IMG/VR virus record: IMGVR_UViG_3300025098_000012
Span: 62,001-126,000 of that record
Strand: one strand, 5' to 3'
Length of the DNA stretch: 64,000 nucleotides
In this document: positions 1 through 64,000 of the stretch, piece by piece
Numbering within the stretch: position 1 is the first letter of the stretch
How the letters are laid out: the number at the start of each line of letters is the position of its first letter
Program-made: the position numbers and the translations under genes
Notes under the pieces: generated by a model
Seen by the model: the letters and a program-made list of their open reading frames with translations, nothing else
The model's database searches: none
What the model was told of the DNA's origin: nothing

Positions 1-2175
1 ATGAGGTGTACTTTAGAAATGCTTCATGGTAGTGGTGCAGACACGAGGGCATTAACAGGGGTTGAGCTACTGATGCCCTGTATGGGTAATCGGCACTTCA
101 TGGGAGGTATACCAGAGATTGGGGATAGGTGTGTTGTTGGTTGGTTTGCAAATGACACAAGAGCAGGTACATCGGGTAAGACTCCTGCGATCTTAGCGTG
201 GTGGCCTTCAACACCTTGGATCAAACATGATTGGCACATGACTCAAGGTTTCGACCCCGATGAGAATATAATGGAGGACAATGTAAAGAGACAGATTGTC
301 CAAAACTTCCATCAGCGTGTCCGACATAAGATGAGGCACTTCTCTCCTGGTAATATAGGTGCTAGTTCATCTCAAGGATCTGATATGGTTCTTGATGAGA
401 GCGTCTTATTGAGCAATCGGAGAGCGAATGAGATCATCATAAGAGATCAAGACCAAGCGATTGTAATGAGGTCTTTACAGCAGTTCCATGCGATGTCGGG
501 AGCTAGAGTCTATGCAGGTATGGTTCAAAGAGATGCTAGAACTCTACCTAGAGAGATGTTCTCTGATGGGATTAAGTGGGATGCCAACATACAGATAGAC
601 TCTGAGGGTAATCCTTATAACCCATTCAGTGGGGGAGAGGGTTTTCAAAATCCTTTAGAGCAAGGGGAGCTACAGCCTCATCCAGTTTTTCAAAGAGATG
701 ACTTTGAGGGAGTCGGTGTAAACATTGAGGGAGAGCGTACCAACTACAAGGGGAGCTTCCCTACTCATTTAGACCCTTATGTTTTCTTATATAACGCAGG
801 GTTTGTGGATGATGATTATGAAGAACTGAACGAAGAGAGCGACATCATTTATGGAGGTAAGTCGATACTAAGAGTGGGTAAAGAGTTTGGTAAAAATGCG
901 TTTGATAATGGTCAAGCCTTTACCGAGTATCGCATTGAGATGAACCATCTAACTGATGGCATCCTTCCTGTGACCGAACAAACAGATGGGTTTGACTCGG
1001 ACAGGGCGAGCAATAAACCTAACGAGAACAGGACACCTCCATTCATCGAATGGGTGTTAGGGACACCTGTAGGTAATGATGCGTTTTCATCTAAAGGCAA
1101 AGAAGAATATGGACTACCTGTCGTCCCTAGTTTAACAACTCTTGGGGTGGCGAACGAAGCAACCCCTTTTGCCGACCATGCCGCTACTCTTTTGAGGATT
1201 ACACCTGTTGTTCCTAACATAGACGAATCTTTTGTGTCATTCACGAAGGGTGGGAAGCTCAAGGCTAAGATTTCTAGTCCATCAGAAGATGCTCTTGAAG
1301 CTACAGTCGAAGGAGGAGCGTTCTTAAATGTAAATAACGAGCTGTCTGTACAGAGTGATAAGTCAACTTTCTCTAGTCTAACAAAGACGAACATTAACTC
1401 TTTAGGGTCTGTTGAGATCAATGGTTCGGGTAGTGTAGAGGGAGAGCCATTAGAGGGTTCAGATAACTCGGTGTCCGTCATCATCAAAGGCACTAAGCGT
1501 ATTAGCATACAGTCGGACACAGCAATAGCGTTCAAAGCTCCTGTCGTTGACTTCTCTCAAGTAGGTCAGTTGAGGTTAGCCTCTTCCGACCAAATGGAGT
1601 TCAATACAGGGGCAGGGTTATCACAGACAGCCGATACCATTAAGCAATCCTCAATGGGTCAGTTTGAGCAAGTATGTGGAGGACCAGCAGGGTTTAATCC
1701 CCTTGCAGGACCAGCTCGTAAAGTCACAGTAACCGAGTCTCCAGTGACAGGAGGTGCAGGTTTACCCTCTGACTCATACACCAATGCGTTTGGTGGTAAG
1801 TCAGAAATCTTTATTGGACCAGCTACGAACACTAGGACACTCGCTGTTGGCACAGAGACTAAAACTATTGTAGCAGGTTCTGATCAAACAATTGTGGGTA
1901 CGACTGTTAATATGACCGATCCCACAGGTACTAAGTTTCTTGCTCCTGCTGGAGCTGTTATAGCCACAGCAGGTACAGTCATTGCGATGACTGCGAATGT
2001 GGTTGCATTAAGAGGCAATGCTAATGTGTCTATCAGTGGTGCTTCTGTTGTGATTGGCTCACCTGGTGCGTCTGTAGGTCCTATCGTGTGTGGTTCGGAC
2101 ATACACCCGATCTTAGGTATACCTTTCTTGAGTTTCTGTCCACCTAGAGGTCAGAACTTAGCGATTACTCCTTGA
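1..2175 (+). CDS. Baseplate hub/spike-like virion protein (gp5/VgrG-like), possibly 5'-truncated
   Basis: PEIGDRCVVGW resembles the gp5/VgrG OB-fold motif; C-terminal S/T/G/V-rich beta-repeat region. Confidence 0.55.
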   Translation: MRCTLEMLHGSGADTRALTGVELLMPCMGNRHFMGGIPEIGDRCVVGWFANDTRAGTSGKTPAILAWWPSTPWIKHDWHMTQGFDPDENIMEDNVKRQIVQNFHQRVRHKMRHFSPGNIGASSSQGSDMVLDESVLLSNRRANEIIIRDQDQAIVMRSLQQFHAMSGARVYAGMVQRDARTLPREMFSDGIKWDANIQIDSEGNPYNPFSGGEGFQNPLEQGELQPHPVFQRDDFEGVGVNIEGERTNYKGSFPTHLDPYVFLYNAGFVDDDYEELNEESDIIYGGKSILRVGKEFGKNAFDNGQAFTEYRIEMNHLTDGILPVTEQTDGFDSDRASNKPNENRTPPFIEWVLGTPVGNDAFSSKGKEEYGLPVVPSLTTLGVANEATPFADHAATLLRITPVVPNIDESFVSFTKGGKLKAKISSPSEDALEATVEGGAFLNVNNELSVQSDKSTFSSLTKTNINSLGSVEINGSGSVEGEPLEGSDNSVSVIIKGTKRISIQSDTAIAFKAPVVDFSQVGQLRLASSDQMEFNTGAGLSQTADTIKQSSMGQFEQVCGGPAGFNPLAGPARKVTVTESPVTGGAGLPSDSYTNAFGGKSEIFIGPATNTRTLAVGTETKTIVAGSDQTIVGTTVNMTDPTGTKFLAPAGAVIATAGTVIAMTANVVALRGNANVSISGASVVIGSPGASVGPIVCGSDIHPILGIPFLSFCPPRGQNLAITP

Positions 2176-2633
2176 GGCCAGTAATAATCCATACCTGCTT
2201 CATCAAATGGGAAATAGTCTTTATAATGGTCGTAGTCTTTCTCTAATAGCTTAGACCGATGAGACATATGGACTAACTCGTTCCCCCACCATACAGGTGC
2301 TTTCTTGGACGCATTAGGGTGTTGATCTCTCCACAGCTCAAAGCGTTCAAGCAGGGTGTCTTTATATCCACGCTCAATCCATTCTTTACAGATTGCTTCC
2401 GAGTAAAGACACAAGAACCATTCATGTCCTTTCCACATAAGGATAGCAGGGTGGTTAGTCCAACCTCGCTTACGCTTCACTCCACGCTTATCTACCATGT
2501 AAAGGTCATTACGCTCTATATGACCAAGCGTGTTGAGTATCTGATAGGACTCGACTCTTTGCTTACCAAGTCGTTGTCGGTCTAAAGACCAAGAGATAAT
2601 CTCAAGGTCATCACTAGGTACGAATGTTTGCAT
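2151..2633 (-). CDS. Pyrimidine-dimer DNA glycosylase-like protein (DenV-related, MSMEG_6728 family)
   Basis: Family motifs MQTF.P, LD..RLGKQRVE..QIL, GW..HPA..MW.G, EW..RGY, H.SHRS.LL.KD, Y.WP. Confidence 0.85.
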   Translation of the reverse strand: MQTFVPSDDLEIISWSLDRQRLGKQRVESYQILNTLGHIERNDLYMVDKRGVKRKRGWTNHPAILMWKGHEWFLCLYSEAICKEWIERGYKDTLLERFELWRDQHPNASKKAPVWWGNELVHMSHRSKLLEKDYDHYKDYFPFDEAGMDYYWPQGVIAKF

Positions 2634-2719
2634 GATGGTTCTCCTACAAGAGTATATAATCTAAGGGTTACGCTTCCTAGATTATCTATTGTCGCACCTT
2701 ATATGAAGGAGGTGTGCCG

Positions 2720-2932
2720 ATGAGAACACTAGAAGAAGCCATAGTTATCGTTAAGAGTCTGTTTTCTGCTCCGTTGGGTAGTTTCCCTAAAGGTGGAGTA
2801 GAAAGCTCTTTAAGGGTGCGTTTAAGCACCTCTCCGACAACAATCACTTTGATCTCAGAAAATGAATTGTCTGTTTCACTTAGTCTTAAATCGGACAAGC
2901 CCCAAGTCGATGTTCATTTCTCTAGTATCTGA
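2720..2932 (+). CDS. Hypothetical protein
   Basis: Strong SD AAGGAGGT before ATG 2720; short. Confidence 0.4.
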   Translation: MRTLEEAIVIVKSLFSAPLGSFPKGGVESSLRVRLSTSPTTITLISENELSVSLSLKSDKPQVDVHFSSI

Positions 2933-2950
2933 CATGGTACTCCTTCTCCC

Positions 2951-3421
2951 TTAAAGTAGGGTGCTTGGAGTTGATAGTGATTGATGGAGGGGGAACTTGA
3001 GCGTTTTGACCTTATCCTCGCCTTGATCCTCTAGTTTATCAAAGCCTTGTCGGACACGAGCTGTTAGCCCGACACAAGACCCATTTGCTTCATAGTCGGG
3101 GGCTACAGGCTGAGTCTCTGAAAAGGCACTTGCTAGTGTTTTCCAAGTCGGTTCTACTCCATTGAGTAGACGCTTGATGTTCTCGATTGCTCGACCCTTC
3201 TCAACCGTATACGATGCACGACCACTCGTGTTCACTCGGACAAAGAGGTTTGCGAGAGGGAGTCGTATAACATACTCCCACACATTCCATCTGTCTGAAG
3301 AGTCGGAGCGTCCATAGGCGAACTCGACCTCACCGATGACCTGTCCATCTCGGACGATCACATCTGTCTTATTGTAGTGGCTCTTATCGCCACGCTTGTA
3401 TCCTACTAGTTTTATATTCAT
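2951..3421 (-). CDS. Hypothetical protein (cassette gene)
   Basis: SD AAAGGAGA and motif copy at 3480-3496. Confidence 0.75.
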   Translation of the reverse strand: MNIKLVGYKRGDKSHYNKTDVIVRDGQVIGEVEFAYGRSDSSDRWNVWEYVIRLPLANLFVRVNTSGRASYTVEKGRAIENIKRLLNGVEPTWKTLASAFSETQPVAPDYEANGSCVGLTARVRQGFDKLEDQGEDKVKTLKFPLHQSLSTPSTLL

Positions 3422-3479
3422 GGTATCTCCTTTGAGAGTGAGAAAGGATGGAGGCTGACTTAGCCTCGCTACACCATGA

Positions 3480-3496
3480 TATAGATAAGGGGTTAC
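3480..3496 (-). promoter_or_regulatory. Outlying copy of the GTAACCCCTTATCTATA motif (degenerate copy at 2655-2671)
   Basis: TATAGATAAGGGGTTAC on +, followed on - by hairpin GAGGCT..AGCCTC and an SD. Confidence 0.85.
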
Positions 3497-3499
3497 ACC

Positions 3500-3886
3500 T
3501 TACACATCATCTGGAAATAGATTGTCTAAGCTCTCTTCAACAAAGGGTGAGGGATCATCGTCTTGAGCGTTCTGATTGCCTTGATGTGCGAGCAGTCTCA
3601 CCTCAATGGACTTGCCGAACAGTTGCTTGCGTGAAAGCGACTTAACGATGTCCTTATCCCATTCGACCACGCTGTACAGATCAGTGTCTTGGAAGTCGAA
3701 CATATCGGTGTGGACAAGAGCGAGTTTGAGAGCATCAGATGGGTTCTCTGCAAAGTCGGTACGGATGATCTTATACTCATCATCTTCATCTGACCTTGAG
3801 GACAGACAGATACCGAACGCATACTGATTGCGAGGCATAGACTTGAGGAAAAAGGATGAGCCACGCTTAGGCTTAAAGTTATTCAT
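3500..3886 (-). CDS. Hypothetical protein
   Basis: SD AGGAGA; TCATATAA at 3925-3932. Confidence 0.7.
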   Translation of the reverse strand: MNNFKPKRGSSFFLKSMPRNQYAFGICLSSRSDEDDEYKIIRTDFAENPSDALKLALVHTDMFDFQDTDLYSVVEWDKDIVKSLSRKQLFGKSIEVRLLAHQGNQNAQDDDPSPFVEESLDNLFPDDV

Positions 3887-4290
3887 ATTGTCATCTCCTG
3901 TAGGAGTGGTTGTTGATAATTAGGTTATATGAAAACGCTCTGTAAATGATGAAAAATTATGTATTCTCTTCTTTCAAAAGATCTGAGTACCTCTGCTCCA
4001 TAAGGGCTGATGCAACCCCCCTTGTAGAGATTTGGTACTTTCGTTGTCCAGTCGGGCGAGCGACTCTCTTAGAGCTTTTCGCATATCTTCTCGCATCATC
4101 TCCAACATTAGAAAACAATGTCTTTGAGTAGTGAACCGACCTCGCACCACTCTTTATATTCTTCAAAAAACTCCTCATCCATAGGCTTGTTGCCCCCGAT
4201 GTTTTTGGAAGATTTGATCCATGAAGAAAAAAACTGTTTGAGTAGTCCGACCCATCACTCCATTCTTCTTCTTGTTTTTGTCCTTACGCA

Positions 4291-4545
4291 TTAGTTTCCA
4301 AAGTTGCTCTTAGGATTGGTGATGTGTTGATACAGGTCTTTCCATTCCTGTTGTCCAATAGACGAGTTCTTGAAGTAGTTCGTCTTGACCATGTTATATG
4401 ATGATTCGGGAAAGGCTCTCGAACTCGCTTTATCTCCTTGCGATTTCTCAAGTTGCTCTTGAAACTCTTTAAATGAGACACCTGCCATAGTGCAGATGAC
4501 CTCTAAAGCTCTCTCTGCTGGTGTTTTATTTCGACCTCTAGCCAT
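4291..4545 (-). CDS. Hypothetical protein
   Basis: SD AAAGGAGA; TCATATAA at 4581-4588. Confidence 0.7.
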   Translation of the reverse strand: MARGRNKTPAERALEVICTMAGVSFKEFQEQLEKSQGDKASSRAFPESSYNMVKTNYFKNSSIGQQEWKDLYQHITNPKSNFGN

Positions 4546-4648
4546 GATAGCTCTCCTTTGTAGTTTATTGGATACTATGCTTATATGATTTAACCCTTGA
4601 ATGGAGAATGACCCATGAAGAGATCAGCAAGCGAATAATACACTGAGA

Positions 4649-4939
4649 TTACCTTAACTTGGATTTTTTAACATAGACTCCATACCTAGCTCGACCAATC
4701 AACCCCATCTGCTTCACCACACCTAGCTCTTGGGAGATCTGATCTCGCAGTCGAACACGAGATTTCTTACTCGTGTTCTTTGAAGTTTTGACCTCCTTAG
4801 TCTTGAGCTTATAATCTGCACCTAATTCTCGGTGTGTGATATAAGAGTTCAAACAACATTCAACAGTTTGTGGTGTGTCTGTATTATTAAAGTGTTCAAT
4901 CAAGAACTCTCTTATATCTTGTCTCCGACTTTTAGGCAT
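4649..4939 (-). CDS. Small basic winged-helix-like protein
   Basis: C-terminal LRDQISQELGVVKQMGLIGRARYGVY resembles a wHTH recognition helix plus wing. Confidence 0.5.
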   Translation of the reverse strand: MPKSRRQDIREFLIEHFNNTDTPQTVECCLNSYITHRELGADYKLKTKEVKTSKNTSKKSRVRLRDQISQELGVVKQMGLIGRARYGVYVKKSKLR

Positions 4940-4943
4940 AGCG

Positions 4944-5285
4944 ATGTTCACACAGATAATAAATGGTCAGCGTAAATGTGAGCTACCCGATCCTCATATA
5001 CACTCGTGGGACTACCTTAAAGGCATATTATCAGATTGTGGGTTTGCTTTAAAGCAAAGTGCTTCATCTAAAGAATACATTATGAAAGGGTGTAAAGGTC
5101 GGATTTTAATCTATGTAAAGTTTACTAATAACACCCAATGCAAAGTTGTATTCGTTAGTAAGAGTGAAAGTCATGAGTCGCTAGAGCTAGAATGGGATCA
5201 TCGGACTAAGTATCGTCAAAACGGTGATCTTGTACTAGCCTCTATCAGACAGGTTTGGTTCTCTCAGCCCAAACTCTCCGAATGA
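4944..5285 (+). CDS. Member of the NG.R / GF / IR.VW paralogue family
   Basis: IINGQRK...LSDCGF...SIRQVW. Confidence 0.6.
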   Translation: MFTQIINGQRKCELPDPHIHSWDYLKGILSDCGFALKQSASSKEYIMKGCKGRILIYVKFTNNTQCKVVFVSKSESHESLELEWDHRTKYRQNGDLVLASIRQVWFSQPKLSE

Positions 5286-5562
5286 TCTCAAAGAAATCTT
5301 TGGACTCTCTAATAGGGTAAGAGCATTGGTTGTCGAAGCCCCAAGTGGCATTGTTCATATTAACTAGGATGAAAATCTCGGTATCTGCCAAATACCAACG
5401 CTCCACCCCTGCGTATTCACCATATTTTCTGAAGCTACTTTCGATTAAACCCACAGAGAAATACATGAGGCAAAGGTTATCTTTACCTCCTTTAAACGCT
5501 TGTAGGGATTTATCAGACCATCCTCTTTTGAAGTCGATTTTATTTGTGGCGAGAGAGATCAT
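5245..5562 (-). CDS. Member of the IR.VW paralogue family
   Basis: KRGW...IESSF...EIIRRVW; start overlaps the upstream stop (ATGA). Confidence 0.6.
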   Translation of the reverse strand: MISLATNKIDFKRGWSDKSLQAFKGGKDNLCLMYFSVGLIESSFRKYGEYAGVERWYLADTEIFILVNMNNATWGFDNQCSYPIRESKDFFEIIRRVWAERTKPV

Positions 5563-6539
5563 AGAGCTGTGTTATCCTCCTCACCTGTATCAACATCATC
5601 AAGCAACGACTTATAATAAGGCTCTGGCCCACGATCTCTAGGCTTACTAAAGTCGGGAACACTTGATGCCACTCTATCTACGGTGTTTGGAGCAGGAGGG
5701 CCTGATACGGTTTCGCTAGAACCTGCGAGCTGTTCTTGATCCATCGCTTCAAAGAAGTTGAGGTCAATGTTGGTTACAATGTGTGAGAGGTGTACCTCAT
5801 CGAGTTGCTTATTCGGATCATAAGGGGCGAGTTTAGCTGTTGTTCCAGAGAGAGCATTAAATAAGATGTCATCCCTCTCGATTAACAACTGTTCTCTTAA
5901 ATCACAGAGCTTAATGATCCTCGCTTCAAGGTTGTTCCTCAAGTGTGCGATTTCTTGTGTTGCCCATTTACGAGCATGGGAGATTACACCACCTATTTCG
6001 TCTGCTCTCGGATAGATACTTTTATTGCCCCCACCGAGCCTCCAACTAGGATACTTTAGTACAGGCAACCAACCCGATGTGTCTATCTGTTCTGACGCTT
6101 CTGTTGTGGAAGTTATAGGGTATAAGACACCACCGTATGGCTGATCATAACTCTTGTAAACATTCTGAACATTGCCTTGTGTGTCTGTTACTACAGATCG
6201 CCCTTCACCTGCTTCAACTTCACGCTCAACCCAATCATAAGAGTCTGGTCTCAAGAACATGGAGATGTCAAAGGGGTTTCCCCCTTGAGCTATATATGCT
6301 TTTAGGAGTTTGCCTATAGCCGAGTTAACATTGACTTGAAGTCCAATTCTTTTTTCAGTGCAAACTTGCTCTTCCCCCTCACCTGTTTTTTCATATGTGA
6401 TGCGTATCTCTCCTATACGATTGATCTCTTTATTGATGTAGTTGATACGATAACCAACATTCTGTCTTTGCAGTAGGACAAAGCGTCTAAACTCTAGCCA
6501 CTGTCCTCTACGAAACATACAGTTCCAACCAAAGCTCAT
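5559..6539 (-). CDS. Probable virion structural protein
   Basis: 326 aa, translationally coupled within the 18828-5245 operon. Confidence 0.6.
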   Translation of the reverse strand: MSFGWNCMFRRGQWLEFRRFVLLQRQNVGYRINYINKEINRIGEIRITYEKTGEGEEQVCTEKRIGLQVNVNSAIGKLLKAYIAQGGNPFDISMFLRPDSYDWVEREVEAGEGRSVVTDTQGNVQNVYKSYDQPYGGVLYPITSTTEASEQIDTSGWLPVLKYPSWRLGGGNKSIYPRADEIGGVISHARKWATQEIAHLRNNLEARIIKLCDLREQLLIERDDILFNALSGTTAKLAPYDPNKQLDEVHLSHIVTNIDLNFFEAMDQEQLAGSSETVSGPPAPNTVDRVASSVPDFSKPRDRGPEPYYKSLLDDVDTGEEDNTAL

Positions 6540-8959
6540 TAGTCTTCTCCCTCTCCACCCATGAGGGCAATAAAGAAATCAATGAGGATAGTGGGTATAC
6601 CTCCTGCTACGACCATTGCTCCTGTACCATAACCTCCCGAACCTATGTCTGGCTTATCTACTGACTGTTGCAAAGCTGAGATAAGACCTGCTGTACCATC
6701 AGCTAAATGAAATGTACCGTATAGACCAGCAGGGAAACGGAAGCTCAGTATTAAATCTATGAGGGCTTTTATCTTTGCTATAATCGCCTGTACTTGAGCG
6801 ATCCTTGTTTTCAACATATGGATGAACTTAAGTATCTGAGATACGATACCTTCAAGACCCTTTAGAAATCCTTCCATGTATTTCTTAACCGTATCTATAA
6901 ATTCGGTCAAAGCACTTAGATCAGCATCTCTAAAGGGTCGTTGGGTTAGCCAGTTTCCTGTCTCTTTAGCGACAGGAGGGCTTAAGGTGACCACTCTTTG
7001 TGCGAGTCTAAATGTTTCTTTAAAGTCCTTGTGCAAAAACAGATGTCCGATAAACACATCCAAGTCTGCAATCACAGGGGATTTAGACTCTGGCCAACCA
7101 TCATGGGTAATCTGATCTTTAAACGCAGTAAGAGTGTCAGTGTCATAATTAGATGCTATGGGGGTTAGCATCTGTCGAGTTATGCCAGCCACCTCAAATT
7201 GAGAGGCAGTTGGGAAAATGCTTACTTCTCCTCCGTAAGCTGTGTCCTTCACCATTTTATCTAGGTCGAGAGGAAACTCGTTAATCTTATCTAGGGTACT
7301 TTTCAAGGAGTTAAGGGTCGCATCAGAAGGCATCTCAGACTTAAACTTGAGCATGATTTTTCTTAACCAGTCGATTGCCCCCTTCGCAAACTCTTGAATA
7401 GTTTGTAGCTCGTCATATAGATCGCTGTTTGCGGTATCACCTAATAGGGAGATTAGGGTTAGCTCTTTACCCACAGGATCATCAAATCCAAGCCTTTTCC
7501 TATTATAATCAATATACGGTTGAGCTAACAAGTGAGCGAGCCAATAGAACTTGACTGCTTTGAGGTACTTTTCTCGTATGTCGGAAGGACTTTTGACCGT
7601 CACGATGGCAGATGGTTTAGAGAGACTACCTTTAGGCATTGTAAGTGTGTATGAGCCTGCACCTACCCTTTGGGGTACAAGAAAATCTCCTCCAACTAAC
7701 TGATCCTGTGTGCTACCTGTCCGTAGTAAGCCAGGTAGCTCTATTGTTGTCTTACTTATGGAGTCGTAGTCGTCCGAGTCGATTGTGAGTGAGTACATCG
7801 TAATGTAATACTCCGACTCTAAGTTCCCGTCTATCTTCAAACTATCTAAGGGGATGTCGAAGGAGAAATCGTTGTCTCCAACTAATCCACCTCCTCCCCC
7901 ACCATAGATGAAGCACCGATAAACATCAGAGATTTTCTTCCCCTCAATAGGATGTTCAATCCTATTGAGATACAGGGTGTCCTCCCCCTTTAGGATGAAA
8001 CACCCTGTATGACCAATTCCATCTTCTAACTTAAGAGGTAAGAAAAAGGTGTCCTCATCGAGCTTAGTGAACTCTGCATCCGTCTGAATGAGAGGCCATA
8101 GACGAGGGTCTGTTATCCCACCAACTAAATCTTGAACCTCTGATTTATCTGGTCCAAAAAGAGAGATCTGTAATGTTTCAGTAGGTGATCTTGGAACTCT
8201 GCGTTTGGTAGCTATTTTATCATTAGTAATGCGAGTCGCTACAGAGAACAAGAAGTAGTCGGGCAATATAAAGGTTTTAGGAAAAACCTTATTCGTTGAT
8301 GGTGGGGCAGGTAAGTTCCACTTAATCCTTACCCCATCTGGTTTATACAAATTTGGTATCTCAATGTCTCCTACAAGGTCGTTATAATACCCGACCTGCA
8401 CATTTATTGGTGCTTCTGCTTTATCGCTGTCTCCTTTAAAAGACAGAAAGAGCTTAAGTAGCTTCTTAATGTAAGCGATGATCGCTCCTAACTTAGAAGC
8501 ATCAGCACCTGCAAAGAAGGTCATTGCAAACACTTTACTTTCGGGGGAAAAGTTAGGGCGAGTAGGGTCTTTGAGGTCTAACAGCTTCTTAATCATTCTG
8601 CTTTCAAATGCAGGGTATCCACCGAGTAGCTTTTCAGCAGGCTTCTTGAACTCTTTTTTATCCCATGTAACATACCAACCGAGATTGCGAAGATCAGAGA
8701 TAAAGGACTCCAACAGAGCGATGATTTCTTCGATGATGGGCTTTAGGGGATTTGTAAAGTCGATCAGTAAAGAAGCTATGAAGTCCAATGCAGAGTTGAC
8801 CAGATCAAAGGTGAGGTTTACCACCTCGAAAATAGCATCGGTTTTCTCTTTGGTTTCGTCTAAGAGCTGATAAAAAGCGTTATCTTTGGCAACACCCACA
8901 TGACCCCATGTATTAAAGCCTGGTGCTTTAGCCCATCCGTTTGGATCGTTCTCAGCCAT
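6539..8959 (-). CDS. Probable virion/baseplate structural protein
   Basis: 806 aa; amphipathic helical termini; in structural operon. Confidence 0.6.
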   Translation of the reverse strand: MAENDPNGWAKAPGFNTWGHVGVAKDNAFYQLLDETKEKTDAIFEVVNLTFDLVNSALDFIASLLIDFTNPLKPIIEEIIALLESFISDLRNLGWYVTWDKKEFKKPAEKLLGGYPAFESRMIKKLLDLKDPTRPNFSPESKVFAMTFFAGADASKLGAIIAYIKKLLKLFLSFKGDSDKAEAPINVQVGYYNDLVGDIEIPNLYKPDGVRIKWNLPAPPSTNKVFPKTFILPDYFLFSVATRITNDKIATKRRVPRSPTETLQISLFGPDKSEVQDLVGGITDPRLWPLIQTDAEFTKLDEDTFFLPLKLEDGIGHTGCFILKGEDTLYLNRIEHPIEGKKISDVYRCFIYGGGGGGLVGDNDFSFDIPLDSLKIDGNLESEYYITMYSLTIDSDDYDSISKTTIELPGLLRTGSTQDQLVGGDFLVPQRVGAGSYTLTMPKGSLSKPSAIVTVKSPSDIREKYLKAVKFYWLAHLLAQPYIDYNRKRLGFDDPVGKELTLISLLGDTANSDLYDELQTIQEFAKGAIDWLRKIMLKFKSEMPSDATLNSLKSTLDKINEFPLDLDKMVKDTAYGGEVSIFPTASQFEVAGITRQMLTPIASNYDTDTLTAFKDQITHDGWPESKSPVIADLDVFIGHLFLHKDFKETFRLAQRVVTLSPPVAKETGNWLTQRPFRDADLSALTEFIDTVKKYMEGFLKGLEGIVSQILKFIHMLKTRIAQVQAIIAKIKALIDLILSFRFPAGLYGTFHLADGTAGLISALQQSVDKPDIGSGGYGTGAMVVAGGIPTILIDFFIALMGGEGED

Positions 8960-9152
8960 TGGGGTCTACCTTTCTCTTTTTCTTTTGTAGTTCCCACTTA
9001 GCGAGTGCTTGTTCGAGGACAGCTAAGTTACCTAAGTCCTCTTGTAGTTTACCCTCATAGTGTGCTTGAAGCGTCCTTAAGTTTTCTAGGAGCTTCCCTA
9101 CCTCAGTGCCATTAAGGTTTGGCTCTTCGGGTGTCTTTTTCCACTTACTCAT
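8952..9152 (-). CDS. Small coiled-coil protein
   Basis: Overlap-coupled to both neighbours. Confidence 0.65.
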   Translation of the reverse strand: MSKWKKTPEEPNLNGTEVGKLLENLRTLQAHYEGKLQEDLGNLAVLEQALAKWELQKKKRKVDPNG

Positions 9153-12100
9153 TTGATGTCCTCCAATGCTGTATCATCGGGGTTGCTAAGATCCACTCTG
9201 CTAAGTTTAGACAGAGTGCCATTTACTTGATCAGTACGAACAGAAATCCATGCGTACCTACTATCCCTAGCGTTCATAGAAGATATATCATTTTCAAGCA
9301 CAGTCGGGATGCCATCTTCGGGTAAACCATAACCCTCATCTGCCATCTTTGGATCTTCAATCAACATCCTACGATCATATACAGATAGGCAAGTCTCGTT
9401 GTTCTCAAAAGGCTTACTCGCTTTATTCCCTAAGATACTTTGTAATAAAAGATCATTCGAGGGGTGGCTATTGTCTGTAATGCCTACATTATCAATCAAT
9501 TCCTCTGCTTCATATTGCGACCAAGTGTAAGGCTGAGTAGGGAGCTGATTAAATGAACGAATGACCTCAACCCATGAGAGCGTCCTTTCCCTAAAGAATA
9601 AGAACGATCCAGCTAACGATTCCCCAAGTGTGGTTCTGCGTCTAAGGATACGATAAGAGAAAGGATGGATTGAGTCATTGGTTGTCGCATAAGAGCTACC
9701 TACAATGTCAGATGTGACACGCAAAGGTTGAGCGTCATCCCCATTAACAGAAGGCAAGAGCTTATAAGTCGAACGAGATGTGCCACTATCTCCTGCATAA
9801 AACTCTACTTCAAGCGTGTTAGCGTCATCAACAGATACGACCTTATAAGCACCTCGATTGTCATCAAGTGAATTAGGTAGACCCTGCGTACCATCTCCAT
9901 TATCACCTTGTGGTGATGCTCCGTACTCTGTCGGATTAGAACCTGCCAAAGCACCTTGAGGGTCGATCACTAAGAAATCTCCCTCTGCAACACCTAGAGC
10001 AATGAAGTTAGCGTTGGTGTCGGTGAGTTTATCTTCTTCAATGACAGAGATGCCAGCAACAGGGTCGGTGGAATAAATCTCTGTAAAACCATGTTCGATA
10101 AATTGATCGAACGCTTGGAGTTCGGGGATAAGAGGAACACGAGTGATGACCTTAAAGACATCGTTATTTGAAACAGCCGAGACAGCACCTCTGATCACTG
10201 AGCATTTAAGCGTTGCCCCGACCTCAAGCACTCGTAAATAAAGTGTCTCTTGGTTAGAATCATTAACGCACTGTACTTGATCACCTACTGATACCACATT
10301 CGCAAAGTCTCCCACCTGTGTATCTGTTCCACCACTAGCATCAAAGACACCTTCACCATCAACTGTGCGAGGTGTAAGCGTGGCTACACTGTTAGCATAG
10401 ACTACGCTATCTACTCGACCTACTCGTTGCTCATAAAGGTATCGGAAACCCTCGAACGCATAGATGAGTTTAGAGAACACATCTGTAAATCGCCTAAGCC
10501 TACGGACAGTGAAGTTCACCTCCTCGTAGAAATCCCAAGCTGGTTGAGGTAGGTTTGTTAGGGTGGACTCAATCGGGGATCGGACTTGGCTTGACCCATC
10601 GGCAAACTCAACTGGAGTATTCCCTGTGTAGTCTCTCAAGAGTCGAGGGAATGTAGGATCAAGATAGATACCTGCATCCAACTTAACTGTTAAGGTGATG
10701 GTGTCGTTAGGGGATAAGAAAGGTTTACCGTAGTTTTGACCCCCACTATCTACGATGTCGGGGTAGAGATTAGCATCGCTGACATCTAGTGTTATGTGTG
10801 TGACTAGGCCATTCTCTCTTACTACCCCACTTTCAGAAAAGGCATTTGTCGTACCAGTACGACCACCACCTACGGTCATCTGTAAGGTTAGGTCTACCCC
10901 AAAGGAAGAATATAAGCCATCTTTCGCCAAACCTGTATTCCCTAAGTTGAAAGGTATCTTAGTCACCCCTCCAATGACTTGGCTATACTCACCTAAAATT
11001 GTATTCAAAGCAGTAGCGTCAGCGATAGCTGTTCCATCAGCATATTCACATGGAAAAACCAAAGTCATATCAGAGTCAGATATGAGGTTGTAATCGACTT
11101 TAATGATAGAGACTCCAAACACAGGGTCTTTAACGAGAGCTGAAGTTGAGTCTAATGTTGGAGTGGGAGTATTAGTGTAGTTATCATTTAATATGATGTA
11201 GATAGAGCCAGTGGTTGTGTCGCTAAAGTATTGTGTGAGGTCAGCAACATCCGTAGTTAAAACACCTGTGGCTGTGTCTAGGCTTACAACTTTAGGGAAC
11301 TGTACTGTAAGGACTTGGCTTGTCCCCAATGTCTCTGTGATTTCTGTGTTTATATCGGGGTCGATAGCATCTAAGACCCGATGCGTACCTGCATTATGTC
11401 CGTTCTCGATGTAAAGAAGATCACCTGCGAGGACTTGGGCTGTTGATCCATGTAATGGGGTCACATTACGAAGTATGCCTTTGACACTATCCCCTACGAT
11501 TACAGGATTAGCAGGGTCTGTGCTGTCAACCTCAATCAATCCAGACCGAGCAGATCCTTTTAAGATCGTGTCGTCTTCATCAACTTCTGAGCCAATGAAG
11601 ATGGACATAGGGTCATTGATTCGAGAGATCCCTTCAAGATGCTTTGGTCTTAATGTAGTGCTGTTAACAGACGAGAAATCAAAAGTTCCGTCATTCACAT
11701 CGGAAGTGATTGTGCCTGTATTAACTCCACCTTCCTCTTTAATAGCAAGCGTTGTTCCCTCAATGATTAGTTTTTGATCTGTATCTGCACCACCAGTCAA
11801 GTCGATGGTTGGGTCTGGATCTATCTCTATGACTGCATGGGGGACTCTATTTGTAGGGAAAACAACATCTATACGATTATTAGAAATGACAGCATTGCTC
11901 TTAACAGAGAGTCGATAGCTACTAGGTCGCATGACCCCATTCTGTTCTTGCGTAAATATATAGCTCGTACTACCTGGAATATAGACAGGGTTATAAAAGT
12001 GATTTACACTATCCCAATAACTATCAAAGAGCCATGACTGCATATCAGTAGGGTCAGCCCAAGTCTCTGTAGCAGGGTCGAATGGGTTAGGTACTGGATC

Positions 12101-15100
12101 TTGAACTACGGTTAGTTCACTAGGCATTGTGGCAGAAACTGAAAGATTGGGTACGGTTGTCACTGCGTTAGTAAGCTCATTTTTTAGTTTTACCGTCCAA
12201 CTCGCACCATCATATTCAAAGATAAATGAATGAGCGTTTTCATAAGGAGCTGTGGAATTTCCACCGAAGTTATGGACATGGAGAGTGATCTCTAAACCTG
12301 TTGATGGATTGTTAAACAGTTCCTGTATCGTGGCATGATAAAAGTAAATCTTTAACTCGGATCTGTCATACAGACCATTTTGTGCGTTTAAGGGCCAATC
12401 TTCTTCAATGAAGATACCATTAGGGAACTGCCTAAAATCTGCCTGTAAGTTTTGTATCGTACATGACACTTCACCAGGTGATGTGTGTGCAGGAGGTAAG
12501 ATTTCTGTCCCATTGATCTCGGCAATCTCAAGAACACCTGTGGAAGCACTTGAGTCGGGCTTCAAGATCAAAAGGTCGCCCTGTCTAGGTGCTTGCTCAC
12601 AAATGCCATTCAATAAAGAGAAATCTTCATTCGTGGTGATGACATCAGAACCAATACTAGCTGTACCTCTAGCCTCATCGGGATAAGCATATTCATCAAC
12701 ACCCGATATGGCATTGGATGTCTGTACCTGTAGTGCATCTAAAGCAGGTGGGATCTGAGGTAATAGATCCCTTTCACTAAACCGACTCTTATAAGGGATG
12801 GACTCATCACCTGTGTCGTCAACAGCTTCGCCATCAAGGGCAGGGTATCTAAAAGGTACTGTCTCTGTGTAAAGGAACTCAACAGATCCCTCTAAAGCTA
12901 ACCCACTCGCAGGAACATTCTGACCTACGATTTCTTTGACAGGCCAGTTGGGTTCACTGATACTAGGGAGGCTTATATCAACAATCTCACCTGTAGATGA
13001 CTTTAGCCCGATGTCAGATCCAACCCTAAAGACTGTAGACGGTGAACTATCATCATCAAGATCACGAGCAAAAGACTCAATAAGAGTATCACCACGCTTC
13101 GGTGGGTTTTCAACCAACGACTCGCCATTGATCTTGAGAGTGAATACACTCCCCTTCAAGACAACATAGCACCCACTAACGATAGCTTCTACCTTAGCGT
13201 TTCTTGGCTCGGATTGTAGAGATAAGGGAGGGAATAAACCTAACTCAAGGAGGGTCGCTTGCTCGGCTGTGTTCAACACATTATGGAACTCTCCACCATT
13301 ACGACTGATCCTAACCTTCGAGTTGGTTTGCAGACCATTAAAGGTTCGGTCTACATTCCCTACAAGGGCATCAGCAACCTCACCCCCTTCACTCACAAAC
13401 TGAGTCGTATCTGGTAATCCTGTTGAGGGATCAATCGGAAACTCATCGAGAGGAACAGCAGATAAGATGAATGTGGGTTTACCTGCTGTCTCAGCAACAG
13501 AGGGATAACCATTCAGTGAGAAATCGTACACCCTAAAGCGAGCAGATCTACGACTCACCACAGGTAGCGATGAAATGTTCTCTATTTGCCCTAGAGCGTT
13601 GTTTTGAGCGTTGGCTATTGTGATACCATTGGTCGAGCTATCTAACGCTCCAGGATTGCGATATGAGTACATTCTCGTACTAGTAGGGAAGAGTCTACTG
13701 AATCTATGTTTATTCCACATAGGAGAATAAACAGGATCGTACTCTACACGCACATAAGGAAAGCCTGCATCAAAGTCAAAGACCGTCTTTTCCTTTTGAC
13801 GAATGAGGACATAATCATCCATCTCGTTCTCAATGAGTGGACGCTGTTGTTCAAGGATTGAAGCCAACACCTTTGCTTCGGGTGGCTCTCCATTGATCTT
13901 AATCGTATCTTCTGGTGTCGGATAATGATTGGAAGGATTAAGGGGAGTTAAAAACTCCATGCTCACATAACGAGGGTAAATCTCCCTCGTGATATGATCT
14001 TCCATACCTGGTGAGATCCAATCACCTGCTGTTAATAAGTTAAACTTAAATGATCCATCGGCATCTCCAACCACTTTCCCTGTGGTTGTAGAGAGGATGT
14101 CATCAATAGGTTGAACATACCCATTGTAAAGATTGATCCTAGAGCGAGCGACCACATCATTCGCTAGTAAGCCATAAACCCCAATCGCCTTACCTTGTGA
14201 TGTAGGTGAGGAGACAACTAACTTCCCTCCCGAACCTGTATCTTGATTGAGACTTTGTTGAAGCTCATTGGCGATTTCTGATGAGTACGCATCCTCATCT
14301 GCAACCCTTACTTGGAAGGTATCTGGTGAGGAAACAACACAACTGACATTCAACCCTAATCCATCGTATTCTTCGGGAGTCTTTGATTGATTAAAGATCG
14401 CTTTGTATGTGGGTTTACTTACTCGACCTCCTAAGAGAGTAAATGGTTTTACTGCACTCAACGCTGTGTGTAGCAAATAATAACTAACTTGAGGTCTTAC
14501 ATCATGACCATTCTTGAGGTCGATTAAACCTGCTTCGGAGTTAAAATTGTAGTCCTCATTAAGAGTTAAAAGCCTACCTCGACCAAGCGTGTGGTTGTAT
14601 TTGATGATCTGAAAACTCTCGGTATCGACAATACCTGTCGTAAGGGTAAGGCTTGTGTCTCCCTCAATCAAGACAGGTCTAAACGAGACATGGAAATCAT
14701 TGGTTGAGATGAAGTCATGCCCCGATGTGAAACCCTCGACTGTGACTTTGGTCATACCAGTTACATCATCAAGACCTACCACTACGACCCGATAAGGTGT
14801 GCCTTGTAAAACCACAATCGACTTAGCCTTAATGAAGTCTCTGTAATCACCCTGTATCAAGATGTCTGGACTCTTAGGCTTGGATGTTACATTCGCATTA
14901 TTTACCGTCCTAAAGGCATACGAGCTAGTCGTTCCCCCATAGGTGAATGAAGGCACATTGAGATAAGCAATCATCTCTGTCTCTATGTTCACCCTTGCAG
15001 GAGGACTTACATCAATACTGCTCGCACTCACAGATACAACATTGAAAATCTGTGTCCCGACATAAATCAAATCCCCTGCACCTAAGATACTCGTAAAGTC

Positions 15101-18100
15101 TCTTTGGACTGACAAAGATGTTGCCCCTTTGTCAATCTTGTACTTAGGAATCACCATCCCACTTGATGTCCGAACTGTGCCATCTCCTCCGTTAGACTTT
15201 AAGGTCGTATAAGACACTTTCACAGATGTGGTACTCGCCACCTCAAAAGAGAAGCGTATTGTGTCTTGGCTGATACTATAAAGACTTGCGTTAATTTGTT
15301 CAGGTCCTACAAACACTGTCGGTGTGGCTAATAACTCTACTTCTTTACCTGTAGGGTTGTAGGTGAACTGAAAACCATCCACCCTTGTCGCTTCTTCTTG
15401 AATGACTACAAAGCCCATCGCTTCAATGACACGAACACCATTAGGATCATCTGTCGGTGTGTAAGATACCTCTACACCAACACCCTCCTCTAAAGGATCT
15501 TCAAAGCTGATTGCACCACTAGTTGCTTCAAATCTTGGGTTCGCTAACAGCTCTAAGAAATCATCAAAGGGATCGGGATCAAATGGGGTCGTGAGCGTTA
15601 AACTCAAATCCATCTCGGCTGTATCTACCAAGCCACTACGAGGCTTCCTTACAAAGACCACCTCACCATCTACCCAACTGCTGTTCGCTACTCCCATAGG
15701 GCTTTCAAAAACAACCCTGTTATCTGTGACTGTAAAACCCTTCTCTACATTCTCACCTTCTTTGGTATGACCGACACCTACTTCGTATTCTATTTCTCCT
15801 ACCTTAATGCGATATGATCCACTCGTGTAATGATCTCCACTCAACTCGTAAGGAGATAATAACACCTCGTCCCTTAACACAGTTAAAGGATATGCGTCAT
15901 CTCCCTTACGGATAAACAAAGTTGAGCTAGGCAACACCTTGTCAAAAGCAAGCGTTCCATACACCTTGTATATCTCTACTGCCTTACGCTCCAACACAGG
16001 TAGATCATCTAAAATCTCTCCCACTACCTTTGTAGGATCTGGTGTCTCCGTTTCCTCTAACCCCTCTCTATACCCTCTGTAAATCTTCCATCTCCCAAGC
16101 TGAATACCCAACGCTGAACTAAGCGTAAGCACACTCCCTGTGATCAACTCAATCTTAAAATAGTTTAATCCGTCATAAAAGAAATCACCCTGTCTCACCA
16201 AACTGAGATCCAACCCCAAGTCTAAATCGACCCCTGTTAATGACCCAACCTTTTGCCCCGATAAGACCTCTGAACCTAAACGATTGATTAAACGAGCTTG
16301 ACCCTCTAACCCATCACTCGGCAAGTCATAGTCAACCCCTTCTGTTAAAGGCTGAGTCGAGATAGTACCGTTCAACTGCTCTTGGGTGATCGTGATAGAT
16401 GTCGTACCTACCCTTAATCCAGATCCCAATGCCAAGCGTGATGTCTCTTGGTTCACCTTAGAACTTACTGTGCGACCTACAATCCAATGAAACCCATTCG
16501 GGTTGCCACCAAATGATGTCTCTATGTCCGTTTCCCCAAGTACCTTATCTCCTATCTTGAAAAACTTGCCGGCTTCATAACCTGTGAAATCAAAGCGTGG
16601 CTCAAACTGTAAAAACTGAAACGCTGTGCTACCACTTATGTCGGCTACCTTCTCCTCATCAAAAGAATAATAACCCTTGACTGATGAACGAGTTAAAACA
16701 AACTCAAGCCCTGTCTCCAAACTCGAACTCGGCACAAGACCAATAGACCTTAATGACTCAAACTCTCCTGTCGTTGATGGATGATCTACAACAGATCCAG
16801 AGTCCACTACCAAATAACCGTCTACTACTGAGACTCCCGAACCTACCACATTCTCCCCTGTAAACGATACCACTCCACCGTCCACCTTAAATGAACCACT
16901 CTTGCCCGATAAACCCAAAATGCTCATGTGCCTTAATCCCCCTCTGCTTAAAGCTACATGACCACCGAAAATCTTCTTCGTCTGATTAGACCAAGCACGA
17001 CTCAATACAACACTCGTTGTGCCTTGTACTAAATAACCACGATGGACTGATAGCCTCTTAGGGAGCTTCTCTACTAACTCCACAGGTAATGTGCGACCTA
17101 ACTCCACTAAACGAACATACATTCGCTCATATCTGTAATCCCACTTCAAACCCACTCCACTAGGTCTAAATGAACTCGCCACTCCACTAGGCTCTAATCC
17201 CGAACCATCTGGTATATCCATCTTCTCTACTAATGTTAAACCATTTACTCCTGCTCCCACACCAATAGGGGCATCACATAAAACCAAACCATCATAAATC
17301 ACAGGTGAGCTAGATAAAATCTTTCCACTGTCTAACGCTACCTTCACCACACCATATTCTGCGTCTACTAAATCACCCTCTGTCGCTACATACACCACAT
17401 CACTGTAGCCATATCCTGCGACTCTCAATAAAGGGTACTCATTTAATCTCGGCTGTGGCGATAAATAGTCCGACACCCCTACAACATTCGACTCAAATCC
17501 TCCAAGAGATCCAGATATATACAACACCTCCTTACCCACATGATCACTGCCATCCTTAAATAAAACCTTGCCCGATGGATTTAAGACCACACCCTCTGCT
17601 CCATTACTAAACGCACCATCTTCTTCTCCCTCCGCTACTACAGGGAAATCATCTCCATTTATCTCAAATACTGTGACTGACGCATCAGCTACATTACCAC
17701 CTCCTATCCTTAACTCTCCCTCCAATCCTGCTATGATGTCATCCTCACCACCTACCACCCCAACTACAATACCAGATCCTCCCCTTAATAATGACCAACC
17801 CCTGTTCTCATAATCAAATCTAACCCTACTCGCATCATTACGAGTCCACCAAAATAATCCACCACATACTCCCGAACCCTCCACACTATCCAAATTATCA
17901 CGAGCTGAATGAACCACCGTACCACCAAAGAAATGATCTAACGCAACACCATTCTCATCAAGCACCGAACTTAACCATACACGACTGTTCGTTAAGTAAT
18001 AATAGACTCCATCAATCGCTGTCTCAAATAACTTCTCAAAACTAACATCCACACTCTCAACACCTATCTCTCCATCTCCACTAGAAATCAAAGCATAAGA

Positions 18101-18262
18101 GTCTACACCTGTATTACCTATCTCATATAGATCACGACCTACACGCTCCCAACGACCATCTACTTGAACAACACTCCCATCCACTACTCGTAAACATAAA
18201 CCAGTAGATGAAGCATTACGCTCTCCACTACGAACATCTAATATAATACTTCGTGAACTCAT
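9149..18262 (-). CDS. Giant (3037 aa) beta-rich virion structural protein (baseplate/tail-associated)
   Basis: Uninterrupted 9.1-kb ORF rich in V/G/S/T/D; recurring GD.L.I...G...V motifs. Confidence 0.7.
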   Translation of the reverse strand: MSSRSIILDVRSGERNASSTGLCLRVVDGSVVQVDGRWERVGRDLYEIGNTGVDSYALISSGDGEIGVESVDVSFEKLFETAIDGVYYYLTNSRVWLSSVLDENGVALDHFFGGTVVHSARDNLDSVEGSGVCGGLFWWTRNDASRVRFDYENRGWSLLRGGSGIVVGVVGGEDDIIAGLEGELRIGGGNVADASVTVFEINGDDFPVVAEGEEDGAFSNGAEGVVLNPSGKVLFKDGSDHVGKEVLYISGSLGGFESNVVGVSDYLSPQPRLNEYPLLRVAGYGYSDVVYVATEGDLVDAEYGVVKVALDSGKILSSSPVIYDGLVLCDAPIGVGAGVNGLTLVEKMDIPDGSGLEPSGVASSFRPSGVGLKWDYRYERMYVRLVELGRTLPVELVEKLPKRLSVHRGYLVQGTTSVVLSRAWSNQTKKIFGGHVALSRGGLRHMSILGLSGKSGSFKVDGGVVSFTGENVVGSGVSVVDGYLVVDSGSVVDHPSTTGEFESLRSIGLVPSSSLETGLEFVLTRSSVKGYYSFDEEKVADISGSTAFQFLQFEPRFDFTGYEAGKFFKIGDKVLGETDIETSFGGNPNGFHWIVGRTVSSKVNQETSRLALGSGLRVGTTSITITQEQLNGTISTQPLTEGVDYDLPSDGLEGQARLINRLGSEVLSGQKVGSLTGVDLDLGLDLSLVRQGDFFYDGLNYFKIELITGSVLTLSSALGIQLGRWKIYRGYREGLEETETPDPTKVVGEILDDLPVLERKAVEIYKVYGTLAFDKVLPSSTLFIRKGDDAYPLTVLRDEVLLSPYELSGDHYTSGSYRIKVGEIEYEVGVGHTKEGENVEKGFTVTDNRVVFESPMGVANSSWVDGEVVFVRKPRSGLVDTAEMDLSLTLTTPFDPDPFDDFLELLANPRFEATSGAISFEDPLEEGVGVEVSYTPTDDPNGVRVIEAMGFVVIQEEATRVDGFQFTYNPTGKEVELLATPTVFVGPEQINASLYSISQDTIRFSFEVASTTSVKVSYTTLKSNGGDGTVRTSSGMVIPKYKIDKGATSLSVQRDFTSILGAGDLIYVGTQIFNVVSVSASSIDVSPPARVNIETEMIAYLNVPSFTYGGTTSSYAFRTVNNANVTSKPKSPDILIQGDYRDFIKAKSIVVLQGTPYRVVVVGLDDVTGMTKVTVEGFTSGHDFISTNDFHVSFRPVLIEGDTSLTLTTGIVDTESFQIIKYNHTLGRGRLLTLNEDYNFNSEAGLIDLKNGHDVRPQVSYYLLHTALSAVKPFTLLGGRVSKPTYKAIFNQSKTPEEYDGLGLNVSCVVSSPDTFQVRVADEDAYSSEIANELQQSLNQDTGSGGKLVVSSPTSQGKAIGVYGLLANDVVARSRINLYNGYVQPIDDILSTTTGKVVGDADGSFKFNLLTAGDWISPGMEDHITREIYPRYVSMEFLTPLNPSNHYPTPEDTIKINGEPPEAKVLASILEQQRPLIENEMDDYVLIRQKEKTVFDFDAGFPYVRVEYDPVYSPMWNKHRFSRLFPTSTRMYSYRNPGALDSSTNGITIANAQNNALGQIENISSLPVVSRRSARFRVYDFSLNGYPSVAETAGKPTFILSAVPLDEFPIDPSTGLPDTTQFVSEGGEVADALVGNVDRTFNGLQTNSKVRISRNGGEFHNVLNTAEQATLLELGLFPPLSLQSEPRNAKVEAIVSGCYVVLKGSVFTLKINGESLVENPPKRGDTLIESFARDLDDDSSPSTVFRVGSDIGLKSSTGEIVDISLPSISEPNWPVKEIVGQNVPASGLALEGSVEFLYTETVPFRYPALDGEAVDDTGDESIPYKSRFSERDLLPQIPPALDALQVQTSNAISGVDEYAYPDEARGTASIGSDVITTNEDFSLLNGICEQAPRQGDLLILKPDSSASTGVLEIAEINGTEILPPAHTSPGEVSCTIQNLQADFRQFPNGIFIEEDWPLNAQNGLYDRSELKIYFYHATIQELFNNPSTGLEITLHVHNFGGNSTAPYENAHSFIFEYDGASWTVKLKNELTNAVTTVPNLSVSATMPSELTVVQDPVPNPFDPATETWADPTDMQSWLFDSYWDSVNHFYNPVYIPGSTSYIFTQEQNGVMRPSSYRLSVKSNAVISNNRIDVVFPTNRVPHAVIEIDPDPTIDLTGGADTDQKLIIEGTTLAIKEEGGVNTGTITSDVNDGTFDFSSVNSTTLRPKHLEGISRINDPMSIFIGSEVDEDDTILKGSARSGLIEVDSTDPANPVIVGDSVKGILRNVTPLHGSTAQVLAGDLLYIENGHNAGTHRVLDAIDPDINTEITETLGTSQVLTVQFPKVVSLDTATGVLTTDVADLTQYFSDTTTGSIYIILNDNYTNTPTPTLDSTSALVKDPVFGVSIIKVDYNLISDSDMTLVFPCEYADGTAIADATALNTILGEYSQVIGGVTKIPFNLGNTGLAKDGLYSSFGVDLTLQMTVGGGRTGTTNAFSESGVVRENGLVTHITLDVSDANLYPDIVDSGGQNYGKPFLSPNDTITLTVKLDAGIYLDPTFPRLLRDYTGNTPVEFADGSSQVRSPIESTLTNLPQPAWDFYEEVNFTVRRLRRFTDVFSKLIYAFEGFRYLYEQRVGRVDSVVYANSVATLTPRTVDGEGVFDASGGTDTQVGDFANVVSVGDQVQCVNDSNQETLYLRVLEVGATLKCSVIRGAVSAVSNNDVFKVITRVPLIPELQAFDQFIEHGFTEIYSTDPVAGISVIEEDKLTDTNANFIALGVAEGDFLVIDPQGALAGSNPTEYGASPQGDNGDGTQGLPNSLDDNRGAYKVVSVDDANTLEVEFYAGDSGTSRSTYKLLPSVNGDDAQPLRVTSDIVGSSYATTNDSIHPFSYRILRRRTTLGESLAGSFLFFRERTLSWVEVIRSFNQLPTQPYTWSQYEAEELIDNVGITDNSHPSNDLLLQSILGNKASKPFENNETCLSVYDRRMLIEDPKMADEGYGLPEDGIPTVLENDISSMNARDSRYAWISVRTDQVNGTLSKLSRVDLSNPDDTALEDIK

Positions 18263-18828
18263 ATAAACTTTCCTACAAATGGAGGTGGAGGTACAGCAGG
18301 TGAGAGTGGGAGAACAGGAACTCCTGCTACTACACCATTCGCTACTGTCGTTAAAAAGTGTGAACTGATACCTTGCCCTAAAGCACTACATATACGAGGT
18401 ACTTCTACTCCTACAATACCAACACTCGTGAAACTACTCATCAATAACTGTGTTAATAAAATAGGGTCGCCCACTATCCCTCCTATAAACGAACCAACAC
18501 CCACTCCTGCTACTGCCCCTGTAAAATTATATGGCTGACTGATACCCAGCATAATCGGGAACCACATGACAGGTGCAAAAACACCTACTAACAGATTACT
18601 CTTAAATGCACTCTCCATTAAAGGTGCATTCGGCAATACCACCATCGTACCTGTACATACACCACTACCCACTGACCCTTGAGCTAAACCTTGTACTGTA
18701 CTCGCTAATAACCACTGATATAAACCAAGCTCTACACCTTGTGCTATCTGAGCCATTTGTGGGGTCTTACTACTAGAGGAAGCCATTATAGCTCCACTCA
18801 CTACTCCAGGTACAGGCATCTGTATCAT
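18259..18828 (-). CDS. Gly-rich hydrophobic virion protein
   Basis: First gene of structural operon; late-type motif at 18929-18943. Confidence 0.6.
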   Translation of the reverse strand: MIQMPVPGVVSGAIMASSSSKTPQMAQIAQGVELGLYQWLLASTVQGLAQGSVGSGVCTGTMVVLPNAPLMESAFKSNLLVGVFAPVMWFPIMLGISQPYNFTGAVAGVGVGSFIGGIVGDPILLTQLLMSSFTSVGIVGVEVPRICSALGQGISSHFLTTVANGVVAGVPVLPLSPAVPPPPFVGKFI

Positions 18829-19008
18829 CCTATCGTTTTTTGCTTCGCAATCACAATGTTGTCAGACCTACAACACACGCAAGATGTGTGTGGGTCTGTG
18901 TATCTTAGTACATTCTACAAGCTAAACGATAAAACAACTATTAAGATTAAACCCAGACTGAAAATGAGATCGAAAAGTTGAAACAGATTTCTAAGGTAGT
19001 TAGTAAAG

Positions 19009-19041
19009 AAAAAGCGTATCAGCTAGTGCCGACACGCTTTT
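19009..19041 (-). terminator. Intrinsic terminator separating the accessory region from the structural operon
   Basis: On -: GCGTGTCGGC-ACTA-GCTGATACGC stem (two G-U pairs) followed by TTTTT. Confidence 0.8.
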
Positions 19042-19073
19042 AGTGGACGGTTGTGTGGATTAAGGACACTAGA

Positions 19074-19667
19074 TTACTCAACTCTAAAGTCGCCACCGAT
19101 CCAAGCCATGTCTAACTGATGGATGAGGTCGTACCTTTTCATTTTGCGGGCGATAACTTTGAGTTTGTGGTAGCGATCATCAAGGGCATACTTTTGTTTT
19201 TGTTTGGTTGAGATGATCTCTTTGATCTCATAGTGATCTTCGGCCTTTATTTCGAGGTGTGCTTTTCGACCACTGAGATCATAGATGTGATGTTTATCCC
19301 ATTTGATAGCACACTCATCTTCGTGGATTGTCTCAGAGGGTATGACGACCTCGACCTTGCCTTGAGGCTTAGTGAGTTGAAAGGCAAAGGTTGAGCAGTA
19401 AGAGCTACAGTCCTTTCCGTCCTCAAACTGATCTTGATGGAACTTAGACTTTGTTTCGATGAGGTTGAACCCTTCGCCTTTGATTTCGATCTTGAGGTCT
19501 TTCTTGATGTGCCACACTCGGAACTTCATCGCACCACAGTTAGCCCAAGCGTCAAAGTAAGCACACGCACCATTTCGCTCATTGGGGTCATCGAAGTAAT
19601 AGTTATCTTCCCAGTCACCCCACTCACAACTATCATGGGTGAAGAGTCTAAAGTCAGCTCTCATCAT
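19074..19667 (-). CDS. Hypothetical protein, tandem paralogue of 19664-20224
   Basis: Shared TKP.G.V, I.W....I.DL.G..A.L and Y...EI.S motifs. Confidence 0.75.
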   Translation of the reverse strand: MMRADFRLFTHDSCEWGDWEDNYYFDDPNERNGACAYFDAWANCGAMKFRVWHIKKDLKIEIKGEGFNLIETKSKFHQDQFEDGKDCSSYCSTFAFQLTKPQGKVEVVIPSETIHEDECAIKWDKHHIYDLSGRKAHLEIKAEDHYEIKEIISTKQKQKYALDDRYHKLKVIARKMKRYDLIHQLDMAWIGGDFRVE

Positions 19668-20224
19668 CTTGAAAGTCCTAACATTCTTTGGTTGAGCATC
19701 TCTCTCATCTCGCCTTTGGACATATCTCGTAGACGAGCGAGTCTTTTGATTTCGATGAGTGTTTCTTCTTCTTGGGGGCTTAGGATCTCTTCAACTCGGT
19801 ACGAGTTATCAGAGCCTAAAAGCCTTGCCACATTCCCATGCAGGTCTGTGATTTTTCTGTCAGCCCATTCGATGCCTACTCGGTCACCTTCAACTGTGAT
19901 GAACACATGGCCTTTAGGCTTTGTGATTAGCCAGTCGATTTCGATTTCGTGTTGCTCACCCATGACCTCATTATCGTCACCATCGTAGGTAGGCATCTCT
20001 TGAGACTTTTGCTCATTCTTGATGATACGGACACCTTCGGTATCTAACTGATACTCTTTCTTGACGAGACTGTAAGTGGACATAGAGAACATCTCTTGGT
20101 TAAAGATGTTAAGGTAAGTCTCTGCACCTGTCTCCCAACTAGTGGGGTCTGCTTTGTGGTCGAAGTGTTCTTCGGAGTTGTCTGTGTTCCACTTGAGGAA
20201 CTGAGGATTTAAGATATTAACCAT
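19664..20224 (-). CDS. Hypothetical protein, tandem paralogue of 19074-19667
   Basis: Same shared motifs; SD AAAGGTGA. Confidence 0.75.
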   Translation of the reverse strand: MVNILNPQFLKWNTDNSEEHFDHKADPTSWETGAETYLNIFNQEMFSMSTYSLVKKEYQLDTEGVRIIKNEQKSQEMPTYDGDDNEVMGEQHEIEIDWLITKPKGHVFITVEGDRVGIEWADRKITDLHGNVARLLGSDNSYRVEEILSPQEEETLIEIKRLARLRDMSKGEMREMLNQRMLGLSR

Positions 20225-20316
20225 TGTGTTCACCTTTCATGGTGTGGTGTTTGTGGGTGTTGATACTTACTTAACGATCTCAACACCCGAAAACGGACAA
20301 AACTTTTAAATTATTT

Positions 20317-20493
20317 TTACCAACCTCGTTTGAGTTTATTTTTCGCTCGGTTAGCTTCACTTTCTTTCTCTTGGAGCAATCTCCATAGAGCTTGTGCCTC
20401 TTGCTCATTCAACTTTTCGAGCATAGGGATCAGTGTGTTCCTGTCGCAACGCTCTCGGTGGAACAACGCTGAGAGATGTCTTTTGATACTCAT
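20317..20493 (-). CDS. 58-aa protein not in the ORF track (MSIKRHLSALFH...KLKRGW)
   Basis: Read directly; ATG lies 1 nt after the upstream stop; SD GGGAG. Confidence 0.65.
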   Translation of the reverse strand: MSIKRHLSALFHRERCDRNTLIPMLEKLNEQEAQALWRLLQEKESEANRAKNKLKRGW

Positions 20494-20494
20494 T

Positions 20495-20707
20495 TTATAC
20501 TCCCATCATGTCTACTGTTTGGTTGAACACCACTTCACTCTCTTTCTTGAGTAGCGAGAGAGCTTCATTGATAGCGAGGTCAGTACACCCACGCATATTC
20601 TTTGCTGTGATGTATGGGCCGTTAACAGCCTCATTCAAGTGCCACAGCATCGCCTTAAGGGGAGTGCCTGTGAGTTTATCAAGTTTGAGATTTAAGTTTG
20701 TTCTCAT
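20495..20707 (-). CDS. Hypothetical protein (cassette gene)
   Basis: SD AAAGGAGA; motif at 20731-20747. Confidence 0.75.
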   Translation of the reverse strand: MRTNLNLKLDKLTGTPLKAMLWHLNEAVNGPYITAKNMRGCTDLAINEALSLLKKESEVVFNQTVDMMGV

Positions 20708-20743
20708 CTTTGTTCTCCTTTACAAGAGTGTATAAATAAGGGG

Positions 20744-20836
20744 TTACAGGTTCTTCATACGATAGTAGCTGACGATGAAGAGTCCGATGAGGCAGATGCT
20801 TACTACACCTGCGATGTCTAGTATTGTTGAGAGCAT
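20744..20836 (-). CDS. 30-aa membrane micropeptide MLSTILDIAGVVSICLIGLFIVSYYRMKNL
   Basis: SD AAAGGAGA; single hydrophobic helix; stop is the TAA inside the motif. Confidence 0.7.
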   Translation of the reverse strand: MLSTILDIAGVVSICLIGLFIVSYYRMKNL

Positions 20837-20848
20837 TGTTATTCTCCT

Positions 20849-20920
20849 TTAGGCTGAACCCTTTTGGTTGTTCTGATAGATAGTGATAATAATCATTAGT
20901 GCGATGAGTTTAAGTGTCAT
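20849..20920 (-). CDS. 23-aa hydrophobic micropeptide MTLKLIALMIIITIYQNNQKGSA
   Basis: Fills the gap between two genes; GGAAGG upstream. Confidence 0.5.
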   Translation of the reverse strand: MTLKLIALMIIITIYQNNQKGSA

Positions 20921-20921
20921 G

Positions 20922-21134
20922 TTAGACCTTCCATACTTGCGAGTGTCCAAAGCGAGTCTCTAATGCCTCTAGGAACGCACTTTGGCTCTTGGGTGAACCC
21001 TCCACATCAACTTTCACATAAGGCTCGTAGGGAGTGCCTTCTCGTGTCTTTAGGGAGACACCACAGGAGACAGTTATTGAGTGGAGCTGAAACTCTTTAG
21101 CGTGGACGGTTCGAGTCATGGCGAGGGTAGTCAT
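20922..21134 (-). CDS. Hypothetical protein
   Basis: In operon; AGAGAG before start. Confidence 0.65.
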   Translation of the reverse strand: MTTLAMTRTVHAKEFQLHSITVSCGVSLKTREGTPYEPYVKVDVEGSPKSQSAFLEALETRFGHSQVWKV

Positions 21135-21145
21135 AAGTTTCTCTC

Positions 21146-21667
21146 TTAGCGAGGGTTGTTGAACGCATCACGATCAACAGTCTCATCGAACTCTGTGATC
21201 TCGTGTCGGATGTAGCGAGGGAGATTAAGGTTCTGCTCGATGCAGTTTCGGATCTCCGTAAAGAGATGCTTGGCCTCTTTGAGTGGGTAGTGTCCATCAA
21301 CGATGACACCTCGAACATACTGACGACCATCTTCAGAGAAGAAGAAAGGGCTTCCATCTCTGCGGGTCAATCGCCCACTGTAGCTCTTAGGTCGGTTGGT
21401 GTTATTTCCTGCGAGGCTTGCGATGGTGCTAGGGATAAGACCCTTAGAACCAAAGATTACCTTATCGACATCGCTTGAGGTGCATTGAACACCTGCCTCA
21501 TTGATGAGGGCAGTTGCTTGCTCAAGACTGTTGTTTGAGGTGAACGCTTGGAGGCGAGTCAGACGCTCTTGCAACACATCCTTATAAGGGATGGTCATGT
21601 CGAGTACGACATTGTAAGCGTTGTCTCCATTGATGCGTCCTAGTTTTACTCTTGGGTGGTTAGTCAT
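21146..21667 (-). CDS. Hypothetical protein, paralogue of 23351-23956
   Basis: KGLI..YVRGVIV..IRNCIEQNLNL versus KGLL..HVRGIII..LKNAISKELDL. Confidence 0.75.
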   Translation of the reverse strand: MTNHPRVKLGRINGDNAYNVVLDMTIPYKDVLQERLTRLQAFTSNNSLEQATALINEAGVQCTSSDVDKVIFGSKGLIPSTIASLAGNNTNRPKSYSGRLTRRDGSPFFFSEDGRQYVRGVIVDGHYPLKEAKHLFTEIRNCIEQNLNLPRYIRHEITEFDETVDRDAFNNPR

Positions 21668-21743
21668 TCTTTTTCTCCATTGAGAGTGGTTGGTTGGTGG
21701 GCTTGGTTGCCCTCATGTAAGGTTATAGATAAGGGGTTACGCT

Positions 21744-22043
21744 TTACGCTTCTAACTCATCAGTTAGTTGAGAGTTAGTTTCATCGAAGAAAAAGTCGAG
21801 TGAGCTTCGATTACTCTCAGCGACTGTGGCTGTCGTATTGATGAGATCATAGAAGCATGGAGCTTCGGGTGCGACCTCCTCCATTACGCTCACCATGTTG
21901 ATGTACATCCCACGCTCTGAGATGTTGATCTCCTCATCATTCTCATGAGCCTCATCCATGAGGTCTTGGAGTTGATTGCGATACGCTTGCATCTGTGATT
22001 CTATCTGACGAGAGAGCTGTAGTAGTTTATCTTGAACTGTCAT
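21744..22043 (-). CDS. Acidic hypothetical protein (cassette gene)
   Basis: Motif plus SD. Confidence 0.75.
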   Translation of the reverse strand: MTVQDKLLQLSRQIESQMQAYRNQLQDLMDEAHENDEEINISERGMYINMVSVMEEVAPEAPCFYDLINTTATVAESNRSSLDFFFDETNSQLTDELEA

Positions 22044-22100
22044 TGTTTCTCCTTTAAGAGTTGGTTGGTTGTCGATTACATAGGGTACATAGATAAGGGG

Positions 22101-22367
22101 TTACGCTTCTTCCTTTAGAGCATTATCGAGGAACGAGTCTAAAGCACTCTCGATCTCTCCTGCATCATTCACTTGGATGAGGTATCCCCATGATCTCATG
22201 TGGTCATTTCGGTTTACATTCATGTGATAGAGCGTGTTAGGTTGCACCTTATCTAGCTCTCTCTCAGTAAGCATCTCTTGAGACATCACATCAGTTAGTC
22301 TCATGTGGTGTGTCTCGCTATCTGCGTTAGCAAATGCGAGGTAGTCAGTTCGGGTAGGTCGGATCAT
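22101..22367 (-). CDS. Hypothetical protein, paralogue of 42393-42671
   Basis: RPTRTDYLAFA versus KPTKTDYLAYA; REL..V...T; GEIE. Confidence 0.75.
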   Translation of the reverse strand: MIRPTRTDYLAFANADSETHHMRLTDVMSQEMLTERELDKVQPNTLYHMNVNRNDHMRSWGYLIQVNDAGEIESALDSFLDNALKEEA

Positions 22368-22369
22368 TA

Positions 22370-22747
22370 TTATCCTTTCTCCATGTTCTTCATGTTGTTA
22401 ACGATGTCAGCGAAGTTGATTACTCCCTTCGTGTTCTCATTGCGTTCTTCAAGCTCCCGATTCAGTTGTATCAGCATAGCTTCTTCGATCTTGCCTATGA
22501 TCTCATCAGCATGATTGACGATCTCACCAAGAGGTGAAATGCTGAACTGAAAGTCTCCCTCTAGCCATTCGGGAAAGTCCATGTCTCCATCTTGCCAGTG
22601 ATCATATTTGTACTCGTAGAAGTACCGACCTGCTGGTACTAGATCATCGCCTTGAAAGACTTGACCTGTAGTGGTTGATGTTACTCGGAAGCCATCTGGG
22701 TTTCCCCCGATAGCCCACTCGATGATAGATTGTATGTCTTGTCTCAT
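22370..22747 (-). CDS. Hypothetical protein (cassette gene)
   Basis: Motif plus SD AAGGAGA. Confidence 0.75.
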   Translation of the reverse strand: MRQDIQSIIEWAIGGNPDGFRVTSTTTGQVFQGDDLVPAGRYFYEYKYDHWQDGDMDFPEWLEGDFQFSISPLGEIVNHADEIIGKIEEAMLIQLNRELEERNENTKGVINFADIVNNMKNMEKG

Positions 22748-22967
22748 ACATCTCCTTATCTAGTTGTCAAAGAAAGTTAGTGGGTGGTCTCTACCACCCT
22801 CGATACTAGTACATAGATAAGGGGTTACGACTCGCCTGTGGCCTAAACAGCAAACCTCTTAAGAGTTGAGGGATTTCGGGGGTTTAGCTACTCGTAACCC
22901 CTTATCTATAGAACAGTATCGGGGCTGAATGACTCACCCCACCAACCACTCCCCAATGGAGAACAAC

Positions 22968-23228
22968 ATGAACGCACTTTCCCCCCTAACATACGCAGAA
23001 GCCTCACATGGTGTAAGTCAGATAGTAAGCAAGCTCGGTTTCCCACTCTTTATGGGTGAGGCAGAGCGTAAGCCTACTGTCAAGGCTGTACGACAGCAAG
23101 TAGGAGCGTACTACAGCTCTCTTGCTAAAGAGAACAAACTCGACTGTCTCCATGCGTATGACGCAGAGAACAAGGCAGATCTGATCGAGAACGCTGTTGC
23201 CGAGCTTCTTGAGCGAGTCGAGGGCTAA
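22968..23228 (+). CDS. Hypothetical protein (cassette gene)
   Basis: Start re-assigned to the ATG after SD GGAGA. Confidence 0.75.
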   Translation: MNALSPLTYAEASHGVSQIVSKLGFPLFMGEAERKPTVKAVRQQVGAYYSSLAKENKLDCLHAYDAENKADLIENAVAELLERVEG

Positions 23229-23350
23229 GGGAGTCGGGGTCGTAACCCCTTATCTATAGACCTAGTGTGAGAGGCTAGGGGAACAATCAACCAGCAATCA
23301 TATAACATTTACATCAACTGCAAATCACATCTCTTGAAAGGAGAACCATC

Positions 23351-23956
23351 ATGCAGAACATCACAGCAACCAACAACACAAGCATCACTTTCACCACAAC
23401 CAAGAGTGGAAAGGCAGACCTCAAGAAAGACGGTGGTACAGTTCGTGGTCGTCATACAGTACAAGTGGATATGCTTGTGGGTACTGACCACAAGACCATC
23501 GCAGGTCTTGACCTCACTAAAGTCTTAACTGCTGACCGAGCAAAGCTCAAGACAGCTCTTGAGACTCGTGGCTTGGTCTTTACTGACCTCGACTTCACCC
23601 TCGCTCTCGATGGGGATCAGCCTCGCAAGAAGGGTCTGCTCACAGCACTTCGACAGTCAGCTACAGGCACTAACGATGATAACAAGCACTTGGAGGCTTA
23701 CTCTGATCACCCTTGTGGGGTGCGTGGGGTGAGCATCCATGATGGGACAGGTGATGTCCATGTGCGTGGTATCATCATCGGAGAGAAGATCATCTCGGCT
23801 GACCCAAACGGTGATGCGAGAAAGACCAAGAGTGGTCTTCATGTCCAACTCAAGAACGCTATCAGCAAAGAGTTGGATCTTACCACTCGCAAGTGGAGAC
23901 AGTACAAGCTCCCTGCTTCTGCGACCGTAAATGGGGTTGACAACCCTACCCTCTAA
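23351..23956 (+). CDS. Hypothetical protein, paralogue of 21146-21667
   Basis: Motif plus SD AAAGGAGA. Confidence 0.8.
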   Translation: MQNITATNNTSITFTTTKSGKADLKKDGGTVRGRHTVQVDMLVGTDHKTIAGLDLTKVLTADRAKLKTALETRGLVFTDLDFTLALDGDQPRKKGLLTALRQSATGTNDDNKHLEAYSDHPCGVRGVSIHDGTGDVHVRGIIIGEKIISADPNGDARKTKSGLHVQLKNAISKELDLTTRKWRQYKLPASATVNGVDNPTL

Positions 23957-24032
23957 TCCTCATCGGGTGCTTCGCTGTAACCCTTTATTTATAAGTTTAC
24001 ATCAGCCAACCATACCACTAAGGAAAGCAATC

Positions 24033-25268
24033 ATGGCAAAACCAAATCTAAGTAAGACTGTAAGAGAAAACATCCCTTTCATCCTCGGTGGGAATGGGGA
24101 GATGAACAAGAAAGAAATTCGAGATGCGTATGTCGCTCTTGAGGGGTGTTCGTCAGAACACGACTTTGGAACAAATAAGGACACTTGGAGCAAGCTCCGA
24201 TCTGCTATACATGGAGCGTGTCCTAAGCTCGTGAAACAAGGTGTACTCTTTCAACCGAGTAAGGGTAAGTTCGATGTTGTACAGGGTACAGCTATCCCCT
24301 CAGCCTTTGTGCCTTTCCTAAATAGTCAGCCTGTGGTCAAGCCTGTTGAGGTCGCTCCTGTGGTCGAAGCCGAGCCTGTAGTCGAGGTTGAGGAAACCGT
24401 TGAGGTCGCTCCTGTAGAGCCTGTGGTCGAGGTTGAGGAAACCGTTGAGGTTGAGGAAACCGTTGAGGTTGCTCCTATGGTCGAGGTGAGTGTGAGCAAC
24501 CCTGCTGTAATCGAAGCCCATATCGACACCGAGACTCAAGAGCTTGTCGAGAATGTTGGTGGTAGCCGAGATTGGCGAAAGCCTCTTGATGAGGTTGAAG
24601 ATGGGTACATCACTTCAAGCGTACAGGTCAGCACAACAACACTTGAGCCTGTTGCAGAGCCTGTTGCAGAGCCTGTTGCTGAGGTTGCCCCTGTAGAGGT
24701 CGAGGTTGCCCCTGTAGAGCCTGTGGAGGTTCAAGAGGTGGTAGAGCCTACCCCTGTGGTAGAGGACGATGTAGAGGACGATGTAGAAGATCCTGTAGAG
24801 GACGATGATGAGACTCAAGATGAAGATCAACAACCGAGCTATGATCTTAGAGATCTTCGCAAGAGTGCTTCCTTCGATCCTTTGAAGATCACCTTAAAGA
24901 ATGGGGCTACAGGTAGCTATGAGGTGTATCGAGACATGGAAGCACGAATGGTGGTTTTGACTCAAAAAGGTCGTGAGGACTATGTGATGATCCCTGTCGA
25001 TGTGGATCAAGACCGACTTGACGCTCTTAATGAGTTAGATGCTCGTTATGCTCCATACGCTATCAAGTCAGTGGCAGACTTTGACTCAGCACAGCACCAC
25101 AAGGACGGATGTAAGCGTATGGTGACAGCTCTCGTATCCTGTACAAAGAACTGCGACCATACGGATGACTTTGGTGGTCTAGCCGAGTCTTGCCCTAAGC
25201 CTCACGACTGTCCACTAAAGAGCATTTGGGGAGAGGTGGCGATCTATGTCGATCCCCAAGACGCATAA
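24033..25268 (+). CDS. N-terminal winged-helix (Mrr_N-like) protein with long acidic E/V/P repeat linker and Cys-rich C-terminus
   Basis: KLRSAIHGACPKLVKQGVLFQPSKGKF; VEVEET/PVAE/DDVE repeats; four C-terminal Cys. Confidence 0.7.
   Translation: MAKPNLSKTVRENIPFILGGNGEMNKKEIRDAYVALEGCSSEHDFGTNKDTWSKLRSAIHGACPKLVKQGVLFQPSKGKFDVVQGTAIPSAFVPFLNSQPVVKPVEVAPVVEAEPVVEVEETVEVAPVEPVVEVEETVEVEETVEVAPMVEVSVSNPAVIEAHIDTETQELVENVGGSRDWRKPLDEVEDGYITSSVQVSTTTLEPVAEPVAEPVAEVAPVEVEVAPVEPVEVQEVVEPTPVVEDDVEDDVEDPVEDDDETQDEDQQPSYDLRDLRKSASFDPLKITLKNGATGSYEVYRDMEARMVVLTQKGREDYVMIPVDVDQDRLDALNELDARYAPYAIKSVADFDSAQHHKDGCKRMVTALVSCTKNCDHTDDFGGLAESCPKPHDCPLKSIWGEVAIYVDPQDA
24330..24810 (+). repeat. In-frame imperfect tandem repeats (GTTGAGGAAACCGTTGAG; GAGCCTGTTGCA; GTAGAGGACGAT)
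   Basis: Seen directly. Confidence 0.85.
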
Positions 25269-25479
25269 TGAAACCCCTCTCAAGCTGTTAAGTGAAAGCC
25301 GACTAGAGCGAGGATTAAGGGAAATAGCCCCGACACTTAAGAGCTTGAGACTAGATCAAAACATACTCAACTTAAAGTTTAGCCAAATGACAATCATTCT
25401 CCCCCTAACATCAACCATGACTTGGGGGCAACTAACAAACTCCCTACAGGAGAAAGGTCTTACCCATGAGCCTAACTAA
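25246..25479 (+). CDS. Hypothetical protein
   Basis: Overlapping operon member. Confidence 0.5.
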   Translation: MSIPKTHNETPLKLLSESRLERGLREIAPTLKSLRLDQNILNLKFSQMTIILPLTSTMTWGQLTNSLQEKGLTHEPN

Positions 25480-25702
25480 AAGAGAACTGCAAGACTCAAT
25501 CATCATCGTAATCGAGCGAGATGGTACACACCACATCAAAATCCCAAACAATGACAGCCTAGAGTTTGATCGAAAGGCTTATAACGCAATGATGAACACC
25601 ATGACCGTCCTAGACGAACCGAGCTTTGTATTGAGGGCTTTCCTTTGGATCGAACGGAGACTTCAATCTCTTAATGTCATGATCTTTGGAGCGAGTGCTT
25701 GA
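25466..25702 (+). CDS. Hypothetical protein
   Basis: Overlapping operon member. Confidence 0.6.
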   Translation: MSLTKRELQDSIIIVIERDGTHHIKIPNNDSLEFDRKAYNAMMNTMTVLDEPSFVLRAFLWIERRLQSLNVMIFGASA

Positions 25703-26055
25703 TTATGAAAAGATACACACGAAAAGTGAATGGGAAGATTGAGTGGGAGTATCACAAACTCTTACCCGATGAAGATGCTGGAGATTTGATTAGAGGTGCT
25801 TGTTTGGAGATGGGGTTTGTTCCTATTGATTCTGGAATCTACGCATTAAAGACAGACGAGGGGTTCTTAAAGGTTATTTGGCAAGGGGAAGAAAGACATG
25901 GCTGGATAGTAGAAATAAACAACTACTCCGAGATGTTTTTCATCCGCCAAAGTTTGTTCGATACCATAAGGTCGGTATGGTCACATGAGCGTAAAAACCC
26001 TTTAGCTTCACCTCCTATTTTTTCTTCAAAAGAGATCGAAGAAATACTAGGTTAA
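25699..26055 (+). CDS. Member of the IR.VW paralogue family
   Basis: KVNGKIEW...LEMGF...DTIRSVW. Confidence 0.7.
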   Translation: MIMKRYTRKVNGKIEWEYHKLLPDEDAGDLIRGACLEMGFVPIDSGIYALKTDEGFLKVIWQGEERHGWIVEINNYSEMFFIRQSLFDTIRSVWSHERKNPLASPPIFSSKEIEEILG

Positions 26056-26061
26056 GATTTT

Positions 26062-26508
26062 TTAAAGTTTATCATCGAGCCAAGAGAGATCCAGCGTCCA
26101 ATTATGTTTGGATCTCTCATTCCATTGCTCAAAGACTTGAACGATGTAGTCCTCAGTCTCTTGAGGTGTGAGGCTATTGACGGAGGCAAGTTTGTGTAGT
26201 ACCTGCGATTGAACTTGGGGCGACTCTACTGAGAGGGTTCGCCCGATGTGTTTGACCTTGTGGCAGGTAGGGCAGAGAGAAATCAGACCTTTGAGAGTTT
26301 GGGTCTTGGTCTGATCGTCATAATCCCATATCTCGTGGCACTCAACAGGCCACTTAGACCCTTTGCCTCCACAGACTTCGCATTTGTACCCTGCTTGCTT
26401 GTAAGAGGCTTTGCGTAACTTATCCCATTGGGGTTTAGAGAGGTTAGCTTCAGAGCGTAGGTTATTGCCCCATGATGATTGTGGTACGAGTTCAATCGAG
26501 AGCTTCAT
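26062..26508 (-). CDS. HNH endonuclease
   Basis: CEVCG...ECHE.W.YD...LCPTCHKVKH. Confidence 0.85.
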   Translation of the reverse strand: MKLSIELVPQSSWGNNLRSEANLSKPQWDKLRKASYKQAGYKCEVCGGKGSKWPVECHEIWDYDDQTKTQTLKGLISLCPTCHKVKHIGRTLSVESPQVQSQVLHKLASVNSLTPQETEDYIVQVFEQWNERSKHNWTLDLSWLDDKL

Positions 26509-27254
26509 TTTTCACACCTTGCGTATTGAGTTGATCTTAGTTGAACCCCTGCTTTTTTAAGTCTCCGAGCAATCGTGGCATAACTGACCTTATATTTTTC
26601 AGCCAACTGTACGGTGGATAAACCCGACTCATATTCTTTAATCATTTGATCAAGAGGTAATTTAAACTTCTCCCTACCAGATTCTCTTAGTCGAACCCCT
26701 GCTTTTTTAAGTTTCCTGTTAATCGTGGTGAAGCTGACCTTATATTTTTCAGCTAACTGTACGGTGGATAAACCCGACTCATATTCTTTGATCATTTGAT
26801 CAAGGGGTAAGTTTAACTTCTCCCTACCTGCATCCCTCAAAGAATACCCTGCTTTCTTAAATCTCCTATGTAAAGCGGATGGGTACACACCATACTTTTC
26901 AGATAAGTCATATAAATTCAGTCCCGACTCATATTCTTTAATTATTTGATCAAGGGGTAGATTTAATCTTTTCCCACAAGGTCTTATTCCCACTCCTGCA
27001 CCTCTGAGTAGACGAGTAACTGTAGTAGCTGACACCTTGTATTTATTAGCTACTTGATAAGTAGTTAAACCAGAATGATAATCTGCAATCACATCTTGTA
27101 TTGGCAGGAGAATTCTTTTGCCTCTTAACTGAACTCCAGCTTTCTTTAATCTGTCAAGAATCGTAGTTGTGCTAACTCCATATCTTGAGGCTAGATCTTT
27201 GGTAGACATACCAGTGTTGTATTCGGTGATGATTTCATCTACAGGTAGCTTCAT
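26505..27254 (-). CDS. Protein with five tandem ~50-aa HTH repeats
   Basis: Repeats of LP.D..I.EY.SG.S...LA.KY.VS..TI...LKKAGV.LR. Confidence 0.85.
   Translation of the reverse strand: MKLPVDEIITEYNTGMSTKDLASRYGVSTTTILDRLKKAGVQLRGKRILLPIQDVIADYHSGLTTYQVANKYKVSATTVTRLLRGAGVGIRPCGKRLNLPLDQIIKEYESGLNLYDLSEKYGVYPSALHRRFKKAGYSLRDAGREKLNLPLDQMIKEYESGLSTVQLAEKYKVSFTTINRKLKKAGVRLRESGREKFKLPLDQMIKEYESGLSTVQLAEKYKVSYATIARRLKKAGVQLRSTQYARCEK
26543..26827 (-). repeat. Near-identical 150-bp-period duplication encoding the last two HTH repeats
   Basis: 26543-26677 versus 26693-26827. Confidence 0.85.
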
Positions 27255-27643
27255 TTTTTCTTCTCCCTTAATGCGAGCAATGTTTTTGTGAGTTCACCAG
27301 CCTCATCTTCTCTCCCTTGATTTCTATCTGGATGGCAGAACATGAGTAATCGTTTAACAAGAACTTGATCTAACCTGGGCTTGTTTTGAGCTTGATAGCG
27401 TAAGCTAGAAATCTCCATCTTAAGCTGATGAACTTGAGCGTGGAGGGTCTTGATCTGATTATCTAAGTGTTGGGTGTCTGGTGTTTCTTGTAAGAGCTGA
27501 TGGATGACTTTTTGTAGCCCGTCATATCGGTCGTCAGACTTGATCCTCTTATATCCTTGGGATTCTCTCCAGCAAGTCCAACAGAGGGCATAGTGGCTAT
27601 CTTCCATAGGCCAGTTGCATTCACTACATATTTGAACATCCAT
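27251..27643 (-). CDS. Zn-finger / coiled-coil / J-domain-like (HPD) protein
   Basis: CSEC..LCWTC; KRLLMFCHPDRNQG. Confidence 0.7.
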   Translation of the reverse strand: MDVQICSECNWPMEDSHYALCWTCWRESQGYKRIKSDDRYDGLQKVIHQLLQETPDTQHLDNQIKTLHAQVHQLKMEISSLRYQAQNKPRLDQVLVKRLLMFCHPDRNQGREDEAGELTKTLLALREKKK

Positions 27644-27702
27644 TTTTAATACTTTCTTTATGTCTCTCTTAATACAGATCATTTATATGAAAGGCATAAA
27701 CA

Positions 27703-28440
27703 ATGTATGACAAGATCGCTTATCTAAGATTAAGAATTGCTCGCCTTGAGCGACTTGCTGACTTAAGACCAGGTCTTGGTACAAAAGACCCCTGCTACAT
27801 TATTCAGAGAGCAGTTAACAATAGGGCTGACATCCCCAAAACTAGGTATGTCAAAGATGTGTTGGAGGATCTTGACCTCGTCACATACGGAGCTTCTGGT
27901 CGTAGTGGGTTAGAAGACATTCCTAGTAGAGATAGGGATGATTGGTATGGTCTGACTTACCCTCGCAGATTGAAGGAGAGAGTAGAGGGCGAGGAGATTA
28001 CATACGGAAAAGGTGGGAAAAAAAAGCTACCTGTCAACATTCCACATCTCACTTATTCTCAACACGCTCAGTTTAGAATGGATCTGAGAGGAGTGACTGT
28101 GGAACAAGTAGAAGCTGTTGTGAAGCACTGGCATACACAGCAGAAAAGAGTAGTAGAAGGTATGCGAGATTATGACCGACTAAAAGAAATCTCCATGAAA
28201 AATAAAGATGAGCATGATTTAATCAGAGATAACTTGAACTGGTTGAAGAACACACTGCAACCCGATGAGATCGAAAAGATGAAGAACGATATGAGAAGGC
28301 TTAATCGAGAGATGGAGATCAACCATAAATATATGGGTGTCTTCGTAGGGTTTGTTCCTCAGAAAGATGGGAGTATAGACATCAAGACCGTCTTTGATCT
28401 TAAGAAATCAGATCAGCCCTACAGAGGTTATAACTGCTAA
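27703..28440 (+). CDS. RIARLE-leader protein with DUF4258-like (toxin RNase-like) motif
   Basis: N-terminal LRIARLERLA; YSQHAQFRMDLRGVTVEQV. Confidence 0.6.
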   Translation: MYDKIAYLRLRIARLERLADLRPGLGTKDPCYIIQRAVNNRADIPKTRYVKDVLEDLDLVTYGASGRSGLEDIPSRDRDDWYGLTYPRRLKERVEGEEITYGKGGKKKLPVNIPHLTYSQHAQFRMDLRGVTVEQVEAVVKHWHTQQKRVVEGMRDYDRLKEISMKNKDEHDLIRDNLNWLKNTLQPDEIEKMKNDMRRLNREMEINHKYMGVFVGFVPQKDGSIDIKTVFDLKKSDQPYRGYNC

Positions 28441-28445
28441 GACAT

Positions 28446-28781
28446 CTACTCTGAGAGCTTCATCTTTTGGAAGAACTTTCGGGACTCCTCTAAGAAGTAC
28501 GAGATAAACTCAAGGTTGGTGATGTTTCTTTTGTACCTTGAACTATCTGACTTATATTTGTACTCAAAAAAGATGACATTATCCTCTGAAAAGAGTTGGG
28601 TGCTGAACTTATCATCTTTTGTATGTGTCCACACCTCTTTTCGATCAGTGGCTTGGAAGCCACATTCTACTACGAGTATTTTGAAGATGGATTCCCTATT
28701 AAGTTCTTCTGTCTGCGAAGTTGTGAGGTCTGGATTAGCAATCCTCACTCCGTTTTGTTTAACTGTCAGCATCGGGTTCAT
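28446..28781 (-). CDS. Member of the NG.R / GF paralogue family
   Basis: MLTVKQNGVRIANP nearly identical to the N-terminus of 46840; VECGF. Confidence 0.7.
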   Translation of the reverse strand: MNPMLTVKQNGVRIANPDLTTSQTEELNRESIFKILVVECGFQATDRKEVWTHTKDDKFSTQLFSEDNVIFFEYKYKSDSSRYKRNITNLEFISYFLEESRKFFQKMKLSE

Positions 28782-29475
28782 CTTTCATATAGATGGCAAC
28801 CCGATCAATAGCACAGCTAAAGACCCTCGCTGTAGACTCGTTGAACTCACCTGTTAACAGAAGATCGAGGACTTGACCTTTCCATACTAGAGGGTTGTTG
28901 CTTGTTAAGTTTACGATATATCTCAAAGCCGTTTGGATTTTCCCCCTTGAGTTTTCATGTTCGGGGTTGATTGAAAGAAGGGCATCCATCAATCGAACTA
29001 CATACTTTGAACTGATAGGGTTAGCTACCTTCTCTCTTATATCTTTCTCATCAAGGATTTGCTTGAGTATGTTAGGAGTATGGGTTGTGCAGTTGAGCTT
29101 ACGACCCGATTGATAGTAAGCGTTGACTGCCTCTATCTTGTCCTCGTCTGAGATCTTATCGACCTTACGCTTATAGGTTTTGCGTGTAGTAGGGTTCTCT
29201 AAGCGTACCTTCAAGGTTTGACCCGACACACCGTACTTTCGAGCAAGATCTTCGATCAGACCATTAGCGTCTGCTTCTTTGATCTCTTCAATAGGGATCG
29301 GGAGCAAGAGGTGCTGATAGCTTGTTCCTTTGATCTTAGGTGTTCCTTGTCGTAAAGTCTTTACAACCACGACTGGATGTTCGTTGTACTGCTGACCGAT
29401 CTCTTCTGGCGTCTTCCCCTCTTGCATGAGGTTATGCCACTCCACTCTCATCTCTGACTTGGCTTTCATGTTCAT
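28759..29475 (-). CDS. Multi-HTH DNA-binding protein
   Basis: EGKTPEEIGQQYNE; IEDLARKYGVSGQTLKVRL. Confidence 0.65.
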   Translation of the reverse strand: MNMKAKSEMRVEWHNLMQEGKTPEEIGQQYNEHPVVVVKTLRQGTPKIKGTSYQHLLLPIPIEEIKEADANGLIEDLARKYGVSGQTLKVRLENPTTRKTYKRKVDKISDEDKIEAVNAYYQSGRKLNCTTHTPNILKQILDEKDIREKVANPISSKYVVRLMDALLSINPEHENSRGKIQTALRYIVNLTSNNPLVWKGQVLDLLLTGEFNESTARVFSCAIDRVAIYMKDEPDADS

Positions 29476-29612
29476 CTCCACTTGTTCACGAGGTTGTTGA
29501 AAGCTGTAGAGTCTTTGCCCTCAGCCATGACCTTGTAGAAGGTGGTTCGCACCTTGTTATTGATAGCTCGAAGCTGTGCCTCTTTAGATACTTTGTTCTT
29601 GATCTTCTTCAA
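29472..29612 (-). CDS. 46-aa basic protein not in the ORF track (MKKIKNKVSKEAQLRA...NKWR)
   Basis: TTG start after SD AAAGGAGA; TGA overlaps the next ATG. Confidence 0.65.
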   Translation of the reverse strand: MKKIKNKVSKEAQLRAINNKVRTTFYKVMAEGKDSTAFNNLVNKWR

Positions 29613-29664
29613 ACTCGGTTCTCCTTTCGGGAGGGGCTGTTTATATGATCTTATAGGTAAGGGG

Positions 29665-30081
29665 TTACGACCTCTTGAACTTGACTTGGTAGGTCTGCAT
29701 TGTTTCGAGGTTGGGTACAGCGTAGAACGCTTCCTTTACTTCTTCGGGTGCATCCCGAAACTCAGACCATCTGATCGTGTATGAGTGAGCGATGTACTGA
29801 TCGAAAAGATCCTCCCCGATAGCGTCCTCGATGTCGTTGATGTCTACCGACTCTAGCTTAGGTGTCGGGGGTTGCTTCTCCACCCTAGTCGTGTATTTGC
29901 CCGATGCAGACTCGATGATGAGATCTTGTTCGTCTGCCATTTCGATCAGTTCAGACTTGAAGCTCTTAAGAGACTTACCGAGTCTGTTCTGTGCTTCCCA
30001 CAGCCGAGAGGCCGCTTCGGTTCGCTCGTTGATGTCGAGGTTGGTGTCGTTCATTTGGTTCATGAGTGCGTTGAAGTTCAT
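29665..30081 (-). CDS. Hypothetical protein
   Basis: Start re-assigned after GGAGA; stop inside the motif. Confidence 0.75.
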   Translation of the reverse strand: MNFNALMNQMNDTNLDINERTEAASRLWEAQNRLGKSLKSFKSELIEMADEQDLIIESASGKYTTRVEKQPPTPKLESVDINDIEDAIGEDLFDQYIAHSYTIRWSEFRDAPEEVKEAFYAVPNLETMQTYQVKFKRS

Positions 30082-30112
30082 TTTATTCTCCGTTTGTGAA
30101 GTGATCGTTTGA

Positions 30113-30760
30113 TTATCTGTTGAGGTTAAGTTCAGTGAGGATATGAGTAGAAGTTTCACCACTCATATCCCATTGGACGGCAACTTGGTGGAAACCTTGA
30201 CCGTCTAGGTTCGGGTTCTTTTGTGCATCCGAGACAAGGAAGCCTTTCATGTGTGGGTCTGACTTGAGAACTACCTCATTACCTCTCGTGAAGTGAGGAG
30301 CTAGTGATTCACAGACCCTATAAGTTTCATTTAAGATGTGCCTTTCTCCTGGCTTTGGCAACCGAACCTTAGTTGCAGAGTCTCGAACCATACAGGACTT
30401 ATGGGTGATTACATCATAGACGAACAACGCCTTGCCCGACCCTTGCATTGGCTCTTTAGCGTGGATTATAAACCCTTCGATGCCTCGCTTGTCTTTACTC
30501 CCCTTAGTGACTTTGACAGGTGTTCCAATCTCAAGGTTGGAATACATCGTTTCCATCTCAACCTTGAGTCCTTTTTCAAAGGCTCGAACTTGAGACTTAA
30601 CCAAGTCTCCATTCACTAGCTGTTGGATTAAGTCGGTGTCATGCCCCTCGTAAGGGTGATCCGTTGAGTGAGTCTCGACAGGTAGGGGTTCACCCTTTAG
30701 TGCGAGGTGGACGCTCTTAGCGTACTCTAAGACATCTTCAAAAGTATTTTTTATCATCAT
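30113..30760 (-). CDS. Hypothetical protein with KOW/SH3-like segment
   Basis: IGTPVKVTKGS..RGIEGFI; SD AAGGAGA. Confidence 0.7.
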   Translation of the reverse strand: MMIKNTFEDVLEYAKSVHLALKGEPLPVETHSTDHPYEGHDTDLIQQLVNGDLVKSQVRAFEKGLKVEMETMYSNLEIGTPVKVTKGSKDKRGIEGFIIHAKEPMQGSGKALFVYDVITHKSCMVRDSATKVRLPKPGERHILNETYRVCESLAPHFTRGNEVVLKSDPHMKGFLVSDAQKNPNLDGQGFHQVAVQWDMSGETSTHILTELNLNR

Positions 30761-30784
30761 TCATTCTCCTTTTACGAAGTGGTT

Positions 30785-31540
30785 TTATAGATTGTTCATC
30801 GCTTTGTAGGCATCACCTACAACCTTTTTCACCATCCCCCAACTTGGGATATGGTAGGCGACCTCACCTTTAAGGATAGGCTCACCCGATACGATACAAG
30901 AGGTTTCAGCGAGAGCTTCTATTTCGGTTGCTTCGTGAAGTTTGGCTGACTTAGGTACTTTGACCTTGCTCAAGTCGTACCCTGCTTTAGAAGCTGTTTC
31001 TAATGCTTCATTCCTCGCTTCTCGTGCTTCCCTCTTGGCTTGTTGAGATTCCCCTTTTTTCTCACAGCATTGGCTCAAGAGAGGACAGCCCTGGCACACA
31101 GGGTCAGATTGAACGACCTTGCCGAAGCAAGGTGTTGTAGCGACAAGTCGTATGAGCGTTTCCTCACAGGTGAGGTCATACAGACTAGGGGTGAGGTCAT
31201 TTACCTCTGCATCAAAGAGGTCATCACCAAAGAGGTCAACTTCGGACTCCATCATCATCATCTCCATCGTGGTAGGTGCTTCACTAACCACACTACCATT
31301 CCATCTCCACTCCCAACCTTGTGTGGTCATCTCACCTGTAGCCTTGAGCGTCTTGACTGCTTGGCTACAGAGATTATCGAACTTGGGCTGACCCGATGGG
31401 TAGTAGCCAAAGTCAGCATGGGTCATACCAACATGGGATAGGACAGCCTGTCGAGCTTCCTGCAACCGACTTGGCAAGATGCTTGGGAAGATCTGACGCA
31501 TAGCGTTTAGTATTAAGTTTTTTTGTTCCTGTGTTGTCAT
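30785..31540 (-). CDS. Mrr_N-like winged-helix plus Cys-cluster protein
   Basis: PSGQPKFDNLCSQAVKTLKATG..W; PCFG...CQGCPLLSQC. Confidence 0.65.
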   Translation of the reverse strand: MTTQEQKNLILNAMRQIFPSILPSRLQEARQAVLSHVGMTHADFGYYPSGQPKFDNLCSQAVKTLKATGEMTTQGWEWRWNGSVVSEAPTTMEMMMMESEVDLFGDDLFDAEVNDLTPSLYDLTCEETLIRLVATTPCFGKVVQSDPVCQGCPLLSQCCEKKGESQQAKREAREARNEALETASKAGYDLSKVKVPKSAKLHEATEIEALAETSCIVSGEPILKGEVAYHIPSWGMVKKVVGDAYKAMNNL

Positions 31541-31629
31541 AGTTTATCTCCTTTAGGAGTGGGTAGGTGAGCGATCTCGCCTTTCAAGAGTTAATAGATA
31601 AGGGGTTACGGAGTGCGATCCCCCCGACT

Positions 31630-32769
31630 TTACATATCAATCGGGCAAACATCAGAGGAAGCTCGGCTTTGAGCGTCTACCACATCAGATCGGAGGTAGG
31701 GGTCTATTGCTCCCTCAAGAGCATCTTGGTTATGCTTCTCATTGAGATGCCCCTTGATGATTGCAAAGGATCGCTTGAGAGCTTTTTTAAAGTCGGTGAT
31801 ACCCAAGTCCTCCATGACGGTGAGGCAAGCATGACCCCATTGTTTACCTTGACGCAAAGTTATTTCCATGCCCATGTCTTGCTCTTCTGCAACCTTACGG
31901 ATAGCTCGGTTGCAGTCCACCAAGAGCTTGATTTGGTCTTGGTCGAACATGGGAAACTCAGCCTGTACCACCATCCTCTCGAACTTGGGAGTTGGAGGAG
32001 GAGCGTAGATACCAACACAGCGAGACAGGAGACTAGAGTCTTTCATCTGAGTGATGTTGCCCCTACCTCCATCTCCATCAGCCCCACTATTGCTCGTAAA
32101 GTAGAAGCGAGTGTTAGGCAAGATAGTGAACATCTCACCTGTGATCGGGTTGGTCAACTTTTCTTTACCCAACTCAAGAGCTTGGCGAAGGATCTCAAGT
32201 TGGTCGGGTGTGGCTCGATCATAGTCAGAGAACAGGATCATGGCAGGTACTGTGATGGTCAGCATACCATCATCATTCACAACAGTGTATCCCACTTTCT
32301 CCATGCCCTTGACTGCATCAGAGAGCTGTTGCTCAGTAGCCCCTGTAAAGTCTCGCTTACACGACACTCCACGACAAGCCTTGAGCAGATCACCCTCGAC
32401 CTCTTTAGTCATCGTGCCACCTTTACCATCACCCACAAGAGTGGTTCGATAGATCCAGTCAACAGGGTTAGTTCCTTGCTTGAACGCAAAGCGAGCGAGA
32501 GGAAGATTGAAAGCGTGGCAAAACGCTTCAATCAAGATGTCTTTGCCTGTGCCTGCTGGCCCCGACACGATCAGATGGTTTATCTTACTGAAGAGAGATG
32601 CGTCCTGCATCCACCCCTCCCCACAGTCCTCGACATAGTTGTCGGGACGCTTGGCAGGGTCAAAGCCTGCGTTGATGATCTCCATAGCTGTTAGGGGCGA
32701 CATGGTGCGTTTCACACCACAAAAGAAGTTGTAGGCTAAAGTATATAGTTCGGGTCGCTGTCGAGACAT
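31630..32769 (-). CDS. MoxR/CobS-type AAA+ ATPase
   Basis: Walker A GPAGTGKD; atypical Walker B ILFSDYD; FYFTSN; LLSR; ITLRQ. Confidence 0.85.
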   Translation of the reverse strand: MSRQRPELYTLAYNFFCGVKRTMSPLTAMEIINAGFDPAKRPDNYVEDCGEGWMQDASLFSKINHLIVSGPAGTGKDILIEAFCHAFNLPLARFAFKQGTNPVDWIYRTTLVGDGKGGTMTKEVEGDLLKACRGVSCKRDFTGATEQQLSDAVKGMEKVGYTVVNDDGMLTITVPAMILFSDYDRATPDQLEILRQALELGKEKLTNPITGEMFTILPNTRFYFTSNSGADGDGGRGNITQMKDSSLLSRCVGIYAPPPTPKFERMVVQAEFPMFDQDQIKLLVDCNRAIRKVAEEQDMGMEITLRQGKQWGHACLTVMEDLGITDFKKALKRSFAIIKGHLNEKHNQDALEGAIDPYLRSDVVDAQSRASSDVCPIDM

Positions 32770-32822
32770 AGGGTTCTCCTTGTCGAAGTGGTTGCGTTGA
32801 TGTAGTTCTCATAAATAAGGGG

Positions 32823-32864
32823 TTACGGTTCAGAGCCTCGCTCCATGACCTTATACAATCTCAT
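32823..32864 (-). CDS. 13-aa mini-ORF MRLYKVMERGSEP between two motif copies
   Basis: GAGGGAG before the ATG; stop is the TAA of the next motif. Confidence 0.4.
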   Translation of the reverse strand: MRLYKVMERGSEP

Positions 32865-33055
32865 GAGGAAATGCTCCCTCACACTAGGATATAAATAAGG
32901 GGTTACACTATATACACATACGAATGATAGGATCTCCAACAAGAAGCGTAAGTACTTGATTACCTAGCAAAAAGCCTAAAGTGTAACCCCTTATCTATAG
33001 AGTAGTGTAGGGCGATCAAGCCTACCAACCAATCACTCCCACTAAGGAGAACAAA

Positions 33056-33223
33056 ATGAAATACCAAGTAATGCTCAACAACAAAGTCCTCTCAACACAT
33101 AAAAATCATGACCTCGCTGAGAAGGCTCTCAAGCGTTGGGAGAAGAAACACAAAGCTCAAGGCAAAGGTCGGGTCATCGGAGAGTTTTTGGTCGGTGGTA
33201 TCTACCACATCGAAGCTGTGTAA
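33056..33223 (+). CDS. 55-aa basic protein not in the ORF track (MKYQVMLNNK...YHIEAV)
   Basis: Full leader, SD AAGGAGA; stop inside the next motif. Confidence 0.8.
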   Translation: MKYQVMLNNKVLSTHKNHDLAEKALKRWEKKHKAQGKGRVIGEFLVGGIYHIEAV

Positions 33224-33313
33224 CCCCTTATCTAAGACCCTGTGTCGAGGACTGATTTTCCTCGCTTTCATATAAATACAAGACTACCCACTCACTCACC
33301 AAAGGAGATCCTT

Positions 33314-34459
33314 ATGGTACTTCCATCAAATCATGACCCCTCACAATACGCCAAGCGTGATCCCTTGAGCTTCGCCAAAGGTGCTTTTGAAGCACTTACC
33401 CTCATGTTCAAAGACATCAAGGTAGTGCGTCAAGGTGGAACTTTCGCAATCGCTAGTGCGTTCCCTTGGCTCGTTTTTGGTCGAGCCATCCAAGACACTA
33501 GATCGTCTGACTACTCTTCTAAAGACCAATGGCTCAAGGCGATCTACAGGGACGCTCAGTACAAGTTTCAGTCTAGCCCCGATAGTGCTACTCTGTTCCT
33601 CCCTGCTCCGTCAGCCGCAGGTGTGACAACAATCAACGCTAGTGCAGGTGTTGGTGGTGGTGTGCATGAAGCAGGTCATGCGATCTGCGACTGTGCAAAT
33701 GGACGCTTCCCTACCTATGAGCAGTTTCGCTCAAGGGTCGGTCGCCACCTCGATATGACCATCCCATACCATGAGTCTAACCTCCCTAAATGGGTCAATG
33801 TGACTGCTGATATGCGTTTAGAGCCAGGAATGGCTCTAGCCTATCCAGAGGTCGAGCATCGCTTCCATGCAATCCAAACTTGGTGTCATGGACTCGAAGC
33901 TGAGGTTCGAGGTCAAAAAGTACCTAGCGACTTTCTCATGGCTCTTAGAGATGCAGGTAAGGGTTGGGTATCAGATGAGTCAAAGGCTGTCTATGCAGAG
34001 TATCAGCAAGACGCTCGTGATCTCGTGGAATACCTCAAGCCTATATGGTCTGAGCTAAAGCCTCGAAACACCGATTGGGCTGACTCGGCTCATCTCCCTG
34101 TCTATGCCGCTGTGGAGGTCATCAACGCTCTACACAAGCTCTTAAAAGAACCACCACCCGAAGGTAAGGGTAAGGGTAAAGGTAAAGGCAAAGGTAAAGG
34201 CAAAGGTGATCCTCAAGGCAAGGGTGATCCTCAAGATCCAAGTGATCCTCAAGATCCAAGTGATCCTCAAGATCCTCAACAGTCAGCAGGAAAGTCTCCT
34301 ATGAGCCTTGATGACATCAAGCGTCTACTAGATGGAGAAGGGGAAGCCCTTGACCCTAACAGTGCAATGAAGCAAGAGGTCAATAAGAACAAGCAACTCC
34401 TCGACCATGAGTTGTATATCCCCAACGGAGCAAAGCCAATCTATCGGAAGTTCATCTGA
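33314..34459 (+). CDS. CobT-N-like / HExxH metallopeptidase-like partner of the AAA+ ATPase
   Basis: VHEAGH; NVTADMRLE; low-complexity GK and DPQDPS linker. Confidence 0.7.
   Translation: MVLPSNHDPSQYAKRDPLSFAKGAFEALTLMFKDIKVVRQGGTFAIASAFPWLVFGRAIQDTRSSDYSSKDQWLKAIYRDAQYKFQSSPDSATLFLPAPSAAGVTTINASAGVGGGVHEAGHAICDCANGRFPTYEQFRSRVGRHLDMTIPYHESNLPKWVNVTADMRLEPGMALAYPEVEHRFHAIQTWCHGLEAEVRGQKVPSDFLMALRDAGKGWVSDESKAVYAEYQQDARDLVEYLKPIWSELKPRNTDWADSAHLPVYAAVEVINALHKLLKEPPPEGKGKGKGKGKGKGKGDPQGKGDPQDPSDPQDPSDPQDPQQSAGKSPMSLDDIKRLLDGEGEALDPNSAMKQEVNKNKQLLDHELYIPNGAKPIYRKFI
34160..34280 (+). repeat. In-frame microrepeats (GGTAAA/GGCAAA; GATCCTCAAGATCCAAGT)
   Basis: Seen directly. Confidence 0.85.
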
Positions 34460-34513
34460 TAGGTTGGGTACTCCGTAACCCCTTATTTGTCTACTCTTGA
34501 AAGGAGACTTATC

Positions 34514-35326
34514 ATGCCAAATAAATATGACTCTCAAGTGTTGTCCTCGCTCAATCGAGGTACAAATAAAGTAAGGCGAGCCTTAGAGGTTGCCAATCAG
34601 AAGGTCGGGCAGAACTTCATCGGTGCTAGACTCAATACTCGAAGCTCTGCCTTAGTCAATACTCTTACAAGCGTCCGTCAAGGTCAAATCAATCGGGATC
34701 GGTACATCAAGATGTATCAGAAGCCCCAAGTACGAGCGGCCTTCTCGTTCGCTATAGATGGTAGCGACTCAATGAACTACAACGCAGGTACACCATCGGG
34801 AACTTATTGGAAAGAGTGTATCTCACTCATACATGGGCTTCACACAGCGTGTCAAGGCATCGGTGTTGACTCGTCATCAGCGTTGGTCATGTACACCTAT
34901 GGCGACCGAGATGTACCTATGGCTTCATCGAACTACAAGCCTGTAGCGAACATCATCAAAGGTCTAGGTGATAAATGGCAAAAAGATAATCCCGATAAAC
35001 TCCGTAAGAAGCGTTGCAATGGTGGTACTTCAATCATCTGCTATGCTGAGACAGCACTCGACATGGTAGCTCAATCTAATGCTACTCATAAGATCGCCTT
35101 TTTCCTTACTGATGGTGAGGACTATGAGAAGGCTTACCTAGAGAGCATGAGACAGCAAGCTCAAGCTCAAGGAATAAAGTTGGTCGGCATCGGCTTGGGT
35201 GTCAGTGGTGAACGACTCCCTAATGGCATCAGTGGTGCGAATGCTCTTGAGATCGCTCCTCGAATGATGGATCACCTAGAGAAAATCATCAAGTCCTCTA
35301 CAGGTGTAGAGGCTAACGACAAATAA
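34514..35326 (+). CDS. vWA-domain protein (CobT-C-like)
   Basis: MIDAS DGSDS; GGTS; FFLTDGE; LVGIGLG. Confidence 0.85.
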   Translation: MPNKYDSQVLSSLNRGTNKVRRALEVANQKVGQNFIGARLNTRSSALVNTLTSVRQGQINRDRYIKMYQKPQVRAAFSFAIDGSDSMNYNAGTPSGTYWKECISLIHGLHTACQGIGVDSSSALVMYTYGDRDVPMASSNYKPVANIIKGLGDKWQKDNPDKLRKKRCNGGTSIICYAETALDMVAQSNATHKIAFFLTDGEDYEKAYLESMRQQAQAQGIKLVGIGLGVSGERLPNGISGANALEIAPRMMDHLEKIIKSSTGVEANDK

Positions 35327-35410
35327 TCTTATAAGACAAACCACACCCCCCCACAAAAACAAACTCCCCTAGCACTTCCCCCCCATACTCACCACAGGAG
35401 AACAAAGCCA

Positions 35411-35755
35411 ATGGCTAACATCCGTACCCTCATCAAGTCAGCCCTCCAATCTGACCTTTCTGGTGTGCGTGTCAAAGAACTCGCCCTCAGCATCGGTGCA
35501 ACTTACTCTGCCACTTACCAAGCTCTCCAATCCATGATGTCTGAGGGGCAAGTCGATAAGGTTGCTCGTGGTGTCTTCGCCCTTTCAGAGATCCCGAAGT
35601 TCACTACAGCCGAGTGCATCTCCCTTCTTCAGTCTTTGGAGAACCAAGAGATCGCTGTTGAGATCGCTCGTGAGGAACTTGATCGGGCAGAGGCACAGCT
35701 TCGAGCTGTGAAGCGTACCATCAAGTCTACCATGATGTCTGCGTTCGAGGACTAA
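35411..35755 (+). CDS. Winged-helix plus coiled-coil protein
   Basis: VKELALSIGATYSATYQALQSMMSEGQVDKVARGVF. Confidence 0.75.
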   Translation: MANIRTLIKSALQSDLSGVRVKELALSIGATYSATYQALQSMMSEGQVDKVARGVFALSEIPKFTTAECISLLQSLENQEIAVEIAREELDRAEAQLRAVKRTIKSTMMSAFED

Positions 35756-35812
35756 GTAACCCGAAATCTATCTGACCCCATCACCGAACCCACTCCCACA
35801 GGAGAACCAAAC

Positions 35813-36046
35813 ATGGAAACACTGAACCTAACCCGAACCACACCTCTTGGCGACCACCTCAATCGTAATAAGGAAGAGGGCTTGCCCTTCAAAGTCTATG
35901 CCTATAAGGACTTGGTGTCTGTCGAAACAACACTACCTTTTGATAGGAATAGGACGGTCATCGACATCTACAACGCTGACGGTACGAAGATCACAAGGGA
36001 ATCAACCATGAAGCACATCCTACACACTCTTATTCGGGAAGGCTAA
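35813..36046 (+). CDS. Hypothetical protein
   Basis: SD AGGAGA; degenerate motif upstream. Confidence 0.7.
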   Translation: METLNLTRTTPLGDHLNRNKEEGLPFKVYAYKDLVSVETTLPFDRNRTVIDIYNADGTKITRESTMKHILHTLIREG

Positions 36047-36138
36047 TCCACCCCTCCCCCACAGGAGAACAAACTACCAAGATGAAATTGAAGCTAAGGC
36101 TCAACAGTAATCGACCTCTGCCCTTAGAGGCAGTCGAT

Positions 36139-36197
36139 AGGAACAGACGATTGGTGTTGTTCTGATGTGATGGAGGGTTCGACTCCCTCATGTTCCT
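36139..36197 (+). ncRNA. tRNA-like element (acceptor stem plus T arm, no proper anticodon arm)
   Basis: AGGAACA...TGTTCCT pairing; GAGGG-TTCGACT-CCCTC T arm. Confidence 0.45.
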
Positions 36198-36294
36198 TTA
36201 TAGATTTCTAACTTGTGGCCCGAAGCTGTAACCCCTTATTTATAACTTAGTATCGGGGCAATGAAGCCCACTCACTCTGACAAGGAGAACCAAC

Positions 36295-36819
36295 ATGAAC
36301 AGCGTAAACATCACAGCCGACAACTTTCTCTCAGCACTCCTCGCCCCTTTCGGTGGCAAGGACACCCACAGCGAGTCGGGAGAGCCTCTCCCAAGCTCAA
36401 CTTCAAAGGCATGGACTTTCACGCTCCATAACACAGAGCGTGACACTCACCTCACCTTCAAGTCTCGCCGCCCGAAGGGGTGGACGGTCGATAGCCCCGT
36501 CTTGATCGACCTCATGGTCGGTACGGACAACAGCTCTGACTTCGGATTCATCGGGAGCGTTAGCTCTCGTGGGTTCTACAAGGCATCACCTAAGAGCAAG
36601 GTGGACGCTGACCGTAAGGCTGTCGCTGATCGTACCCTCGTGTGGCTTCTAACCAAGCTCAACAATGGACAGGAGCTTCCCGAAGCTCTTGAGATGAAGG
36701 GTGCTTCTAAGTGCTGTCGCTGTGCAAGGAAGCTCACCAACCCCGACTCGGTAAATGATGGGATGGGTCCTATCTGTCGCAAGAAGGCTAACGACAGCAA
36801 GGTTAGTCGAGGGGCTTAA
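36295..36819 (+). CDS. DUF6011-like Zn-ribbon protein
   Basis: CCRCARKLTNPDSVNDGMGPIC. Confidence 0.8.
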   Translation: MNSVNITADNFLSALLAPFGGKDTHSESGEPLPSSTSKAWTFTLHNTERDTHLTFKSRRPKGWTVDSPVLIDLMVGTDNSSDFGFIGSVSSRGFYKASPKSKVDADRKAVADRTLVWLLTKLNNGQELPEALEMKGASKCCRCARKLTNPDSVNDGMGPICRKKANDSKVSRGA

Positions 36820-36991
36820 GGTCTAGGGTGGGTCGGAGCTGAAAAGCTCTTAGAAGAGCATTTAAGAGCTTAATGGAAAAAGGAATAACGACTATGTTTT
36901 CGGGGGTTTGGAGTTCGTAACCCCTTATTTATAGAGTAGTGTAAGGGGAACAATCCCCACCAACCAATCACTCCAACAAGGAGAACAAGAC

Positions 36992-37294
36992 ATGATCGAC
37001 TTAACCAACTACCCAATGCTCAACAAGCGTCAGAACACCCCCTTCTTCGCAGACCTCACCAATGAGGATCGTGTGATGAATGTCAACGGAAGCCCCATGA
37101 GCTTGGGTGTGTGGAACATGATCGTGAGCTACCGAGATCTCAAGCTCTGGTGTCGGCTCGGCATGAAGCCCCATCGTGGGTGGAAGGTGAGCCACGCTAA
37201 GGCTTACTTCGGCATCAAGGGCAACAAGGACAAGCTCTTGAGCGAGTTTGAAGCACTCAAAGCTGAGGTCGATGAGATCCTCGGACGAGGCTAA
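36992..37294 (+). CDS. Hypothetical protein (cassette gene)
   Basis: Full leader plus SD. Confidence 0.8.
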   Translation: MIDLTNYPMLNKRQNTPFFADLTNEDRVMNVNGSPMSLGVWNMIVSYRDLKLWCRLGMKPHRGWKVSHAKAYFGIKGNKDKLLSEFEALKAEVDEILGRG

Positions 37295-37375
37295 CAATCG
37301 GGAGGCGTAACCCCTTATCTATACCATAGTGTAAGAGGGATTGACCCTCACCAACTACTCAAGGAGAAAAAAAGA

Positions 37376-37696
37376 ATGGCTACCTACATCAACAAAGAGA
37401 TCGCAGGCTTCGCTTCTACCCTCATCATCGACATCGCAGAGACTATGGAGGGCCTCTGTCTTTGGGCTAAGATCAAGGGAGGGAAGATCAATGAGGATCG
37501 CACCTCTTATGAGGAGATCACTGTCGAGGACATGGAGGAGGGCATCACCAAGACCCTCACGATCCGAGACATCGAGCTTGCAACGAACAAGCTCTCCCTT
37601 CGTGAGATCAAGGCTCTCCGAGCAGGTGACTTTGATTGGCTCATGGCTGACAAGGTGCTTCAGCTCGCATTTCACCGCAAGGTGATCTACGGATAA
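37376..37696 (+). CDS. Hypothetical protein (cassette gene)
   Basis: Full leader plus SD; C-terminal AD.VLQ.A....VIYG. Confidence 0.8.
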   Translation: MATYINKEIAGFASTLIIDIAETMEGLCLWAKIKGGKINEDRTSYEEITVEDMEEGITKTLTIRDIELATNKLSLREIKALRAGDFDWLMADKVLQLAFHRKVIYG

Positions 37697-37889
37697 GAGA
37701 GGTCGGACTGAGGTAATGTAAGAGGGGAGCAATCCTTGAGCGTAAGGTTAAGAGGGGCAACTTAATCCAGAAGCTAGACATCTAGGGGTGGCGAGGTCTG
37801 AGCGTTATAGTGGGATAAGTCGTAACCCCTTATCTATAAGATTGTAAGAGGAACGATCCTCTTAGACTACACTCCAGAAAGGGAGAACA

Positions 37890-38486
37890 ATGCCAAAGGC
37901 ACACAACATCTTCTTAGCGTCCGTCCTCGTGATCATGGGGTTCGGCATCAACGCAGGTAAAAACGCTTTTGAGGGCAGGGCTGTTTACCACAGTTCTTGT
38001 TCGATCAGTTCTAATCCTGTGCAGTATCAGCATCATACAGGCACGATAAGCGTGAGGAGATGGTGGTATGTGGACACGACCACAGGAGCTAAGATCAAGG
38101 CAACTAAGGCACAACATGAGGCTTGTGAGAGCGTGAAAGTTCTCATGTCGAGTGAGGCTGAAGTTGCTGAATCTGAGAGGCTTGAAGATGTCGCCAATAA
38201 CTGGATCATCTTCTCGTTCGCTTGGTTTGGTCTTGGGTTCTTGGTTGAGTTCGCCACCACCTACCTTGCTAAGAGGCGAGAGCGTCTTGAGTGGGAGAGA
38301 GCTGACCGAGAGCGAGAGCTTGAGTGGAAGCGAGACTGTGAGATGTGGGAAGCGAAGCGAGAAGATGAGAAAGCCGAGAGGCAGAGGTCTAAGACAGCGA
38401 ATGAAGAACGAGCAAGACGAAAGGCTGAGAGGGGAGCAATCCTTGAGGCTAGAAGGCTTGCGAACTTAGAGCGTAAGAAAGGATAA
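37890..38486 (+). CDS. Membrane protein with charged C-terminal coil
   Basis: Two hydrophobic segments; E/R-rich tail. Confidence 0.75.
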   Translation: MPKAHNIFLASVLVIMGFGINAGKNAFEGRAVYHSSCSISSNPVQYQHHTGTISVRRWWYVDTTTGAKIKATKAQHEACESVKVLMSSEAEVAESERLEDVANNWIIFSFAWFGLGFLVEFATTYLAKRRERLEWERADRERELEWKRDCEMWEAKREDEKAERQRSKTANEERARRKAERGAILEARRLANLERKKG

Positions 38487-38490
38487 CGAG

Positions 38491-39054
38491 ATGACTTTAA
38501 GAGAGCAGATACAACAGAGAGCAGAGATGATAGGTCAGCTAGGTGGTCGAGGCGACCTTATGACGCAAGAGCAGTATGTACTCGATAAGGGTACTCAGAT
38601 GGCTTCTACTGAGCCTTTAACAGATGAGCAGTACGCTTACCTCAGAATGATCACAGGAGCGATTGAGTGCCTTCCTAAGCAGTGTTTCTACAATGCTCAG
38701 ATGATGACACTTACGGACAGCTATCATGAGACACAGAGGGTCAAGTACCACGAGGGCTATGTGTGGACGGGGATCATGCCGATCCTTCATGGTTGGATCA
38801 CTCTTGACGGTAAGATAGTGGATGTAACACTCAGCACCGATCCACAGTCAACGCAACGCTTCTTTGATGGAGAGCCACCACGAGAGGACTTGATGGACAG
38901 GGTGTTAGGAGTGATCCCCGATGAGTGGGAGTATATCGGTGTGCCGATGGAGGGTGAGTATGTGGTGAGCTTCATGCTAGAGAAAATGGAGTCTCGATCC
39001 CTCATCGACAACTGGCAAGACGGATGGCCTCTGTTGAGACAGAGTGATGGTTAG
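38491..39054 (+). CDS. Transglutaminase/papain-like fold protein
   Basis: QCFYNA...EGY...HGW...IVDVT (putative C-H-D triad). Confidence 0.6.
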   Translation: MTLREQIQQRAEMIGQLGGRGDLMTQEQYVLDKGTQMASTEPLTDEQYAYLRMITGAIECLPKQCFYNAQMMTLTDSYHETQRVKYHEGYVWTGIMPILHGWITLDGKIVDVTLSTDPQSTQRFFDGEPPREDLMDRVLGVIPDEWEYIGVPMEGEYVVSFMLEKMESRSLIDNWQDGWPLLRQSDG

Positions 39055-39470
39055 CCTTTAAGTTGAGAGAGTACCTCTAGCTCTAGGATGCGAGGGTCAT
39101 CACTTGCTTCGATGGTGAGTGTGTCATCCCCCCGACTAGTCGTGATCTCCCCTTTGCGATTGATGTAAGTCTCAGTAGGTCGAGTGATCTTTGCCTTGAA
39201 GAGTTCGACACCCATCTCTTCTTTAAAGGACTTTACAAGAGCCTTGATGATGTCGGTGTCCTCCACACCTGCTGAGGAGATGCGATACTCAACAGTCTTA
39301 GTGATGAGAGGAGCGATGCCATGATCTCGGTCATCGCCCCAATATGATTTGTGGTATCCGATGGTCATGCCCTTGAGTTCCGTAGCGACAGCCACGAGGT
39401 TGTCGAAGGACGAGTTATAGTCGGTGCAAGAGTGGTTTGCGATTTTGACAGCTCGGTTGATTGCTTCCAT
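39051..39470 (-). CDS. Hypothetical protein, paralogue of 39645-40046
   Basis: GYHKSYWGDD..APL..LF...ITRPT..RKG..TT.RG..TL.I. Confidence 0.8.
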   Translation of the reverse strand: MEAINRAVKIANHSCTDYNSSFDNLVAVATELKGMTIGYHKSYWGDDRDHGIAPLITKTVEYRISSAGVEDTDIIKALVKSFKEEMGVELFKAKITRPTETYINRKGEITTSRGDDTLTIEASDDPRILELEVLSQLKG

Positions 39471-39559
39471 GTGTTCTCCTTTAGAACTTGTTGGTGATGC
39501 TCCTCTTTAAGTAAGGGGTTACATTAGCCCGTCCTTAGCTCCATAAAGAGGAGGAGGGT

Positions 39560-39584
39560 TAAATAGGAAGTGAGTTCCTATTTA
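39560..39584. repeat. 25-bp palindromic site TAAATAGGAA-GTGAG-TTCCTATTTA, copy 1
   Basis: 10-bp inverted arms, 5-bp asymmetric core; identical to 40142-40166. Confidence 0.95.
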
Positions 39585-39644
39585 GGGTTGTAACCCCCTA
39601 TTTATGAGGGTGCATCAACCACTCACTCCCAATGGAGACAAAAC

Positions 39645-40046
39645 ATGATCGACATCATCCTTAACAACGCACTCAAGAGCTTCGAGACTTACGATGAAAC
39701 CTTCAAGCGAGTGATCCCAACAGCCCATGCCGAGATCGAGAATATGAGCTATGGTTATCACAAGTCTTTCTTCGGAGATGACACCGATGTGAACGCTCCC
39801 CTCGTTCAGCGTACAGGAACATATAACCTCGTCTGCGACCCGAAGGATCACGAGGCTATCGTAGAAACTATCGCAGAGGAGTTCGCTAAGGTGGAGTCCT
39901 GTGTCAAGCTCTTCGGCATCGAGATCAGCCGACCAACTAGAACCAAGTGGGTCGCTCGTAAAGGGAAGGCCACCACTCGCAAGGGAACTACCACCCTCAA
40001 CATCACTTGGAGCGAGGACAGTCGCATCACGACTTGGAAGCTCTGA
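39645..40046 (+). CDS. Hypothetical protein, paralogue of 39051-39470
   Basis: GYHKSFFGDD..APL..LF...ISRPT..RKG..TT.KG..TL.I. Confidence 0.8.
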   Translation: MIDIILNNALKSFETYDETFKRVIPTAHAEIENMSYGYHKSFFGDDTDVNAPLVQRTGTYNLVCDPKDHEAIVETIAEEFAKVESCVKLFGIEISRPTRTKWVARKGKATTRKGTTTLNITWSEDSRITTWKL

Positions 40047-40141
40047 GATAGCTCTTAGAGAGTAGTTCGAGTCGTAGCCTTTGCCCTCACCCACCTTGAG
40101 AGGCTTAAGGCTCTTAGAGAGCAATCCGAAGCGTCTAGTTC

Positions 40142-40166
40142 TAAATAGGAAGTGAGTTCCTATTTA
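40142..40166. repeat. 25-bp palindromic site, copy 2 (direct repeat)
   Basis: Identical to 39560-39584; contains the TAG stop of 40160-40438. Confidence 0.95.
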
Positions 40167-40438
40167 ACCATGACAAGGTTATACGCAAACTTGAGCCAAT
40201 CCTCAGCGTAGTTGCCTCCTTGCCACATAAGGAGTTGCACCGAGTTTTCAAACTCTCGCCATTCAGCAAGGGTCTTATTGTTAGTGTTCATCCAGCGAGA
40301 TCTCAAGTCTCGGTAATGACCTCGTGCAAGATCTTCCCACATAGGAAGCCAACTTGACCGATCCGTCCTAGAATTACGAAGCAACTGTATAAGGTCTATG
40401 GTCGTCATTTCTCTAGTCATTTTCATGTCCTTGTTCAT
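40160..40438 (-). CDS. Hypothetical Trp-rich protein
   Basis: TCATATAA upstream. Confidence 0.6.
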   Translation of the reverse strand: MNKDMKMTREMTTIDLIQLLRNSRTDRSSWLPMWEDLARGHYRDLRSRWMNTNNKTLAEWREFENSVQLLMWQGGNYAEDWLKFAYNLVMVK

Positions 40439-40606
40439 ATAACTTGAGTACCTATTTATTATATGATTTGGAGACTGAAAATGACTTCTCTGATGAGAAG
40501 TTATCGAGGGTTTGACTCGTTCTTAAAATGGCAAATATGGGTAGGGTTTCTAGCTAGTCTATGTTAGTGATACAGCAAGCGAACTGGATCAAACACTACC
40601 GACACC

Positions 40607-41080
40607 TCATCGAACCTTAGCCAGCTCCCTATCGCAGATCTCATTCGACCTCTTCTCGAAGATGGGGCAGTTGTCCATCATGTAGCTATATGCGTCTTGC
40701 TGAAGGTCAATCCCCTTAACCGATCTAGTGTCCTTGAGGCAGGTGATGAGATAAAGCAGACGACCACTAGGAGGGTTGGGGAAAGCCCACTCCATCACTT
40801 GATCCTCCGTCATCTTAGACACGACCTCATTAAGCCAAGACTTATCTGAGTCGGTGAGAGCGAAGTCCTGTGGCTTACGGTTGAAAGCCCACCACAGCCT
40901 CATCTCCATGTGGTTGCTGATGACTCCATGCTTCTTGTAGTATGCCCTAGCGATCTTCACATCATTCTCGACAACATGGTCGATGTCCGATTGGCTGAGG
41001 GTCGGGAGGCGAGGGTTATCATTCTCTCGCTCATGGGTCTGACGGATGTGCTTGCGATACTGACTTAAGAGATTTTCCAT
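40607..41080 (-). CDS. Hypothetical protein
   Basis: SD AAAGGA; 5' hairpin leader. Confidence 0.75.
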   Translation of the reverse strand: MENLLSQYRKHIRQTHERENDNPRLPTLSQSDIDHVVENDVKIARAYYKKHGVISNHMEMRLWWAFNRKPQDFALTDSDKSWLNEVVSKMTEDQVMEWAFPNPPSGRLLYLITCLKDTRSVKGIDLQQDAYSYMMDNCPIFEKRSNEICDRELAKVR

Positions 41081-41195
41081 TGTTCGTCCTTTGCGGAGTT
41101 GGTTCGGAAGGTGAGGGTCTGATTGTCTGCCCTCTATCTAGTCAACACAGGGGCTGTCCTTTTCTTTTCAGCACATCACTTTTTGATTAAACTTT

Positions 41196-41804
41196 TTACC
41201 CACGAGGGAGCATACCCTCCCTTGAGTCAAAGTTATACTCCTCGATGATCTTGTTGATCCTCTCAAGCTGAGTAGCTACCCACTCTTGATTGCCCCCACC
41301 TTTAGTGTCGTAGTGGTGGTCGAGGAGGTGGAGATTTTGGTCAATGCTGAACAGCTCCGAACTGAGCCTCCAGTTCGCATCATCGTAGTCCTTGACGACC
41401 TGTGGTGGCAAGATCTCAACCTCCCACGCTTGATCTCTGAGGAGGTCATTAAGCTCATCCTCTCGCTCGTCCTCATCTAAGGTGGGGTCGAGCGATGCCT
41501 TAGCCGCCTCCTCATCAAACCACTCCCGATTGATGTCCCAAGGGTACACACCTTCCATGACGCAGTGGTCGCAAAGCTCCTCGTCATGGTCGTACTCGTC
41601 ATATCCGACACAGTATGATGCCATGTATCGTCCTGCCCCATTACACTCAGTGCAGACCTTAGCCTCAGCGTAGCGAGATGCTTGGAGTTTAGCCTTAGCC
41701 TCCTCTAGCTTCGCCTTGAGGGTGGGGAGGGCCTTGATCTCGCTCTCGATTTGAGCGATGAGGACTCGCTCGGAAGTTTTGATGTCTTGTAGTGATGGCA
41801 TCAT
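41196..41804 (-). CDS. Coiled-coil plus DnaJ-type Zn-finger protein
   Basis: CTECNGAG...CDHC; start re-assigned after GGAGA. Confidence 0.75.
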   Translation of the reverse strand: MMPSLQDIKTSERVLIAQIESEIKALPTLKAKLEEAKAKLQASRYAEAKVCTECNGAGRYMASYCVGYDEYDHDEELCDHCVMEGVYPWDINREWFDEEAAKASLDPTLDEDEREDELNDLLRDQAWEVEILPPQVVKDYDDANWRLSSELFSIDQNLHLLDHHYDTKGGGNQEWVATQLERINKIIEEYNFDSREGMLPRG

Positions 41805-41884
41805 ATTGATGTCTCCATTAGGAGTGAGTGAGGTGCGTGATGATTCTGCACCTCTTACATAAGGATATAGATAAGGGGTTACGC

Positions 41885-42067
41885 TCACGCTTGCTTGAGG
41901 AGCGTCTTAGCCTCCTCTGCCTTGTCAGCGTCAACCTTGATATGGACGATCTGATTTGCAGGCACAGGGTGGAAGCTAGGGTTCAAGTGGGTTATGACAG
42001 CCATGATGTCATAGAGCTGATACATGGTTGAGGTGTCGGGTAAGGACGCTACGGTGGTTCGGGTCAT
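41885..42067 (-). CDS. Hypothetical protein
   Basis: SD AGGAGG. Confidence 0.7.
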   Translation of the reverse strand: MTRTTVASLPDTSTMYQLYDIMAVITHLNPSFHPVPANQIVHIKVDADKAEEAKTLLKQA

Positions 42068-42076
42068 GTGTGCCTC

Positions 42077-42355
42077 CTAGTGGTGGTAAGGGTTCATGGG
42101 AGTGCCAGGCTCAAAGCCTGTGATCAGCCACTCTCGGATTTGGACTGACCAATCCTTGAGTGCATCTTGAGCGACAGCTCCCTCAGCCCATGCAGTGAGC
42201 ATGGCGATGGCTTGAGGAGCAGGGGTGTCCACCGTTAGTGTGGTGGACACATGAACGAACATGGAGGGTGATCGAGTGAGGGTGGTCTTACCCTCAACCT
42301 CGTTGACCTCAACTGAGATCGAACCCATTGGTCTTTGATGTGTGATGGTTGTCAT
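42077..42355 (-). CDS. Hypothetical protein
   Basis: SD AAGGAGA; C-terminal REWLITG. Confidence 0.75.
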   Translation of the reverse strand: MTTITHQRPMGSISVEVNEVEGKTTLTRSPSMFVHVSTTLTVDTPAPQAIAMLTAWAEGAVAQDALKDWSVQIREWLITGFEPGTPMNPYHH

Positions 42356-42392
42356 GTTGGTTCTCCTTAGTGGTTGATACAAGGTTATCTGT

Positions 42393-42671
42393 TTAAGGGG
42401 TTACGAAGTGCTTGCTACTGCACTCGATCTCCCCTGTCTCACCGTTGATGCTGATCCCGATGTCCTCCTCTTTATCACCGTTGCGATCTAGGATGTTGAG
42501 TTGGAGGGGGGTGTCTACAGGCACATTGCGAAGCTCTCGTCCTTCCCATCCGTCTGTGGCGAAGTCGAGGATGTTCCCATTCTCATCGTACTCGCAAGCA
42601 CAGATCTCAACTTGATGGTTTCGAGAGTAGCCTGCATAGGCGAGGTAGTCTGTTTTAGTAGGTTTACGCAT
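42393..42671 (-). CDS. Hypothetical protein, paralogue of 22101-22367
   Basis: Shared motifs; last codons V-T-P-stop are encoded by the motif. Confidence 0.75.
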   Translation of the reverse strand: MRKPTKTDYLAYAGYSRNHQVEICACEYDENGNILDFATDGWEGRELRNVPVDTPLQLNILDRNGDKEEDIGISINGETGEIECSSKHFVTP

Positions 42672-42805
42672 AAGCATAAGTCCTTTCATAGTTGTCAAAG
42701 AGTTAGTAGGGCAACCACTGTCGCCCTCGATACTGTTCAATAAATAAGGGGTTACGCCAACCTGTAACCCCTTATTTATTACAAAGCATCAACCAAGGAG
42801 AACCT

Positions 42806-42955
42806 ATGTATGAACTATATGATCGCTTTGAGAAGGAGGTCGTCAAGACCTTTGCCTCTCTAGGAGAAGCAGGGTTTTACCTCGCCCAAGAGGTAGAGCA
42901 AGAGTATCGAAAAGAGCGTGGGGTGAGTCTACCTCGCTTCACTATCAACTACTAA
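42806..42955 (+). CDS. 49-aa protein not in the ORF track (MYELYDRFEK...RFTINY)
   Basis: Motif plus SD AAGGAGA. Confidence 0.75.
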   Translation: MYELYDRFEKEVVKTFASLGEAGFYLAQEVEQEYRKERGVSLPRFTINY

Positions 42956-42968
42956 GAAAGGACTGCAC

Positions 42969-43610
42969 ATGACCTTGACCCAAAAAATAAACGGGGTTCG
43001 CAAGATGATCCCGACACCACATCACAAGACTGCGTACAAGACCAAAGGGTCTATGCAGTCCTGGTATGACCGACACACCAAACTTTTCACTGAGCTTGCT
43101 GAGGAGATAGGCTTTGAGGTCAGTAAAGAGACAGGCACTCTATCCTCTTTTACGGGCACTATCTTGAACATCAAGAAGAGTGGGTTTGGGGACTTTAAGC
43201 TCACCTTGAGATGGGCTAAGGATGGTTTATCTACGGTGCGTCTATGTGGCAACAGCACTGACCATACAGTCTACCCTTATCAGACATGGCGAGGGTACGA
43301 GAAGCCTCAGTCTCATAATGATGCTCACTTGGGTAACTGGTTCCTCAAGTTGATACGATTGGATTGGGTCGCTGGTAACAGACCGAACATCCATCAGATC
43401 AAGGTCGATGATGAGATAGTGTTTAGTGGCACACCAGGTGGTGGTGGTCAACGCACACGAGCTAAGGTTGTAGGGTATGGTGGAGCATGGGGTCGTAGCT
43501 ACTTCAAGGTGTCGCTATTAGAGGAGCGAGGGGTGAAGAAGATCAAACCTGTGGGAACGGTCATGGAGGTACACTATAACTGCATCATCCACCACGAGGG
43601 CAAAGCGTAA
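42969..43610 (+). CDS. Hypothetical protein with C-terminal SH3-like segment
   Basis: IKVDDEIVF..RAKVV; stop inside the motif. Confidence 0.75.
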   Translation: MTLTQKINGVRKMIPTPHHKTAYKTKGSMQSWYDRHTKLFTELAEEIGFEVSKETGTLSSFTGTILNIKKSGFGDFKLTLRWAKDGLSTVRLCGNSTDHTVYPYQTWRGYEKPQSHNDAHLGNWFLKLIRLDWVAGNRPNIHQIKVDDEIVFSGTPGGGGQRTRAKVVGYGGAWGRSYFKVSLLEERGVKKIKPVGTVMEVHYNCIIHHEGKA

Positions 43611-43653
43611 CCCCTTAAGCATATAATAGCATACAGCACTTGAAAGGACTGAC

Positions 43654-44025
43654 ATGACCATCGAACAACAGCGACTCCAATATGCAACAATCCGAAACAG
43701 CCTACCCCAACCTTTTCGTGGGGAGTGGAGAAACATCGAGCAAGCCTTTACTGACCTTGATGTACCTCCTACCCCTAGCGAGTGGGTATCCGAGCTGTCC
43801 AAATACAGCTCTGAGGTATCTCAATATAAGTCGGCTCTTGATGCTTGGGTCAATCTCCGAATGGAAGATGAAGCAGGTTGGGGTGAGGATCACGATCCTA
43901 ATCAAATCAATGGGTGGCGAGATGACCTCAGCATTGTCAGCAAGACGAGCCTCTTGCGAAGGCAGTTTAACGAGGACTTAAACACCATGATAAGCTACGA
44001 TGAGTGGCGAGAAAGTAGAGACTAG
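43654..44025 (+). CDS. Hypothetical protein
   Basis: Motif plus SD AAAGGA. Confidence 0.75.
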   Translation: MTIEQQRLQYATIRNSLPQPFRGEWRNIEQAFTDLDVPPTPSEWVSELSKYSSEVSQYKSALDAWVNLRMEDEAGWGEDHDPNQINGWRDDLSIVSKTSLLRRQFNEDLNTMISYDEWRESRD

Positions 44026-44029
44026 TAAT

Positions 44030-44347
44030 ATGACGACATACGCTAATAACTGTGGACACCTACAAGACCTTATCTCCGAAGCTCACAGTGAGAGATTAAG
44101 TGAGAGCGATGCGAAGATATGGGCTAAGTCATTCATAGAGGAACTTGAGAACTATGAGGAGGTCAAGGACATGGCACACCACTATGGCATCTCCTCAGTC
44201 GAGGTAGCCCACCACCAAACGATCAAAGCACATCTCTTAAAGAAGATGGTCGAGGAGATGCTCGACTTTGACAGTGCCGATGATGAGGATGAATACTATG
44301 CCCTAGATGATGACGACTATGGCGATGGTATGGAGGGCGAGCTATGA
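44030..44347 (+). CDS. Acidic hypothetical protein
   Basis: D/E-rich tail; operon member. Confidence 0.65.
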   Translation: MTTYANNCGHLQDLISEAHSERLSESDAKIWAKSFIEELENYEEVKDMAHHYGISSVEVAHHQTIKAHLLKKMVEEMLDFDSADDEDEYYALDDDDYGDGMEGEL

Positions 44348-44934
44348 AGGCACTCATAGGGCTGACGATCAAGAAGGCTAAGGAGGTAGCCAAGCAAGAG
44401 CTAGGGGTCAAGAGAATGGGCGATGCTCGCTTTCAGATGATCCTCGATCAAGGGGTCAAGAGTGGCGACTTCATCCTTGACGGTGATATGATTAAAGACC
44501 CAAGCGAAGATGATCCCTTAGACCTGTTCGGTGAAGTGGTTGTCGAAGATGACCCCTTAGACCCCGATCCAGTTATTTCTACTAAGACCACGCATCCCGA
44601 AGTGGCTCTCCTTGACCCCAAGCTGTCTAGCTCTGACCTGCCAAGAGCAGGTGATCTCTACCACTACAGATCATACTCTGGTGAGGTCGTGCAGGGTGAA
44701 GTAAAGTCAACCATCTGCTTTGCCGAATGTCAAAACCCCGATGGTACATGGCAAACGGTAGCCTTCCAAGACCTCTATCTCAAAAAGCGTGGTGTGCCTA
44801 AAGAGACAATGCTCAACCACCTTAACGCTTACTACCAAAATAATAACCACTTAAGATCTGAGCGTGATCGGCTTTTAAAAGAAATCAGCGAGCTAGAAGG
44901 GAAGATTAACCAGGCGAAGGGAGATACGCAGTAG
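44344..44934 (+). CDS. Hypothetical protein
   Basis: ATGA coupling; C-terminal coiled coil. Confidence 0.75.
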   Translation: MKALIGLTIKKAKEVAKQELGVKRMGDARFQMILDQGVKSGDFILDGDMIKDPSEDDPLDLFGEVVVEDDPLDPDPVISTKTTHPEVALLDPKLSSSDLPRAGDLYHYRSYSGEVVQGEVKSTICFAECQNPDGTWQTVAFQDLYLKKRGVPKETMLNHLNAYYQNNNHLRSERDRLLKEISELEGKINQAKGDTQ

Positions 44935-44998
44935 TAACCTCTTATCTATAACCTAGTAAGGGAATGAACCTCTCCAACCACTCCCTAATGGAGACAAC

Positions 44999-45403
44999 AT
45001 GGACATCGCCACCAAGACCATCAAGACCCTTGAGGATCGCCTCGATCACCTCAAGGCACAGCTCAAAGCTGAACACCCTAACCACTGTCAGCACTGTGGA
45101 GGACAAGGTGGACACGAGCATCACGATAGCGGAAGTCGATGGGAGCCGCCTCACTCTGAGTGGGAAGAGTGTCCTCAATGCTTCGGGCAGGGTTTGCATC
45201 CTCTCGACATCACCAAGTCGATGAGTGAGGAAGAGGCTGAGGATTGGGTTGAAGTGAGTGCCGAAGATATGCACCATCTCCTCAAGGAGATCCTAGACAC
45301 CGAGCTGAACCTGTCCGCCTCCGAAGAATACCTCACCTACCTTGAGATAGAAGAAGCTATCGCAGAGGCTCACGATGAGTGGGATCGTCAAAGACAAGGT
45401 TAA
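44999..45403 (+). CDS. DnaJ-type Zn-finger protein
   Basis: CQHCGGQG...CPQCFGQG. Confidence 0.8.
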   Translation: MDIATKTIKTLEDRLDHLKAQLKAEHPNHCQHCGGQGGHEHHDSGSRWEPPHSEWEECPQCFGQGLHPLDITKSMSEEEAEDWVEVSAEDMHHLLKEILDTELNLSASEEYLTYLEIEEAIAEAHDEWDRQRQG

Positions 45404-45568
45404 TCAACATCCTGTCAGAACCCCATCAAAAACTCTTGGGGGGATCTCGGAGTCCCTAAAAACCCATATTGAAAACGCATACAAAATGACACCCTTAATT
45501 TGAAACCCCCTTTCGTAACCCCTTATTACATTATACAAACACAACCAAATACGAGAGGTATGAATACA

Positions 45569-45937
45569 ATGGACACTACACTGACCAAAACACATGAACT
45601 AGACGCAGAGCTAGTGGCACATAAGCTATCAGAGCTTCGTGGTGGCTCTTACCACGATGCAAGACCTGTGGAGATCGAGATCACGAATGGGGCATACATC
45701 AGTTTCAAGATGTGGACAGGCGAGGACGAGCCAGAGGAAGATGAGGATGATGATCGAGAGTGGAACTTGGAGTGTTCTACAGATGACCTTCTCTCAAACC
45801 TCAAGAGAGCTTGTCGAGAGGCAGGAGTGGACATCGAGATGGAGTACCAATACTGCGATGTTCATAACGACTATCGCAAGGGCATCTATGTCGATGCCTG
45901 TATCGACCTTACGAACACAGGAGCAGACAATGGCTAA
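45569..45937 (+). CDS. Acidic hypothetical protein
   Basis: Motif at 45515; SD GAGAGG. Confidence 0.7.
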   Translation: MDTTLTKTHELDAELVAHKLSELRGGSYHDARPVEIEITNGAYISFKMWTGEDEPEEDEDDDREWNLECSTDDLLSNLKRACREAGVDIEMEYQYCDVHNDYRKGIYVDACIDLTNTGADNG

Positions 45938-46164
45938 GTCTCTCCAGAGGGGGGGGTCTTATATATGAGCGTTTTTGAAAAAGCGATGTTGGATAAGTGA
46001 TCTCATATATTATTTGAGTTTGGATTTTTTGGGTTGATTTTCTAACCCCCTTTTTGAAGCGAAAGAGGAATATGCGAGCAATGACGGACTGGTGGAACTG
46101 TTGTGTGCATCATGGGTAGATTTGTAACCCCTTATTTATAGACTCTTGAAAGGAGAACCATATT

Positions 46165-46767
46165 ATGAAATGGACAAAGATGGAGGCGATTGAGTCTCGC
46201 CAACAAGAAACGCTAGTGAAGAGAATGGGAGAGGTTCAACAAGACCCTCCGTATCCTTTGAGGGATATAACCTATGTGTACAAGAATGAGACTAGTTGTT
46301 CGTATGGTACACATTCTGGTCGCATAGAGCGTTGGTACTTTAAAGGGGATCGGTTACAGGATCGCCACTCGATGTATCGTTTATGGATTTACAAAGATGG
46401 AGGGGAGGTGTCTTTCTTTGATAGCTTTTACAAGCTCACCTACTGTAAGGATTGGGTTGAGCATGACTTAAGAGAGGGAGACTTATTAAGGTTCTCCCAT
46501 TTCAACGAGGGGTTTTCGCCTCATGGTACGGTGTACCGAGTGCAGTTGGACAAGTACCCTCACCTCACCTATGACGATGTTCTCAACTGGGTCTTAGCGA
46601 AAGAGAAGGCTTTGATGGGATATAGGGGTCAATACATGGAAGTGTATGGTGGTGATAACCCTAGAGTTGAGTTTTTCCATCATGTTTTAAAGAGGGTAGC
46701 TAAGGTCAAGCATATGGATTTAGTGGACGAAGTAAACGAGTGGGGATCAAATCTTATAAAGGCATAG
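46165..46767 (+). CDS. Hypothetical protein
   Basis: Motif plus SD AAAGGAGA. Confidence 0.75.
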   Translation: MKWTKMEAIESRQQETLVKRMGEVQQDPPYPLRDITYVYKNETSCSYGTHSGRIERWYFKGDRLQDRHSMYRLWIYKDGGEVSFFDSFYKLTYCKDWVEHDLREGDLLRFSHFNEGFSPHGTVYRVQLDKYPHLTYDDVLNWVLAKEKALMGYRGQYMEVYGGDNPRVEFFHHVLKRVAKVKHMDLVDEVNEWGSNLIKA

Positions 46768-46839
46768 TGTCATTTATTTTAGAATAGCATACGAAGTAGT
46801 AACCCCTTATTTATTAACTCTTGAAAGGAGAACATTAGT

Positions 46840-47175
46840 ATGATGACACTAACAGTTAAAGACAATGGAGTTCGTGTAGCAAACCCCTCTTATAGAGGTC
46901 AGAGAGTCCACGCTAATGAGATCAAGCAGTATCATTCAACTTTACTTAAAGAGTTGGGATTTAAAAAGCAAAGCTCAAGATGGATACACAAATCAACAAT
47001 GCCCTTTAAGGCATCCTCGTTATGTGTGGTTTGGAGAGATTCTCCTCATACCTTGAGCGTACAGCGAGGAAACTTTTTAAAGCACATTGAAGTACATGAG
47101 AATGCCGACTTACATGACTTTGTGTCTAATGTTTTGCAGTCGATAAGGGATGTTTGGACAGAGGGTGCGAAGTAA
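46840..47175 (+). CDS. Member of the IR.VW paralogue family
   Basis: LTVKDNGVRVANP...KELGF...SIRDVW. Confidence 0.75.
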   Translation: MMTLTVKDNGVRVANPSYRGQRVHANEIKQYHSTLLKELGFKKQSSRWIHKSTMPFKASSLCVVWRDSPHTLSVQRGNFLKHIEVHENADLHDFVSNVLQSIRDVWTEGAK

Positions 47176-48020
47176 TGAATATGAAGCAAAGATTAGTCGA
47201 GATGATGTCAGAGATCGAAGCGATCCAAAGACAGCTTGGTTGGGTAGTAGATACAGAGGTACATAAAGAGCAGTTAAGGCATCCTATCACCGAGTATCAT
47301 GTAAATCACTATGCGTATCAGTTAGCTCGACTTAAGGACAACCTTAACACGCATGGACCAGCGAGAAGGTGTTATACTTGTAACGACAGTGGTTGGGTTG
47401 AAAATAAAGTTGCTTTTGGGTTTGTGTTTAGTGTTGTTAATAATCCATGTTCGGATTGCGATAAAGGTCGTGAGATAAAGAAGGTTCGTGATGAGAAGAA
47501 CCGTAAGGCTAAAGAGGAAGATGATGCAAGGCAGGAACAGATAAGGCTTGCAAAGGCTCAAGAGCTTGATTGGAGGATTCGACTCATTAAGGTTTGTGTG
47601 GATGATGTGATTGAACCTTGCATTCATCTTTTAGGAAGTGAAGCGATCAATATGCTCTACAAGGAGTATGAATACCTTTTTAAAAGGTGTGGTAATGCAG
47701 AGAACTGGTATCAATCAGAGCAGTACCATCTACATGGTAAAGGAGACTTTTCGATCCCTAAACTGTGGGAGAAAGAGGCTCGTCTAAATTGGGTCAGAGA
47801 GACGATACCGTTCGGACTTAAAGCCCACGAAGACTACTATGTTATAGAAAGTAATCTTCTTTTAAAGGTTGCTCATACTAAGAGGGATTTAGAGCATCGC
47901 ATTTATCAGACTTTGCCTGCTTACGCTAACTCTGATGTTCTTGTTGAGGGTTTATATAAGCAACTCCAAGAGCTTGTGGCTCAAGTGTTGAGCGAACAAA
48001 AAAATACGGAAACGAATTAG
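47175..48020 (+). CDS. Zn-finger / coiled-coil protein
   Basis: CYTCNDSG...PCSDC. Confidence 0.7.
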   Translation: MNMKQRLVEMMSEIEAIQRQLGWVVDTEVHKEQLRHPITEYHVNHYAYQLARLKDNLNTHGPARRCYTCNDSGWVENKVAFGFVFSVVNNPCSDCDKGREIKKVRDEKNRKAKEEDDARQEQIRLAKAQELDWRIRLIKVCVDDVIEPCIHLLGSEAINMLYKEYEYLFKRCGNAENWYQSEQYHLHGKGDFSIPKLWEKEARLNWVRETIPFGLKAHEDYYVIESNLLLKVAHTKRDLEHRIYQTLPAYANSDVLVEGLYKQLQELVAQVLSEQKNTETN

Positions 48021-48048
48021 TTATAAGTCTCTTGAAAGGAGAACGGAT

Positions 48049-48402
48049 ATGAATAAGTATTTGAAGAAGCATGATGATGGACAAGTGGACTGGTCAAAGG
48101 TGGGCTTTGAGATGTTGAATGAATTTCAAGATCTCATGATGGGAGGGCTTGATCTTTCTTGTCGCAGACTTTTGCATGAGGTGCTTGTGGCTCGTGGTTT
48201 TGAGATCAACGACATTTACTCTGAGTATTTTATATCAGACGGTGAGGGTCGTATTGTGTTTGTGTTAATGGACGATGAGTTTTTAAAGGTTGTTCGAGAT
48301 GAGGTTATTTACAACTTACCTATGCACTATGCGAGTGGGTCAGATGAGTTATGTGATTTGTGGGAAATGATCCGAAAGGCATGGAACGCAGATGCTAGTT
48401 AG
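48049..48402 (+). CDS. Member of the IR.VW paralogue family
   Basis: KHDDGQVDW...VARGF...EMIRKAW. Confidence 0.7.
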   Translation: MNKYLKKHDDGQVDWSKVGFEMLNEFQDLMMGGLDLSCRRLLHEVLVARGFEINDIYSEYFISDGEGRIVFVLMDDEFLKVVRDEVIYNLPMHYASGSDELCDLWEMIRKAWNADAS

Positions 48403-48417
48403 ACGACTTACAATCGC

Positions 48418-48672
48418 ATGAATGAGGGTAAAAGAATGATTGAGTATGATAGCGAGGGTGCTGTACCTAAGACACTATCTGGATTTTTCAGCCTCTCAGA
48501 GTTAGAGGGGAAGAACCGTATAGAGATTTCCTACAGTTATCCGAGTGGATCTTTAGTGATACATGAATTTGGTGATGTCGGATCATATCGTCTGACTTTA
48601 TTATCAGCCGAGATAGACGGTAGAGATGATCTCAAGATAACAGCGACTTACAGGGTGGAGGGTAATGACTGA
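48418..48672 (+). CDS. Hypothetical protein
   Basis: Operon member. Confidence 0.6.
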   Translation: MNEGKRMIEYDSEGAVPKTLSGFFSLSELEGKNRIEISYSYPSGSLVIHEFGDVGSYRLTLLSAEIDGRDDLKITATYRVEGND

Positions 48673-48964
48673 TCAACACACGAAGATAGCGAATGGCAAG
48701 CGTATTTGGACGAACAGTTCATTGCTCACATTGGAGCGTAAGGATCATGTCGAGATTTTTGATTTGCTTGTCTACAGTTTTTTGGAGATAGGCTTCACCC
48801 AACATTCGTATGCTCACTACACGCTAGACACCTTAGAAATATGTCTTTACAACGACAGCGTGGGTGTTTTTAAGGTCGGAGAAGATGAGGGTAGGAAGGT
48901 TCTCTACAGATCTGAGGGGATGAGAACTTTTTGGGGTGTGGTTCGGGATGTTTGGGGTTCATAG
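48665..48964 (+). CDS. Member of the IR.VW paralogue family
   Basis: KIANGKRIW...LEIGF...VVRDVW. Confidence 0.7.
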   Translation: MTDQHTKIANGKRIWTNSSLLTLERKDHVEIFDLLVYSFLEIGFTQHSYAHYTLDTLEICLYNDSVGVFKVGEDEGRKVLYRSEGMRTFWGVVRDVWGS

Positions 48965-49016
48965 TCGGAGAAATAATATAACAAGCGTTCAAATTGTGAA
49001 CAGAAAGGAATACTCA

Positions 49017-49310
49017 TTGAGATTTTTATTATGCCTACTGCTCCTGTCTGGTTGTGGCGAAGATAAGATGGAAGTTTATAACACTAGGTGTCCTCAAGTA
49101 GAGCTTGGAGAACATATTGGGTACTTGAGTATCGAGGGAGTAGACAAAAACTCGTTCGCTTACTGGGCTTGTGTAAAGGGAGACTGCACACAAGAAAAGT
49201 GGAGGGATTATCCTGTTGAGGTTCGTCCGATGGGGGATGATGTTTTGAGGGTGTGTTGTGGAGGCTCGGAACATCGAGTAGACCGAGTAAGTGTGGTAGT
49301 TATTAAATGA
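49017..49310 (+). CDS. Small Cys-rich lipoprotein
   Basis: TTG start after AAAGGA; MRFLLCLLLLSGC lipobox. Confidence 0.7.
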   Translation: MRFLLCLLLLSGCGEDKMEVYNTRCPQVELGEHIGYLSIEGVDKNSFAYWACVKGDCTQEKWRDYPVEVRPMGDDVLRVCCGGSEHRVDRVSVVVIK

Positions 49311-49350
49311 CATGAGGCTTATAGACTAGAGGAGTTAAAAGCTATGCCTT

Positions 49351-49707
49351 ATGTCTATAACAGAAAAGAAGAATGACAGACGAGTTTGGTCAGAAGGCTT
49401 TGTTTTAGCCTATGATGGATTGACTATAGAAGATCGCTATCAGAGTCTGATCTTAGGTTTAAGTGAAGCAGGCTTCGTCAAACAGGACTATACCTCTTAC
49501 TCTCCATTGAGTAAGGTGACTGATCTACAGCTAGACGGTATCATTGTTCGTCTTTATCTAGTAGAGCTGAACAATGATACAGTGATTTGTTATCGTGTGG
49601 GCTTAGAGGGTAGGATGGATAGTGATGACACCGACACTATATTTAGGCTTGGCTTAGACACGATATGGGTGGACATTCGTAGGGTTTGGGTAGGCTCAAA
49701 GTTATAG
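49351..49707 (+). CDS. Member of the IR.VW paralogue family
   Basis: KKNDRRVW...LSEAGF...DIRRVW. Confidence 0.7.
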   Translation: MSITEKKNDRRVWSEGFVLAYDGLTIEDRYQSLILGLSEAGFVKQDYTSYSPLSKVTDLQLDGIIVRLYLVELNNDTVICYRVGLEGRMDSDDTDTIFRLGLDTIWVDIRRVWVGSKL

Positions 49708-49777
49708 TTTTTCTATATGTGGATTATATGGTGAATAGCATAGGTGCAAAAAATAATTTTTCTAGGAGTATGTCGCC

Positions 49778-50083
49778 ATGTCCGAGTCTATGAAAAACGC
49801 TCTTGAGTGGGGTTTTAAGATACTGTCTGTTTTCTTGATCCCTGTAATCATTTACCTCTTTAACATGAGTACGAGTTTGAAACTGATGGAACTGAAATCG
49901 GAGTCTCAGACACGCACTATTGAAAAGTTAGAGGGCAAGATTGAGCGTATTGAAGAGGATTTAAATCAAGTTCAACTTAATAGCCAAGAGCTTCGTCAAA
50001 TGAGAACGGATTTAAATCAACAGAACGCTATGATGCGAGAGGTTTATCAGTGGGTTCTTCGCCAACCAGGTAGAAACCCATGA
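49778..50083 (+). CDS. Single-TM coiled-coil protein (possible lysis-associated)
   Basis: N-terminal TM then heptads; late-type motif upstream. Confidence 0.65.
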   Translation: MSESMKNALEWGFKILSVFLIPVIIYLFNMSTSLKLMELKSESQTRTIEKLEGKIERIEEDLNQVQLNSQELRQMRTDLNQQNAMMREVYQWVLRQPGRNP

Positions 50084-50439
50084 AAAATTTAGCTTTAGTT
50101 ATCGTCATCCTAAGTTTCTTTTTGATGAGTGGGGTGGGGATGGAGAGCAGGGGGTCAACAGAAAATGTTGACAATGTGCTTGAAACGGATAATGAGGTGG
50201 TACAAGTAGATAGTGTAGCAGTTGAGCAAGCCGAGATTATCTCTGAAATGAGATGTCAAGTGAGTGAGCTACACTATATGACTTGCCGAATACACCGTAT
50301 GCTTAAAAGCACAGGAGACAATGATGTCAGAAGAGAATGTAAACCAAGAGACTACCGAGAATGCCAACCAACCTCAAGAAGTGGGGAAGCTCACAGAGGA
50401 GGAAATGGCAACCATCTCACAATTGAGGCAGAACGCTAA
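50080..50439 (+). CDS. Secreted/membrane-anchored protein
   Basis: Signal-like N-terminus; ATGA coupling. Confidence 0.6.
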   Translation: MKNLALVIVILSFFLMSGVGMESRGSTENVDNVLETDNEVVQVDSVAVEQAEIISEMRCQVSELHYMTCRIHRMLKSTGDNDVRRECKPRDYRECQPTSRSGEAHRGGNGNHLTIEAER

Positions 50440-50656
50440 TCAGCTCCTCAATCAGCTTGGTCAGTTAGAGCTTCGTAAAACTCGTCTTGCGTTTCAGATT
50501 GAGCGTAATGAAGCACAGGCACAGCAGGTAGTAGCTTCTGCTCGTGAGCGTCTTAACATTCCAGAGACAGCCCCTTGGCAGATTCAAGAAGATGGGACAG
50601 TAGTGGCGATCCTTAACGAAGAAGCAGACATTACTGCTGACGAGGGTAGCGACTGA
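50321..50656 (+). CDS. Acidic coiled-coil protein
   Basis: SD AGGAGA; overlaps the previous ORF by about 120 nt. Confidence 0.7.
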   Translation: MMSEENVNQETTENANQPQEVGKLTEEEMATISQLRQNANQLLNQLGQLELRKTRLAFQIERNEAQAQQVVASARERLNIPETAPWQIQEDGTVVAILNEEADITADEGSD

Positions 50657-50706
50657 TCAGTTAGCTATCTCGTAGCACCCTTTTATGGGTAGCAGTAAGA
50701 TCAACG

Positions 50707-50745
50707 AAAAGAGCCTATCTTCCTTATGGGGGGATAGGCTCTTTT
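50707..50745. terminator. Bidirectional intrinsic terminator
   Basis: AAAAGAGCCTATC...GATAGGCTCTTTT between convergent genes. Confidence 0.85.
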
Positions 50746-51394
50746 AAGTCTCTGACCACCTAAAGAAGCGATCATCTTCTTTGTGGGTGATCCCTTTACG
50801 CTTCACTTTACCTGCCTTCTTGCCACGCACATAACGCTCAAAAGAGGTAAAGTGTTTACGCTCTAAGTCCGAGAGATCATCAACGGTGATTTCTTCTTCA
50901 ACTAAGAGCCAAAAGCGACTTGCCGCTTTAGCTACCCAGAAGGCATCTGCTTGGTGATTATTCCACCTCTTAGCACCTTGACCATCGGTAGCTTGTTTAG
51001 CGGCATCCACCATATCTCCTTTACCCATTTTCCAACCTTTGGGTCTATTGAGGAAAGCGGCAGCATGGGCTTTTACTTGATTGGGAGAAAGGTAAACCGT
51101 ATCGCATTTCTCAAGCATGAGTGCTTCATTACTGTAGAGGAACAGACCATACATTCCCTCTGAGAAAAGGTCATTAAAGATTGGTGATTCTATACCAACT
51201 CTTAAAGTCTCTTCTGGATGATCTGCTCTGACTTGCTGTACGATTTCTCTTAGACCTTCTCGTAGGGTGATGTAGCGTTCAACGAACATGGTTTTGGCAT
51301 CTGTTTTCATTGTACCCTTATCCAAAAAGTGTCCATCATCACGAATGAGAGTCCATCCAAAGTTTCTGAGAGAGGGGTCAAGTCCTAAAATCAT
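50744..51394 (-). CDS. ruvC: RuvC-like Holliday junction resolvase
   Basis: ILGLDPS..NFG; GIESP; VKA; ADAFWVA. Confidence 0.8.
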   Translation of the reverse strand: MILGLDPSLRNFGWTLIRDDGHFLDKGTMKTDAKTMFVERYITLREGLREIVQQVRADHPEETLRVGIESPIFNDLFSEGMYGLFLYSNEALMLEKCDTVYLSPNQVKAHAAAFLNRPKGWKMGKGDMVDAAKQATDGQGAKRWNNHQADAFWVAKAASRFWLLVEEEITVDDLSDLERKHFTSFERYVRGKKAGKVKRKGITHKEDDRFFRWSET

Positions 51395-51459
51395 TTGTAG
51401 ATCCTTTATTAAAGTCTTTATATATCTTTATATGATACCTCTTTTTAAGGAGAAAACAC

Positions 51460-52455
51460 ATGAGACATGATAACAGTTATCGTAGAGCAAAACGCTCTTA
51501 TCGTGAGGCTTCAATGAGCCGACAGGCAACAATGGAGCGTATTGCAGGGCTTGAGATGAAAGTAGCGGCGATGGAATACCAAGCAGGAATGAAAGACTCA
51601 CTTAAGGGTTTATTCCTCAAGTATGTCGCAGAGCCTCTTGATAAGTATCGCAGGCATCTTAACCTCTTTAAGATGCCTGTTGACGATCTCATGGACGATG
51701 TGATTGAGGCGATTGCACCAGAGTATGCTGAAAAACTCATGGAGGCTGAGGTAGACGCTGACTTTGAAGAGTTTGAAGCAGGTGCTAAACTCCGACAAGA
51801 AGAGAGAGCACATGGTCAATCAAAGTTCCCCCCTCGTGGTAAGTCTCCCGAATTCTATGAGGGATATGGTTGGGGCGACAAAAATGATGGACCAGTTCCA
51901 AGAGAGGTAAAGAAGCGTATCATTCAAGAAGCCGCTCAAGAACACAGCAAGAAGGTTACCGAGAGAGCTTTGAAAAAAGTTCTTAATGTAATCAACCCTG
52001 TTGAGATTATCAAACACGCTTACCACATCGTCAAGAAGCATGGCTGGGATCCTCATGCTGAGGAGATTTGGTATAAGAAATGGCCTAAGCGTCTGTTTAA
52101 GGTTGTTCTAATGGCTATCGGCATGGCTTTTGTAGAAGCGATTGAACACTATGTCTTGCCTGCAACAATGGTTAAGATCACAGGCAATCCTGCTTGGTGG
52201 GGTCTTGCTTCTGTACCACTCCTTGAGATCATCTTACCTATCGTTCTTGCTTACTTCAAGGGAGCTAAAGGCGATGCTGTTGAGGAGCCTGGACACCTTG
52301 ATTGGTACGAAGAGAACTATGGAGAAATCGAGGAAGTTCTTGACGATAATGTCTTTGAAGATGATGATGATGATAGCCGAGTAGCGAGCTATCGTCCTCG
52401 TGGTCGCAGAGCGAGCTATCGTGATCTAGCCCTCAAGTTTAACTACAACCTTTAA
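51460..52455 (+). CDS. Probable virion-packaged protein with hydrophobic segments
   Basis: ERIAGLE N-terminal motif; RVAS/RRAS repeats; two hydrophobic stretches. Confidence 0.65.
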   Translation: MRHDNSYRRAKRSYREASMSRQATMERIAGLEMKVAAMEYQAGMKDSLKGLFLKYVAEPLDKYRRHLNLFKMPVDDLMDDVIEAIAPEYAEKLMEAEVDADFEEFEAGAKLRQEERAHGQSKFPPRGKSPEFYEGYGWGDKNDGPVPREVKKRIIQEAAQEHSKKVTERALKKVLNVINPVEIIKHAYHIVKKHGWDPHAEEIWYKKWPKRLFKVVLMAIGMAFVEAIEHYVLPATMVKITGNPAWWGLASVPLLEIILPIVLAYFKGAKGDAVEEPGHLDWYEENYGEIEEVLDDNVFEDDDDDSRVASYRPRGRRASYRDLALKFNYNL

Positions 52456-52466
52456 GGAGAACCCCT

Positions 52467-52790
52467 ATGAGAAGGTCAGCACAACAGACCATCCGTAATC
52501 TTGAGCAACGCATTGCTCATCTTGAAAACCGATCTGCAAGCAGTTCCGATTTAAGCTCTTTGGTCGAAGCAATAGAGGCTCTTGACTCAAACATTCACAA
52601 ACTTGAGAGATCGTTTGATGATTGGTCTACCGATGCAAGTGGTTCTGGAAGAAGCCTACCACCTTCTTTTCGAGCAGGTGATATAGAGAAGGTTTATGGC
52701 ACTCTCGATGATCTGATTGAGATGAAGGATAGACTTTCTGAGGCACATCGTCTACTGCTCAAAATAAAAAGACATGACGAACTAGGGTAA
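52467..52790 (+). CDS. MRRSA..LEQRIA.LE leader protein
   Basis: N-terminus matches 62799-63200. Confidence 0.75.
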   Translation: MRRSAQQTIRNLEQRIAHLENRSASSSDLSSLVEAIEALDSNIHKLERSFDDWSTDASGSGRSLPPSFRAGDIEKVYGTLDDLIEMKDRLSEAHRLLLKIKRHDELG

Positions 52791-53228
52791 GACGCAGAGT
52801 CCTCGACTCACATTGTGGATGACAGGGAAGCATTTCCCACCTGCCACAATGACCGTACCCAACATAGATGGGTCTTTGGGGTGAACCACATTATCAGTGG
52901 TAATCACCTCATCTATGCCTAGATCATTCAGCCTATGTTCTGCATCGGTGAATGAGCCTTGTTTTATGCCCCATTGCTCTTTTTCACTACGAGTTAAGGC
53001 AAACCCTAGCATAGCCTCTATAACTTCGTTTACAGAGGCTTCTATACCCCATGTGAGTACCGACTCTCTATTAGAAGGTTGTTCTACCCATTTGAGTAGT
53101 TCATCTCCTTTAGGAGCACCTACAAGTAAAGGCATACATTTAGGGGGGACCTCAACCTCTAAGAACAATGGTGTCTTGCCCTTCACTTTTAATTCTAAGA
53201 TTTCAATCATCATCGTCCTCGTTTTCAT
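52782..53228 (-). CDS. Hypothetical protein
   Basis: Operon member. Confidence 0.6.
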   Translation of the reverse strand: MKTRTMMIEILELKVKGKTPLFLEVEVPPKCMPLLVGAPKGDELLKWVEQPSNRESVLTWGIEASVNEVIEAMLGFALTRSEKEQWGIKQGSFTDAEHRLNDLGIDEVITTDNVVHPKDPSMLGTVIVAGGKCFPVIHNVSRGLCVLP

Positions 53229-53604
53229 CTGTACTATCTGCGAGTACCCATAACAGAGCGGCTACATCGGGGTACTTACCCGCTATCTTACCCATGTCGC
53301 CCTCATTGATGAGAGCATCAAACTCAAACTCGAACTCTTCTTTGATTTCTTGCTCGTTTTTATCGGGCTTAAAAAACGGACAGGTGTTTGGCACAGAGGG
53401 GTCGCATATAACACCGTCCCACTCTTTAGGCTTATCTGCATCTTGTAAGCATACATAAAAAAGGGGATCGTTAGCGTTCCCCTTCACTTGTCCAGAATGA
53501 GAACAGTTGCAAGGCTTCTTCGACCCACCATTACGAATGGCTTTCTGAAGCAGTCGATGTTTAACTTGCTTGAGTTTATGTCTTACAGCACCTTGTTTCT
53601 TCAT
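53203..53604 (-). CDS. Cys-rich hypothetical protein
   Basis: PCNC..C..C..CPFF. Confidence 0.7.
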   Translation of the reverse strand: MKKQGAVRHKLKQVKHRLLQKAIRNGGSKKPCNCSHSGQVKGNANDPLFYVCLQDADKPKEWDGVICDPSVPNTCPFFKPDKNEQEIKEEFEFEFDALINEGDMGKIAGKYPDVAALLWVLADSTDENEDDDD

Positions 53605-54221
53605 TACTTTATTCTCTTTAAGGTTGCACCGTTCTTACTAGGTGTGATCTTATAGCCTATATCACAGTTATCTGCGATGGTCGGATCATGTGTAATACAC
53701 AATATATCCATATCTAACCGTTGGCAGAGGACTTTTAGAAAATCGACTAAGATTTCGACCCGATTTTCGTCTACAGCAGGGAATGTTTCATCAAGAATGA
53801 GGACAGGTCTTAGGTTTCTCTTGAGGATAAGGGAAATCCTCAGCAAGAGGCTTTGTATTGTGGTGACAGCTCCACCGAAAGCATCTAACCCATCACCCTC
53901 AATCTCAAGCCCATCTTGACCCTTAAAGGTGGTTTTGAGATTGACTGCTACCTTACCCCTTACCTTTGTTATTTCGGCTGTTAGCCCGACCTCTTGGTCG
54001 GGGAATATAGCCTTCAACCCTTCTTCTAAGAGGGAGATATAGGTAGATACCCCTCGCTCCACCTCATCTTGAGCGAGAGTATCAAGGATAACTCCAGCTT
54101 CCGTCTTTTTGTCCTTATCAAGCTCAAGGAAAGCGATCTCGGTTTCGAGATCGTCTATGCGTTTTTCACACGACTCCTTGAGCGTTTTTAATCGGTAAAA
54201 TCGGGAAGCGAGATCATTCAT
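53604..54221 (-). CDS. Rad50/SbcC/SMC-type ATPase, C-terminal half only
   Basis: Coiled coil; signature FGGA; Walker B ILDETF; ITHD; no Walker A. Confidence 0.8.
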   Translation of the reverse strand: MNDLASRFYRLKTLKESCEKRIDDLETEIAFLELDKDKKTEAGVILDTLAQDEVERGVSTYISLLEEGLKAIFPDQEVGLTAEITKVRGKVAVNLKTTFKGQDGLEIEGDGLDAFGGAVTTIQSLLLRISLILKRNLRPVLILDETFPAVDENRVEILVDFLKVLCQRLDMDILCITHDPTIADNCDIGYKITPSKNGATLKRIK

Positions 54222-54225
54222 TACA

Positions 54226-55431
54226 TTAAAGCATCCAACCTATAATAGAAACGGTCTGTACTCCAGAGTCTTGATCGGACTTGAAAAGCATATAACCCTT
54301 CTTGCCCTCACGAGTACATCCAAATACGATGTTATCATTATAGATTTCTACAGCTTTTTTGATCGAAAGATAGTTGAAATCGAAAGTGGCAATGTCATTG
54401 CCTTCACCAGCTTCTTTCAAACGAGTCGCATACATCAAGTTAGAGAGGTCAGTGATCTCTTCGAGTGGCTTCTCTGCATCCTCGAATGGAGGTACTTCGA
54501 GGTTATATGAGAGCGTCTTACTGTTAGACGAGTTCATCTCAAGACTAGGGGGTAATAAAGCCTCATCTTCGGGGTCTTTGAATGTGATTTTATAGTTGGT
54601 CTTATCGGCAAACGCTGACAAGAATGTAAGCCCATTCATAAAGTTATCCTTAGACAACCTCCAAACCCTACGAGGTGTCCAGTTAAACGCATCAGCATAT
54701 TGTTGTGTGATGGGAGGGTAGGTGTACGGTAGATCCATTACAGCGAATAACGCACCGTCCTCTGCCTTGAAGAATGTTGCTTGACCACCACTAAGGACTT
54801 CAACCACATTCCCTTCATATGATTTGAGGAACTTCATCAGTGGTGCGATGTCTTTATAATGGATCTTTACATCCATCCCTTGAAGGTCATCGTGCCGAGA
54901 CATATTAAGCATATACCCATCACAGGCAATCGCTTTGCCACCCTCGATCAAGATCATTGCTAGTTCTGGTCTACGACTGTCATCTTGTGATACATATTGC
55001 CTATTGGTATTAAGCGTATCATAAAGGATAGTAGCAGAAATCTCTCCGACCTTAGTTGCTTGTCCGAACTTCTCGACCCAAGGAGGGAAGGCTTCGGGAT
55101 CTAATGAGACAGTGGTGGCTTCACCCTCACTACCCTTTAAGGATACTTCTTTTTCCTCATCGTTGTACTCAATCTCAACGACACCTGTCATAACATTAGT
55201 CGCTGTGATCAAACGCTTACCCTCGATAGAAAAAGACCCTTTATCTTGAACAGTAGCACCGATGACAGGGATCTTTGAAAACTGACGAGGAGGAGAACAA
55301 GCCATGACACTCACACCTGCTTCTTCGGCTGTGAAGATAAAGTGTGATGTGATGTCTTGGTTTGTACCCAAAGTGTTTTGAGCGATTGATAGGGTTTCTT
55401 TTAAATCCTGTGCTGAGACTGTAATCTTCAT
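54226..55431 (-). CDS. dnaN: DNA polymerase III beta sliding-clamp-like protein
   Basis: MKITV...L...L; SQDDSRRPEL..I....ACDGYML resembles DnaN. Confidence 0.75.
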   Translation of the reverse strand: MKITVSAQDLKETLSIAQNTLGTNQDITSHFIFTAEEAGVSVMACSPPRQFSKIPVIGATVQDKGSFSIEGKRLITATNVMTGVVEIEYNDEEKEVSLKGSEGEATTVSLDPEAFPPWVEKFGQATKVGEISATILYDTLNTNRQYVSQDDSRRPELAMILIEGGKAIACDGYMLNMSRHDDLQGMDVKIHYKDIAPLMKFLKSYEGNVVEVLSGGQATFFKAEDGALFAVMDLPYTYPPITQQYADAFNWTPRRVWRLSKDNFMNGLTFLSAFADKTNYKITFKDPEDEALLPPSLEMNSSNSKTLSYNLEVPPFEDAEKPLEEITDLSNLMYATRLKEAGEGNDIATFDFNYLSIKKAVEIYNDNIVFGCTREGKKGYMLFKSDQDSGVQTVSIIGWML

Positions 55432-55691
55432 AGACTGTCTACTCTACTTTCGATTCTAGTGATGACTTGCTCTGCATCCAACAGAGCTTCGTTAAGTTTA
55501 GTGATTGCCTCTTGCCTTTCAGCTTTAAGGCGATTGATTTCATCTTCAAGTGTGTCGGGGTTAATACCCCTTTCAACCAACCTTTTGTCAAGTTCCAAGA
55601 GACTTGATCTAGCGGCTTCTAGCTTACCGAGCAGACGCTCCCTTCGTCTTTCAATGTCGATTTTTTTATTCACGAGTTGTTCAAGATCCAT
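55428..55691 (-). CDS. Coiled-coil protein
   Basis: Heptad pattern; first gene of the clamp operon. Confidence 0.7.
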   Translation of the reverse strand: MDLEQLVNKKIDIERRRERLLGKLEAARSSLLELDKRLVERGINPDTLEDEINRLKAERQEAITKLNEALLDAEQVITRIESRVDSL

Positions 55692-55734
55692 TTGAACTTT
55701 CCTTTCGTAATGTGGTTATCAACCATTATATGAT

Positions 55735-56709
55735 TTACTTCATATTGAGGTTGATAATCCCCCCTCCTTGTTCAGTGGGGTCGGGAGACTTTGTTTTTCC
55801 TAGACCACGCTTGGCCGCGTTTCGCTTCTTTTGAGCTTGACGCTCTTCACAAATGTTCTCGAACTTACACCAAGTACAATGCTTCGGGATTGGGTTAGGT
55901 TCAAAGACTCCCCTATGAATAGCACGATTGGTTTCAATCGCTTCTTTACCCAACCTACGAATGTCGTCATCCGTAATAGACACTTCTACAAATCCAGTCC
56001 AATCAGCGTCTTTGTCAGCAAAGTGCTTTTCGGGTGGGTTTGATCGAGGATACCTAAAATAAAAGAACCCAAGTCTATCTGGTACTTTCCCATACTGTAA
56101 TCTAAAACAAAGAGCATACCACCGAAGCTGATCTTCGTCTTCATACTTCATTGGAGTAGATGCGTTCTTACCATCAAGGATATGAACCTTGCCCTCCGAG
56201 TCTCGATATACAAGGTCGGCAATACCACATACATTAAAGTATTTGTTCATAGATGGGGTCATACGCAACTCAGACTTGGCGTAAGGACCGAGAAATCTAT
56301 GCTCTTTCAAAATCTCAAGGAAGTTCTGAGCACCTCTTTGGCAGATGTCCATTGCTTCTTCTCTAGTCATATATGACCAAATCACATAGTGTCTCTTCTC
56401 TGCTTTGGCGAACGCTTGGTCTACAACTTCCTTGATCTTTGTCTGTATCGTCTTAGGGTCACGATACAGTTCATGGTCGTATATTTCCTCTACCACAGTT
56501 GATAGGACTGTACCCATAAGTTGATGATGCTCCGAGTCTTTTGACTCATCTGGTAAAGGTTTTCTTTTCCCCTTACCTGCTCCAAGATCATGGTCGGGAT
56601 GTCCTTTATGCCATAGATACTGCTGAGGACACGCTCTCATCATTTTCAAGTGAGACCAGTATATGTTTCTCATGGGATCTTCCAATGCTTCGGTGTTAGG
56701 TTCACCCAT
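55735..56709 (-). CDS. PD-(D/E)XK nuclease (RecB/AddB/Cas4-like) with Fe-S cysteines
   Basis: ACP; GIADLV..ILDGK; QLRWY; CTWCKFENIC. Confidence 0.85.
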   Translation of the reverse strand: MGEPNTEALEDPMRNIYWSHLKMMRACPQQYLWHKGHPDHDLGAGKGKRKPLPDESKDSEHHQLMGTVLSTVVEEIYDHELYRDPKTIQTKIKEVVDQAFAKAEKRHYVIWSYMTREEAMDICQRGAQNFLEILKEHRFLGPYAKSELRMTPSMNKYFNVCGIADLVYRDSEGKVHILDGKNASTPMKYEDEDQLRWYALCFRLQYGKVPDRLGFFYFRYPRSNPPEKHFADKDADWTGFVEVSITDDDIRRLGKEAIETNRAIHRGVFEPNPIPKHCTWCKFENICEERQAQKKRNAAKRGLGKTKSPDPTEQGGGIINLNMK

Positions 56710-56811
56710 ATTGTACCTCCTATCTAGTTAAAATTGACGACCTCCTCCTTATATGTTTGTAATCCTTTTATGACCCCACTAAACATATATACTCATACAT
56801 ATGGAGGTCTT

Positions 56812-57696
56812 ATGTTAGACAGAGTAGTACAACGACACATGGTTAGGCTTGCTTGCCAGGTAGCTTATGAGCAAACACCTAACTTGAAGAAAGCACACGC
56901 TTCGGATTTATCTCTCGAATCTATCCAAGTTATAGCCAAGCACTTAACTGCAAATAGCCGACAAGACTTTACGCAGAGGAAGGCTTTCTTCTCTATAGTC
57001 AAAAAGGTTAAGCAACTCATCGACCTCTTTAAGAAATCACCTCAAGCGTGGGATAAGTTCAAGGCTATGTTAGGTATTACTTCTAGTGGAGTGGCGATGA
57101 TTAAAGAAATCGACACAAAGCTCGGTAATCTTCTTGAAGAGGGGAAGAAGAAGCTCGCTCAGTTATCTAAAAGAGTATGGAGTGAAATACCCATACTTAA
57201 ATTGATAGGTGAGGTTCTTGAAGAAAAGAACAGATGGGAAGTAGCATTAGAGAAAGCAAAAAAGTTTGTACCCGAAAAGGTCTTAAATGCGTTTAAAGCG
57301 ATTGAAACTCGTGCTTCATCAATAGGTGAGTACTTAGATGACCTATTAAGCAAGTCTAAGACCCTAAAAGCATTATCTGCACCAATCAAAATCTATCTAT
57401 TCTTTCAGATATGGGATTGGTTTGCTGACTTTGACTTTAGGGTCGTGGTGGCAGGAATTCTCGGCACTATTGAGTTCAAGGACTTGATCGCTCTTTTACC
57501 TTCTGAGGGCATTGAGGTCATCCTTGAACTTGTACTACCCCCACCTGCCAATGGAGCGTTAGCAAAGCTCATTATTGGGGTAGGTGCTACCTCTACCTTT
57601 GCCTTGATTATGGTGCTAGAGATCGAATACTTGAAGGGTGTTTACAAAGTAAACAACACCAAAGACCTCTTAGTAAAGCTAGAGGCTAATGGCTAA
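56812..57696 (+). CDS. Helical protein with hydrophobic C-terminus, probable virion component
   Basis: SD GGAGG; RVVQRH..RLA N-terminus. Confidence 0.65.
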   Translation: MLDRVVQRHMVRLACQVAYEQTPNLKKAHASDLSLESIQVIAKHLTANSRQDFTQRKAFFSIVKKVKQLIDLFKKSPQAWDKFKAMLGITSSGVAMIKEIDTKLGNLLEEGKKKLAQLSKRVWSEIPILKLIGEVLEEKNRWEVALEKAKKFVPEKVLNAFKAIETRASSIGEYLDDLLSKSKTLKALSAPIKIYLFFQIWDWFADFDFRVVVAGILGTIEFKDLIALLPSEGIEVILELVLPPPANGALAKLIIGVGATSTFALIMVLEIEYLKGVYKVNNTKDLLVKLEANG

Positions 57697-57698
57697 TC

Positions 57699-58925
57699 TT
57701 ACTTAAAGAGATCATCAAGCTCGTCCATAGCCGCTTGACCATCATCACTAAGTTTGCTTGATGCTTCGGCATTGATTTCGGGTTCATCTTCCTTCTTCTT
57801 GGAAGTGAGATAAACACGCACTTGACCAAACATCACATCAAGCCAATTTTCGGGTAAGAGCTTTCGGAAGCCATCAAGACCTTGACCTTTATGTTCTGTG
57901 CCTGTGTTTGGATTAGCCCAAGAGTACCAAGCACCACCCTTCTTCACGACACCGACAGAAATAGCAAGATCAAGCACAGTACGCTCATTATCTACACCAA
58001 TCCCATTCATAAGGTAGAACTGAGACTCATGCTTGTAAGCGTCTGACACCTTACACTTATCGAGTGTAGCACGAACGATGTTGCCCTTAACGGTATCAAT
58101 CATCTTGTTCTGTAGACCATCCCACTCTTTACCTCGATCTTTACCGATCACACGAAGCATGATCTTGAGGCTTGAGTAGTAAGTCCACGCTTGACCACCT
58201 TGTGGTTTACGAGTCGGTCCGCCACCAAAACCACCCATACCACCAATCGCTTCACGCAACTGAGAAATCCCGATGACCCCTGTATTCGAGTCTGCAATCA
58301 CACGCTTAAATAAAGGTAGGAATTGCGACCATTGACGAGCGAGAAGTCCGACAGCCGCTTGATCACCTGCTTCCTTTTGGAACATCTTTTCGGGAACACC
58401 TGCACCCACAGAGTCAACCACGATCAGATCGACTCCTGCTGAGGCGAACTTGACCATGAGCTTGAAGCCTTGTTCAAGGGTTTCGGGTTGTAGGAGCATG
58501 AACTTGCTTTTATCAGTGACAGGTACACCGAGCATTTGAGCGTAGCGAGGCTCAACTTCATTTTCCCAGTCAATGTAGACGCAAGTACCACCCTCCTCGC
58601 TACAGACCGAAGCGGCTGTCTGTAAAGCGATAGTGGTTTTACCTGCACCTGCAAGTCCATAGATGTTGGTGATGCGTCCACGAGGTATGCCTGGACAGGG
58701 GCGAACACCTTGAGCGTTCTCTTTACCTCCGATGAGATAGTCGAGAGAAACAGAACCTGTGCTGATATGAGCCATAGACTTTGAGAGAGAATCGAGATCA
58801 AGCTCCACAAGAGCCGAGTCTTTCTGACCCTTTTCAGCTTCGTTGAGGACACCTGCGAGATCGACACCTTTTAAGGCCGACTTCACCTTTGAAGATTTTG
58901 ACTTTGATGTTTTGGCTTTAGCCAT
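57699..58925 (-). CDS. recA: RecA/UvsX recombinase
   Basis: ISTGS..LD; GIPRGRIT.IYG..GAGKTT; YID.E; IVVDSV; ISQLR; KGGAWYS. Confidence 0.95.
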   Translation of the reverse strand: MAKAKTSKSKSSKVKSALKGVDLAGVLNEAEKGQKDSALVELDLDSLSKSMAHISTGSVSLDYLIGGKENAQGVRPCPGIPRGRITNIYGLAGAGKTTIALQTAASVCSEEGGTCVYIDWENEVEPRYAQMLGVPVTDKSKFMLLQPETLEQGFKLMVKFASAGVDLIVVDSVGAGVPEKMFQKEAGDQAAVGLLARQWSQFLPLFKRVIADSNTGVIGISQLREAIGGMGGFGGGPTRKPQGGQAWTYYSSLKIMLRVIGKDRGKEWDGLQNKMIDTVKGNIVRATLDKCKVSDAYKHESQFYLMNGIGVDNERTVLDLAISVGVVKKGGAWYSWANPNTGTEHKGQGLDGFRKLLPENWLDVMFGQVRVYLTSKKKEDEPEINAEASSKLSDDGQAAMDELDDLFK

Positions 58926-59038
58926 AAACGCACTCCTTAATGATGAGGTTAATAGAACGACTTCAAGACCCTTATATGATCTTCTCATTTATAGTCTATT
59001 TATAATTTTTATTTCTATGTGAGAGGAGATCCAAAAAC

Positions 59039-59371
59039 ATGATTTACAACACTTTAGCACACATTGGAGATACGATCCCTTGTCAAATTGCTTGGCTCGG
59101 ATCTGATCGTAAACCTCAAGAGGTTCAGAATGTAGAGGCGACCCTCTTTCACTATGTAGAGGATGTACGCACAGTATTGAGTGGTCCGAACGCAATGGTA
59201 GCTACAGATCAAGCTCATCGCTTCGTGTATCGCTTTACCATACCAGATAATGTTTTAGGACAAACTATATTTGTAGAATTTAAAGCAGAACTAGTGGCTG
59301 ATAACACACTCATTTATGGCGAACAAACCGTTTCAGTCTCTTCAAGAGACACTTTCATTGAGGTGGTGTAG
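59039..59371 (+). CDS. Ig-like virion protein
   Basis: Beta-strand pattern; late-type motif upstream. Confidence 0.6.
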   Translation: MIYNTLAHIGDTIPCQIAWLGSDRKPQEVQNVEATLFHYVEDVRTVLSGPNAMVATDQAHRFVYRFTIPDNVLGQTIFVEFKAELVADNTLIYGEQTVSVSSRDTFIEVV

Positions 59372-59373
59372 TC

Positions 59374-59694
59374 ATGGCAGTTATTTTTGAACAGCGTACA
59401 CAGTTGGGGCCGAATGATTTGAGAGTAGAAATCTATGACAGTCAAGGAGATGGGTTTGACCCATACTTGATTACCTATGGTTTTTACGGAGAGGATCATA
59501 CTAGAGGGGAGTGGGAAGTTGGTTTGGGAGGTCGCTCACCTGTGAGAGAGGAAGCAGGCAAATACTATGTAGGTGAAATGTTATCGGCAGGGTTTATACC
59601 AGGATCTTACTTTGTTCGTTGGGTTATAAAGCGAACTGAGACATCCCCTCTTGAAGTAATCAAAAAACAAGAGTTCGCCTTGATTGGATACTGA
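59374..59694 (+). CDS. Ig-like virion protein
   Basis: GKYY...PGSYFVRW. Confidence 0.6.
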   Translation: MAVIFEQRTQLGPNDLRVEIYDSQGDGFDPYLITYGFYGEDHTRGEWEVGLGGRSPVREEAGKYYVGEMLSAGFIPGSYFVRWVIKRTETSPLEVIKKQEFALIGY

Positions 59695-59696
59695 AT

Positions 59697-59912
59697 ATGA
59701 AAACTATTTTACTGCTTGCCATATCATTAGCTTTTTACACTTGCGATCAGTCTGAACCTTTCGTTGAAGATAATCGCACAGAATGTGAAAAGGCTTTAGA
59801 CTATATACAAGAATGTGTTGGATATAGACCTTACCTTAGAACCTGCTCGGTTGAAGATGCTGAAAAGATCCTCTCTACACCTTGTGAAAACATTAAGGAC
59901 TTGTGGAGATGA
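59697..59912 (+). CDS. Small Cys-rich lipoprotein-like protein
   Basis: MKTILLLAISLAFYTC; four further Cys. Confidence 0.65.
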   Translation: MKTILLLAISLAFYTCDQSEPFVEDNRTECEKALDYIQECVGYRPYLRTCSVEDAEKILSTPCENIKDLWR

Positions 59913-59915
59913 GAT

Positions 59916-60794
59916 ATGGCTATAAAATATGATGTAACCATGAAAGAACGATACTTAGCTGTCGTCCTTCTTGACATAATAGGCAGTACAGCATTTGTTC
60001 AGAGGAACGGAGCTGTGGTTGCCGCGAAATGGTTTCAAGTACATGACCGTCTTGCTCGGTCACTTGTGTATAAGCACAGTGGAAGAGAGATTGATCGGTC
60101 TGATGGATTTCTTTTGTCTTTTGATCGAATCATTGATGCTGTTAACTTTGGGTTAGCGTATCAACGAACAGTACCTAAAAAAACCAACCTACAAACCCGT
60201 ATAGGCATCCATTGGGGAAGGGTCATCGAAGTAAAGCAAGATGATGTGTTCGTTGGTGCAGGAGCTAAGAGAGTTGAACTTGAAGGTCTAGCTAAGAACA
60301 TCGCCGCTCGAACGATGAGTCTTTGCCAAGCAGGGCAGGTACTTCTTACTAAAGAGGCCATGTCAGCAACAAGAAATCGTACATCACACAATCTACCCAA
60401 AGATGCGAGGTATGTCTGTGTTGGGATGTACAAGTTCAAAGGTGTAAGTAAGCCACAAGAGATATACGCTGTAGGTGAAACGATACAATCATTACAGCCA
60501 CCTAAAGGGTCGGACAAAGTTAAACGACTCGGAGGTCCTAAGTACATCCGTAAGAGAGCTAGGGATCGAAAGTTTCTCGATTGGGTTTCCTATATCTTTT
60601 GGAGGTTAGGGTTTTTAGCAACACTCTTTTGGATTTGGGTCATTTTTCAGATCTCATTAGTACCCATGACAAGAACTTGGATAGGTCTGCCTTACCATAT
60701 GCCTCGATACGATGCTTTCATTGAGTATGTTGTGGACTCCTACAACTCTTTAACGAATCAAAAAAGAAGCCCTAAAGAACGGAGGCGAAGATGA
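59916..60794 (+). CDS. Class III nucleotide (adenylate/guanylate-type) cyclase with C-terminal TM
   Basis: VLLDIIGST; SDGFL; RIGIHWG; NIAAR; FKGV; TM helix near C-terminus. Confidence 0.85.
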   Translation: MAIKYDVTMKERYLAVVLLDIIGSTAFVQRNGAVVAAKWFQVHDRLARSLVYKHSGREIDRSDGFLLSFDRIIDAVNFGLAYQRTVPKKTNLQTRIGIHWGRVIEVKQDDVFVGAGAKRVELEGLAKNIAARTMSLCQAGQVLLTKEAMSATRNRTSHNLPKDARYVCVGMYKFKGVSKPQEIYAVGETIQSLQPPKGSDKVKRLGGPKYIRKRARDRKFLDWVSYIFWRLGFLATLFWIWVIFQISLVPMTRTWIGLPYHMPRYDAFIEYVVDSYNSLTNQKRSPKERRRR

Positions 60795-61309
60795 ACCAAA
60801 CAAATAAACAATTTACACAGTCCGAGAAAGCAAAAAGAGGGTGGTGGGCTTCAGTAGTCTTTATGTTCCTTATCTGTGTTCTGATCTACTTTCTCTCTAC
60901 CCATGAGATCGTAGAGAAGAATAGAGATATATTGATCGGGATCATAGGTATGCTTACTGGTAGTATCTCGTCCATGTTAGCTATAGCGAGTGGAAGAGAT
61001 CCTTCTGAAGTAGAAGAACTCAAAGACAAGCTCGCTTCAGCCAATGGGGATAGGGAAGCGTTAATCGCTCGTCTTAGAGATGCACAGATACAGATGCAAC
61101 TACTTAGAGAACAAATCTTTGAGCTTCAATCTGCTGTGATAGATAAGTTGTCCGTATTTCAAGGGCAGACAGTTATTAAGACTAAGACTGAGGAACAGGT
61201 AAAACTCAAAGGTGTTGTCAGTCAATGGATCGACCCGAAGAAGAAATCAGACGATGAAGAAGATGATGAAAAAGTAGAGATCACTTTCGAGGATGGGGAT
61301 GATACTTAA
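60791..61309 (+). CDS. Two-TM plus coiled-coil membrane protein (holin-like)
   Basis: TM-NRDIL-TM; ATGA-coupled to the cyclase. Confidence 0.65.
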   Translation: MNQTNKQFTQSEKAKRGWWASVVFMFLICVLIYFLSTHEIVEKNRDILIGIIGMLTGSISSMLAIASGRDPSEVEELKDKLASANGDREALIARLRDAQIQMQLLREQIFELQSAVIDKLSVFQGQTVIKTKTEEQVKLKGVVSQWIDPKKKSDDEEDDEKVEITFEDGDDT

Positions 61310-61360
61310 TAAGTCCTTTATGATCTCCCTATAGGTAAAGCATTTATATGGGAGGTCATT

Positions 61361-62737
61361 ATGGCACAGCATGGTTGGTACGACAGTAGAAGTCCTTATC
61401 CAGTCCCACCAAGAAATACAAGTGCTGTCTCCCCTTTCGCTAGGGGTGAGATAGATGTCCATTGGGATAACCCCTCTATCTTACATGGTAATGAGGGTTG
61501 GATTATTCGAGGTGTGAACATCTACAGATCGGGCAACTCTGATCGCGGTCCTTATCGTAGGGTGAACATCACTCCTATTGGGGGAACGATCTATAGAGAT
61601 CGGATCGACACATGGGCTGTCAACGATGAAGTCATCACAGCAGATAAGTGGATTTCCAAAGGTGATCAAGGTGAAGATCCTTATCGCTTCCAAGTAGAGT
61701 ATCCCATAGCTCGTCAAAATAGTATCAATGATCCTGCTGACTCTCCGAGAGATGTAGTGGTAATGATTAACGGTGTAATCGTACCTACATCGAGAGTGCT
61801 TGGTGAGTTTGGTGAAGTAACTTTATTCTATGCAGGCAGAGCCATACCCGATGCGATCACTTTAACAGAAGATAGTTTACCTCCTCCTATAGATGACAAT
61901 ACAGTGGTCACGATCAGTTATATTGCTTATGATCCAGAGAGTCGTTTAAGGATTGGCACTGATAAGCGAGATTTCTATCGGGTAGTCACAGTAGCAGAAG
62001 ATCCTAGAACTGGCACATTACATGAAACTCCTTTAGAGCATTGTAAACCATTTTCGGATCGTGAGCTTGAGCGTGTAGATTATATGTGGAGAGAAGGTAT
62101 TCGCAGAAACAACTGGATACTTGAACAGGGAGGTGAGCGAGTTAAGTTATTTACTCGCAGGATAGCAGGTATTCCTTGTTATTGTACCTCCTTCGACAAA
62201 GAGACTCTTAAATATGCGAAGCAACCCGACAGTCTTTGTACTATCTGTTTCGGTACAGGCATTAAGGGTGGGTATGATGGCCCTTACGACATCATAGTCG
62301 GCCCTAATGACAGTGAGCGTAGGATTTCTCAAGAGGATCGAGGTAGACGCAAGGAACATTCATATGAAGTATGGATCGGTCCAAGTCCTATCGTGAGTCA
62401 AAAAGACTTTATCGTTAAACCTAATAATGAACGGTACTCCTGTGGTGCAGTTAATATGCCATCCAATAGGGGTAATGTTTTACAACAGCATTTCAATATA
62501 GCGTATCTTGATAGTGGCGACATACGATATAGATTCCCTATTGAGGGTGTTCCTGTATCATGGCCAGAGACTCGTTATGGGTATTGGCCTCAGAGAGATA
62601 CCTACACAGCTCGTGGTGATGCTGTTTATCCTGTTACACCCGACAGTGCTTATCCTATGGATTCAGACAAGGCTACTGTATCTAATGCGTTGGAGAAGCG
62701 AGGTCGTACTGCAACTTGGGAGAATCAGAACTATTAA
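61361..62737 (+). CDS. Probable head-completion/neck virion protein
   Basis: FN3-like VHW...NIYRS; CYC...CTICFGTG..GGY. Confidence 0.6.
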   Translation: MAQHGWYDSRSPYPVPPRNTSAVSPFARGEIDVHWDNPSILHGNEGWIIRGVNIYRSGNSDRGPYRRVNITPIGGTIYRDRIDTWAVNDEVITADKWISKGDQGEDPYRFQVEYPIARQNSINDPADSPRDVVVMINGVIVPTSRVLGEFGEVTLFYAGRAIPDAITLTEDSLPPPIDDNTVVTISYIAYDPESRLRIGTDKRDFYRVVTVAEDPRTGTLHETPLEHCKPFSDRELERVDYMWREGIRRNNWILEQGGERVKLFTRRIAGIPCYCTSFDKETLKYAKQPDSLCTICFGTGIKGGYDGPYDIIVGPNDSERRISQEDRGRRKEHSYEVWIGPSPIVSQKDFIVKPNNERYSCGAVNMPSNRGNVLQQHFNIAYLDSGDIRYRFPIEGVPVSWPETRYGYWPQRDTYTARGDAVYPVTPDSAYPMDSDKATVSNALEKRGRTATWENQNY

Positions 62738-62798
62738 TAGTTTATTTATCCCTATCAATAAGTGGTCATTCTAACCTTAACCAAATGGAGAACTCCCT

Positions 62799-63200
62799 AT
62801 GAGAAGATCAGCATCAGAAATTATCAGTGAACTTGAGCAACGCATCGCTCGTCTTGAAGGTCGTAAGTCTTCTTTGAACCTCGATGGTGTGCTTGATGGT
62901 ACATCCTCTATGTCTAAGGTTGAGTTAAGTGATCTTGCTGTCAATAAGATGAGAGACAGCATGGATAACTATCAAGAGAGAAAGATCCAATCTATGCTCG
63001 AAGAAGCTCAAACTCAAGGGCAGGCTGATTTGAAAACTGCTATGGAATGGAGTGCTAGGAAAGTTTCGGGTCAAGTAGCGTCTAAAAAAGGATTGAAAGA
63101 CTTTACGCACATGAGGGGTTGGCCTGTAGAGTTAGGTAGGGAAGCTCGTTATTGGATGTACTTTGCTTTGATCGCTAAAGGCATCATCAAACAACCCTAA
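62799..63200 (+). CDS. MRRSA..LEQRIARLE leader protein
   Basis: Late-type motif plus SD GGAGA. Confidence 0.75.
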   Translation: MRRSASEIISELEQRIARLEGRKSSLNLDGVLDGTSSMSKVELSDLAVNKMRDSMDNYQERKIQSMLEEAQTQGQADLKTAMEWSARKVSGQVASKKGLKDFTHMRGWPVELGREARYWMYFALIAKGIIKQP

Positions 63201-63206
63201 AATCTT

Positions 63207-64000
63207 TCATTTCTTCCCAAAGCGACCATTGATTGAGTCTCTTAGGTTATAGCGTGGTGATTTAGGTGCAATCCTTTTAGCATCTGAACCACCTCGCCCT
63301 GTGTATCGACCACCTGTAGCAAAGGTCTTTCCCCCTGCCATTGGGTGTCGGTATTGCCGACTGCCTTTAGAACTAGCAAAGTATCGACCTTTGCCGATGT
63401 TATTAGATGCAAGCCATGCCATGCGTACAAGTGCGTCTGACATATCGTCATGTTTGCCTTTAGTCTGTGGGGCTTCGACTGTGATGAGATGCTTACCATG
63501 CACCGTTTGCTGTAGCTCTAAGAGTTCTTGGATATACGGTTCATGTCCTTCTGTCTCATAGTTAGGTCGATTGTAAAGTTTGATCTTCTGATCCCACATC
63601 ATGTCCTTAAAGTTTTGATACATCTGTGAGGAGAGCTGTTTGGTCATATTATGAGAGGTAAGATTTTTCAATCCTCGCTTCTCAAGTGCTTGTTGAAATG
63701 GAATACCAGCCCATTGGTCAAACATACCCTCTGTGATGTAGAACTTCTTTGTGTAATCTAACACCCAGTCAGCGACATCATCGAACTCTAATCGTTCTTT
63801 GTCTTGGTAGATACCTTCACCTGCTTTAATTTGAGCTACTAGATCTACCACGATTTCTTCACCATCGAGATGTCCAATAGCTATGGCAGTTCCGTCACCT
63901 ACAAGACCCAAGTCGATCCCCATAAAGTGTGGCATTCTAGCAGGGGCTGATCTCTGAGGTTTTAACTGTGTGTCAACACAAGATAAGAGATCTTGTTCAT
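63207..64000 (-). CDS. terL: Terminase large subunit, C-terminal nuclease domain (partial; frame open to window edge)
   Basis: GIDLG..GD; FDQW; ELLEL; HDDMSDA; no stop between 63935 and 64000. Confidence 0.85.
   Translation of the reverse strand, partial: EQDLLSCVDTQLKPQRSAPARMPHFMGIDLGLVGDGTAIAIGHLDGEEIVVDLVAQIKAGEGIYQDKERLEFDDVADWVLDYTKKFYITEGMFDQWAGIPFQQALEKRGLKNLTSHNMTKQLSSQMYQNFKDMMWDQKIKLYNRPNYETEGHEPYIQELLELQQTVHGKHLITVEAPQTKGKHDDMSDALVRMAWLASNNIGKGRYFASSKGSRQYRHPMAGGKTFATGGRYTGRGGSDAKRIAPKSPRYNLRDSINGRFGKK

What the first reader, a model, noticed from the sequence alone, without database searches (positions are those of the whole stretch)
4944..49707. Dispersed eight-member family of ~100-120 aa unknown proteins (NG.R.W ... 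L.E.GF ... IR.VW)
Seen: members at 4944, 5245, 25699, 28446, 46840, 48049, 48665 and 49351 share most of an N-terminal hairpin motif, a central GF and a C-terminal IR.VW helix, while diverging strongly elsewhere. I do not recognise the family. Inference: an expanded, diversifying family of this kind may bind variable host targets (anti-defence or decoy role).
Basis: partly seen in the sequence, partly recalled or inferred. Interest (0 to 1): 0.6.

Follow-up and report, generated by a model that had tools for sequence, protein, structure and literature searches.

The report
Orphan small-protein family of huge phages
The eight small proteins really are one ancient family, with nine copies in this window and about fifteen in the phage genome, which matches no described protein family, is found only in huge aquatic phages and has no known function.

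Summary
All eight ORFs are homologous: each still scores E 5e-10 to 9e-7 against a family profile built without it and its near relatives, and the most divergent subgroup matches the core with hhalign probability 97.9%, E 4e-13. The window holds a ninth member (42969-43610, with an extra C-terminal domain). The 226.7-kb phage record holds 15, and a complete 375.7-kb relative holds at least 14.

The window comes from a very divergent huge phage. Pfam, PHROGs, PADLOC and PDB sequences give nothing. A confident model (pLDDT 91) shows an N-terminal beta-hairpin on an alpha-beta4-alpha sandwich. Its best structural matches are weak (Z 5.0 or less: type III secretion chaperones, frataxin, HicA).

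Among 1.84 billion proteins only 53 clusters match, nearly all 100-126 aa and from metagenomes; those traced lie on huge-phage contigs. The paralogs are old. Each has its own orthologs, and the two copies tested are under purifying selection (dN/dS 0.10-0.15). Yet the family diverges faster than the rest of the genome (63% against 87% identity) and grows by tandem duplication.

The likeliest role is a non-enzymatic binding scaffold whose copies have different partners. An anti-defence role is possible but untested.

The parts
4944..5285 (+). Family member, 113 aa. It is convergent with the next member and overlaps its 3' end by 41 nt.
   Evidence: Leave-orthogroup-out HMM E 1e-7. A 113-aa orthologue is called in the same place in 260-370 kb relatives. 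dN/dS 0.10.
5245..5562 (-). Family member, 105 aa. It is the last gene of the long minus-strand block (3037 aa, 66, 806, 326, 105 aa). Its start overlaps the stop of the 326-aa gene.
   Evidence: E 5e-10; dN/dS 0.15. Model m4e8d691d6070, pLDDT 91.
25705..26055 (+). Family member, 116 aa. It starts at the ATG; the ORF opens at a TTG at 25699. It is the last gene of a plus-strand block.
   Evidence: E 8e-9. Orthologue P0121 is 83% identical.
28446..28781 (-). Family member, 111 aa, of the divergent subgroup (no hairpin Trp, no IR.VW). It is the second gene behind the promoter-like motif at 29668.
   Evidence: E 7e-7; hhalign 97.9%.
42969..43610 (+). The family domain spans about residues 1-137 (LIRLDW at 128-133). 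A C-terminal extension of about 75 aa follows, possibly SH3-like.
   Evidence: HMM E 1.3e-3 to 6e-3 among 1245 ORFs, with a clean gap to the next hit. Domain table. The SH3-like reading is an Atlas lead only. The orthologue in G001 is 61% identical.
46840..47175 (+). Family member, 111 aa, of the divergent subgroup. It lies directly behind a promoter-like motif and a strong ribosome-binding site.
   Evidence: (E 2e-8).
48049..48402 (+). Family member, 117 aa, the most acidic (net charge -11).
   Evidence: (E 4e-10). 25 orthologue clusters.
48665..48964 (+). Family member, 99 aa, the most compact. It has no orthologue in the complete relative G001.
   Evidence: (E 1.6e-7). Model m35661c323590.
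49351..49707 (+). Family member, 118 aa.
   Evidence: E 1.5e-9. 87% identical to its G001 orthologue.
46799..46816 (+). Copy of the dispersed promoter-like motif GTAACCCCTTAT(C/T)TAT, 24 nt upstream of the start of member 46840.
   Evidence: The same arrangement stands before the orthologue in G001.
29652..29668 (-). Copy of the same motif (one mismatch). It heads the two-gene block 29481-28759 and 28781-28446.

Best explanation
This is a real protein family that I found described nowhere. Its members are small (about 100-125 aa), soluble, single-domain proteins of huge aquatic phages.

Shown:
- All copies are homologous.
- The predicted fold is an N-terminal beta-hairpin, a short helix, then an alpha-beta4-alpha two-layer sandwich.
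- The signature residues lie in the hairpin, at the end of the long helix and on the C-terminal helix.
- Each paralogue is an old gene, separately conserved. The two copies tested are under purifying selection.
- The family gains and loses copies by tandem duplication and evolves faster than the rest of the genome.
- Several copies sit behind the phage's own dispersed promoter-like motif.

Inferred:
- The signature residues (T6, K8, R13 and W15 on one face of the hairpin; F44, I94, R95, W98 and E41) form a structural clasp that holds a common scaffold together.
- The open face of the sheet and the indel-rich loops differ between copies, and net charge runs from -11 to +6.
- No catalytic-looking residue is conserved.
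- So the members most likely act as non-enzymatic binding modules (inhibitors or adaptors), each with its own protein partner.
- Whether those partners are host proteins (takeover or counter-defence) or the phage's own proteins is open.
For: Homology.

Fold: two models with the same order of elements (pLDDT 72 and 91, pTM 0.83).

No enzyme or known family:
-.
- The conserved columns hold no His, Cys, Ser or Asp pattern.

Variable surfaces:
- Charge from -11 to +6.
- In the strands, outward-facing positions vary while inward ones are kept.

Old paralogues with their own orthologues.

Purifying selection.

Faster divergence than background, and four copies with no orthologue in G001.

Tandem arrays in unrelated huge-phage contigs, with neighbours as closest kin.

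Modular use of the domain, as a double copy joined by a coiled coil and as fusions with other segments.

Promoter-like motif before members.
Against: - No partner has been identified.
- The invariant Arg with conserved Lys, Arg and Trp could instead be a shared ligand or nucleic-acid site.
- Fold matches are all weak (Z 5.0 or less), so the fold argues for no mechanism.
- Faster divergence is typical of any accessory gene.
Confidence: 0.5

Rival explanations
1. Counter-defence or host-takeover array. Each paralogue would neutralise a different host immune or housekeeping protein. Duplication and divergence would track host variation.
For: - The proteins are small and non-enzymatic, in many copies and in tandem arrays.
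- Duplications are lineage-specific.
- Orthologues diverge faster than background, and 4 of 15 have no orthologue in a relative.
- One member is strongly acidic.
Against: - dN/dS of 0.10-0.15 in the two testable copies equals that of neighbouring genes.
- Some copies are 87-92% conserved.
- Several copies sit at the ends of operons that hold very large, probably structural, genes.
- There is no similarity to any known defence-related family. PADLOC holds defence proteins, not anti-defence proteins, so this test is weak.
- The host is unknown.
Confidence: 0.2
2. Phage-internal role. The members would be assembly chaperones or minor virion proteins, each serving one large structural or ejected protein. 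This would resemble type III secretion chaperones, or the virion paralogue families of giant phages.
For: - The best structural match is the type III secretion chaperone SycH, and four more such chaperones appear in the list (Z 5.0 to 3.7).
- 5245 looks translationally coupled to the block of 3037, 806 and 326 aa, with synteny kept in relatives.
- Freshwater members lie beside tail-fibre-like genes (Laminin_G_3, PA14).
- Giant phages are known to carry virion paralogue families of up to 20 members (PMC5694885).
- A two-domain member is joined by a coiled coil.
Against: - Z of 5 or less is below what orphan models usually reach by chance arrangement (notes).
- The homodimer test gave no answer.
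- There is no sequence match to SPN3US, whose family B proteins are 275-500 aa.
- The 46.8-49.7 kb cluster sits among small genes of unknown function, not next to large structural genes.
- The alternation of members with other genes there is not conserved in G001.
Confidence: 0.2
3. Nucleic-acid-binding or nucleotide-binding regulators. The conserved basic and aromatic cluster (K8, R13, W15, R95, W98) would be a shared ligand site, and the rest of the protein would tune specificity.
For: - An Arg is invariant in 116 sequences that average 17% identity, and Lys, Arg and Trp are conserved on one face of the hairpin.
- There are weak fold matches to HicA (dsRBD-like), the RNase H3 N-domain and the MotA C-domain.
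Against: - Half of the members are acidic overall.
- The matches are weak.
- There is no helix-turn-helix or known RNA-binding signature.
Confidence: 0.08
4. No real family: a chance resemblance of short motifs among unrelated small ORFs.
For: Pairwise BLAST is mostly insignificant.
Against: - Leave-out profile E-values run from 5e-10 to 9e-7.
- hhalign gives E 4e-13.
- Each copy has conserved orthologues under purifying selection.
- A common, confident fold model exists.
Confidence: 0.01

Closest known systems
Frataxin/CyaY-like and related alpha-beta(n)-alpha two-layer sandwiches (frataxin, Nqo15, copper amine oxidase N-domain, TTHA1013, YjbR)
   Same: - A helix, a meander antiparallel sheet and a C-terminal helix packed on one face of the sheet.
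- These are recurrent weak hits: 4hs5_A Z 4.8 (76 residues, 3.4 A), 4jpd_A, 2fug_7, 6grr_B and 1whz.
- The Atlas search adds copper amine oxidase N-domain rows.
   Different: - No sequence similarity.
- An extra conserved N-terminal hairpin and short helix.
- Four rather than five to seven strands.
- No conserved acidic ridge.
- Z lies below the level the tool calls meaningful.
Class I type III secretion chaperones (SycH, AvrPphF ORF1, ShcA, ExsC, SpcS)
   Same: - Small size and an alpha-beta-alpha sandwich.
- The best single match is 1ttw_A: Z 5.0, 67 residues, 2.8 A.
- A gene for a small protein placed next to genes for large proteins.
   Different: - Only residues 31-105 align.
- The chaperones have a middle dimerisation helix that is absent here.
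- Dimerisation is not supported.
- No Pfam match.
Virion paralogue families of giant phages (SPN3US families A, B and C; phiKZ inner-body proteins)
   Same: A large family within one genome of a phage over 200 kb. Copy number varies strongly between related phages (PMC5694885).
   Different: - No sequence match in SPN3US.
- Those proteins are 275-500 aa, against about 110 aa here.
- Presence in the virion is unknown here.
Lineage-specifically expanded small binding or immunity domains in viruses (for example the SUKH/US22 superfamily; recalled from my own knowledge, not tested)
   Same: A non-enzymatic alpha+beta domain present in many divergent copies per genome, often in tandem, and thought to bind varied partners.
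   Different: No SUKH-type structure or Pfam family appeared in any search. The sizes and motifs differ.

Membership tests
Any Pfam, PHROGs or PADLOC family | A significant match to the family's profile HMM | tested here: not met
   - The eight members have no Pfam match under E 0.01 and no PHROGs match under E 0.013.
- All 116 aligned members were scanned against Pfam. No family is hit by more than 6, and the best E is 0.002.
- PADLOC gives two single hits at E 0.01 or weaker.
Frataxin/CyaY | Frataxin-like fold with a clear structural match | tested here: inconclusive
   Z 4.8, rmsd 3.4 A, 76 residues aligned. The topology is the same, but the score lies in the range the tool flags as a common arrangement.
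Frataxin/CyaY | Sequence family (PF01491) and a conserved acidic ridge on helix 1 and strand 1 | tested here: not met
   No Pfam hit. Net charge runs from -11 to +6, and no acidic positions other than E41 are conserved.
Class I type III secretion chaperones | CesT/SycH-like fold | tested here: inconclusive
   1ttw_A gives Z 5.0 over 67 residues. Four other chaperones give Z 3.7-4.3.
Class I type III secretion chaperones | Obligate homodimer | tested here: inconclusive
   The two-copy complex of the 5245 protein scored ipSAE 0.00. The tool's verdict was 'no answer', which is evidence neither way.
HicA toxins (dsRBD-like) | PF07927 match and a conserved catalytic His | tested here: not met
   No Pfam hit. 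No conserved His in the family alignment. The fold matches are only Z 4.4 or less.
SPN3US/phiKZ virion paralogue families | Sequence homology to the SPN3US family A, B or C proteins | tested here: not met
   The family profile found nothing in the six-frame translation of JN641803.1 at E 0.1 or better.
SPN3US/phiKZ virion paralogue families | Presence in purified virions | not testable with these tools
   There is no cultured phage and no proteome.
Anti-defence proteins | Inhibition of a host defence system | not testable with these tools
   No anti-defence library was on hand, and the host is unknown. This needs a plating assay.

The most novel reading that the evidence does not exclude
The family is a new superfamily of counter-defence or host-takeover inhibitors specific to huge aquatic phages. 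It would be one conserved scaffold, copied 15-20 times per genome, with each copy shaped to disable a different host protein. The tandem arrays in other lineages would be independent bursts of the same arms race.
Probability: 0.15. Interest if true: 0.75.

Novelty: new variant of a known kind. Interest (0 to 1): 0.45.

Why it matters
Huge phages of oceans and lakes are almost entirely unannotated. In this record about 6% of the genes (15 of about 265) belong to one family that no database names. A profile for that family now annotates 14 to 21 genes in each complete relative, and arrays in other huge-phage lineages.

The family is compact and folds confidently, and it comes as many natural variants on one scaffold. 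That makes it a good handle for asking what the 'dark' small genes of huge phages do. If the copies prove to have different partners, the family would be a natural library of binders. If they turn out to be counter-defence proteins, it would open a new class from uncultured marine phages. As it stands this is a solid new family without a function, not a mechanism.

Tried and rejected
Searches that found nothing:
- Megablast of 44-52 kb against GenBank phages found no match.
- tblastn of two members against GenBank phages found no match.
- The family profile found nothing in LR745208.1, the nearest GenBank phage by UvsX, or in SPN3US.
- Foldseek against PDB with both models, and against BFVD, gave nothing at E 0.001 or better.
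- The Atlas search by shape gave TM 0.57 or less.
- The Atlas search by features gave no usable hit.
- The PDB sequence profile gave nothing under E 0.3.
- The search for related loci with the alignment failed because no stretch is conserved enough.

Tools that gave no answer:
- The homodimer prediction for the 5245 protein returned 'no answer' and is not evidence either way.
So read laying was not used and there is no expression evidence.

Ideas rejected:
- Fixed two-gene cassettes (member plus partner) in the 46.8-49.7 kb cluster. In G001 the first two orthologues are adjacent, without the 288-aa gene between them.
- The conserved N-terminus plus L.E as a cleavable capsid-targeting leader. 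The N-terminal hairpin and helices belong to a confident globular model.

Timing the promoter class:
- I looked for RNA polymerase, capsid, sheath and terminase families in G000 and G001.
- The only hit was one weak sheath match in G001.
- A homologue search for the 405-aa gene at 33242 returned only unnamed proteins.
- The PDB sequence search of the 3037-aa, 806-aa and 405-aa proteins found nothing useful.
Full report
**What the window is.**
- The window is bases 62001-126000 of a single 226,698-bp virus record. CheckV rates it 73% complete. G+C is 43%.
- It carries phage replication and recombination genes: a UvsX-like recombinase, a sliding clamp, a RuvC-like resolvase and a PD-(D/E)XK nuclease.
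- Most of its large proteins match nothing, including a 3037-aa ORF.
- No GenBank phage is similar at the DNA level. The nearest by UvsX is an unannotated 485-kb uncultured phage, at 51% identity.
- Close relatives are metagenomic contigs of 260-376 kb, several from marine surveys including Tara. One is a 375,691-bp IMG/VR record rated 100% complete, here called G001.

- Most have a Shine-Dalgarno-like sequence before an ATG. The third starts at the ATG at 25705.
- Pairwise BLAST alone would not carry the claim, since only three pairs are significant.
- Profile methods do carry it. Starting from 48665 and 49351, an iterated HMM search of all 1245 ORFs of at least 40 aa pulled in 5245, 48049 and 25699. 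It also found three copies outside the window, at genome positions 179322, 179680 and 180014.
- The pair 28446/46840 and the member at 4944 ranked 9th, 11th and 12th of 1245 even before they were added. They became significant afterwards.
- The strictest test removed each member, all its BLAST neighbours and their neighbours from a 116-sequence alignment, then rebuilt the profile. Every one of the 12 stand-alone members still scored E 5e-10 to 9e-7.
- Profile against profile, the divergent subgroup (28446, 46840, g154463 and their orthologues) matches the core with probability 97.9% and E 4.3e-13 over 106 columns.

**How big the family is.**
- With the full profile there is a clean gap between 15 hits (E 0.006 or better) and noise (E 0.28 or worse).
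- Twelve are stand-alone proteins of 99-124 aa.
- Three are longer:
  - Window 42969-43610 (213 aa) is the domain plus an extension of about 75 aa. It is a ninth member in the window.
  - g201179-201775 (198 aa) is a 50-aa extension plus the domain.
  - g197126-198166 (346 aa) is two copies of the domain joined by a coiled-coil linker.
- The complete relative G001 has 14 strong and about 7 weaker copies in syntenic places.

**Relatives elsewhere.**
- The word-index search found 101 metagenomic proteins. None has a name or a Pfam domain.
- Each is a 45-90% identical orthologue of one particular paralogue.
- The exhaustive profile search of 1.84 billion cluster representatives found only 53 clusters at E 0.001 or better.
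- Nearly all are 100-126 aa. One of the two long exceptions is the orthologue of the two-domain protein.
- Distant members with no BLAST hit to this genome carry the same hairpin and E.GF motifs.
- They lie on other huge-phage contigs. A 312-kb contig has six copies within 3.3 kb. Other contigs have two or three copies in tandem next to tail-fibre-like genes.

**Structure.**
- With 12 sequences AlphaFold2 gave a middling model of the 48665 protein (pLDDT 72).
- With 116 sequences it gave a confident model of the 5245 protein (pLDDT 91, pTM 0.83).
- Both have the same order of elements: hairpin 6-15, helix 17-25, helix 28-41, four strands, then a C-terminal helix.
- Foldseek found nothing in PDB or BFVD.
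- The exhaustive aligner gave a best Z of 5.0 (SycH). Below it came a run of frataxin/CyaY, Nqo15, YjbR, HicA, copper amine oxidase N-domain and Mediator subunits at Z 3.5-4.8.
- That is less than such orphan models usually reach.
- The common denominator is a helix, meander sheet, helix two-layer sandwich. That names a fold class, not a function.
- The N-terminal hairpin has no counterpart in these matches.

**Conservation pattern.**
- Conserved columns are T6, G11, R13 and W15; L39, E41, G43 and F44; an aromatic at 56, L58 and V/I65; and L90, W/F91, I94, R95 and W98.
- R95 is invariant in 116 sequences whose mean column identity is 17%.
- In a two-residue-turn hairpin, residues 6, 8, 13 and 15 share one face, and I94 and W98 share one face of the last helix.
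- I infer that these residues, with F44 and E41, clasp the hairpin to the helices.
- This is inference from sequence, because I had no model coordinates.
- No conserved residue looks catalytic.
- Net charge runs from -11 to +6.
- In the strands, alternate outward-facing positions vary even within orthogroups.

**Evolution.**
- Between the window and two 260-370 kb relatives, 4944 and 5245 have dN/dS of 0.10 and 0.15. Their neighbours have 0.05-0.20, and non-coding shadow frames give 0.35 to above 3.
- So these are real genes under purifying selection.
- Against G001, 11 of the 15 members have reciprocal best hits with median identity 63%.
- The rest of the genome has a median of 87% (Mann-Whitney p = 7e-4), and other small genes 86% (p = 0.006).
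- Four of the 15 members have no orthologue, against 15% of other genes.
- In distant lineages tandem neighbours are each other's closest relatives, at 27-45% identity.
- The family is therefore old. It is kept copy by copy, yet it turns over and diverges faster than the core genome.

**Context and expression signals.**
- A 17-nt motif, GTAACCCCTTAT(C/T)TAT(A/G), occurs 45 times in the record and 67 times in G001, counting copies whose first 12 bases have at most one mismatch.
- It occurs on both strands, usually just ahead of a start codon. A short GC hairpin, or the sequence CTCTTGAAAGGAGAAC before an ATG, often follows.
- It stands directly before 46840 (and before its G001 orthologue) and before the 198-aa member.
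- It heads the short operon that ends with 28446. It also lies upstream of the blocks that end with 25705 and 5245.
- The window's replication genes (50.7-62.7 kb) have none.
- I could not tell whether this is an early or a late class.
- The alternation of members with other genes at 46.8-49.7 kb is not conserved in G001, so these are not fixed two-gene cassettes.

**Verdict.**
- The family is new in sequence and weakly anchored in fold space. So far it is confined to huge aquatic phages.
- The best-supported mechanism is a conserved, non-enzymatic scaffold whose copies bind different partners (confidence 0.5).
- The anti-defence reading (0.2) and a chaperone or virion reading (0.2) are both open. 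A shared nucleic-acid or ligand site is less likely (0.08).
- No alternative genetic code was used.

Noticed in passing
window 3480-46816, 31 copies (for example 22894-22910 +, 33220 +, 46124 +, 46799 +, 20747 -, 29668 -); 45 copies in the whole record: A dispersed promoter-like motif, GTAACCCCTTAT(C/T)TAT(A/G). It occurs on both strands, usually just ahead of a start codon, and often in divergent pairs. TAGTGT or TAGTAT often follows, then a short GC hairpin or a strong ribosome-binding site. It is conserved in the 375.7-kb relative (67 copies). The window's replication-gene region (50.7-62.7 kb) has none. No phage RNA polymerase could be recognised. The 12-mer is in no paper of the library.
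   Followed up: partly
window 52467-52790 (+) and 62799-63200 (+); ten more copies elsewhere in the record: A second dispersed family. At least 12 proteins of 96-584 aa share little beyond a leader of about 22 aa, MRRSASE(I/T)IRNLEQRIARLE, at or near the N-terminus. The sequence after it differs between members. It looks like a targeting or propeptide leader, like the capsid-targeting sequences of T4 and giant-phage head proteins (PMC5694885). This was not tested.
   Followed up: partly
window 9149-18262 (-): A 3037-aa ORF with no Pfam, PHROGs or PDB sequence match. It heads a conserved block (3037, 66, 806, 326, 105 aa) that relatives also carry. GC skew reaches -0.43 at 16-18 kb.
   Followed up: partly
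window 4944-5562: Two family members are convergent and overlap by 41 nt at their 3' ends. The same arrangement is kept in relatives of 260-376 kb.
   Followed up: yes
window 47154-48020 (+): A 288-aa gene with Cys-rich, zinc-finger-like motifs (a weak hit to the DnaJ CXXCXGXG domain). It lies between two family members here. It is absent between their orthologues in G001, so it is an insertion or a deletion.
   Followed up: partly
window 26535-26984 (inside the ORF 26505-27254, -): Three tandem copies of a 150-nt unit (100, 88 and 61% identity to the reference copy), which gives a protein with internal 50-aa repeats.
   Followed up: no
window 23931-25268 (+): A 445-aa protein with long acidic Pro-Val-Glu-rich repeats. 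They show up as DNA repeat families at 24345-24828.
   Followed up: no
window 59916-60794 (+): A 292-aa protein with an adenylate/guanylate cyclase catalytic domain (Pfam E 1.2e-6, above the curated cut-off).
   Followed up: no
window 48936-49310 (+) and 50080-50439 (+): Small ORFs interleaved with the family cluster carry hydrophobic N-termini, and the first contains a lipobox-like Leu-Ser-Gly-Cys. They may be lipoproteins or secreted proteins.
   Followed up: no
genome 197126-198166 (L003:1126-2166, +), outside the window: A 346-aa protein made of two copies of the family domain joined by a coiled-coil linker of about 100 aa. A 329-aa orthologue exists in another phage.
   Followed up: partly

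What the first reader, a model, noticed from the sequence alone, without database searches (positions are those of the whole stretch)
20731..46815. Array of self-contained gene cassettes delimited by a 17-bp GTAACCCCTTATYTATA element
Seen: 30 copies in 26 kb (about 32 in the window), each oriented into the next gene and none inside structural or replication genes. Units of one to a few small unknown genes lie between copies, in both orientations. The motif is contiguous and does not look like a sigma70 -35/-10 pair. Known analogy: PeSL regulatory cassettes that shuffle genes in T4-type phages. Inference: the element is a promoter for a phage-encoded polymerase or factor and may also act as the joint for capture and reshuffling of accessory genes, an integron-like 'plug-in' gene library. 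No site-specific recombinase is visible in the window.
Basis: partly seen in the sequence, partly recalled or inferred. Interest (0 to 1): 0.9.

Follow-up and report, generated by a model that had tools for sequence, protein, structure and literature searches.

The report
Repeated phage promoter that also shuffles genes
A 17-base sequence repeated about 30 times in an uncultivated giant marine phage is most likely a phage-specific promoter placed before each small unknown gene unit, and related phages show that some gene units were inverted, swapped or inserted exactly at it, as in the known PeSL cassettes of T4-type phages.

Summary
There are 27 copies with at most 2 mismatches (0.04 expected) and 32 with an intact GTAACCCC core; 30 lie in 20731-46815. 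All are intergenic or overlap a stop codon, and 31 of 32 point into a Shine-Dalgarno site and start codon 22-92 nt downstream.

The window is part of a roughly 345-375 kb uncultivated marine phage. Relatives with about 80% nucleotide identity keep the motif at matching positions while the flanks diverge.

The 17-mer heads a module: core, often a GC hairpin, a CA-rich leader, then the ribosome-binding site. Sigma70-like promoters are depleted in the region. Divergent copies only 8 nt apart leave no room for another promoter. So it is very likely a promoter of a non-sigma70 type.

Its polymerase or factor was not found in about 215 kb of the genome.

Two inversions, one order swap and several insertions between relatives end at motif copies in the orientation recombination would need. 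However, gene turnover is about as frequent at junctions without the motif, and nothing integron-like is present.

Verdict: a PeSL-like promoter cassette array with a new promoter type, that is, a new variant of a known kind.

The parts
20731..46815 (.). Hyperplastic array of about 50 small genes, nearly all without known homologues, headed by 30 copies of the 17-mer. It lies between a tail/structural block on the left and a replication/recombination block on the right.
2655..2671 (-). Degenerate copy (4 mismatches) before 2151-2633, a Pyr_excise/denV-like gene of 160 aa
3480..3496 (-). Exact copy before 2951-3421 (156 aa)
20731..20747 (-). Exact copy with short leader; drives 20495-20707 and 20317-20493
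21724..21740 (-). Exact copy with hairpin leader; drives 21146-21667
22088..22104 (-). Copy (1 mismatch) driving 21744-22043. Homology to relative A ends exactly at its 5' edge.
22812..22828 (-). Copy (1 mismatch) with a strong leader hairpin. Drives the cassette 22101-22747, which only this phage has. Relative A keeps the promoter and hairpin but not the genes.
22894..22910 (+). Exact copy, divergent partner of 22812; drives 22968-23228
23242..23258 (+). Exact copy; drives 23351-23956
23977..23993 (+). Copy (1 mismatch); drives 24033-25268 and three further genes
29652..29668 (-). Copy (1 mismatch); drives 29472-29612, 28759-29469 and 28446-28781
31593..31609 (-). Copy (1 mismatch); drives 30785-31540, 30113-30760 and 29665-30081
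32810..32826 (-). Copy (1 mismatch); drives 31630-32769 (AAA_5 ATPase, 379 aa)
32890..32906 (-). Exact copy with a hairpin but no gene, an 'empty' promoter. Relatives A and B have the same arrangement.
32983..32999 (+). Exact copy; drives 33056-33223 (55 aa). This cassette is absent from relative B.
33220..33236 (+). Copy (2 mismatches) overlapping the upstream stop codon; drives 33314-34459
34475..34491 (+). Copy (2 mismatches) with short leader; drives 34514-35326 and 35411-35755
35756..35772 (+). Degenerate copy (4 mismatches); drives 35813-36046, found only in this phage. Homology to A ends at 35754.
36228..36244 (+). Exact copy; drives 36295-36819 (DUF6011). The block homologous to A starts at 36227. 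The order of this cassette and the next is swapped in A.
36917..36933 (+). Exact copy; drives 36992-37294. This is the second cassette of the swapped pair.
37307..37323 (+). Exact copy; drives 37376-37696, found only in this phage. Homology to A ends exactly at 37323.
37822..37838 (+). Exact copy; drives 37890-39054. It is the left end of the 4-kb segment that is inverted in relative B.
39506..39522 (-). Copy (2 mismatches); drives 39051-39470
39590..39606 (+). Copy (2 mismatches); drives 39645-40046. The block homologous to A starts at 39588.
41866..41882 (-). Exact copy; drives 41196-41804 and the genes beyond it. It is the right end of the 4-kb segment inverted in B; that block ends at 41883.
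42388..42404 (-). Degenerate copy (4 mismatches); drives 42077-42355. It is the left end of the single-cassette inversion relative to A.
42739..42755 (-). Copy (1 mismatch); drives 42393-42677. It sits back to back with 42764, 8 nt apart.
42764..42780 (+). Copy (1 mismatch); drives 42806-43610. It is the right end of the single-cassette inversion.
43607..43623 (+). Degenerate copy (3 mismatches) overlapping the upstream stop codon; drives 43654-44934
44934..44950 (+). Copy (1 mismatch); drives 44999-45403. Blocks homologous to A and B end at 44957 and 44951.
45515..45531 (+). Degenerate copy (4 mismatches) before the gene called at 45569-45937
46042..46058 (+). Decayed copy, aligned with the intact copy of relative A at A 28719. 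It marks the left joint of the inserted cassette 46124-46798.
46124..46140 (+). Exact copy with short leader; drives 46165-46767. This cassette is absent from A.
46799..46815 (+). Copy (1 mismatch) with short leader; drives 46840-47175 and the plus-strand genes after it. Homology to A resumes exactly at 46799.

Best explanation
The 17-mer is the core of a phage-specific promoter that is not of the sigma70 type. It heads a regulatory module of about 40-110 nt. In order, the module has the 17-bp core, a weakly conserved stretch of 8-12 nt, in about half of the copies a GC-rich hairpin of variable sequence, a CA-rich unstructured leader, a strong AAGGAGA ribosome-binding site, and the start codon. 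One such module stands before nearly every transcription unit of a 26-kb hyperplastic region full of genes without known homologues, in a roughly 345-375 kb uncultivated marine phage.

The same 17 bp recur about 30 times in both orientations. The copies therefore also act as short homologies at which the phage's general recombination machinery occasionally crosses over (RecA-type recombinase, PD-(D/E)XK nuclease, helicases). Crossing over between inverted copies flips the DNA between them. Crossing over between direct copies removes, inserts or reorders promoter-plus-gene cassettes, and each gene still ends up behind a working promoter. This is how PeSL cassettes of T4-type phages are described to work.

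Shown: repetition, placement, orientation, conservation, lack of sigma70 features, and rearrangement ends at motif copies.

For: Real and non-random: 27 copies against 0.04 expected, with a contiguous, near-invariant 17 bp.

Promoter placement: 31 of 32 copies point into a ribosome-binding site and start codon 22-92 nt away. In the short-leader class the ribosome-binding site begins 9-11 nt after the motif, so the transcript must start just after it.

No room for another promoter: the divergent copies 42739(-) and 42764(+) are 8 nt apart, and the same arrangement occurs in relatives A and B.

Not sigma70: sigma70-like sites number 13 against 22.4 expected in 20-40 kb, and none lies at the cassette heads.

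Conserved: relatives A and B (75-89% nucleotide identity) keep the motif at matching places, while leaders are about 75% and upstream flanks about 60% identical. Multi-copy matches occur in dozens of IMG/VR contigs.

Structured leaders: 54% have a folding energy of -6 kcal/mol or lower, against 25% of shuffles.

Recombination:
- Order swap of cassettes 36228-36916 and 36917-37306 relative to A. The motif at A 16596 has the left flank of W 37307 and the right flank of W 36228.
- Inversion of 42404-42779 relative to A, between copies 42388(-) and 42764(+).
- A 4-kb inversion relative to B, between 37822(+) and 41866(-).
- Insertion of the 46124 cassette between a decayed and an intact copy.
- All three gene units with no homologue in any held locus (22101-22747, 35813-36046, 37376-37696) run from motif to motif.
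- Of 30 block ends between this phage and A, 11 lie within 8 nt of a motif edge, against 3.7% for random positions and 20.7% for random intergenic positions.

The recombinase and nuclease genes are in the window.
Against: No transcription start data exist.

At the level of gene junctions, motif junctions are breakpoints only slightly and not significantly more often than motif-less ones (14 of 23 against 10 of 23, p = 0.38, with the same trend in all six comparisons).

Against an intergenic null, the nucleotide-level enrichment is modest: p = 0.03 for this phage against A, 0.18 for this phage against B, and 0.61 for A against B.

Local alignments tend to extend through a conserved motif, which pulls block ends toward motif edges. 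Selection for intact promoter-gene units would also favour such joints.

One indel (22105-22771) has only one end at a motif; the other end lies 40 nt into a leader.
Confidence: 0.7

Rival explanations
1. The 17-mer is only a promoter. Cassette differences between relatives arose by ordinary illegitimate recombination and homing-endonuclease activity. The joints appear at the motif because only rearrangements that keep promoter-gene units intact survive, and because alignments run on through the conserved motif.
For: The junction-level test is not significant. The enrichment over an intergenic null is weak for this phage against B and for A against B. Gene replacements at 25689-27250 have no motif and lie next to an HNH endonuclease. 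The indel 22105-22771 has one end inside a leader.
Against: Two independent inversions and one order swap each have both ends at motif copies in exactly the orientation that recombination between repeats requires, with hybrid flanks within 0-2 nt of the motif edges. Of 17 intergenic block ends between this phage and A, 11 are at motif edges, against 21% expected (p = 1e-4).
Confidence: 0.2
2. The 17-mer is the target of a dedicated site-specific system. Candidates are the type IB topoisomerase / tyrosine-recombinase-like protein encoded elsewhere in the genome acting at the CCCTT inside the motif, or a Chi-like hotspot. The array would then be a true integron-like capture device.
For: The motif contains CCCTT, which by my own knowledge is the cleavage site of poxvirus-type topoisomerase IB. 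The same contig encodes a 475-aa protein with the Topoisom_I catalytic domain (E = 9e-12) and a weak Phage_integrase hit.
Against: CCCTT occurs 345 times elsewhere in 150 kb, with observed/expected 0.88, so it does not single out the motif. The topoisomerase gene lies about 60 kb from the array. There is no attC-like palindrome, cassettes carry their own promoters and lie in both orientations, and turnover also happens at motif-less junctions. The topoisomerase-like protein has no sequence match to solved structures.
Confidence: 0.04
3. The 17-mer is not a promoter. It would instead be a transcribed 5'-UTR signal (a processing or translation-control site) or an operator for a DNA-binding regulator, with the true promoters elsewhere.
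For: No start-site data exist. The array encodes HTH proteins. The conserved leader and hairpin suggest control at the RNA level.
Against: Divergent gene pairs have only 42 bp (17 + 8 + 17) between their leaders, so both promoters must lie in the copies themselves. No sigma70-like promoters are present at the cassette heads. Nothing is conserved upstream of position -1. No Rfam family matches.
Confidence: 0.06

Closest known systems
PeSL (promoter-early stem-loop) regulatory cassettes of T4-type phages (PMC2839356, PMC4122927)
   Same: A repeated intergenic promoter-containing element concentrated in a hyperplastic region of small genes without known homologues. It includes a GC-rich stem-loop and ends in a ribosome-binding site and start codon. 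Indels, replacements and rearrangements between close relatives have joints in the element, with chimeric copies. No dedicated recombinase is involved.
   Different: The promoter here is one contiguous 17-bp block with no -35/-10 pair and no likeness to the sigma70 consensus. The stem-loop lies downstream of the core, in the leader, is present in only about half of the copies, and is not followed by a T run. The phage is not T4-type (family A DNA polymerase, about 345-375 kb). Mini-circles are untested.
Promoters of T7/T3/SP6-type single-subunit RNA polymerases (own knowledge)
   Same: A contiguous block of about 17 bp with very high information content. It has a specific G+C-rich upstream part and an A+T-rich ...TATA 3' end that abuts the start of the transcript. 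It is repeated before many transcription units of one phage.
   Different: No single-subunit polymerase gene (PF00940) was found in about 57% of the genome. The base after TATA is T in 11 of 32 copies, which is unusual for such enzymes. A second motif class shares only the 3' 9-mer.
Early promoters read by virion-delivered polymerases of giant phages (phiKZ/AR9 type, N4) (own knowledge)
   Same: Short contiguous phage-specific motifs before early genes of large phages, unlike host promoters.
   Different: No multisubunit polymerase signature (DxDGD) or N4-like polymerase was detected. The 3037-aa and 2181-aa giant proteins show no polymerase features.
Integron cassette arrays (own knowledge)
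   Same: An array of small accessory genes that varies between relatives.
   Different: There is no integrase or attI next to the array and no attC sites. Every cassette has its own promoter, and cassettes lie in both orientations.

Membership tests
PeSL cassettes (T4-type phages) | Repeated intergenic element concentrated in a hyperplastic region of genes without known homologues | tested here: met
   30 copies in 26 kb. Nearly all genes there lack Pfam or PHROG hits.
PeSL cassettes (T4-type phages) | Contains a sigma70-consensus early promoter (-35/-10 with an AT-rich upstream region) | tested here: not met
   The conserved part is a single contiguous 17-bp block with nothing conserved upstream. 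Sigma70-like sites are depleted and none lies at the cassette heads.
PeSL cassettes (T4-type phages) | Stable GC-rich stem-loop within the element, acting as terminator or attenuator | tested here: inconclusive
   A GC hairpin is present in about half of the leaders (54% at -6 kcal/mol or lower against 25% of shuffles). It lies downstream of the core and has no T run. A hairpin using the ACCCC of the motif is present in only 19% of copies. Terminator function was not tested.
PeSL cassettes (T4-type phages) | Joints of indels, replacements and rearrangements between close relatives fall in the element, giving chimeric copies | tested here: met
   An order swap, two inversions, and insertions with hybrid flanks. 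This is not exclusive: turnover also occurs at motif-less junctions.
PeSL cassettes (T4-type phages) | Excised mini-circles formed by exchange between neighbouring elements | not testable with these tools
   This needs inverse PCR or long reads. A metagenome scan for the alternative orientation of one cassette found none, but only one contig carries the reference joint.
T7-type single-subunit RNA polymerase promoter | Contiguous conserved block of about 17-23 bp with an A+T-rich 3' end abutting the start site | tested here: met
   The 17-bp block ends in TATA. The ribosome-binding site begins 9-11 nt later in short leaders, so the start must be within that gap. The start site itself was not mapped.
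T7-type single-subunit RNA polymerase promoter | Cognate single-subunit polymerase gene (PF00940) in the same genome | tested here: inconclusive
   None was found in about 215 kb of about 345-375 kb. The only PF00940 hits (L049, L042) belong to unrelated podoviruses of about 42 kb.
Bacterial sigma70 promoter | -35 and -10 hexamers with 16-18 bp spacing | tested here: not met
   No register of the motif gives A at position 2 and T at position 6 of a -10 hexamer.
Integron | IntI integrase with attI and a common promoter at the head of the array | tested here: not met
   There is no integrase in the window. The only tyrosine-recombinase-fold gene is a topoisomerase IB-like one about 60 kb away.
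Integron | Promoterless cassettes, each ending in an imperfect-palindrome attC, all in one orientation | tested here: not met
   The motif is not palindromic, lies 5' of each unit, and occurs on both strands (14 copies on the minus strand and 18 on the plus strand).

The most novel reading that the evidence does not exclude
The 17-mer, together with a second class that shares its 3' TTATTTATA, is read by a transcription enzyme or specificity factor of a family not yet recognisable by sequence. It might be delivered with the virion. This would fit a phage of about 350 kb in which more than half of the genome shows no RNA polymerase or sigma factor. The same site might additionally be used as a programmed recombination joint.
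Probability: 0.15. Interest if true: 0.8.

Novelty: new variant of a known kind. Interest (0 to 1): 0.5.

Why it matters
If right, promoter-mediated cassette shuffling is not a peculiarity of T4-type phages that borrow the host sigma70 promoter. It would recur in an unrelated lineage of giant marine phages with a quite different, very information-rich promoter. That supports a general rule: any short regulatory sequence repeated before accessory genes becomes a joint for reordering them.

It also flags a clade of roughly 350-kb phages, found in many ocean metagenomes, whose transcription machinery is unidentified. The 17-mer gives a ready handle (pull-down, reporter assays) to find it. It is also a simple marker for the transcription units and early or accessory regions of these genomes.

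Tried and rejected
1. T7-like polymerase lead. Two motif-bearing IMG/VR contigs (L049, L042) encode PF00940 polymerases. They belong to a large family of marine podoviruses of about 42 kb. The 17-mer there is a coding stretch (GNPLSIQG) that varies at synonymous sites in relatives. This is a chance match.

2. The 3037-aa ORF (9149-18262) as a virion polymerase. It has no Pfam, PHROG or PDB hit, even with a 17-sequence profile, and no polymerase motifs.

3. The 2181-aa ORF elsewhere on the contig. Its homologues carry SNF2/ResIII domains, so it is not a polymerase.

4. Walking the contig and relative A with precomputed Pfam (12 look-ups) and scanning all large ORFs of the held loci. No polymerase, no sigma factor and no DxDGD motif were found.

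5. Topoisomerase IB and CCCTT. The pentamer is common elsewhere, with observed/expected 0.88.

6. Host clue from bacterial genomes. There were 82 stretches with a match. By my own estimate this is about what chance would give in that collection (about 140). The only multi-copy case, MAG AUK107, carries the 17-mer inside an unrelated dispersed repeat of about 90 nt.

7. The only relative in the phage collection, LR745208.1 (485 kb). The 41 kb read around its RecA gene lacks the motif.

8. Terminator overlapping the promoter. This is seen in a minority of copies only, and intrinsic-terminator-like sites are not enriched.

9. Rfam and tRNA scans found nothing.

10. A metagenome scan for the opposite orientation of cassette 42405-42763 found none, but the reference joint is present in just one contig.

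11. Archaeal TATA/BRE reading. I rejected it by reasoning: the strongly conserved ribosome-binding site in the short leaders would then lie upstream of the start site.

Full report
OBSERVATION. The pattern GTAACCCCTTATYTATA occurs 27 times in the window with at most 2 mismatches. Dinucleotide-preserving shuffles give 0.04 on average and never more than 1. Allowing up to 4 mismatches while requiring the GTAACCCC core gives 32 copies. Thirty lie in 20731-46815, and the other two are at 2655(-) and 3480(-). Positions 1-12 and 14-16 are almost invariant and position 13 is C or T. Nothing upstream is conserved except a pyrimidine at -1. A weaker signal follows for about 15 nt. Every copy is intergenic or overlaps a stop codon by a few bases. 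Thirty-one of 32 are followed on the same strand by an AAGGAGA-type ribosome-binding site and a start codon 22-92 nt later. The exception, 32890(-), is followed by a hairpin and then the next copy. The array has one motif-free stretch of 5.7 kb (23994-29651).

WHERE THE WINDOW COMES FROM. The window is 100% identical to pieces of IMG/VR contig 3300025098_000012, which is JGI Ga0208434_1000005 (226,698 bp); the window covers positions 62001-126000. The same proteins sit on contigs of 345-376 kb. The contig encodes portal, terminase, tail sheath and baseplate-like proteins, a family A DNA polymerase, clamp and clamp loader, RecA and many methyltransferases. It is therefore a very large tailed phage. 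Its only relative in the phage collection is the 485-kb metagenomic record LR745208.1, at 26-51% protein identity. Left of the array lie tail and virion genes, including a 3037-aa ORF. To the right lie recombination and replication genes. The roughly 50 genes of the array have almost no Pfam or PHROG hits. The exceptions are DUF6011, an AAA_5 ATPase, and a pair of genes encoding an HNH endonuclease and an HTH-repeat protein.

THE ELEMENT IS A MODULE, NOT JUST 17 BP. Two leader types follow the core. Short leaders run straight into the ribosome-binding site 9-11 nt after the motif. Long leaders have a stretch resembling TAGTGTAAG, a GC-rich hairpin whose sequence differs from copy to copy, a CA-rich tract and then the ribosome-binding site. 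Over 81 copies in three genomes, 54% of the first 42 nt fold at -6 kcal/mol or lower against 25% of shuffles, and 32% against 7% at -9 kcal/mol. A hairpin that uses the ACCCC of the motif and would end in the T-rich half is present in only 19% of copies, and 6 of those 15 are the back-to-back divergent pairs.

WHY IT IS A PROMOTER.
- Orientation and distance to the downstream gene are uniform.
- In short leaders the transcript must begin within the 9-11 nt between the motif and the ribosome-binding site.
- Copies 42739(-) and 42764(+) are 8 nt apart. Between the two divergent leaders there is nothing except 17 + 8 + 17 bp. The same arrangement exists in relatives A and B.
- Sigma70-like sites are depleted (13 against 22.4 expected) and absent from the cassette heads. 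No register of the motif gives a proper -10 hexamer.
- The motif is kept at matching positions in relatives of 75-89% nucleotide identity, while leaders and upstream flanks diverge.
- Elsewhere on the contig it precedes small genes and a clamp-loader operon. It does not precede the portal or the large structural genes next to it. This suggests an early or middle class.

A contiguous, information-rich block with a G+C-rich upstream half and a ...TATA end has the layout of promoters of T7-type single-subunit polymerases (own knowledge). That is a resemblance only.

Precomputed Pfam annotation was read over about 155 kb of the contig and about 60 kb of the part of relative A that the contig lacks. 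Large ORFs of other loci were also scanned by Pfam and PHROG. No RNA polymerase or sigma factor appeared. No DxDGD-type motif occurs in any ORF of 250 aa or more. The 3037-aa protein has 33 homologues, all unnamed. Its profile hits nothing in the PDB and it has no polymerase motifs. A 2181-aa protein belongs to the SNF2 family. A promising PF00940 hit proved to belong to unrelated podoviruses in which the 17-mer is a coding stretch. About 43% of the genome remains unseen.

A second promoter-like class, ATAGTTTATTTATA with a conserved leader of about 50 nt, occurs nine times in 150 kb of the contig. It shares the 3' TTATTTATA with the 17-mer. This suggests a common core with class-specific upstream halves.

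COMPARISON WITH RELATIVES. Three lineages were compared over the array: W (the window), A (a 375,691-bp contig) and B (several near-identical contigs).

Events with both ends at motif copies:
(a) Cassettes 36228-36916 and 36917-37306 are in the opposite order in A. The homologous blocks are W 36227-36868 with A 16595-17238, and W 36910-37323 with A 16203-16612. The motif at A 16596 therefore joins the left flank of W 37307 to the right flank of W 36228.
(b) W 42404-42779 matches A 23781-23401 in inverse orientation. This is exactly what an exchange between the inverted copies 42388(-) and 42764(+) would give.
(c) In B the segment between W 37822(+) and W 41866(-) is inverted. The gene next to each copy is now driven by the other copy. 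One block end is 1 nt from the motif.
(d) The cassette at 46124-46798 is an insertion relative to A. Its left joint is a decayed motif copy at 46042 and its right joint is the copy at 46799.
(e) The three gene units with no homologue in any held locus (22101-22747, 35813-36046, 37376-37696) each run from motif to motif.
(f) 'Empty' promoters (W 32890, A 2360, A 12832, B 12795) look like footprints of gene loss.

HOW STRONG IS THIS? Of 30 block ends between W and A inside the array, 11 lie within 8 nt of a motif edge. Random positions give 3.7% (p = 5e-9) and random intergenic positions give 20.7% (p = 0.03). Among the 17 intergenic ends, 11 do so (p = 1e-4). For W against B and for A against B the excess over the intergenic null is not significant.

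At the level of gene junctions, motif junctions are breakpoints in 59-72% of cases and motif-less junctions in 42-49%. No comparison is significant (p = 0.19-0.39). Replacements at 25689-27250 have no motif and lie at an HNH endonuclease gene. One indel has an end inside a leader. Alignments also tend to run through the conserved motif, and selection favours joints that keep promoter and gene together. I therefore regard motif-mediated recombination as well supported for a handful of events. It is not the only or dominant route of change. Leaders mostly travel with their genes, so the mobile unit is promoter plus leader plus gene(s).

WHAT IT IS NOT. It is not an integron. There is no integrase at the array and no attC-like palindrome, every cassette has its own promoter, and cassettes lie in both orientations. 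A topoisomerase IB-like gene exists about 60 kb away and the motif contains CCCTT. However, CCCTT is common throughout the contig (345 further copies, observed/expected 0.88), so this adds nothing specific. The motif is not a host-type sequence as far as can be seen. In 185,579 species genomes it appears about as often as chance would give by my own estimate, and the one multi-copy case is an unrelated repeat. No Rfam family or tRNA is present.

COMPARISON WITH WHAT IS KNOWN. The closest described system is the PeSL cassette of T4-type phages. PeSLs are repeated promoter-plus-stem-loop elements in hyperplastic regions. Recombination between them causes indels, replacements and mini-circles (PMC2839356, PMC4122927). 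The present array works like that. It fails one defining feature, the sigma70-consensus promoter, and places the hairpin differently. The phage is not T4-type. It is therefore best filed as a new variant of a known kind.

VERDICT. The PeSL analogy is apt and partly borne out by comparative data. The integron-like 'plug-in library' and the phage-encoded polymerase remain unsupported and unresolved, respectively. Interest is moderate: the mechanism has a precedent, but the promoter type and the missing transcription machinery in a widespread clade of giant marine phages are worth following up.

Noticed in passing
window 62737-62749(+) and 58991-59003(+); seven more on the same contig outside the window: A second promoter-like class, ATAGTTTATTTATA, is followed by a strongly conserved leader of about 50 nt. 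It has 9 copies in 150 kb and shares the 3' 9-mer TTATTTATA with the 17-mer. The conserved leader may be a regulatory RNA or a protein-binding site.
   Followed up: partly
window 26062-27254(-): An HNH endonuclease gene (26062-26508, phrog_5200, E = 2e-52) lies directly after a gene of three tandem HTH repeats. Those repeats are encoded by a 150-bp tandem repeat of 2.6 copies (26535-26975). Relatives have a shorter HTH gene. This is probably a homing-endonuclease-type mobile gene, and it sits in the motif-free, variable part of the array.
   Followed up: partly
window 9149-18262(-): A 3037-aa ORF has 33 homologues of 2400-3800 aa in metagenomes and no match to Pfam, PHROGs or the PDB, even with a profile. 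GC skew reaches -0.43 at 16-18 kb. It is probably a virion or tail protein of unknown function.
   Followed up: partly
window 27682-27703: The starts of divergent genes 27251-27682(-) and 27703-28440(+) are only 20 nt apart. There is no motif copy and no sigma70-like site. How these genes, and the 5.7-kb motif-free stretch, are transcribed is unexplained.
   Followed up: no
150 kb of the contig that holds the window (window, L101, L181-L183, L053, L088): There is extreme pentamer avoidance: CCTGA/TCAGG 6 observed against 234 expected, and GCAGC/GCTGC 8 against 171. The contig also carries at least eight N6/N4 DNA methyltransferase genes. This suggests strong pressure from restriction systems.
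   Followed up: no
L046:6070-7494(+) (same contig, about 60 kb right of the array): A 475-aa protein has a topoisomerase IB catalytic domain (PF01028, E = 9e-12) and a weak Phage_integrase hit. It has no sequence match in the PDB.
   Followed up: partly
L181:11850-14969(-) and L183:13087-14571(+): There are inteins in the large terminase subunit (1040 aa, with a LAGLIDADG domain) and in an IMP-dehydrogenase-like gene.
   Followed up: no
L203-L268 (MAG 'bacterium AUK107', JAGGVT01): At least 22 contigs of one bacterial MAG carry the exact 17-mer inside a dispersed repeat of about 90 nt that is nearly identical between copies. It has no protein similarity to the phage. It is an unrelated repeat family that happens to contain the same 17 bases.
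   Followed up: partly
L049:1338-1354 and L042:826-842: Marine T7-like podoviruses hold the exact 17-mer inside their RNA polymerase gene, where it encodes GNPLSIQG. Relatives differ at synonymous sites. This is a coincidence that could mislead motif-based searches.
   Followed up: yes
window about 29718: A second IMG/VR contig identical to the window (3300037631_004912) ends about 50 nt from the motif copy at 29652-29668. This might reflect strain-level structural variation at that cassette boundary.
   Followed up: no
L182:1228-7770(+): A 2181-aa protein whose more distant homologues carry SNF2/ResIII helicase domains, that is, a giant SNF2-family ATPase in the phage.
   Followed up: partly

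What the first reader, a model, noticed from the sequence alone, without database searches (positions are those of the whole stretch)
20744..44950. The motif supplies the stop codon of the upstream gene
Seen: the TAA at motif positions 2-4 is the in-frame stop of six ORFs (stops at 20744, 22101, 29665, 32823, 33221, 43608). At 42393 the motif encodes V-T-P-stop, and at 44934 it shares the G of a TAG. Four more stops lie 0-3 nt before a copy (3500, 21744, 35753, 41885). Known: integron cassette ORFs often end inside the attC inverse core. Inference: units are joined precisely at the motif's 5' edge, although simple compaction by deletion could give the same pattern.
Basis: partly seen in the sequence, partly recalled or inferred. 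Interest (0 to 1): 0.7.

Follow-up and report, generated by a model that had tools for sequence, protein, structure and literature searches.

The report
Phage promoter whose TAA ends genes
In this uncultured marine huge phage, a 17-base promoter-like repeat begins with G-TAA, so tightly packed upstream genes often stop on the promoter's own TAA; this is ordinary genome compaction, but the same repeat is also where gene modules get reshuffled between related phages.

Summary
The motif is (Y)GTAACCCCTTATYTATA: 45 copies in the 226.7-kb viral contig, 30 of them in window 20.7-46.8 kb. It points at a ribosome-binding site plus ORF 30-130 nt downstream in 41 of 45 copies.

Five genes end on its TAA (stops at 20744, 22101, 29665, 33221, 43608). 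The sixth, at 32823, closes only a 13-codon mini-ORF. The 42393, 44934 and four near-miss cases are as described.

The pile-up is not chance. Across 108 de-duplicated contexts from related contigs, 17 stop at motif position 2; the next commonest offset has 5.

The overlap does not show cassette joining:
- Orthologues keep the same C-termini while the stop slides by 3-27 nt.
- Database homologues are not longer.
- A second promoter class, TAATAGTTTATTTATA, overlaps stops more often (24 of 45 contexts).

Separately, rearrangement breakpoints between relatives do cluster at the motif edges: module swap, inversions, cassette loss or gain. This resembles PeSL-mediated shuffling in T4-type phages, not integrons.

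The polymerase that reads the motif was not identified.

The parts
3480..3496 (-). Class A motif copy. Stop of 3500-3886 lies 3 nt upstream. Drives 2951-3421.
   Evidence: orthologue gaps vary (offsets -5, -6, -10)
20731..20747 (-). Class A copy. Its TAA is the stop of the 30-aa ORF 20744-20836. Drives 20495-20707.
21724..21740 (-). Class A copy. Stop of 21744-22043 lies 3 nt upstream (GCG TAA AGC GTAA). In relatives L096 and L066 the 6 nt are missing and the motif TAA is the stop.
22088..22104 (-). Class A copy. Its TAA is the stop of 22101-22367. Position 1 is the right edge of a two-gene cassette (22105-22772) absent from relatives.
22812..22828 (-). Class A copy, one of a divergent pair. 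Drives 22370-22747.
22894..22910 (+). Class A copy, one of a divergent pair. Drives 22968-23228. An upstream GGGGGTT run pairs with the motif's AACCCC.
23242..23258 (+). Class A copy, 13-nt gap after 22968-23228. GGGGTCGTAACCCC plus a T-rich tail scores as terminator-like.
23977..23993 (+). Class A copy (1 mismatch), 20-nt gap after 23351-23956.
29652..29668 (-). Class A copy. Its TAA is the stop of 29665-30081. The R2 lineage has TCT TAG TAA instead of TCG TAA, with the same protein length.
31593..31609 (-). Class A copy, 20-nt gap after 31630-32769 (AAA_5 ATPase).
32810..32826 (-). Class A copy, tandem with 32890-32906. Its TAA closes only a 13-codon mini-ORF.
32890..32906 (-). Class A copy in the conserved P- P- P+ cluster.
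32983..32999 (+). Class A copy. Drives 33056-33223.
33220..33236 (+). Class A copy. Its TAA is the stop of 33056-33223. The same holds in the R1 orthologue at 53% identity.
34475..34491 (+). Class A copy, 15-nt gap after 33314-34459.
35756..35771 (+). Degenerate copy (GTAACCCGAAATCTAT) directly after the TAA of 35411-35755. Relatives have no motif here.
36228..36244 (+). Class A copy, start of module 36228-36868. This module is swapped in order with the 36917 module in relatives R1 and G001.
36917..36933 (+). Class A copy, start of module 36917-37306. See the swap at 36228.
37307..37323 (+). Class A copy, 12-nt gap after 36992-37294. Junction of the swapped modules.
37822..37838 (+). Class A copy. 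One boundary of the block 37822-41882 that is inverted in the R2, R3 and R4 relatives.
39506..39522 (-). Class A copy (1 mismatch), one of a divergent pair.
39590..39606 (+). Class A copy (1 mismatch), one of a divergent pair. A breakpoint in R1 lies at position -2.
41866..41882 (-). Class A copy. TGA of 41885-42067 lies 2 nt upstream (offset -13, an 11-nt gap, in relatives). Other boundary of the inverted block.
42388..42404 (-). Degenerate copy (GTAACCCCTTAAACAGA). ORF 42393-42677 reads V-T-P-stop through it. The relative's orthologue stops at offset -19, with 17 nt before its motif.
42739..42780 (.). Back-to-back divergent class A copies forming an 18-bp (17-nt motif copies plus one flanking A-T pair) perfect palindrome around an 8-nt spacer. 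They bound segment 42404-42779, which is inverted in R1.
43607..43623 (+). Class A copy with a degenerate 3' half. Its TAA is the stop of 42969-43610.
44934..44950 (+). Class A copy (1 mismatch). The TAG of 44344-44934 shares the motif's G, giving an in-frame TAG-TAA tandem.
45515..45531 (+). Class A copy, 11-nt gap after 45375-45503.
46124..46140 (+). Class A copy. Drives 46165-46767.
46799..46815 (+). Class A copy. An R1 breakpoint lies at position 1.
62735..62750 (+). Class B promoter-like motif TAATAGTTTATTTATC. Its first TAA is the stop of 61361-62737. This serves as the control class.

Best explanation
The motif (Y)GTAACCCCTTATYTATA, with a weaker TnGTRT at positions 21-26, is a phage promoter. 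It probably serves the early, orphan-gene-rich region of an uncultured marine huge phage.

Its first bases are G-TAA. The phage packs genes tightly, so small deletions bring gene ends up against the promoter. The furthest a gene can move without damaging either element is to finish with a last sense codon NYG, which supplies promoter positions -1 and +1, and to use the promoter's TAA as its stop. That state accumulates as an end point.

The proteins are not truncated, and the stop slides in and out of the motif between close relatives. The same happens at the second promoter class, which begins TAA-TAG.

Separately, the roughly 45-67 near-identical motif copies per genome act as patches of homology, probably through the phage's own UvsX-type recombination. 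Modules made of promoter, leader and gene(s) are swapped, inverted, lost or gained at these patches, as at PeSL elements of T4-type phages. A stop that sits inside the invariant part of the motif travels intact through any such exchange.

Shown: the anatomy, the statistics, the sliding stops and the breakpoint clustering. Inferred: promoter function, temporal class, the recombination mechanism and which polymerase reads the motif.
For: Promoter-like behaviour:
- 41 of 45 copies here and 58 of 67 in G001 have a ribosome-binding site plus ORF 30-130 nt downstream, against 0.19 at random positions.
- Copies occur as outward-facing divergent pairs, and nearly all lie outside ORFs.
- The logo carries 2 bits at 12 or more positions.

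Compaction:
- Orthologues toggle between +2, -1, -5 and -19 with unchanged C-termini. Examples: TCG|TAA against TCT|TAG|TAA; GCG TAA AGC GTAA against GCG|TAA.
- 15 of 108 contexts are polymorphic for offset among the sampled relatives.
- Homologues of the 213-aa gene are 209-217 aa, with a variable 3-7-residue tail.
- All 17 contexts at +2 end in an NYG codon.

Generality:
- Class B overlaps stops in 24 of 45 contexts, 11 of 23 copies in this genome and 19 of 33 in G001.

Shuffling:
- 13 of 56 breakpoints in window 20-47.5 kb fall in motif windows that make up 2.9% of bases, p=7e-9.
- 11 of 24 intergenic breakpoints do so, against 18.6% expected, p=0.002.
- Sharp peaks lie at positions -2..+1 and 16-19.
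- Gene-order maps show a module swap, two inversions bounded by inverted copies, and cassette indels. These are reproduced in independent assemblies.
- A UvsX-like recombinase is encoded at 57699-58925.
Against: - No transcription start has been mapped. The RNA runs held only scraps of relatives.
- No RNA polymerase or sigma factor that could read a 17-bp motif was found here or in the complete relative. The motif does not look like a sigma-70 promoter.
- A pure deletion-to-a-wall model predicts smaller pile-ups at the walls of the other two frames as well (offsets -3 and -5). These are only weakly seen (1 and 4 contexts). The strong bias to the TAA frame therefore needs an added ingredient, either microhomology between the native TAA and the motif TAA or selection against reading into the promoter.
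- Loci were fetched because they contain the motif, which inflates the genome-wide breakpoint enrichment. The intergenic-only test within the region is the fair one.
- Many indels also occur at gene boundaries without the motif.
Confidence: 0.7

Rival explanations
1. Integron-like cassette system. A dedicated enzyme cuts and rejoins at the motif's 5' edge, so each unit is delivered ending exactly there and borrows the motif's TAA.
For: - The right edge of the two-gene cassette 22105-22772 is motif position 1.
- Breakpoints peak at positions -2..+1.
- A type IB topoisomerase (PF01028, E=8.5e-12) is conserved in this genome and in G001. The poxvirus TopIB target CCCTT (from my own knowledge) lies at motif positions 6-10.
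Against: - The stop slides by 3-27 nt between orthologues with no change of neighbours.
- Class B promoters show more overlap.
- A peak nearly as large (7 against 11 breakpoints) lies at the motif's 3' edge (positions 16-19). That is what exchange anywhere inside a shared patch gives.
- There is no integrase and no attC-like structure. Units have their own promoters and lie in both orientations.
- CCCTT occurs 550 times in the genome at 0.93 of expectation.
Confidence: 0.07
2. Selected insulator. The stop triplets in the promoters (class A: TAA at 2-4, TAR at 16-18, TAG at 21-23, one in each frame; class B: TAA-TAG in tandem) are kept because they end translation of whatever lies upstream. This makes the modules freely portable, and the overlap is a designed feature rather than a by-product.
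For: - Class A carries stops in all three frames.
- The -1 state gives in-frame TAG-TAA tandems in 4 contexts.
- ORFs rarely read into the promoter in the other frames: 4 against 17 for class A, 3 against 24 for class B.
Against: - TAA is invariant in copies with no co-directional upstream ORF, such as the divergent pairs 22828/22894, 32906/32983, 39522/39590 and 42755/42764. It is therefore needed for recognition in any case.
- Only about 40-60% of copies carry the second and third stop.
- A/T-rich promoter cores contain stop triplets by composition.
Confidence: 0.15
3. The motif is not a promoter. It is a terminator, an RNA-processing site or a selfish repeat that sits at gene ends, which is why it meets stop codons.
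For: - 8 of 45 copies have an upstream G-run that pairs with AACCCC and is followed by the T-rich TTATYTAT, against 5% background, p=0.002.
- One such copy is scored as terminator-like.
Against: - The hairpin is absent from more than 80% of copies.
- The motif is strictly oriented towards a downstream gene start at a median of 61 nt.
- It occurs in divergent intergenic regions with no gene end upstream.
- No Rfam family matches.
Confidence: 0.06

Closest known systems
PeSL elements (promoter-early stem-loop) of T4-type phages: Arbiol et al. 2010, PMC2839356; Comeau et al. 2014, PMC4122927
   Same: - A conserved promoter sequence is repeated many times in regions rich in orphan genes.
- Insertions, deletions, replacements and reorderings between relatives are bounded by the repeats.
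- The phage has its own homologous-recombination genes.
- Some copies combine a terminator-like hairpin with the promoter.
   Different: - PeSL promoters are sigma-70-like, with an adjacent stem-loop that works as a terminator. Here the motif is one 17-bp block with no -35/-10 pattern.
- The common hairpin lies downstream in the leader, in about half the copies. Only 8 of 45 copies have an upstream terminator-like arm.
- The phage is not T4-like: it has a family A DNA polymerase and its closest GenBank relative is an uncultured 485-kb phage at 45.7%.
- Mini-circles have not been tested.
- Stop-codon overlap was not examined in my reading of the PeSL papers. Only passages from a term search were read.
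Single-subunit (T7/T3/SP6-type) phage promoters
   Same: - A 17-nt block of near-invariant sequence ends in TATA, with two classes that differ in the upstream half. T3's promoter contains TAACCC (from memory).
- These promoters often sit at or inside the 3' ends of upstream genes in compact genomes (established knowledge).
   Different: - No PF00940 polymerase was found in this genome or in the complete relative, although that search had no positive control.
- There is no conserved G at the position after TATA.
Integron attC sites
   Same: Cassette ORFs commonly end inside the recombination site, and units are exchanged at a repeated site.
   Different: - There is no IntI and no imperfect-palindrome attC.
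- Cassettes here carry their own promoters and lie in both orientations.
- The stop position drifts between orthologues.
T4 late promoter TATAAATA and T4 middle promoters with a MotA box
   Same: - Both classes here share a TATYTATA core, preceded by a class-specific block (GTAACCCC or TAATAGTT). This is a possible core-plus-specificity layout.
- A purine-rich position lies 6-8 nt downstream.
   Different: - No sigma-70 region 2 (PF04542) was detected. Specific models for a gp55-like late sigma, MotA or AsiA were not searched.
- The spacing and sequence differ.

Membership tests
Integron (attC cassette array) | An IntI-type tyrosine recombinase gene | tested here: not met
   The only PF00589 hit (23.7-27 bits) is a 475-aa protein whose best family is Topoisom_I PF01028, E=8.5e-12. 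It has no NCBIfam integron-integrase match.
Integron (attC cassette array) | An attC site that is an imperfect inverted repeat folding as a single-strand hairpin | tested here: not met
   The motif is not self-complementary. Folds of -32..+20 show no common structure. Only divergent pairs form palindromes.
Integron (attC cassette array) | Promoterless cassettes in one orientation behind a common promoter | tested here: not met
   Each unit has its own motif 40-110 nt before the start codon, and units lie on both strands.
Integron (attC cassette array) | Cassette ORFs end inside the site | tested here: met
   5 to 6 ORFs in the window do so, and 17 of 108 contexts overall. The same is true of class B promoters.
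PeSL-type regulatory cassettes | A conserved promoter sequence repeated in variable regions rich in orphan genes | tested here: met
   30 of 45 copies lie in a 26-kb region of mostly hit-less small genes. The promoter itself is not sigma-70-like.
PeSL-type regulatory cassettes | An adjacent stem-loop that acts as a terminator | tested here: inconclusive
   An upstream G-run pairs with the motif in 8 of 45 copies, p=0.002. A downstream leader hairpin occurs in about half, with z below -2 in 11 of 45. Function was not tested.
PeSL-type regulatory cassettes | Indels, replacements and reorderings between relatives bounded by the elements | tested here: met
PeSL-type regulatory cassettes | Circular excision products (mini-circles) | not testable with these tools
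   DNA runs are held only as contigs. Joints at motif copies had sides under 35 nt, which is repeat noise.
T7-type single-subunit RNAP promoter | A cognate phage-type RNA polymerase gene | tested here: not met
   PF00940 is absent from G000 and from the complete G001. The control genomes lack the family, so sensitivity is unverified.
Sigma-70 promoter | -35 and -10 hexamers at 16-18 nt spacing | tested here: not met
   No predicted site coincides with a motif copy. Such sites are depleted, 13 against 22.4 expected. There is no information upstream of position -2.

The most novel reading that the evidence does not exclude
The motif is the target of a dedicated breakage-rejoining or DNA-binding activity. 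One candidate is the conserved phage type IB topoisomerase acting at the CCCTT inside the motif. Another is the five-HTH protein at 26505-27254. Under this reading, huge marine phages would run a promoter-borne, integron-like cassette exchange. The stop triplets present in all three frames of the promoter would be selected so that any module can be dropped behind any gene.
Probability: 0.07. Interest if true: 0.8.

Novelty: new variant of a known kind. Interest (0 to 1): 0.38.

Why it matters
The stop-in-promoter overlap is itself an ordinary outcome of genome compaction. It should not be read as a cassette signature, and that is useful to know when scanning other phage genomes.

What deserves attention is the setting: a family of uncultured marine phages of roughly 200-375 kb. 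Their orphan-gene region is organised by one invariant 17-bp promoter that does not resemble a sigma-70 promoter. No polymerase or sigma factor that could read it was recognised. The promoter also marks the joints at which modules are swapped and inverted.

This extends promoter-mediated modular shuffling, so far described as PeSLs in T4-type phages, to an unrelated lineage. It also gives a concrete handle, the motif, for finding relatives and for mapping their early transcription.

Tried and rejected
- Megablast of window 20-44 kb against GenBank phages: no match.
- Pfam and PHROG scans of the large proteins, looking for a polymerase. They found only a family A DNA polymerase, helicases, baseplate and tail proteins, a portal, a protease, UvsX and a clamp.
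- The 3037-aa ORF is a V/G/S/T-rich protein with no hit in Pfam, PHROGs or PDB sequences. I dropped it as a polymerase candidate.
- A search for the D.DGD motif found only a tail or baseplate-hub protein.
- PF00940, PF00623, PF00562 and PF04542 were searched in this genome. PF00940, PF00623 and PF04542 were also searched in the complete relative. All were negative.
- Metatranscriptome runs held only short contigs of relatives, with no 5'-end information.
- DNA-run joints at motif copies had flanks of 22-34 nt. They are repeat cross-matches, not evidence of recombination.
- Rfam: no family in the window.
- Enrichment or avoidance of CCCTT as a topoisomerase signal: none, ratio 0.93.
- Literature search for the motif strings: nothing relevant.
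- Chance as an explanation of the overlap: rejected.
- Truncation of proteins at the motif: rejected.
- One atlas call failed on a length limit and was not repeated.

Full report
**Context**

The window is bases 62,001-126,000 of a 226,698-bp linear IMG/VR viral contig. It has 43% G+C and CheckV rates it 73% complete. The DNA comes from marine metagenomes.

The contig encodes a baseplate J protein, a portal, a protease, a family A DNA polymerase, helicases, a sliding clamp and a UvsX-like recombinase. No GenBank phage is close at the DNA level. The nearest DNA polymerase, at 45.7% identity, belongs to an uncultured 485-kb phage. This is therefore an uncultured marine huge phage.

**The motif**

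The cited stops define the motif (Y)GTAACCCCTTATYTATA. The 12-mer core, allowing one mismatch, occurs 45 times in the contig. Thirty copies lie in window 20.7-46.8 kb. Positions 1-12 and 14-16 are nearly invariant. Position -1 is C or T in 42 of 45 copies. A weaker TnGTRT follows at positions 21-26.

Evidence that it behaves as a promoter:
- 41 of 45 copies are followed by a strong ribosome-binding site plus ORF 30-130 nt downstream, at a median of 61 nt. Random positions give 0.19. In a complete relative the figure is 58 of 67.
- Copies form outward-facing pairs in divergent intergenic regions.
- About half are followed by a small G+C-rich hairpin and a C/A-rich leader.
- Sigma-70-type sites are depleted in the region (13 against 22.4 expected), and none coincides with the motif.

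**Checking the observation**

Five real genes stop on the motif's TAA:
- 22101-22367(-)
- 29665-30081(-)
- 33056-33223(+)
- 42969-43610(+)
- 20744-20836(-), a 30-aa hydrophobic ORF with an excellent ribosome-binding site, conserved at 90-93% in relatives with the same stop

The sixth case, 32823, closes only a 13-codon mini-ORF between two tandem motif copies. The V-T-P-stop at 42393, the TAG sharing the G at 44934, and the gaps of 3, 3, 0 and 2 nt at 3500, 21744, 35753 and 41885 are all as described.

**Is it more than chance?**

An exact-pattern scan of IMG/VR returned at least 109 loci from dozens of contigs at 75-88% DNA identity. One of these contigs is a 375,691-bp record rated 100% complete, which I call G001.

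The 325 motif instances collapse to 108 distinct upstream contexts. In 17 of them a same-strand ORF of at least 50 codons stops at motif position 2. The next commonest offsets have 5 contexts (-13) and 4 contexts (-5, -4, -1).
- Position test: 17 of 64 contexts, against 1/35 expected per position, gives p=2e-12.
- Frame test: of ORFs that enter the motif, 17 use the TAA frame and 4 use the other two frames, p=1e-5.
- G001 alone gives 8 of 57.

**Does the overlap reflect truncation or joining?**

It does not.
- g29665 ends TCG|TAA here and in R1, but TCT|TAG|TAA in R2. The protein is 138 aa in all three.
- g21744 ends GCG TAA AGC GTAA here and GCG|TAA in R1.
- g42393 reads through a degenerate copy here. 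In the relative it stops at offset -19, leaving 17 nt before an intact motif.
- g3500 and g41885 show offsets of -5, -6, -10 and of -4, -13 among orthologues.
- Fifteen contexts are polymorphic for offset.
- Homologues of the 213-aa gene in the 5.8-billion-protein collection are 209-217 aa. They share a conserved ...IIHH, followed by 3-7 variable residues that mostly end in A, V, S or K.
- All 17 contexts at +2 have a last sense codon of the form NYG. The promoter's Y at -1 and G at +1 are therefore kept and double as codon positions 2 and 3.

The stop slides by small indels, and +2 is the closest approach that damages neither element.

K-mer counting of upstream regions found a second class, TAATAGTTTATTTATA. 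It has 23 copies at up to 2 mismatches here and 37 in G001. It is spread over the genome and often carries a conserved leader of about 45 nt. A third class has the core AATCATATAAG.

Class B begins with TAA-TAG in one frame. Upstream ORFs stop on these triplets as follows:
- 24 of 45 contexts
- 11 of 23 copies here, counting open frames of at least 40 codons
- 19 of 33 copies in G001

One example is in the window: gene 61361-62737 stops on the TAA at 62735. The overlap is therefore at least as frequent at another promoter class. It is a property of compact genes meeting promoters that begin with stop triplets, not of a class A cassette mechanism.

**Modules are nevertheless joined at the motif**

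- BLAST alignment ends between this genome and its relatives peak at motif positions -2..+1 (11 breakpoints) and 16-19 (7 breakpoints).
- Within window 20-47.5 kb, 13 of 56 breakpoints fall in motif windows that cover 2.9% of bases, p=7e-9.
- Among intergenic breakpoints, 11 of 24 do so, against 18.6% expected, p=0.002.

Gene-order maps show several rearrangements:
- The 36228 and 36917 modules are swapped in R1 and G001.
- Segment 42404-42779 is inverted in R1.
- Block 37822-41882 is inverted in R2, R3 and R4, between two motif copies in inverted orientation.
- Several modules are lost or replaced.

The two-gene cassette 22105-22772 is absent from R1. Its right edge is motif position 1 and its left edge is the end of a leader. 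Each arrangement recurs in independent assemblies: R1 and G001 agree, and R2, R3 and R4 agree. Misassembly is therefore unlikely.

Two caveats apply. The loci were fetched because they contain the motif. Many indels also lie at boundaries without a motif.

**Mechanism**

The evidence is best read as two linked processes.
1. Compaction by deletion pushes gene ends against a promoter that begins with a stop triplet. The strong bias to the TAA frame suggests an added factor, which I did not test: either microhomology between the native stop and the motif's TAA, as in GCGTAA-AGCGTAA, or selection against reading into the promoter.
2. The many near-identical copies act as homology patches for exchange, presumably through the phage's UvsX pathway, as described for PeSLs of T4-type phages (PMC2839356, PMC4122927).

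A stop inside the invariant part of the motif survives any such exchange.

**What reads the motif is unknown**

No T7-type polymerase, multisubunit polymerase domain or sigma-70 region 2 was detected here or in G001.

**Integron membership fails**

The only tyrosine-recombinase-fold protein is a type IB topoisomerase. The motif is not an attC-like palindrome. Units carry their own promoters and lie in both orientations.

The poxvirus TopIB target CCCTT (from my own knowledge) lies inside the motif. However, the pentamer occurs 550 times at 0.93 of expectation. I keep this only as a low-probability novel reading.

**Verdict**

- The cassette-junction reading of the stop overlap is not supported, although the units are indeed exchanged at the motif.
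- This is a new variant of a known kind of system, of moderate interest.

Noticed in passing
window 62735-62810, and genome-wide (for example G000 136418, 153962, 165140, 167864, 187940, 212839, 219082): The class B motif TAATAGTTTATTTATA is often followed by a conserved leader of about 45 nt (CCCTCTCATAAGTGATCTCTTTAACCTTAAACCAATGGAGAA...). The motif plus leader forms a repeat of about 70 nt that cross-matches many loci.
   Followed up: partly
window 4590(-), 23296(+), 35325(+), 40468(-), 55735(-), 56758(-), 58981(-): A third recurring upstream element has the core AATCATATAAG, about 15 copies genome-wide at up to 1 mismatch. It may be another promoter class.
   Followed up: no
window 26505-27254 (-): A 249-aa protein built of about five tandem helix-turn-helix units (HTH_58, HTH_psq, sigma-70 region 4-like, Cbp1-like). 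The gene contains internal DNA repeats. Relatives carry only about 330 nt at this position. It is a candidate sequence-specific DNA binder.
   Followed up: partly
G000:C1:180850-182277 (+), outside the window; orthologue in G001 near 62279-62695: A 475-aa protein with a type IB topoisomerase catalytic core (PF01028, E=8.5e-12), conserved in both genomes. This is unusual for a phage.
   Followed up: partly
window 9149-18262 (-): A 3037-aa ORF, rich in V, G, S and T, with no match in Pfam, PHROGs or PDB sequences. It is probably a virion structural protein, since it lies among tail and baseplate-like genes.
   Followed up: partly
window about 22870-22903, 23236-23258, about 31609-31634 (-), about 36893-36926: In 8 of 45 copies a G-run (GGGG, extended to GGGGGTT in some copies) 4-20 nt upstream pairs with the motif's AACCCC and is followed by the T-rich TTATYTAT. 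This forms a terminator-like hairpin that shares sequence with the promoter (background 5%, p=0.002).
   Followed up: partly
window 42739-42780: Two divergent motif copies form an 18-bp (17-nt motif copies plus one flanking A-T pair) perfect palindrome around an 8-nt spacer (fold about -24 kcal/mol).
   Followed up: no
window 20850-20920 (-) and 20744-20836 (-): Two very small hydrophobic ORFs of 23 and 30 aa lie in tandem. The first overlaps the previous stop as TAACATG. They may be membrane peptides.
   Followed up: no
class A copies at 29652-29668, 33220-33236, 42388-42404, 43607-43623: Copies that abut or overlap an ORF are slightly more degenerate in positions 12-17 than other copies (mean 1.12 against 0.72 mismatches per context, p=0.047). 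They may be weakened promoters inside read-through units.
   Followed up: partly
window 20000-39999: Sigma-70-type consensus sites are fewer than in shuffled sequence: 13 against 22.4, sd 4.8.
   Followed up: no
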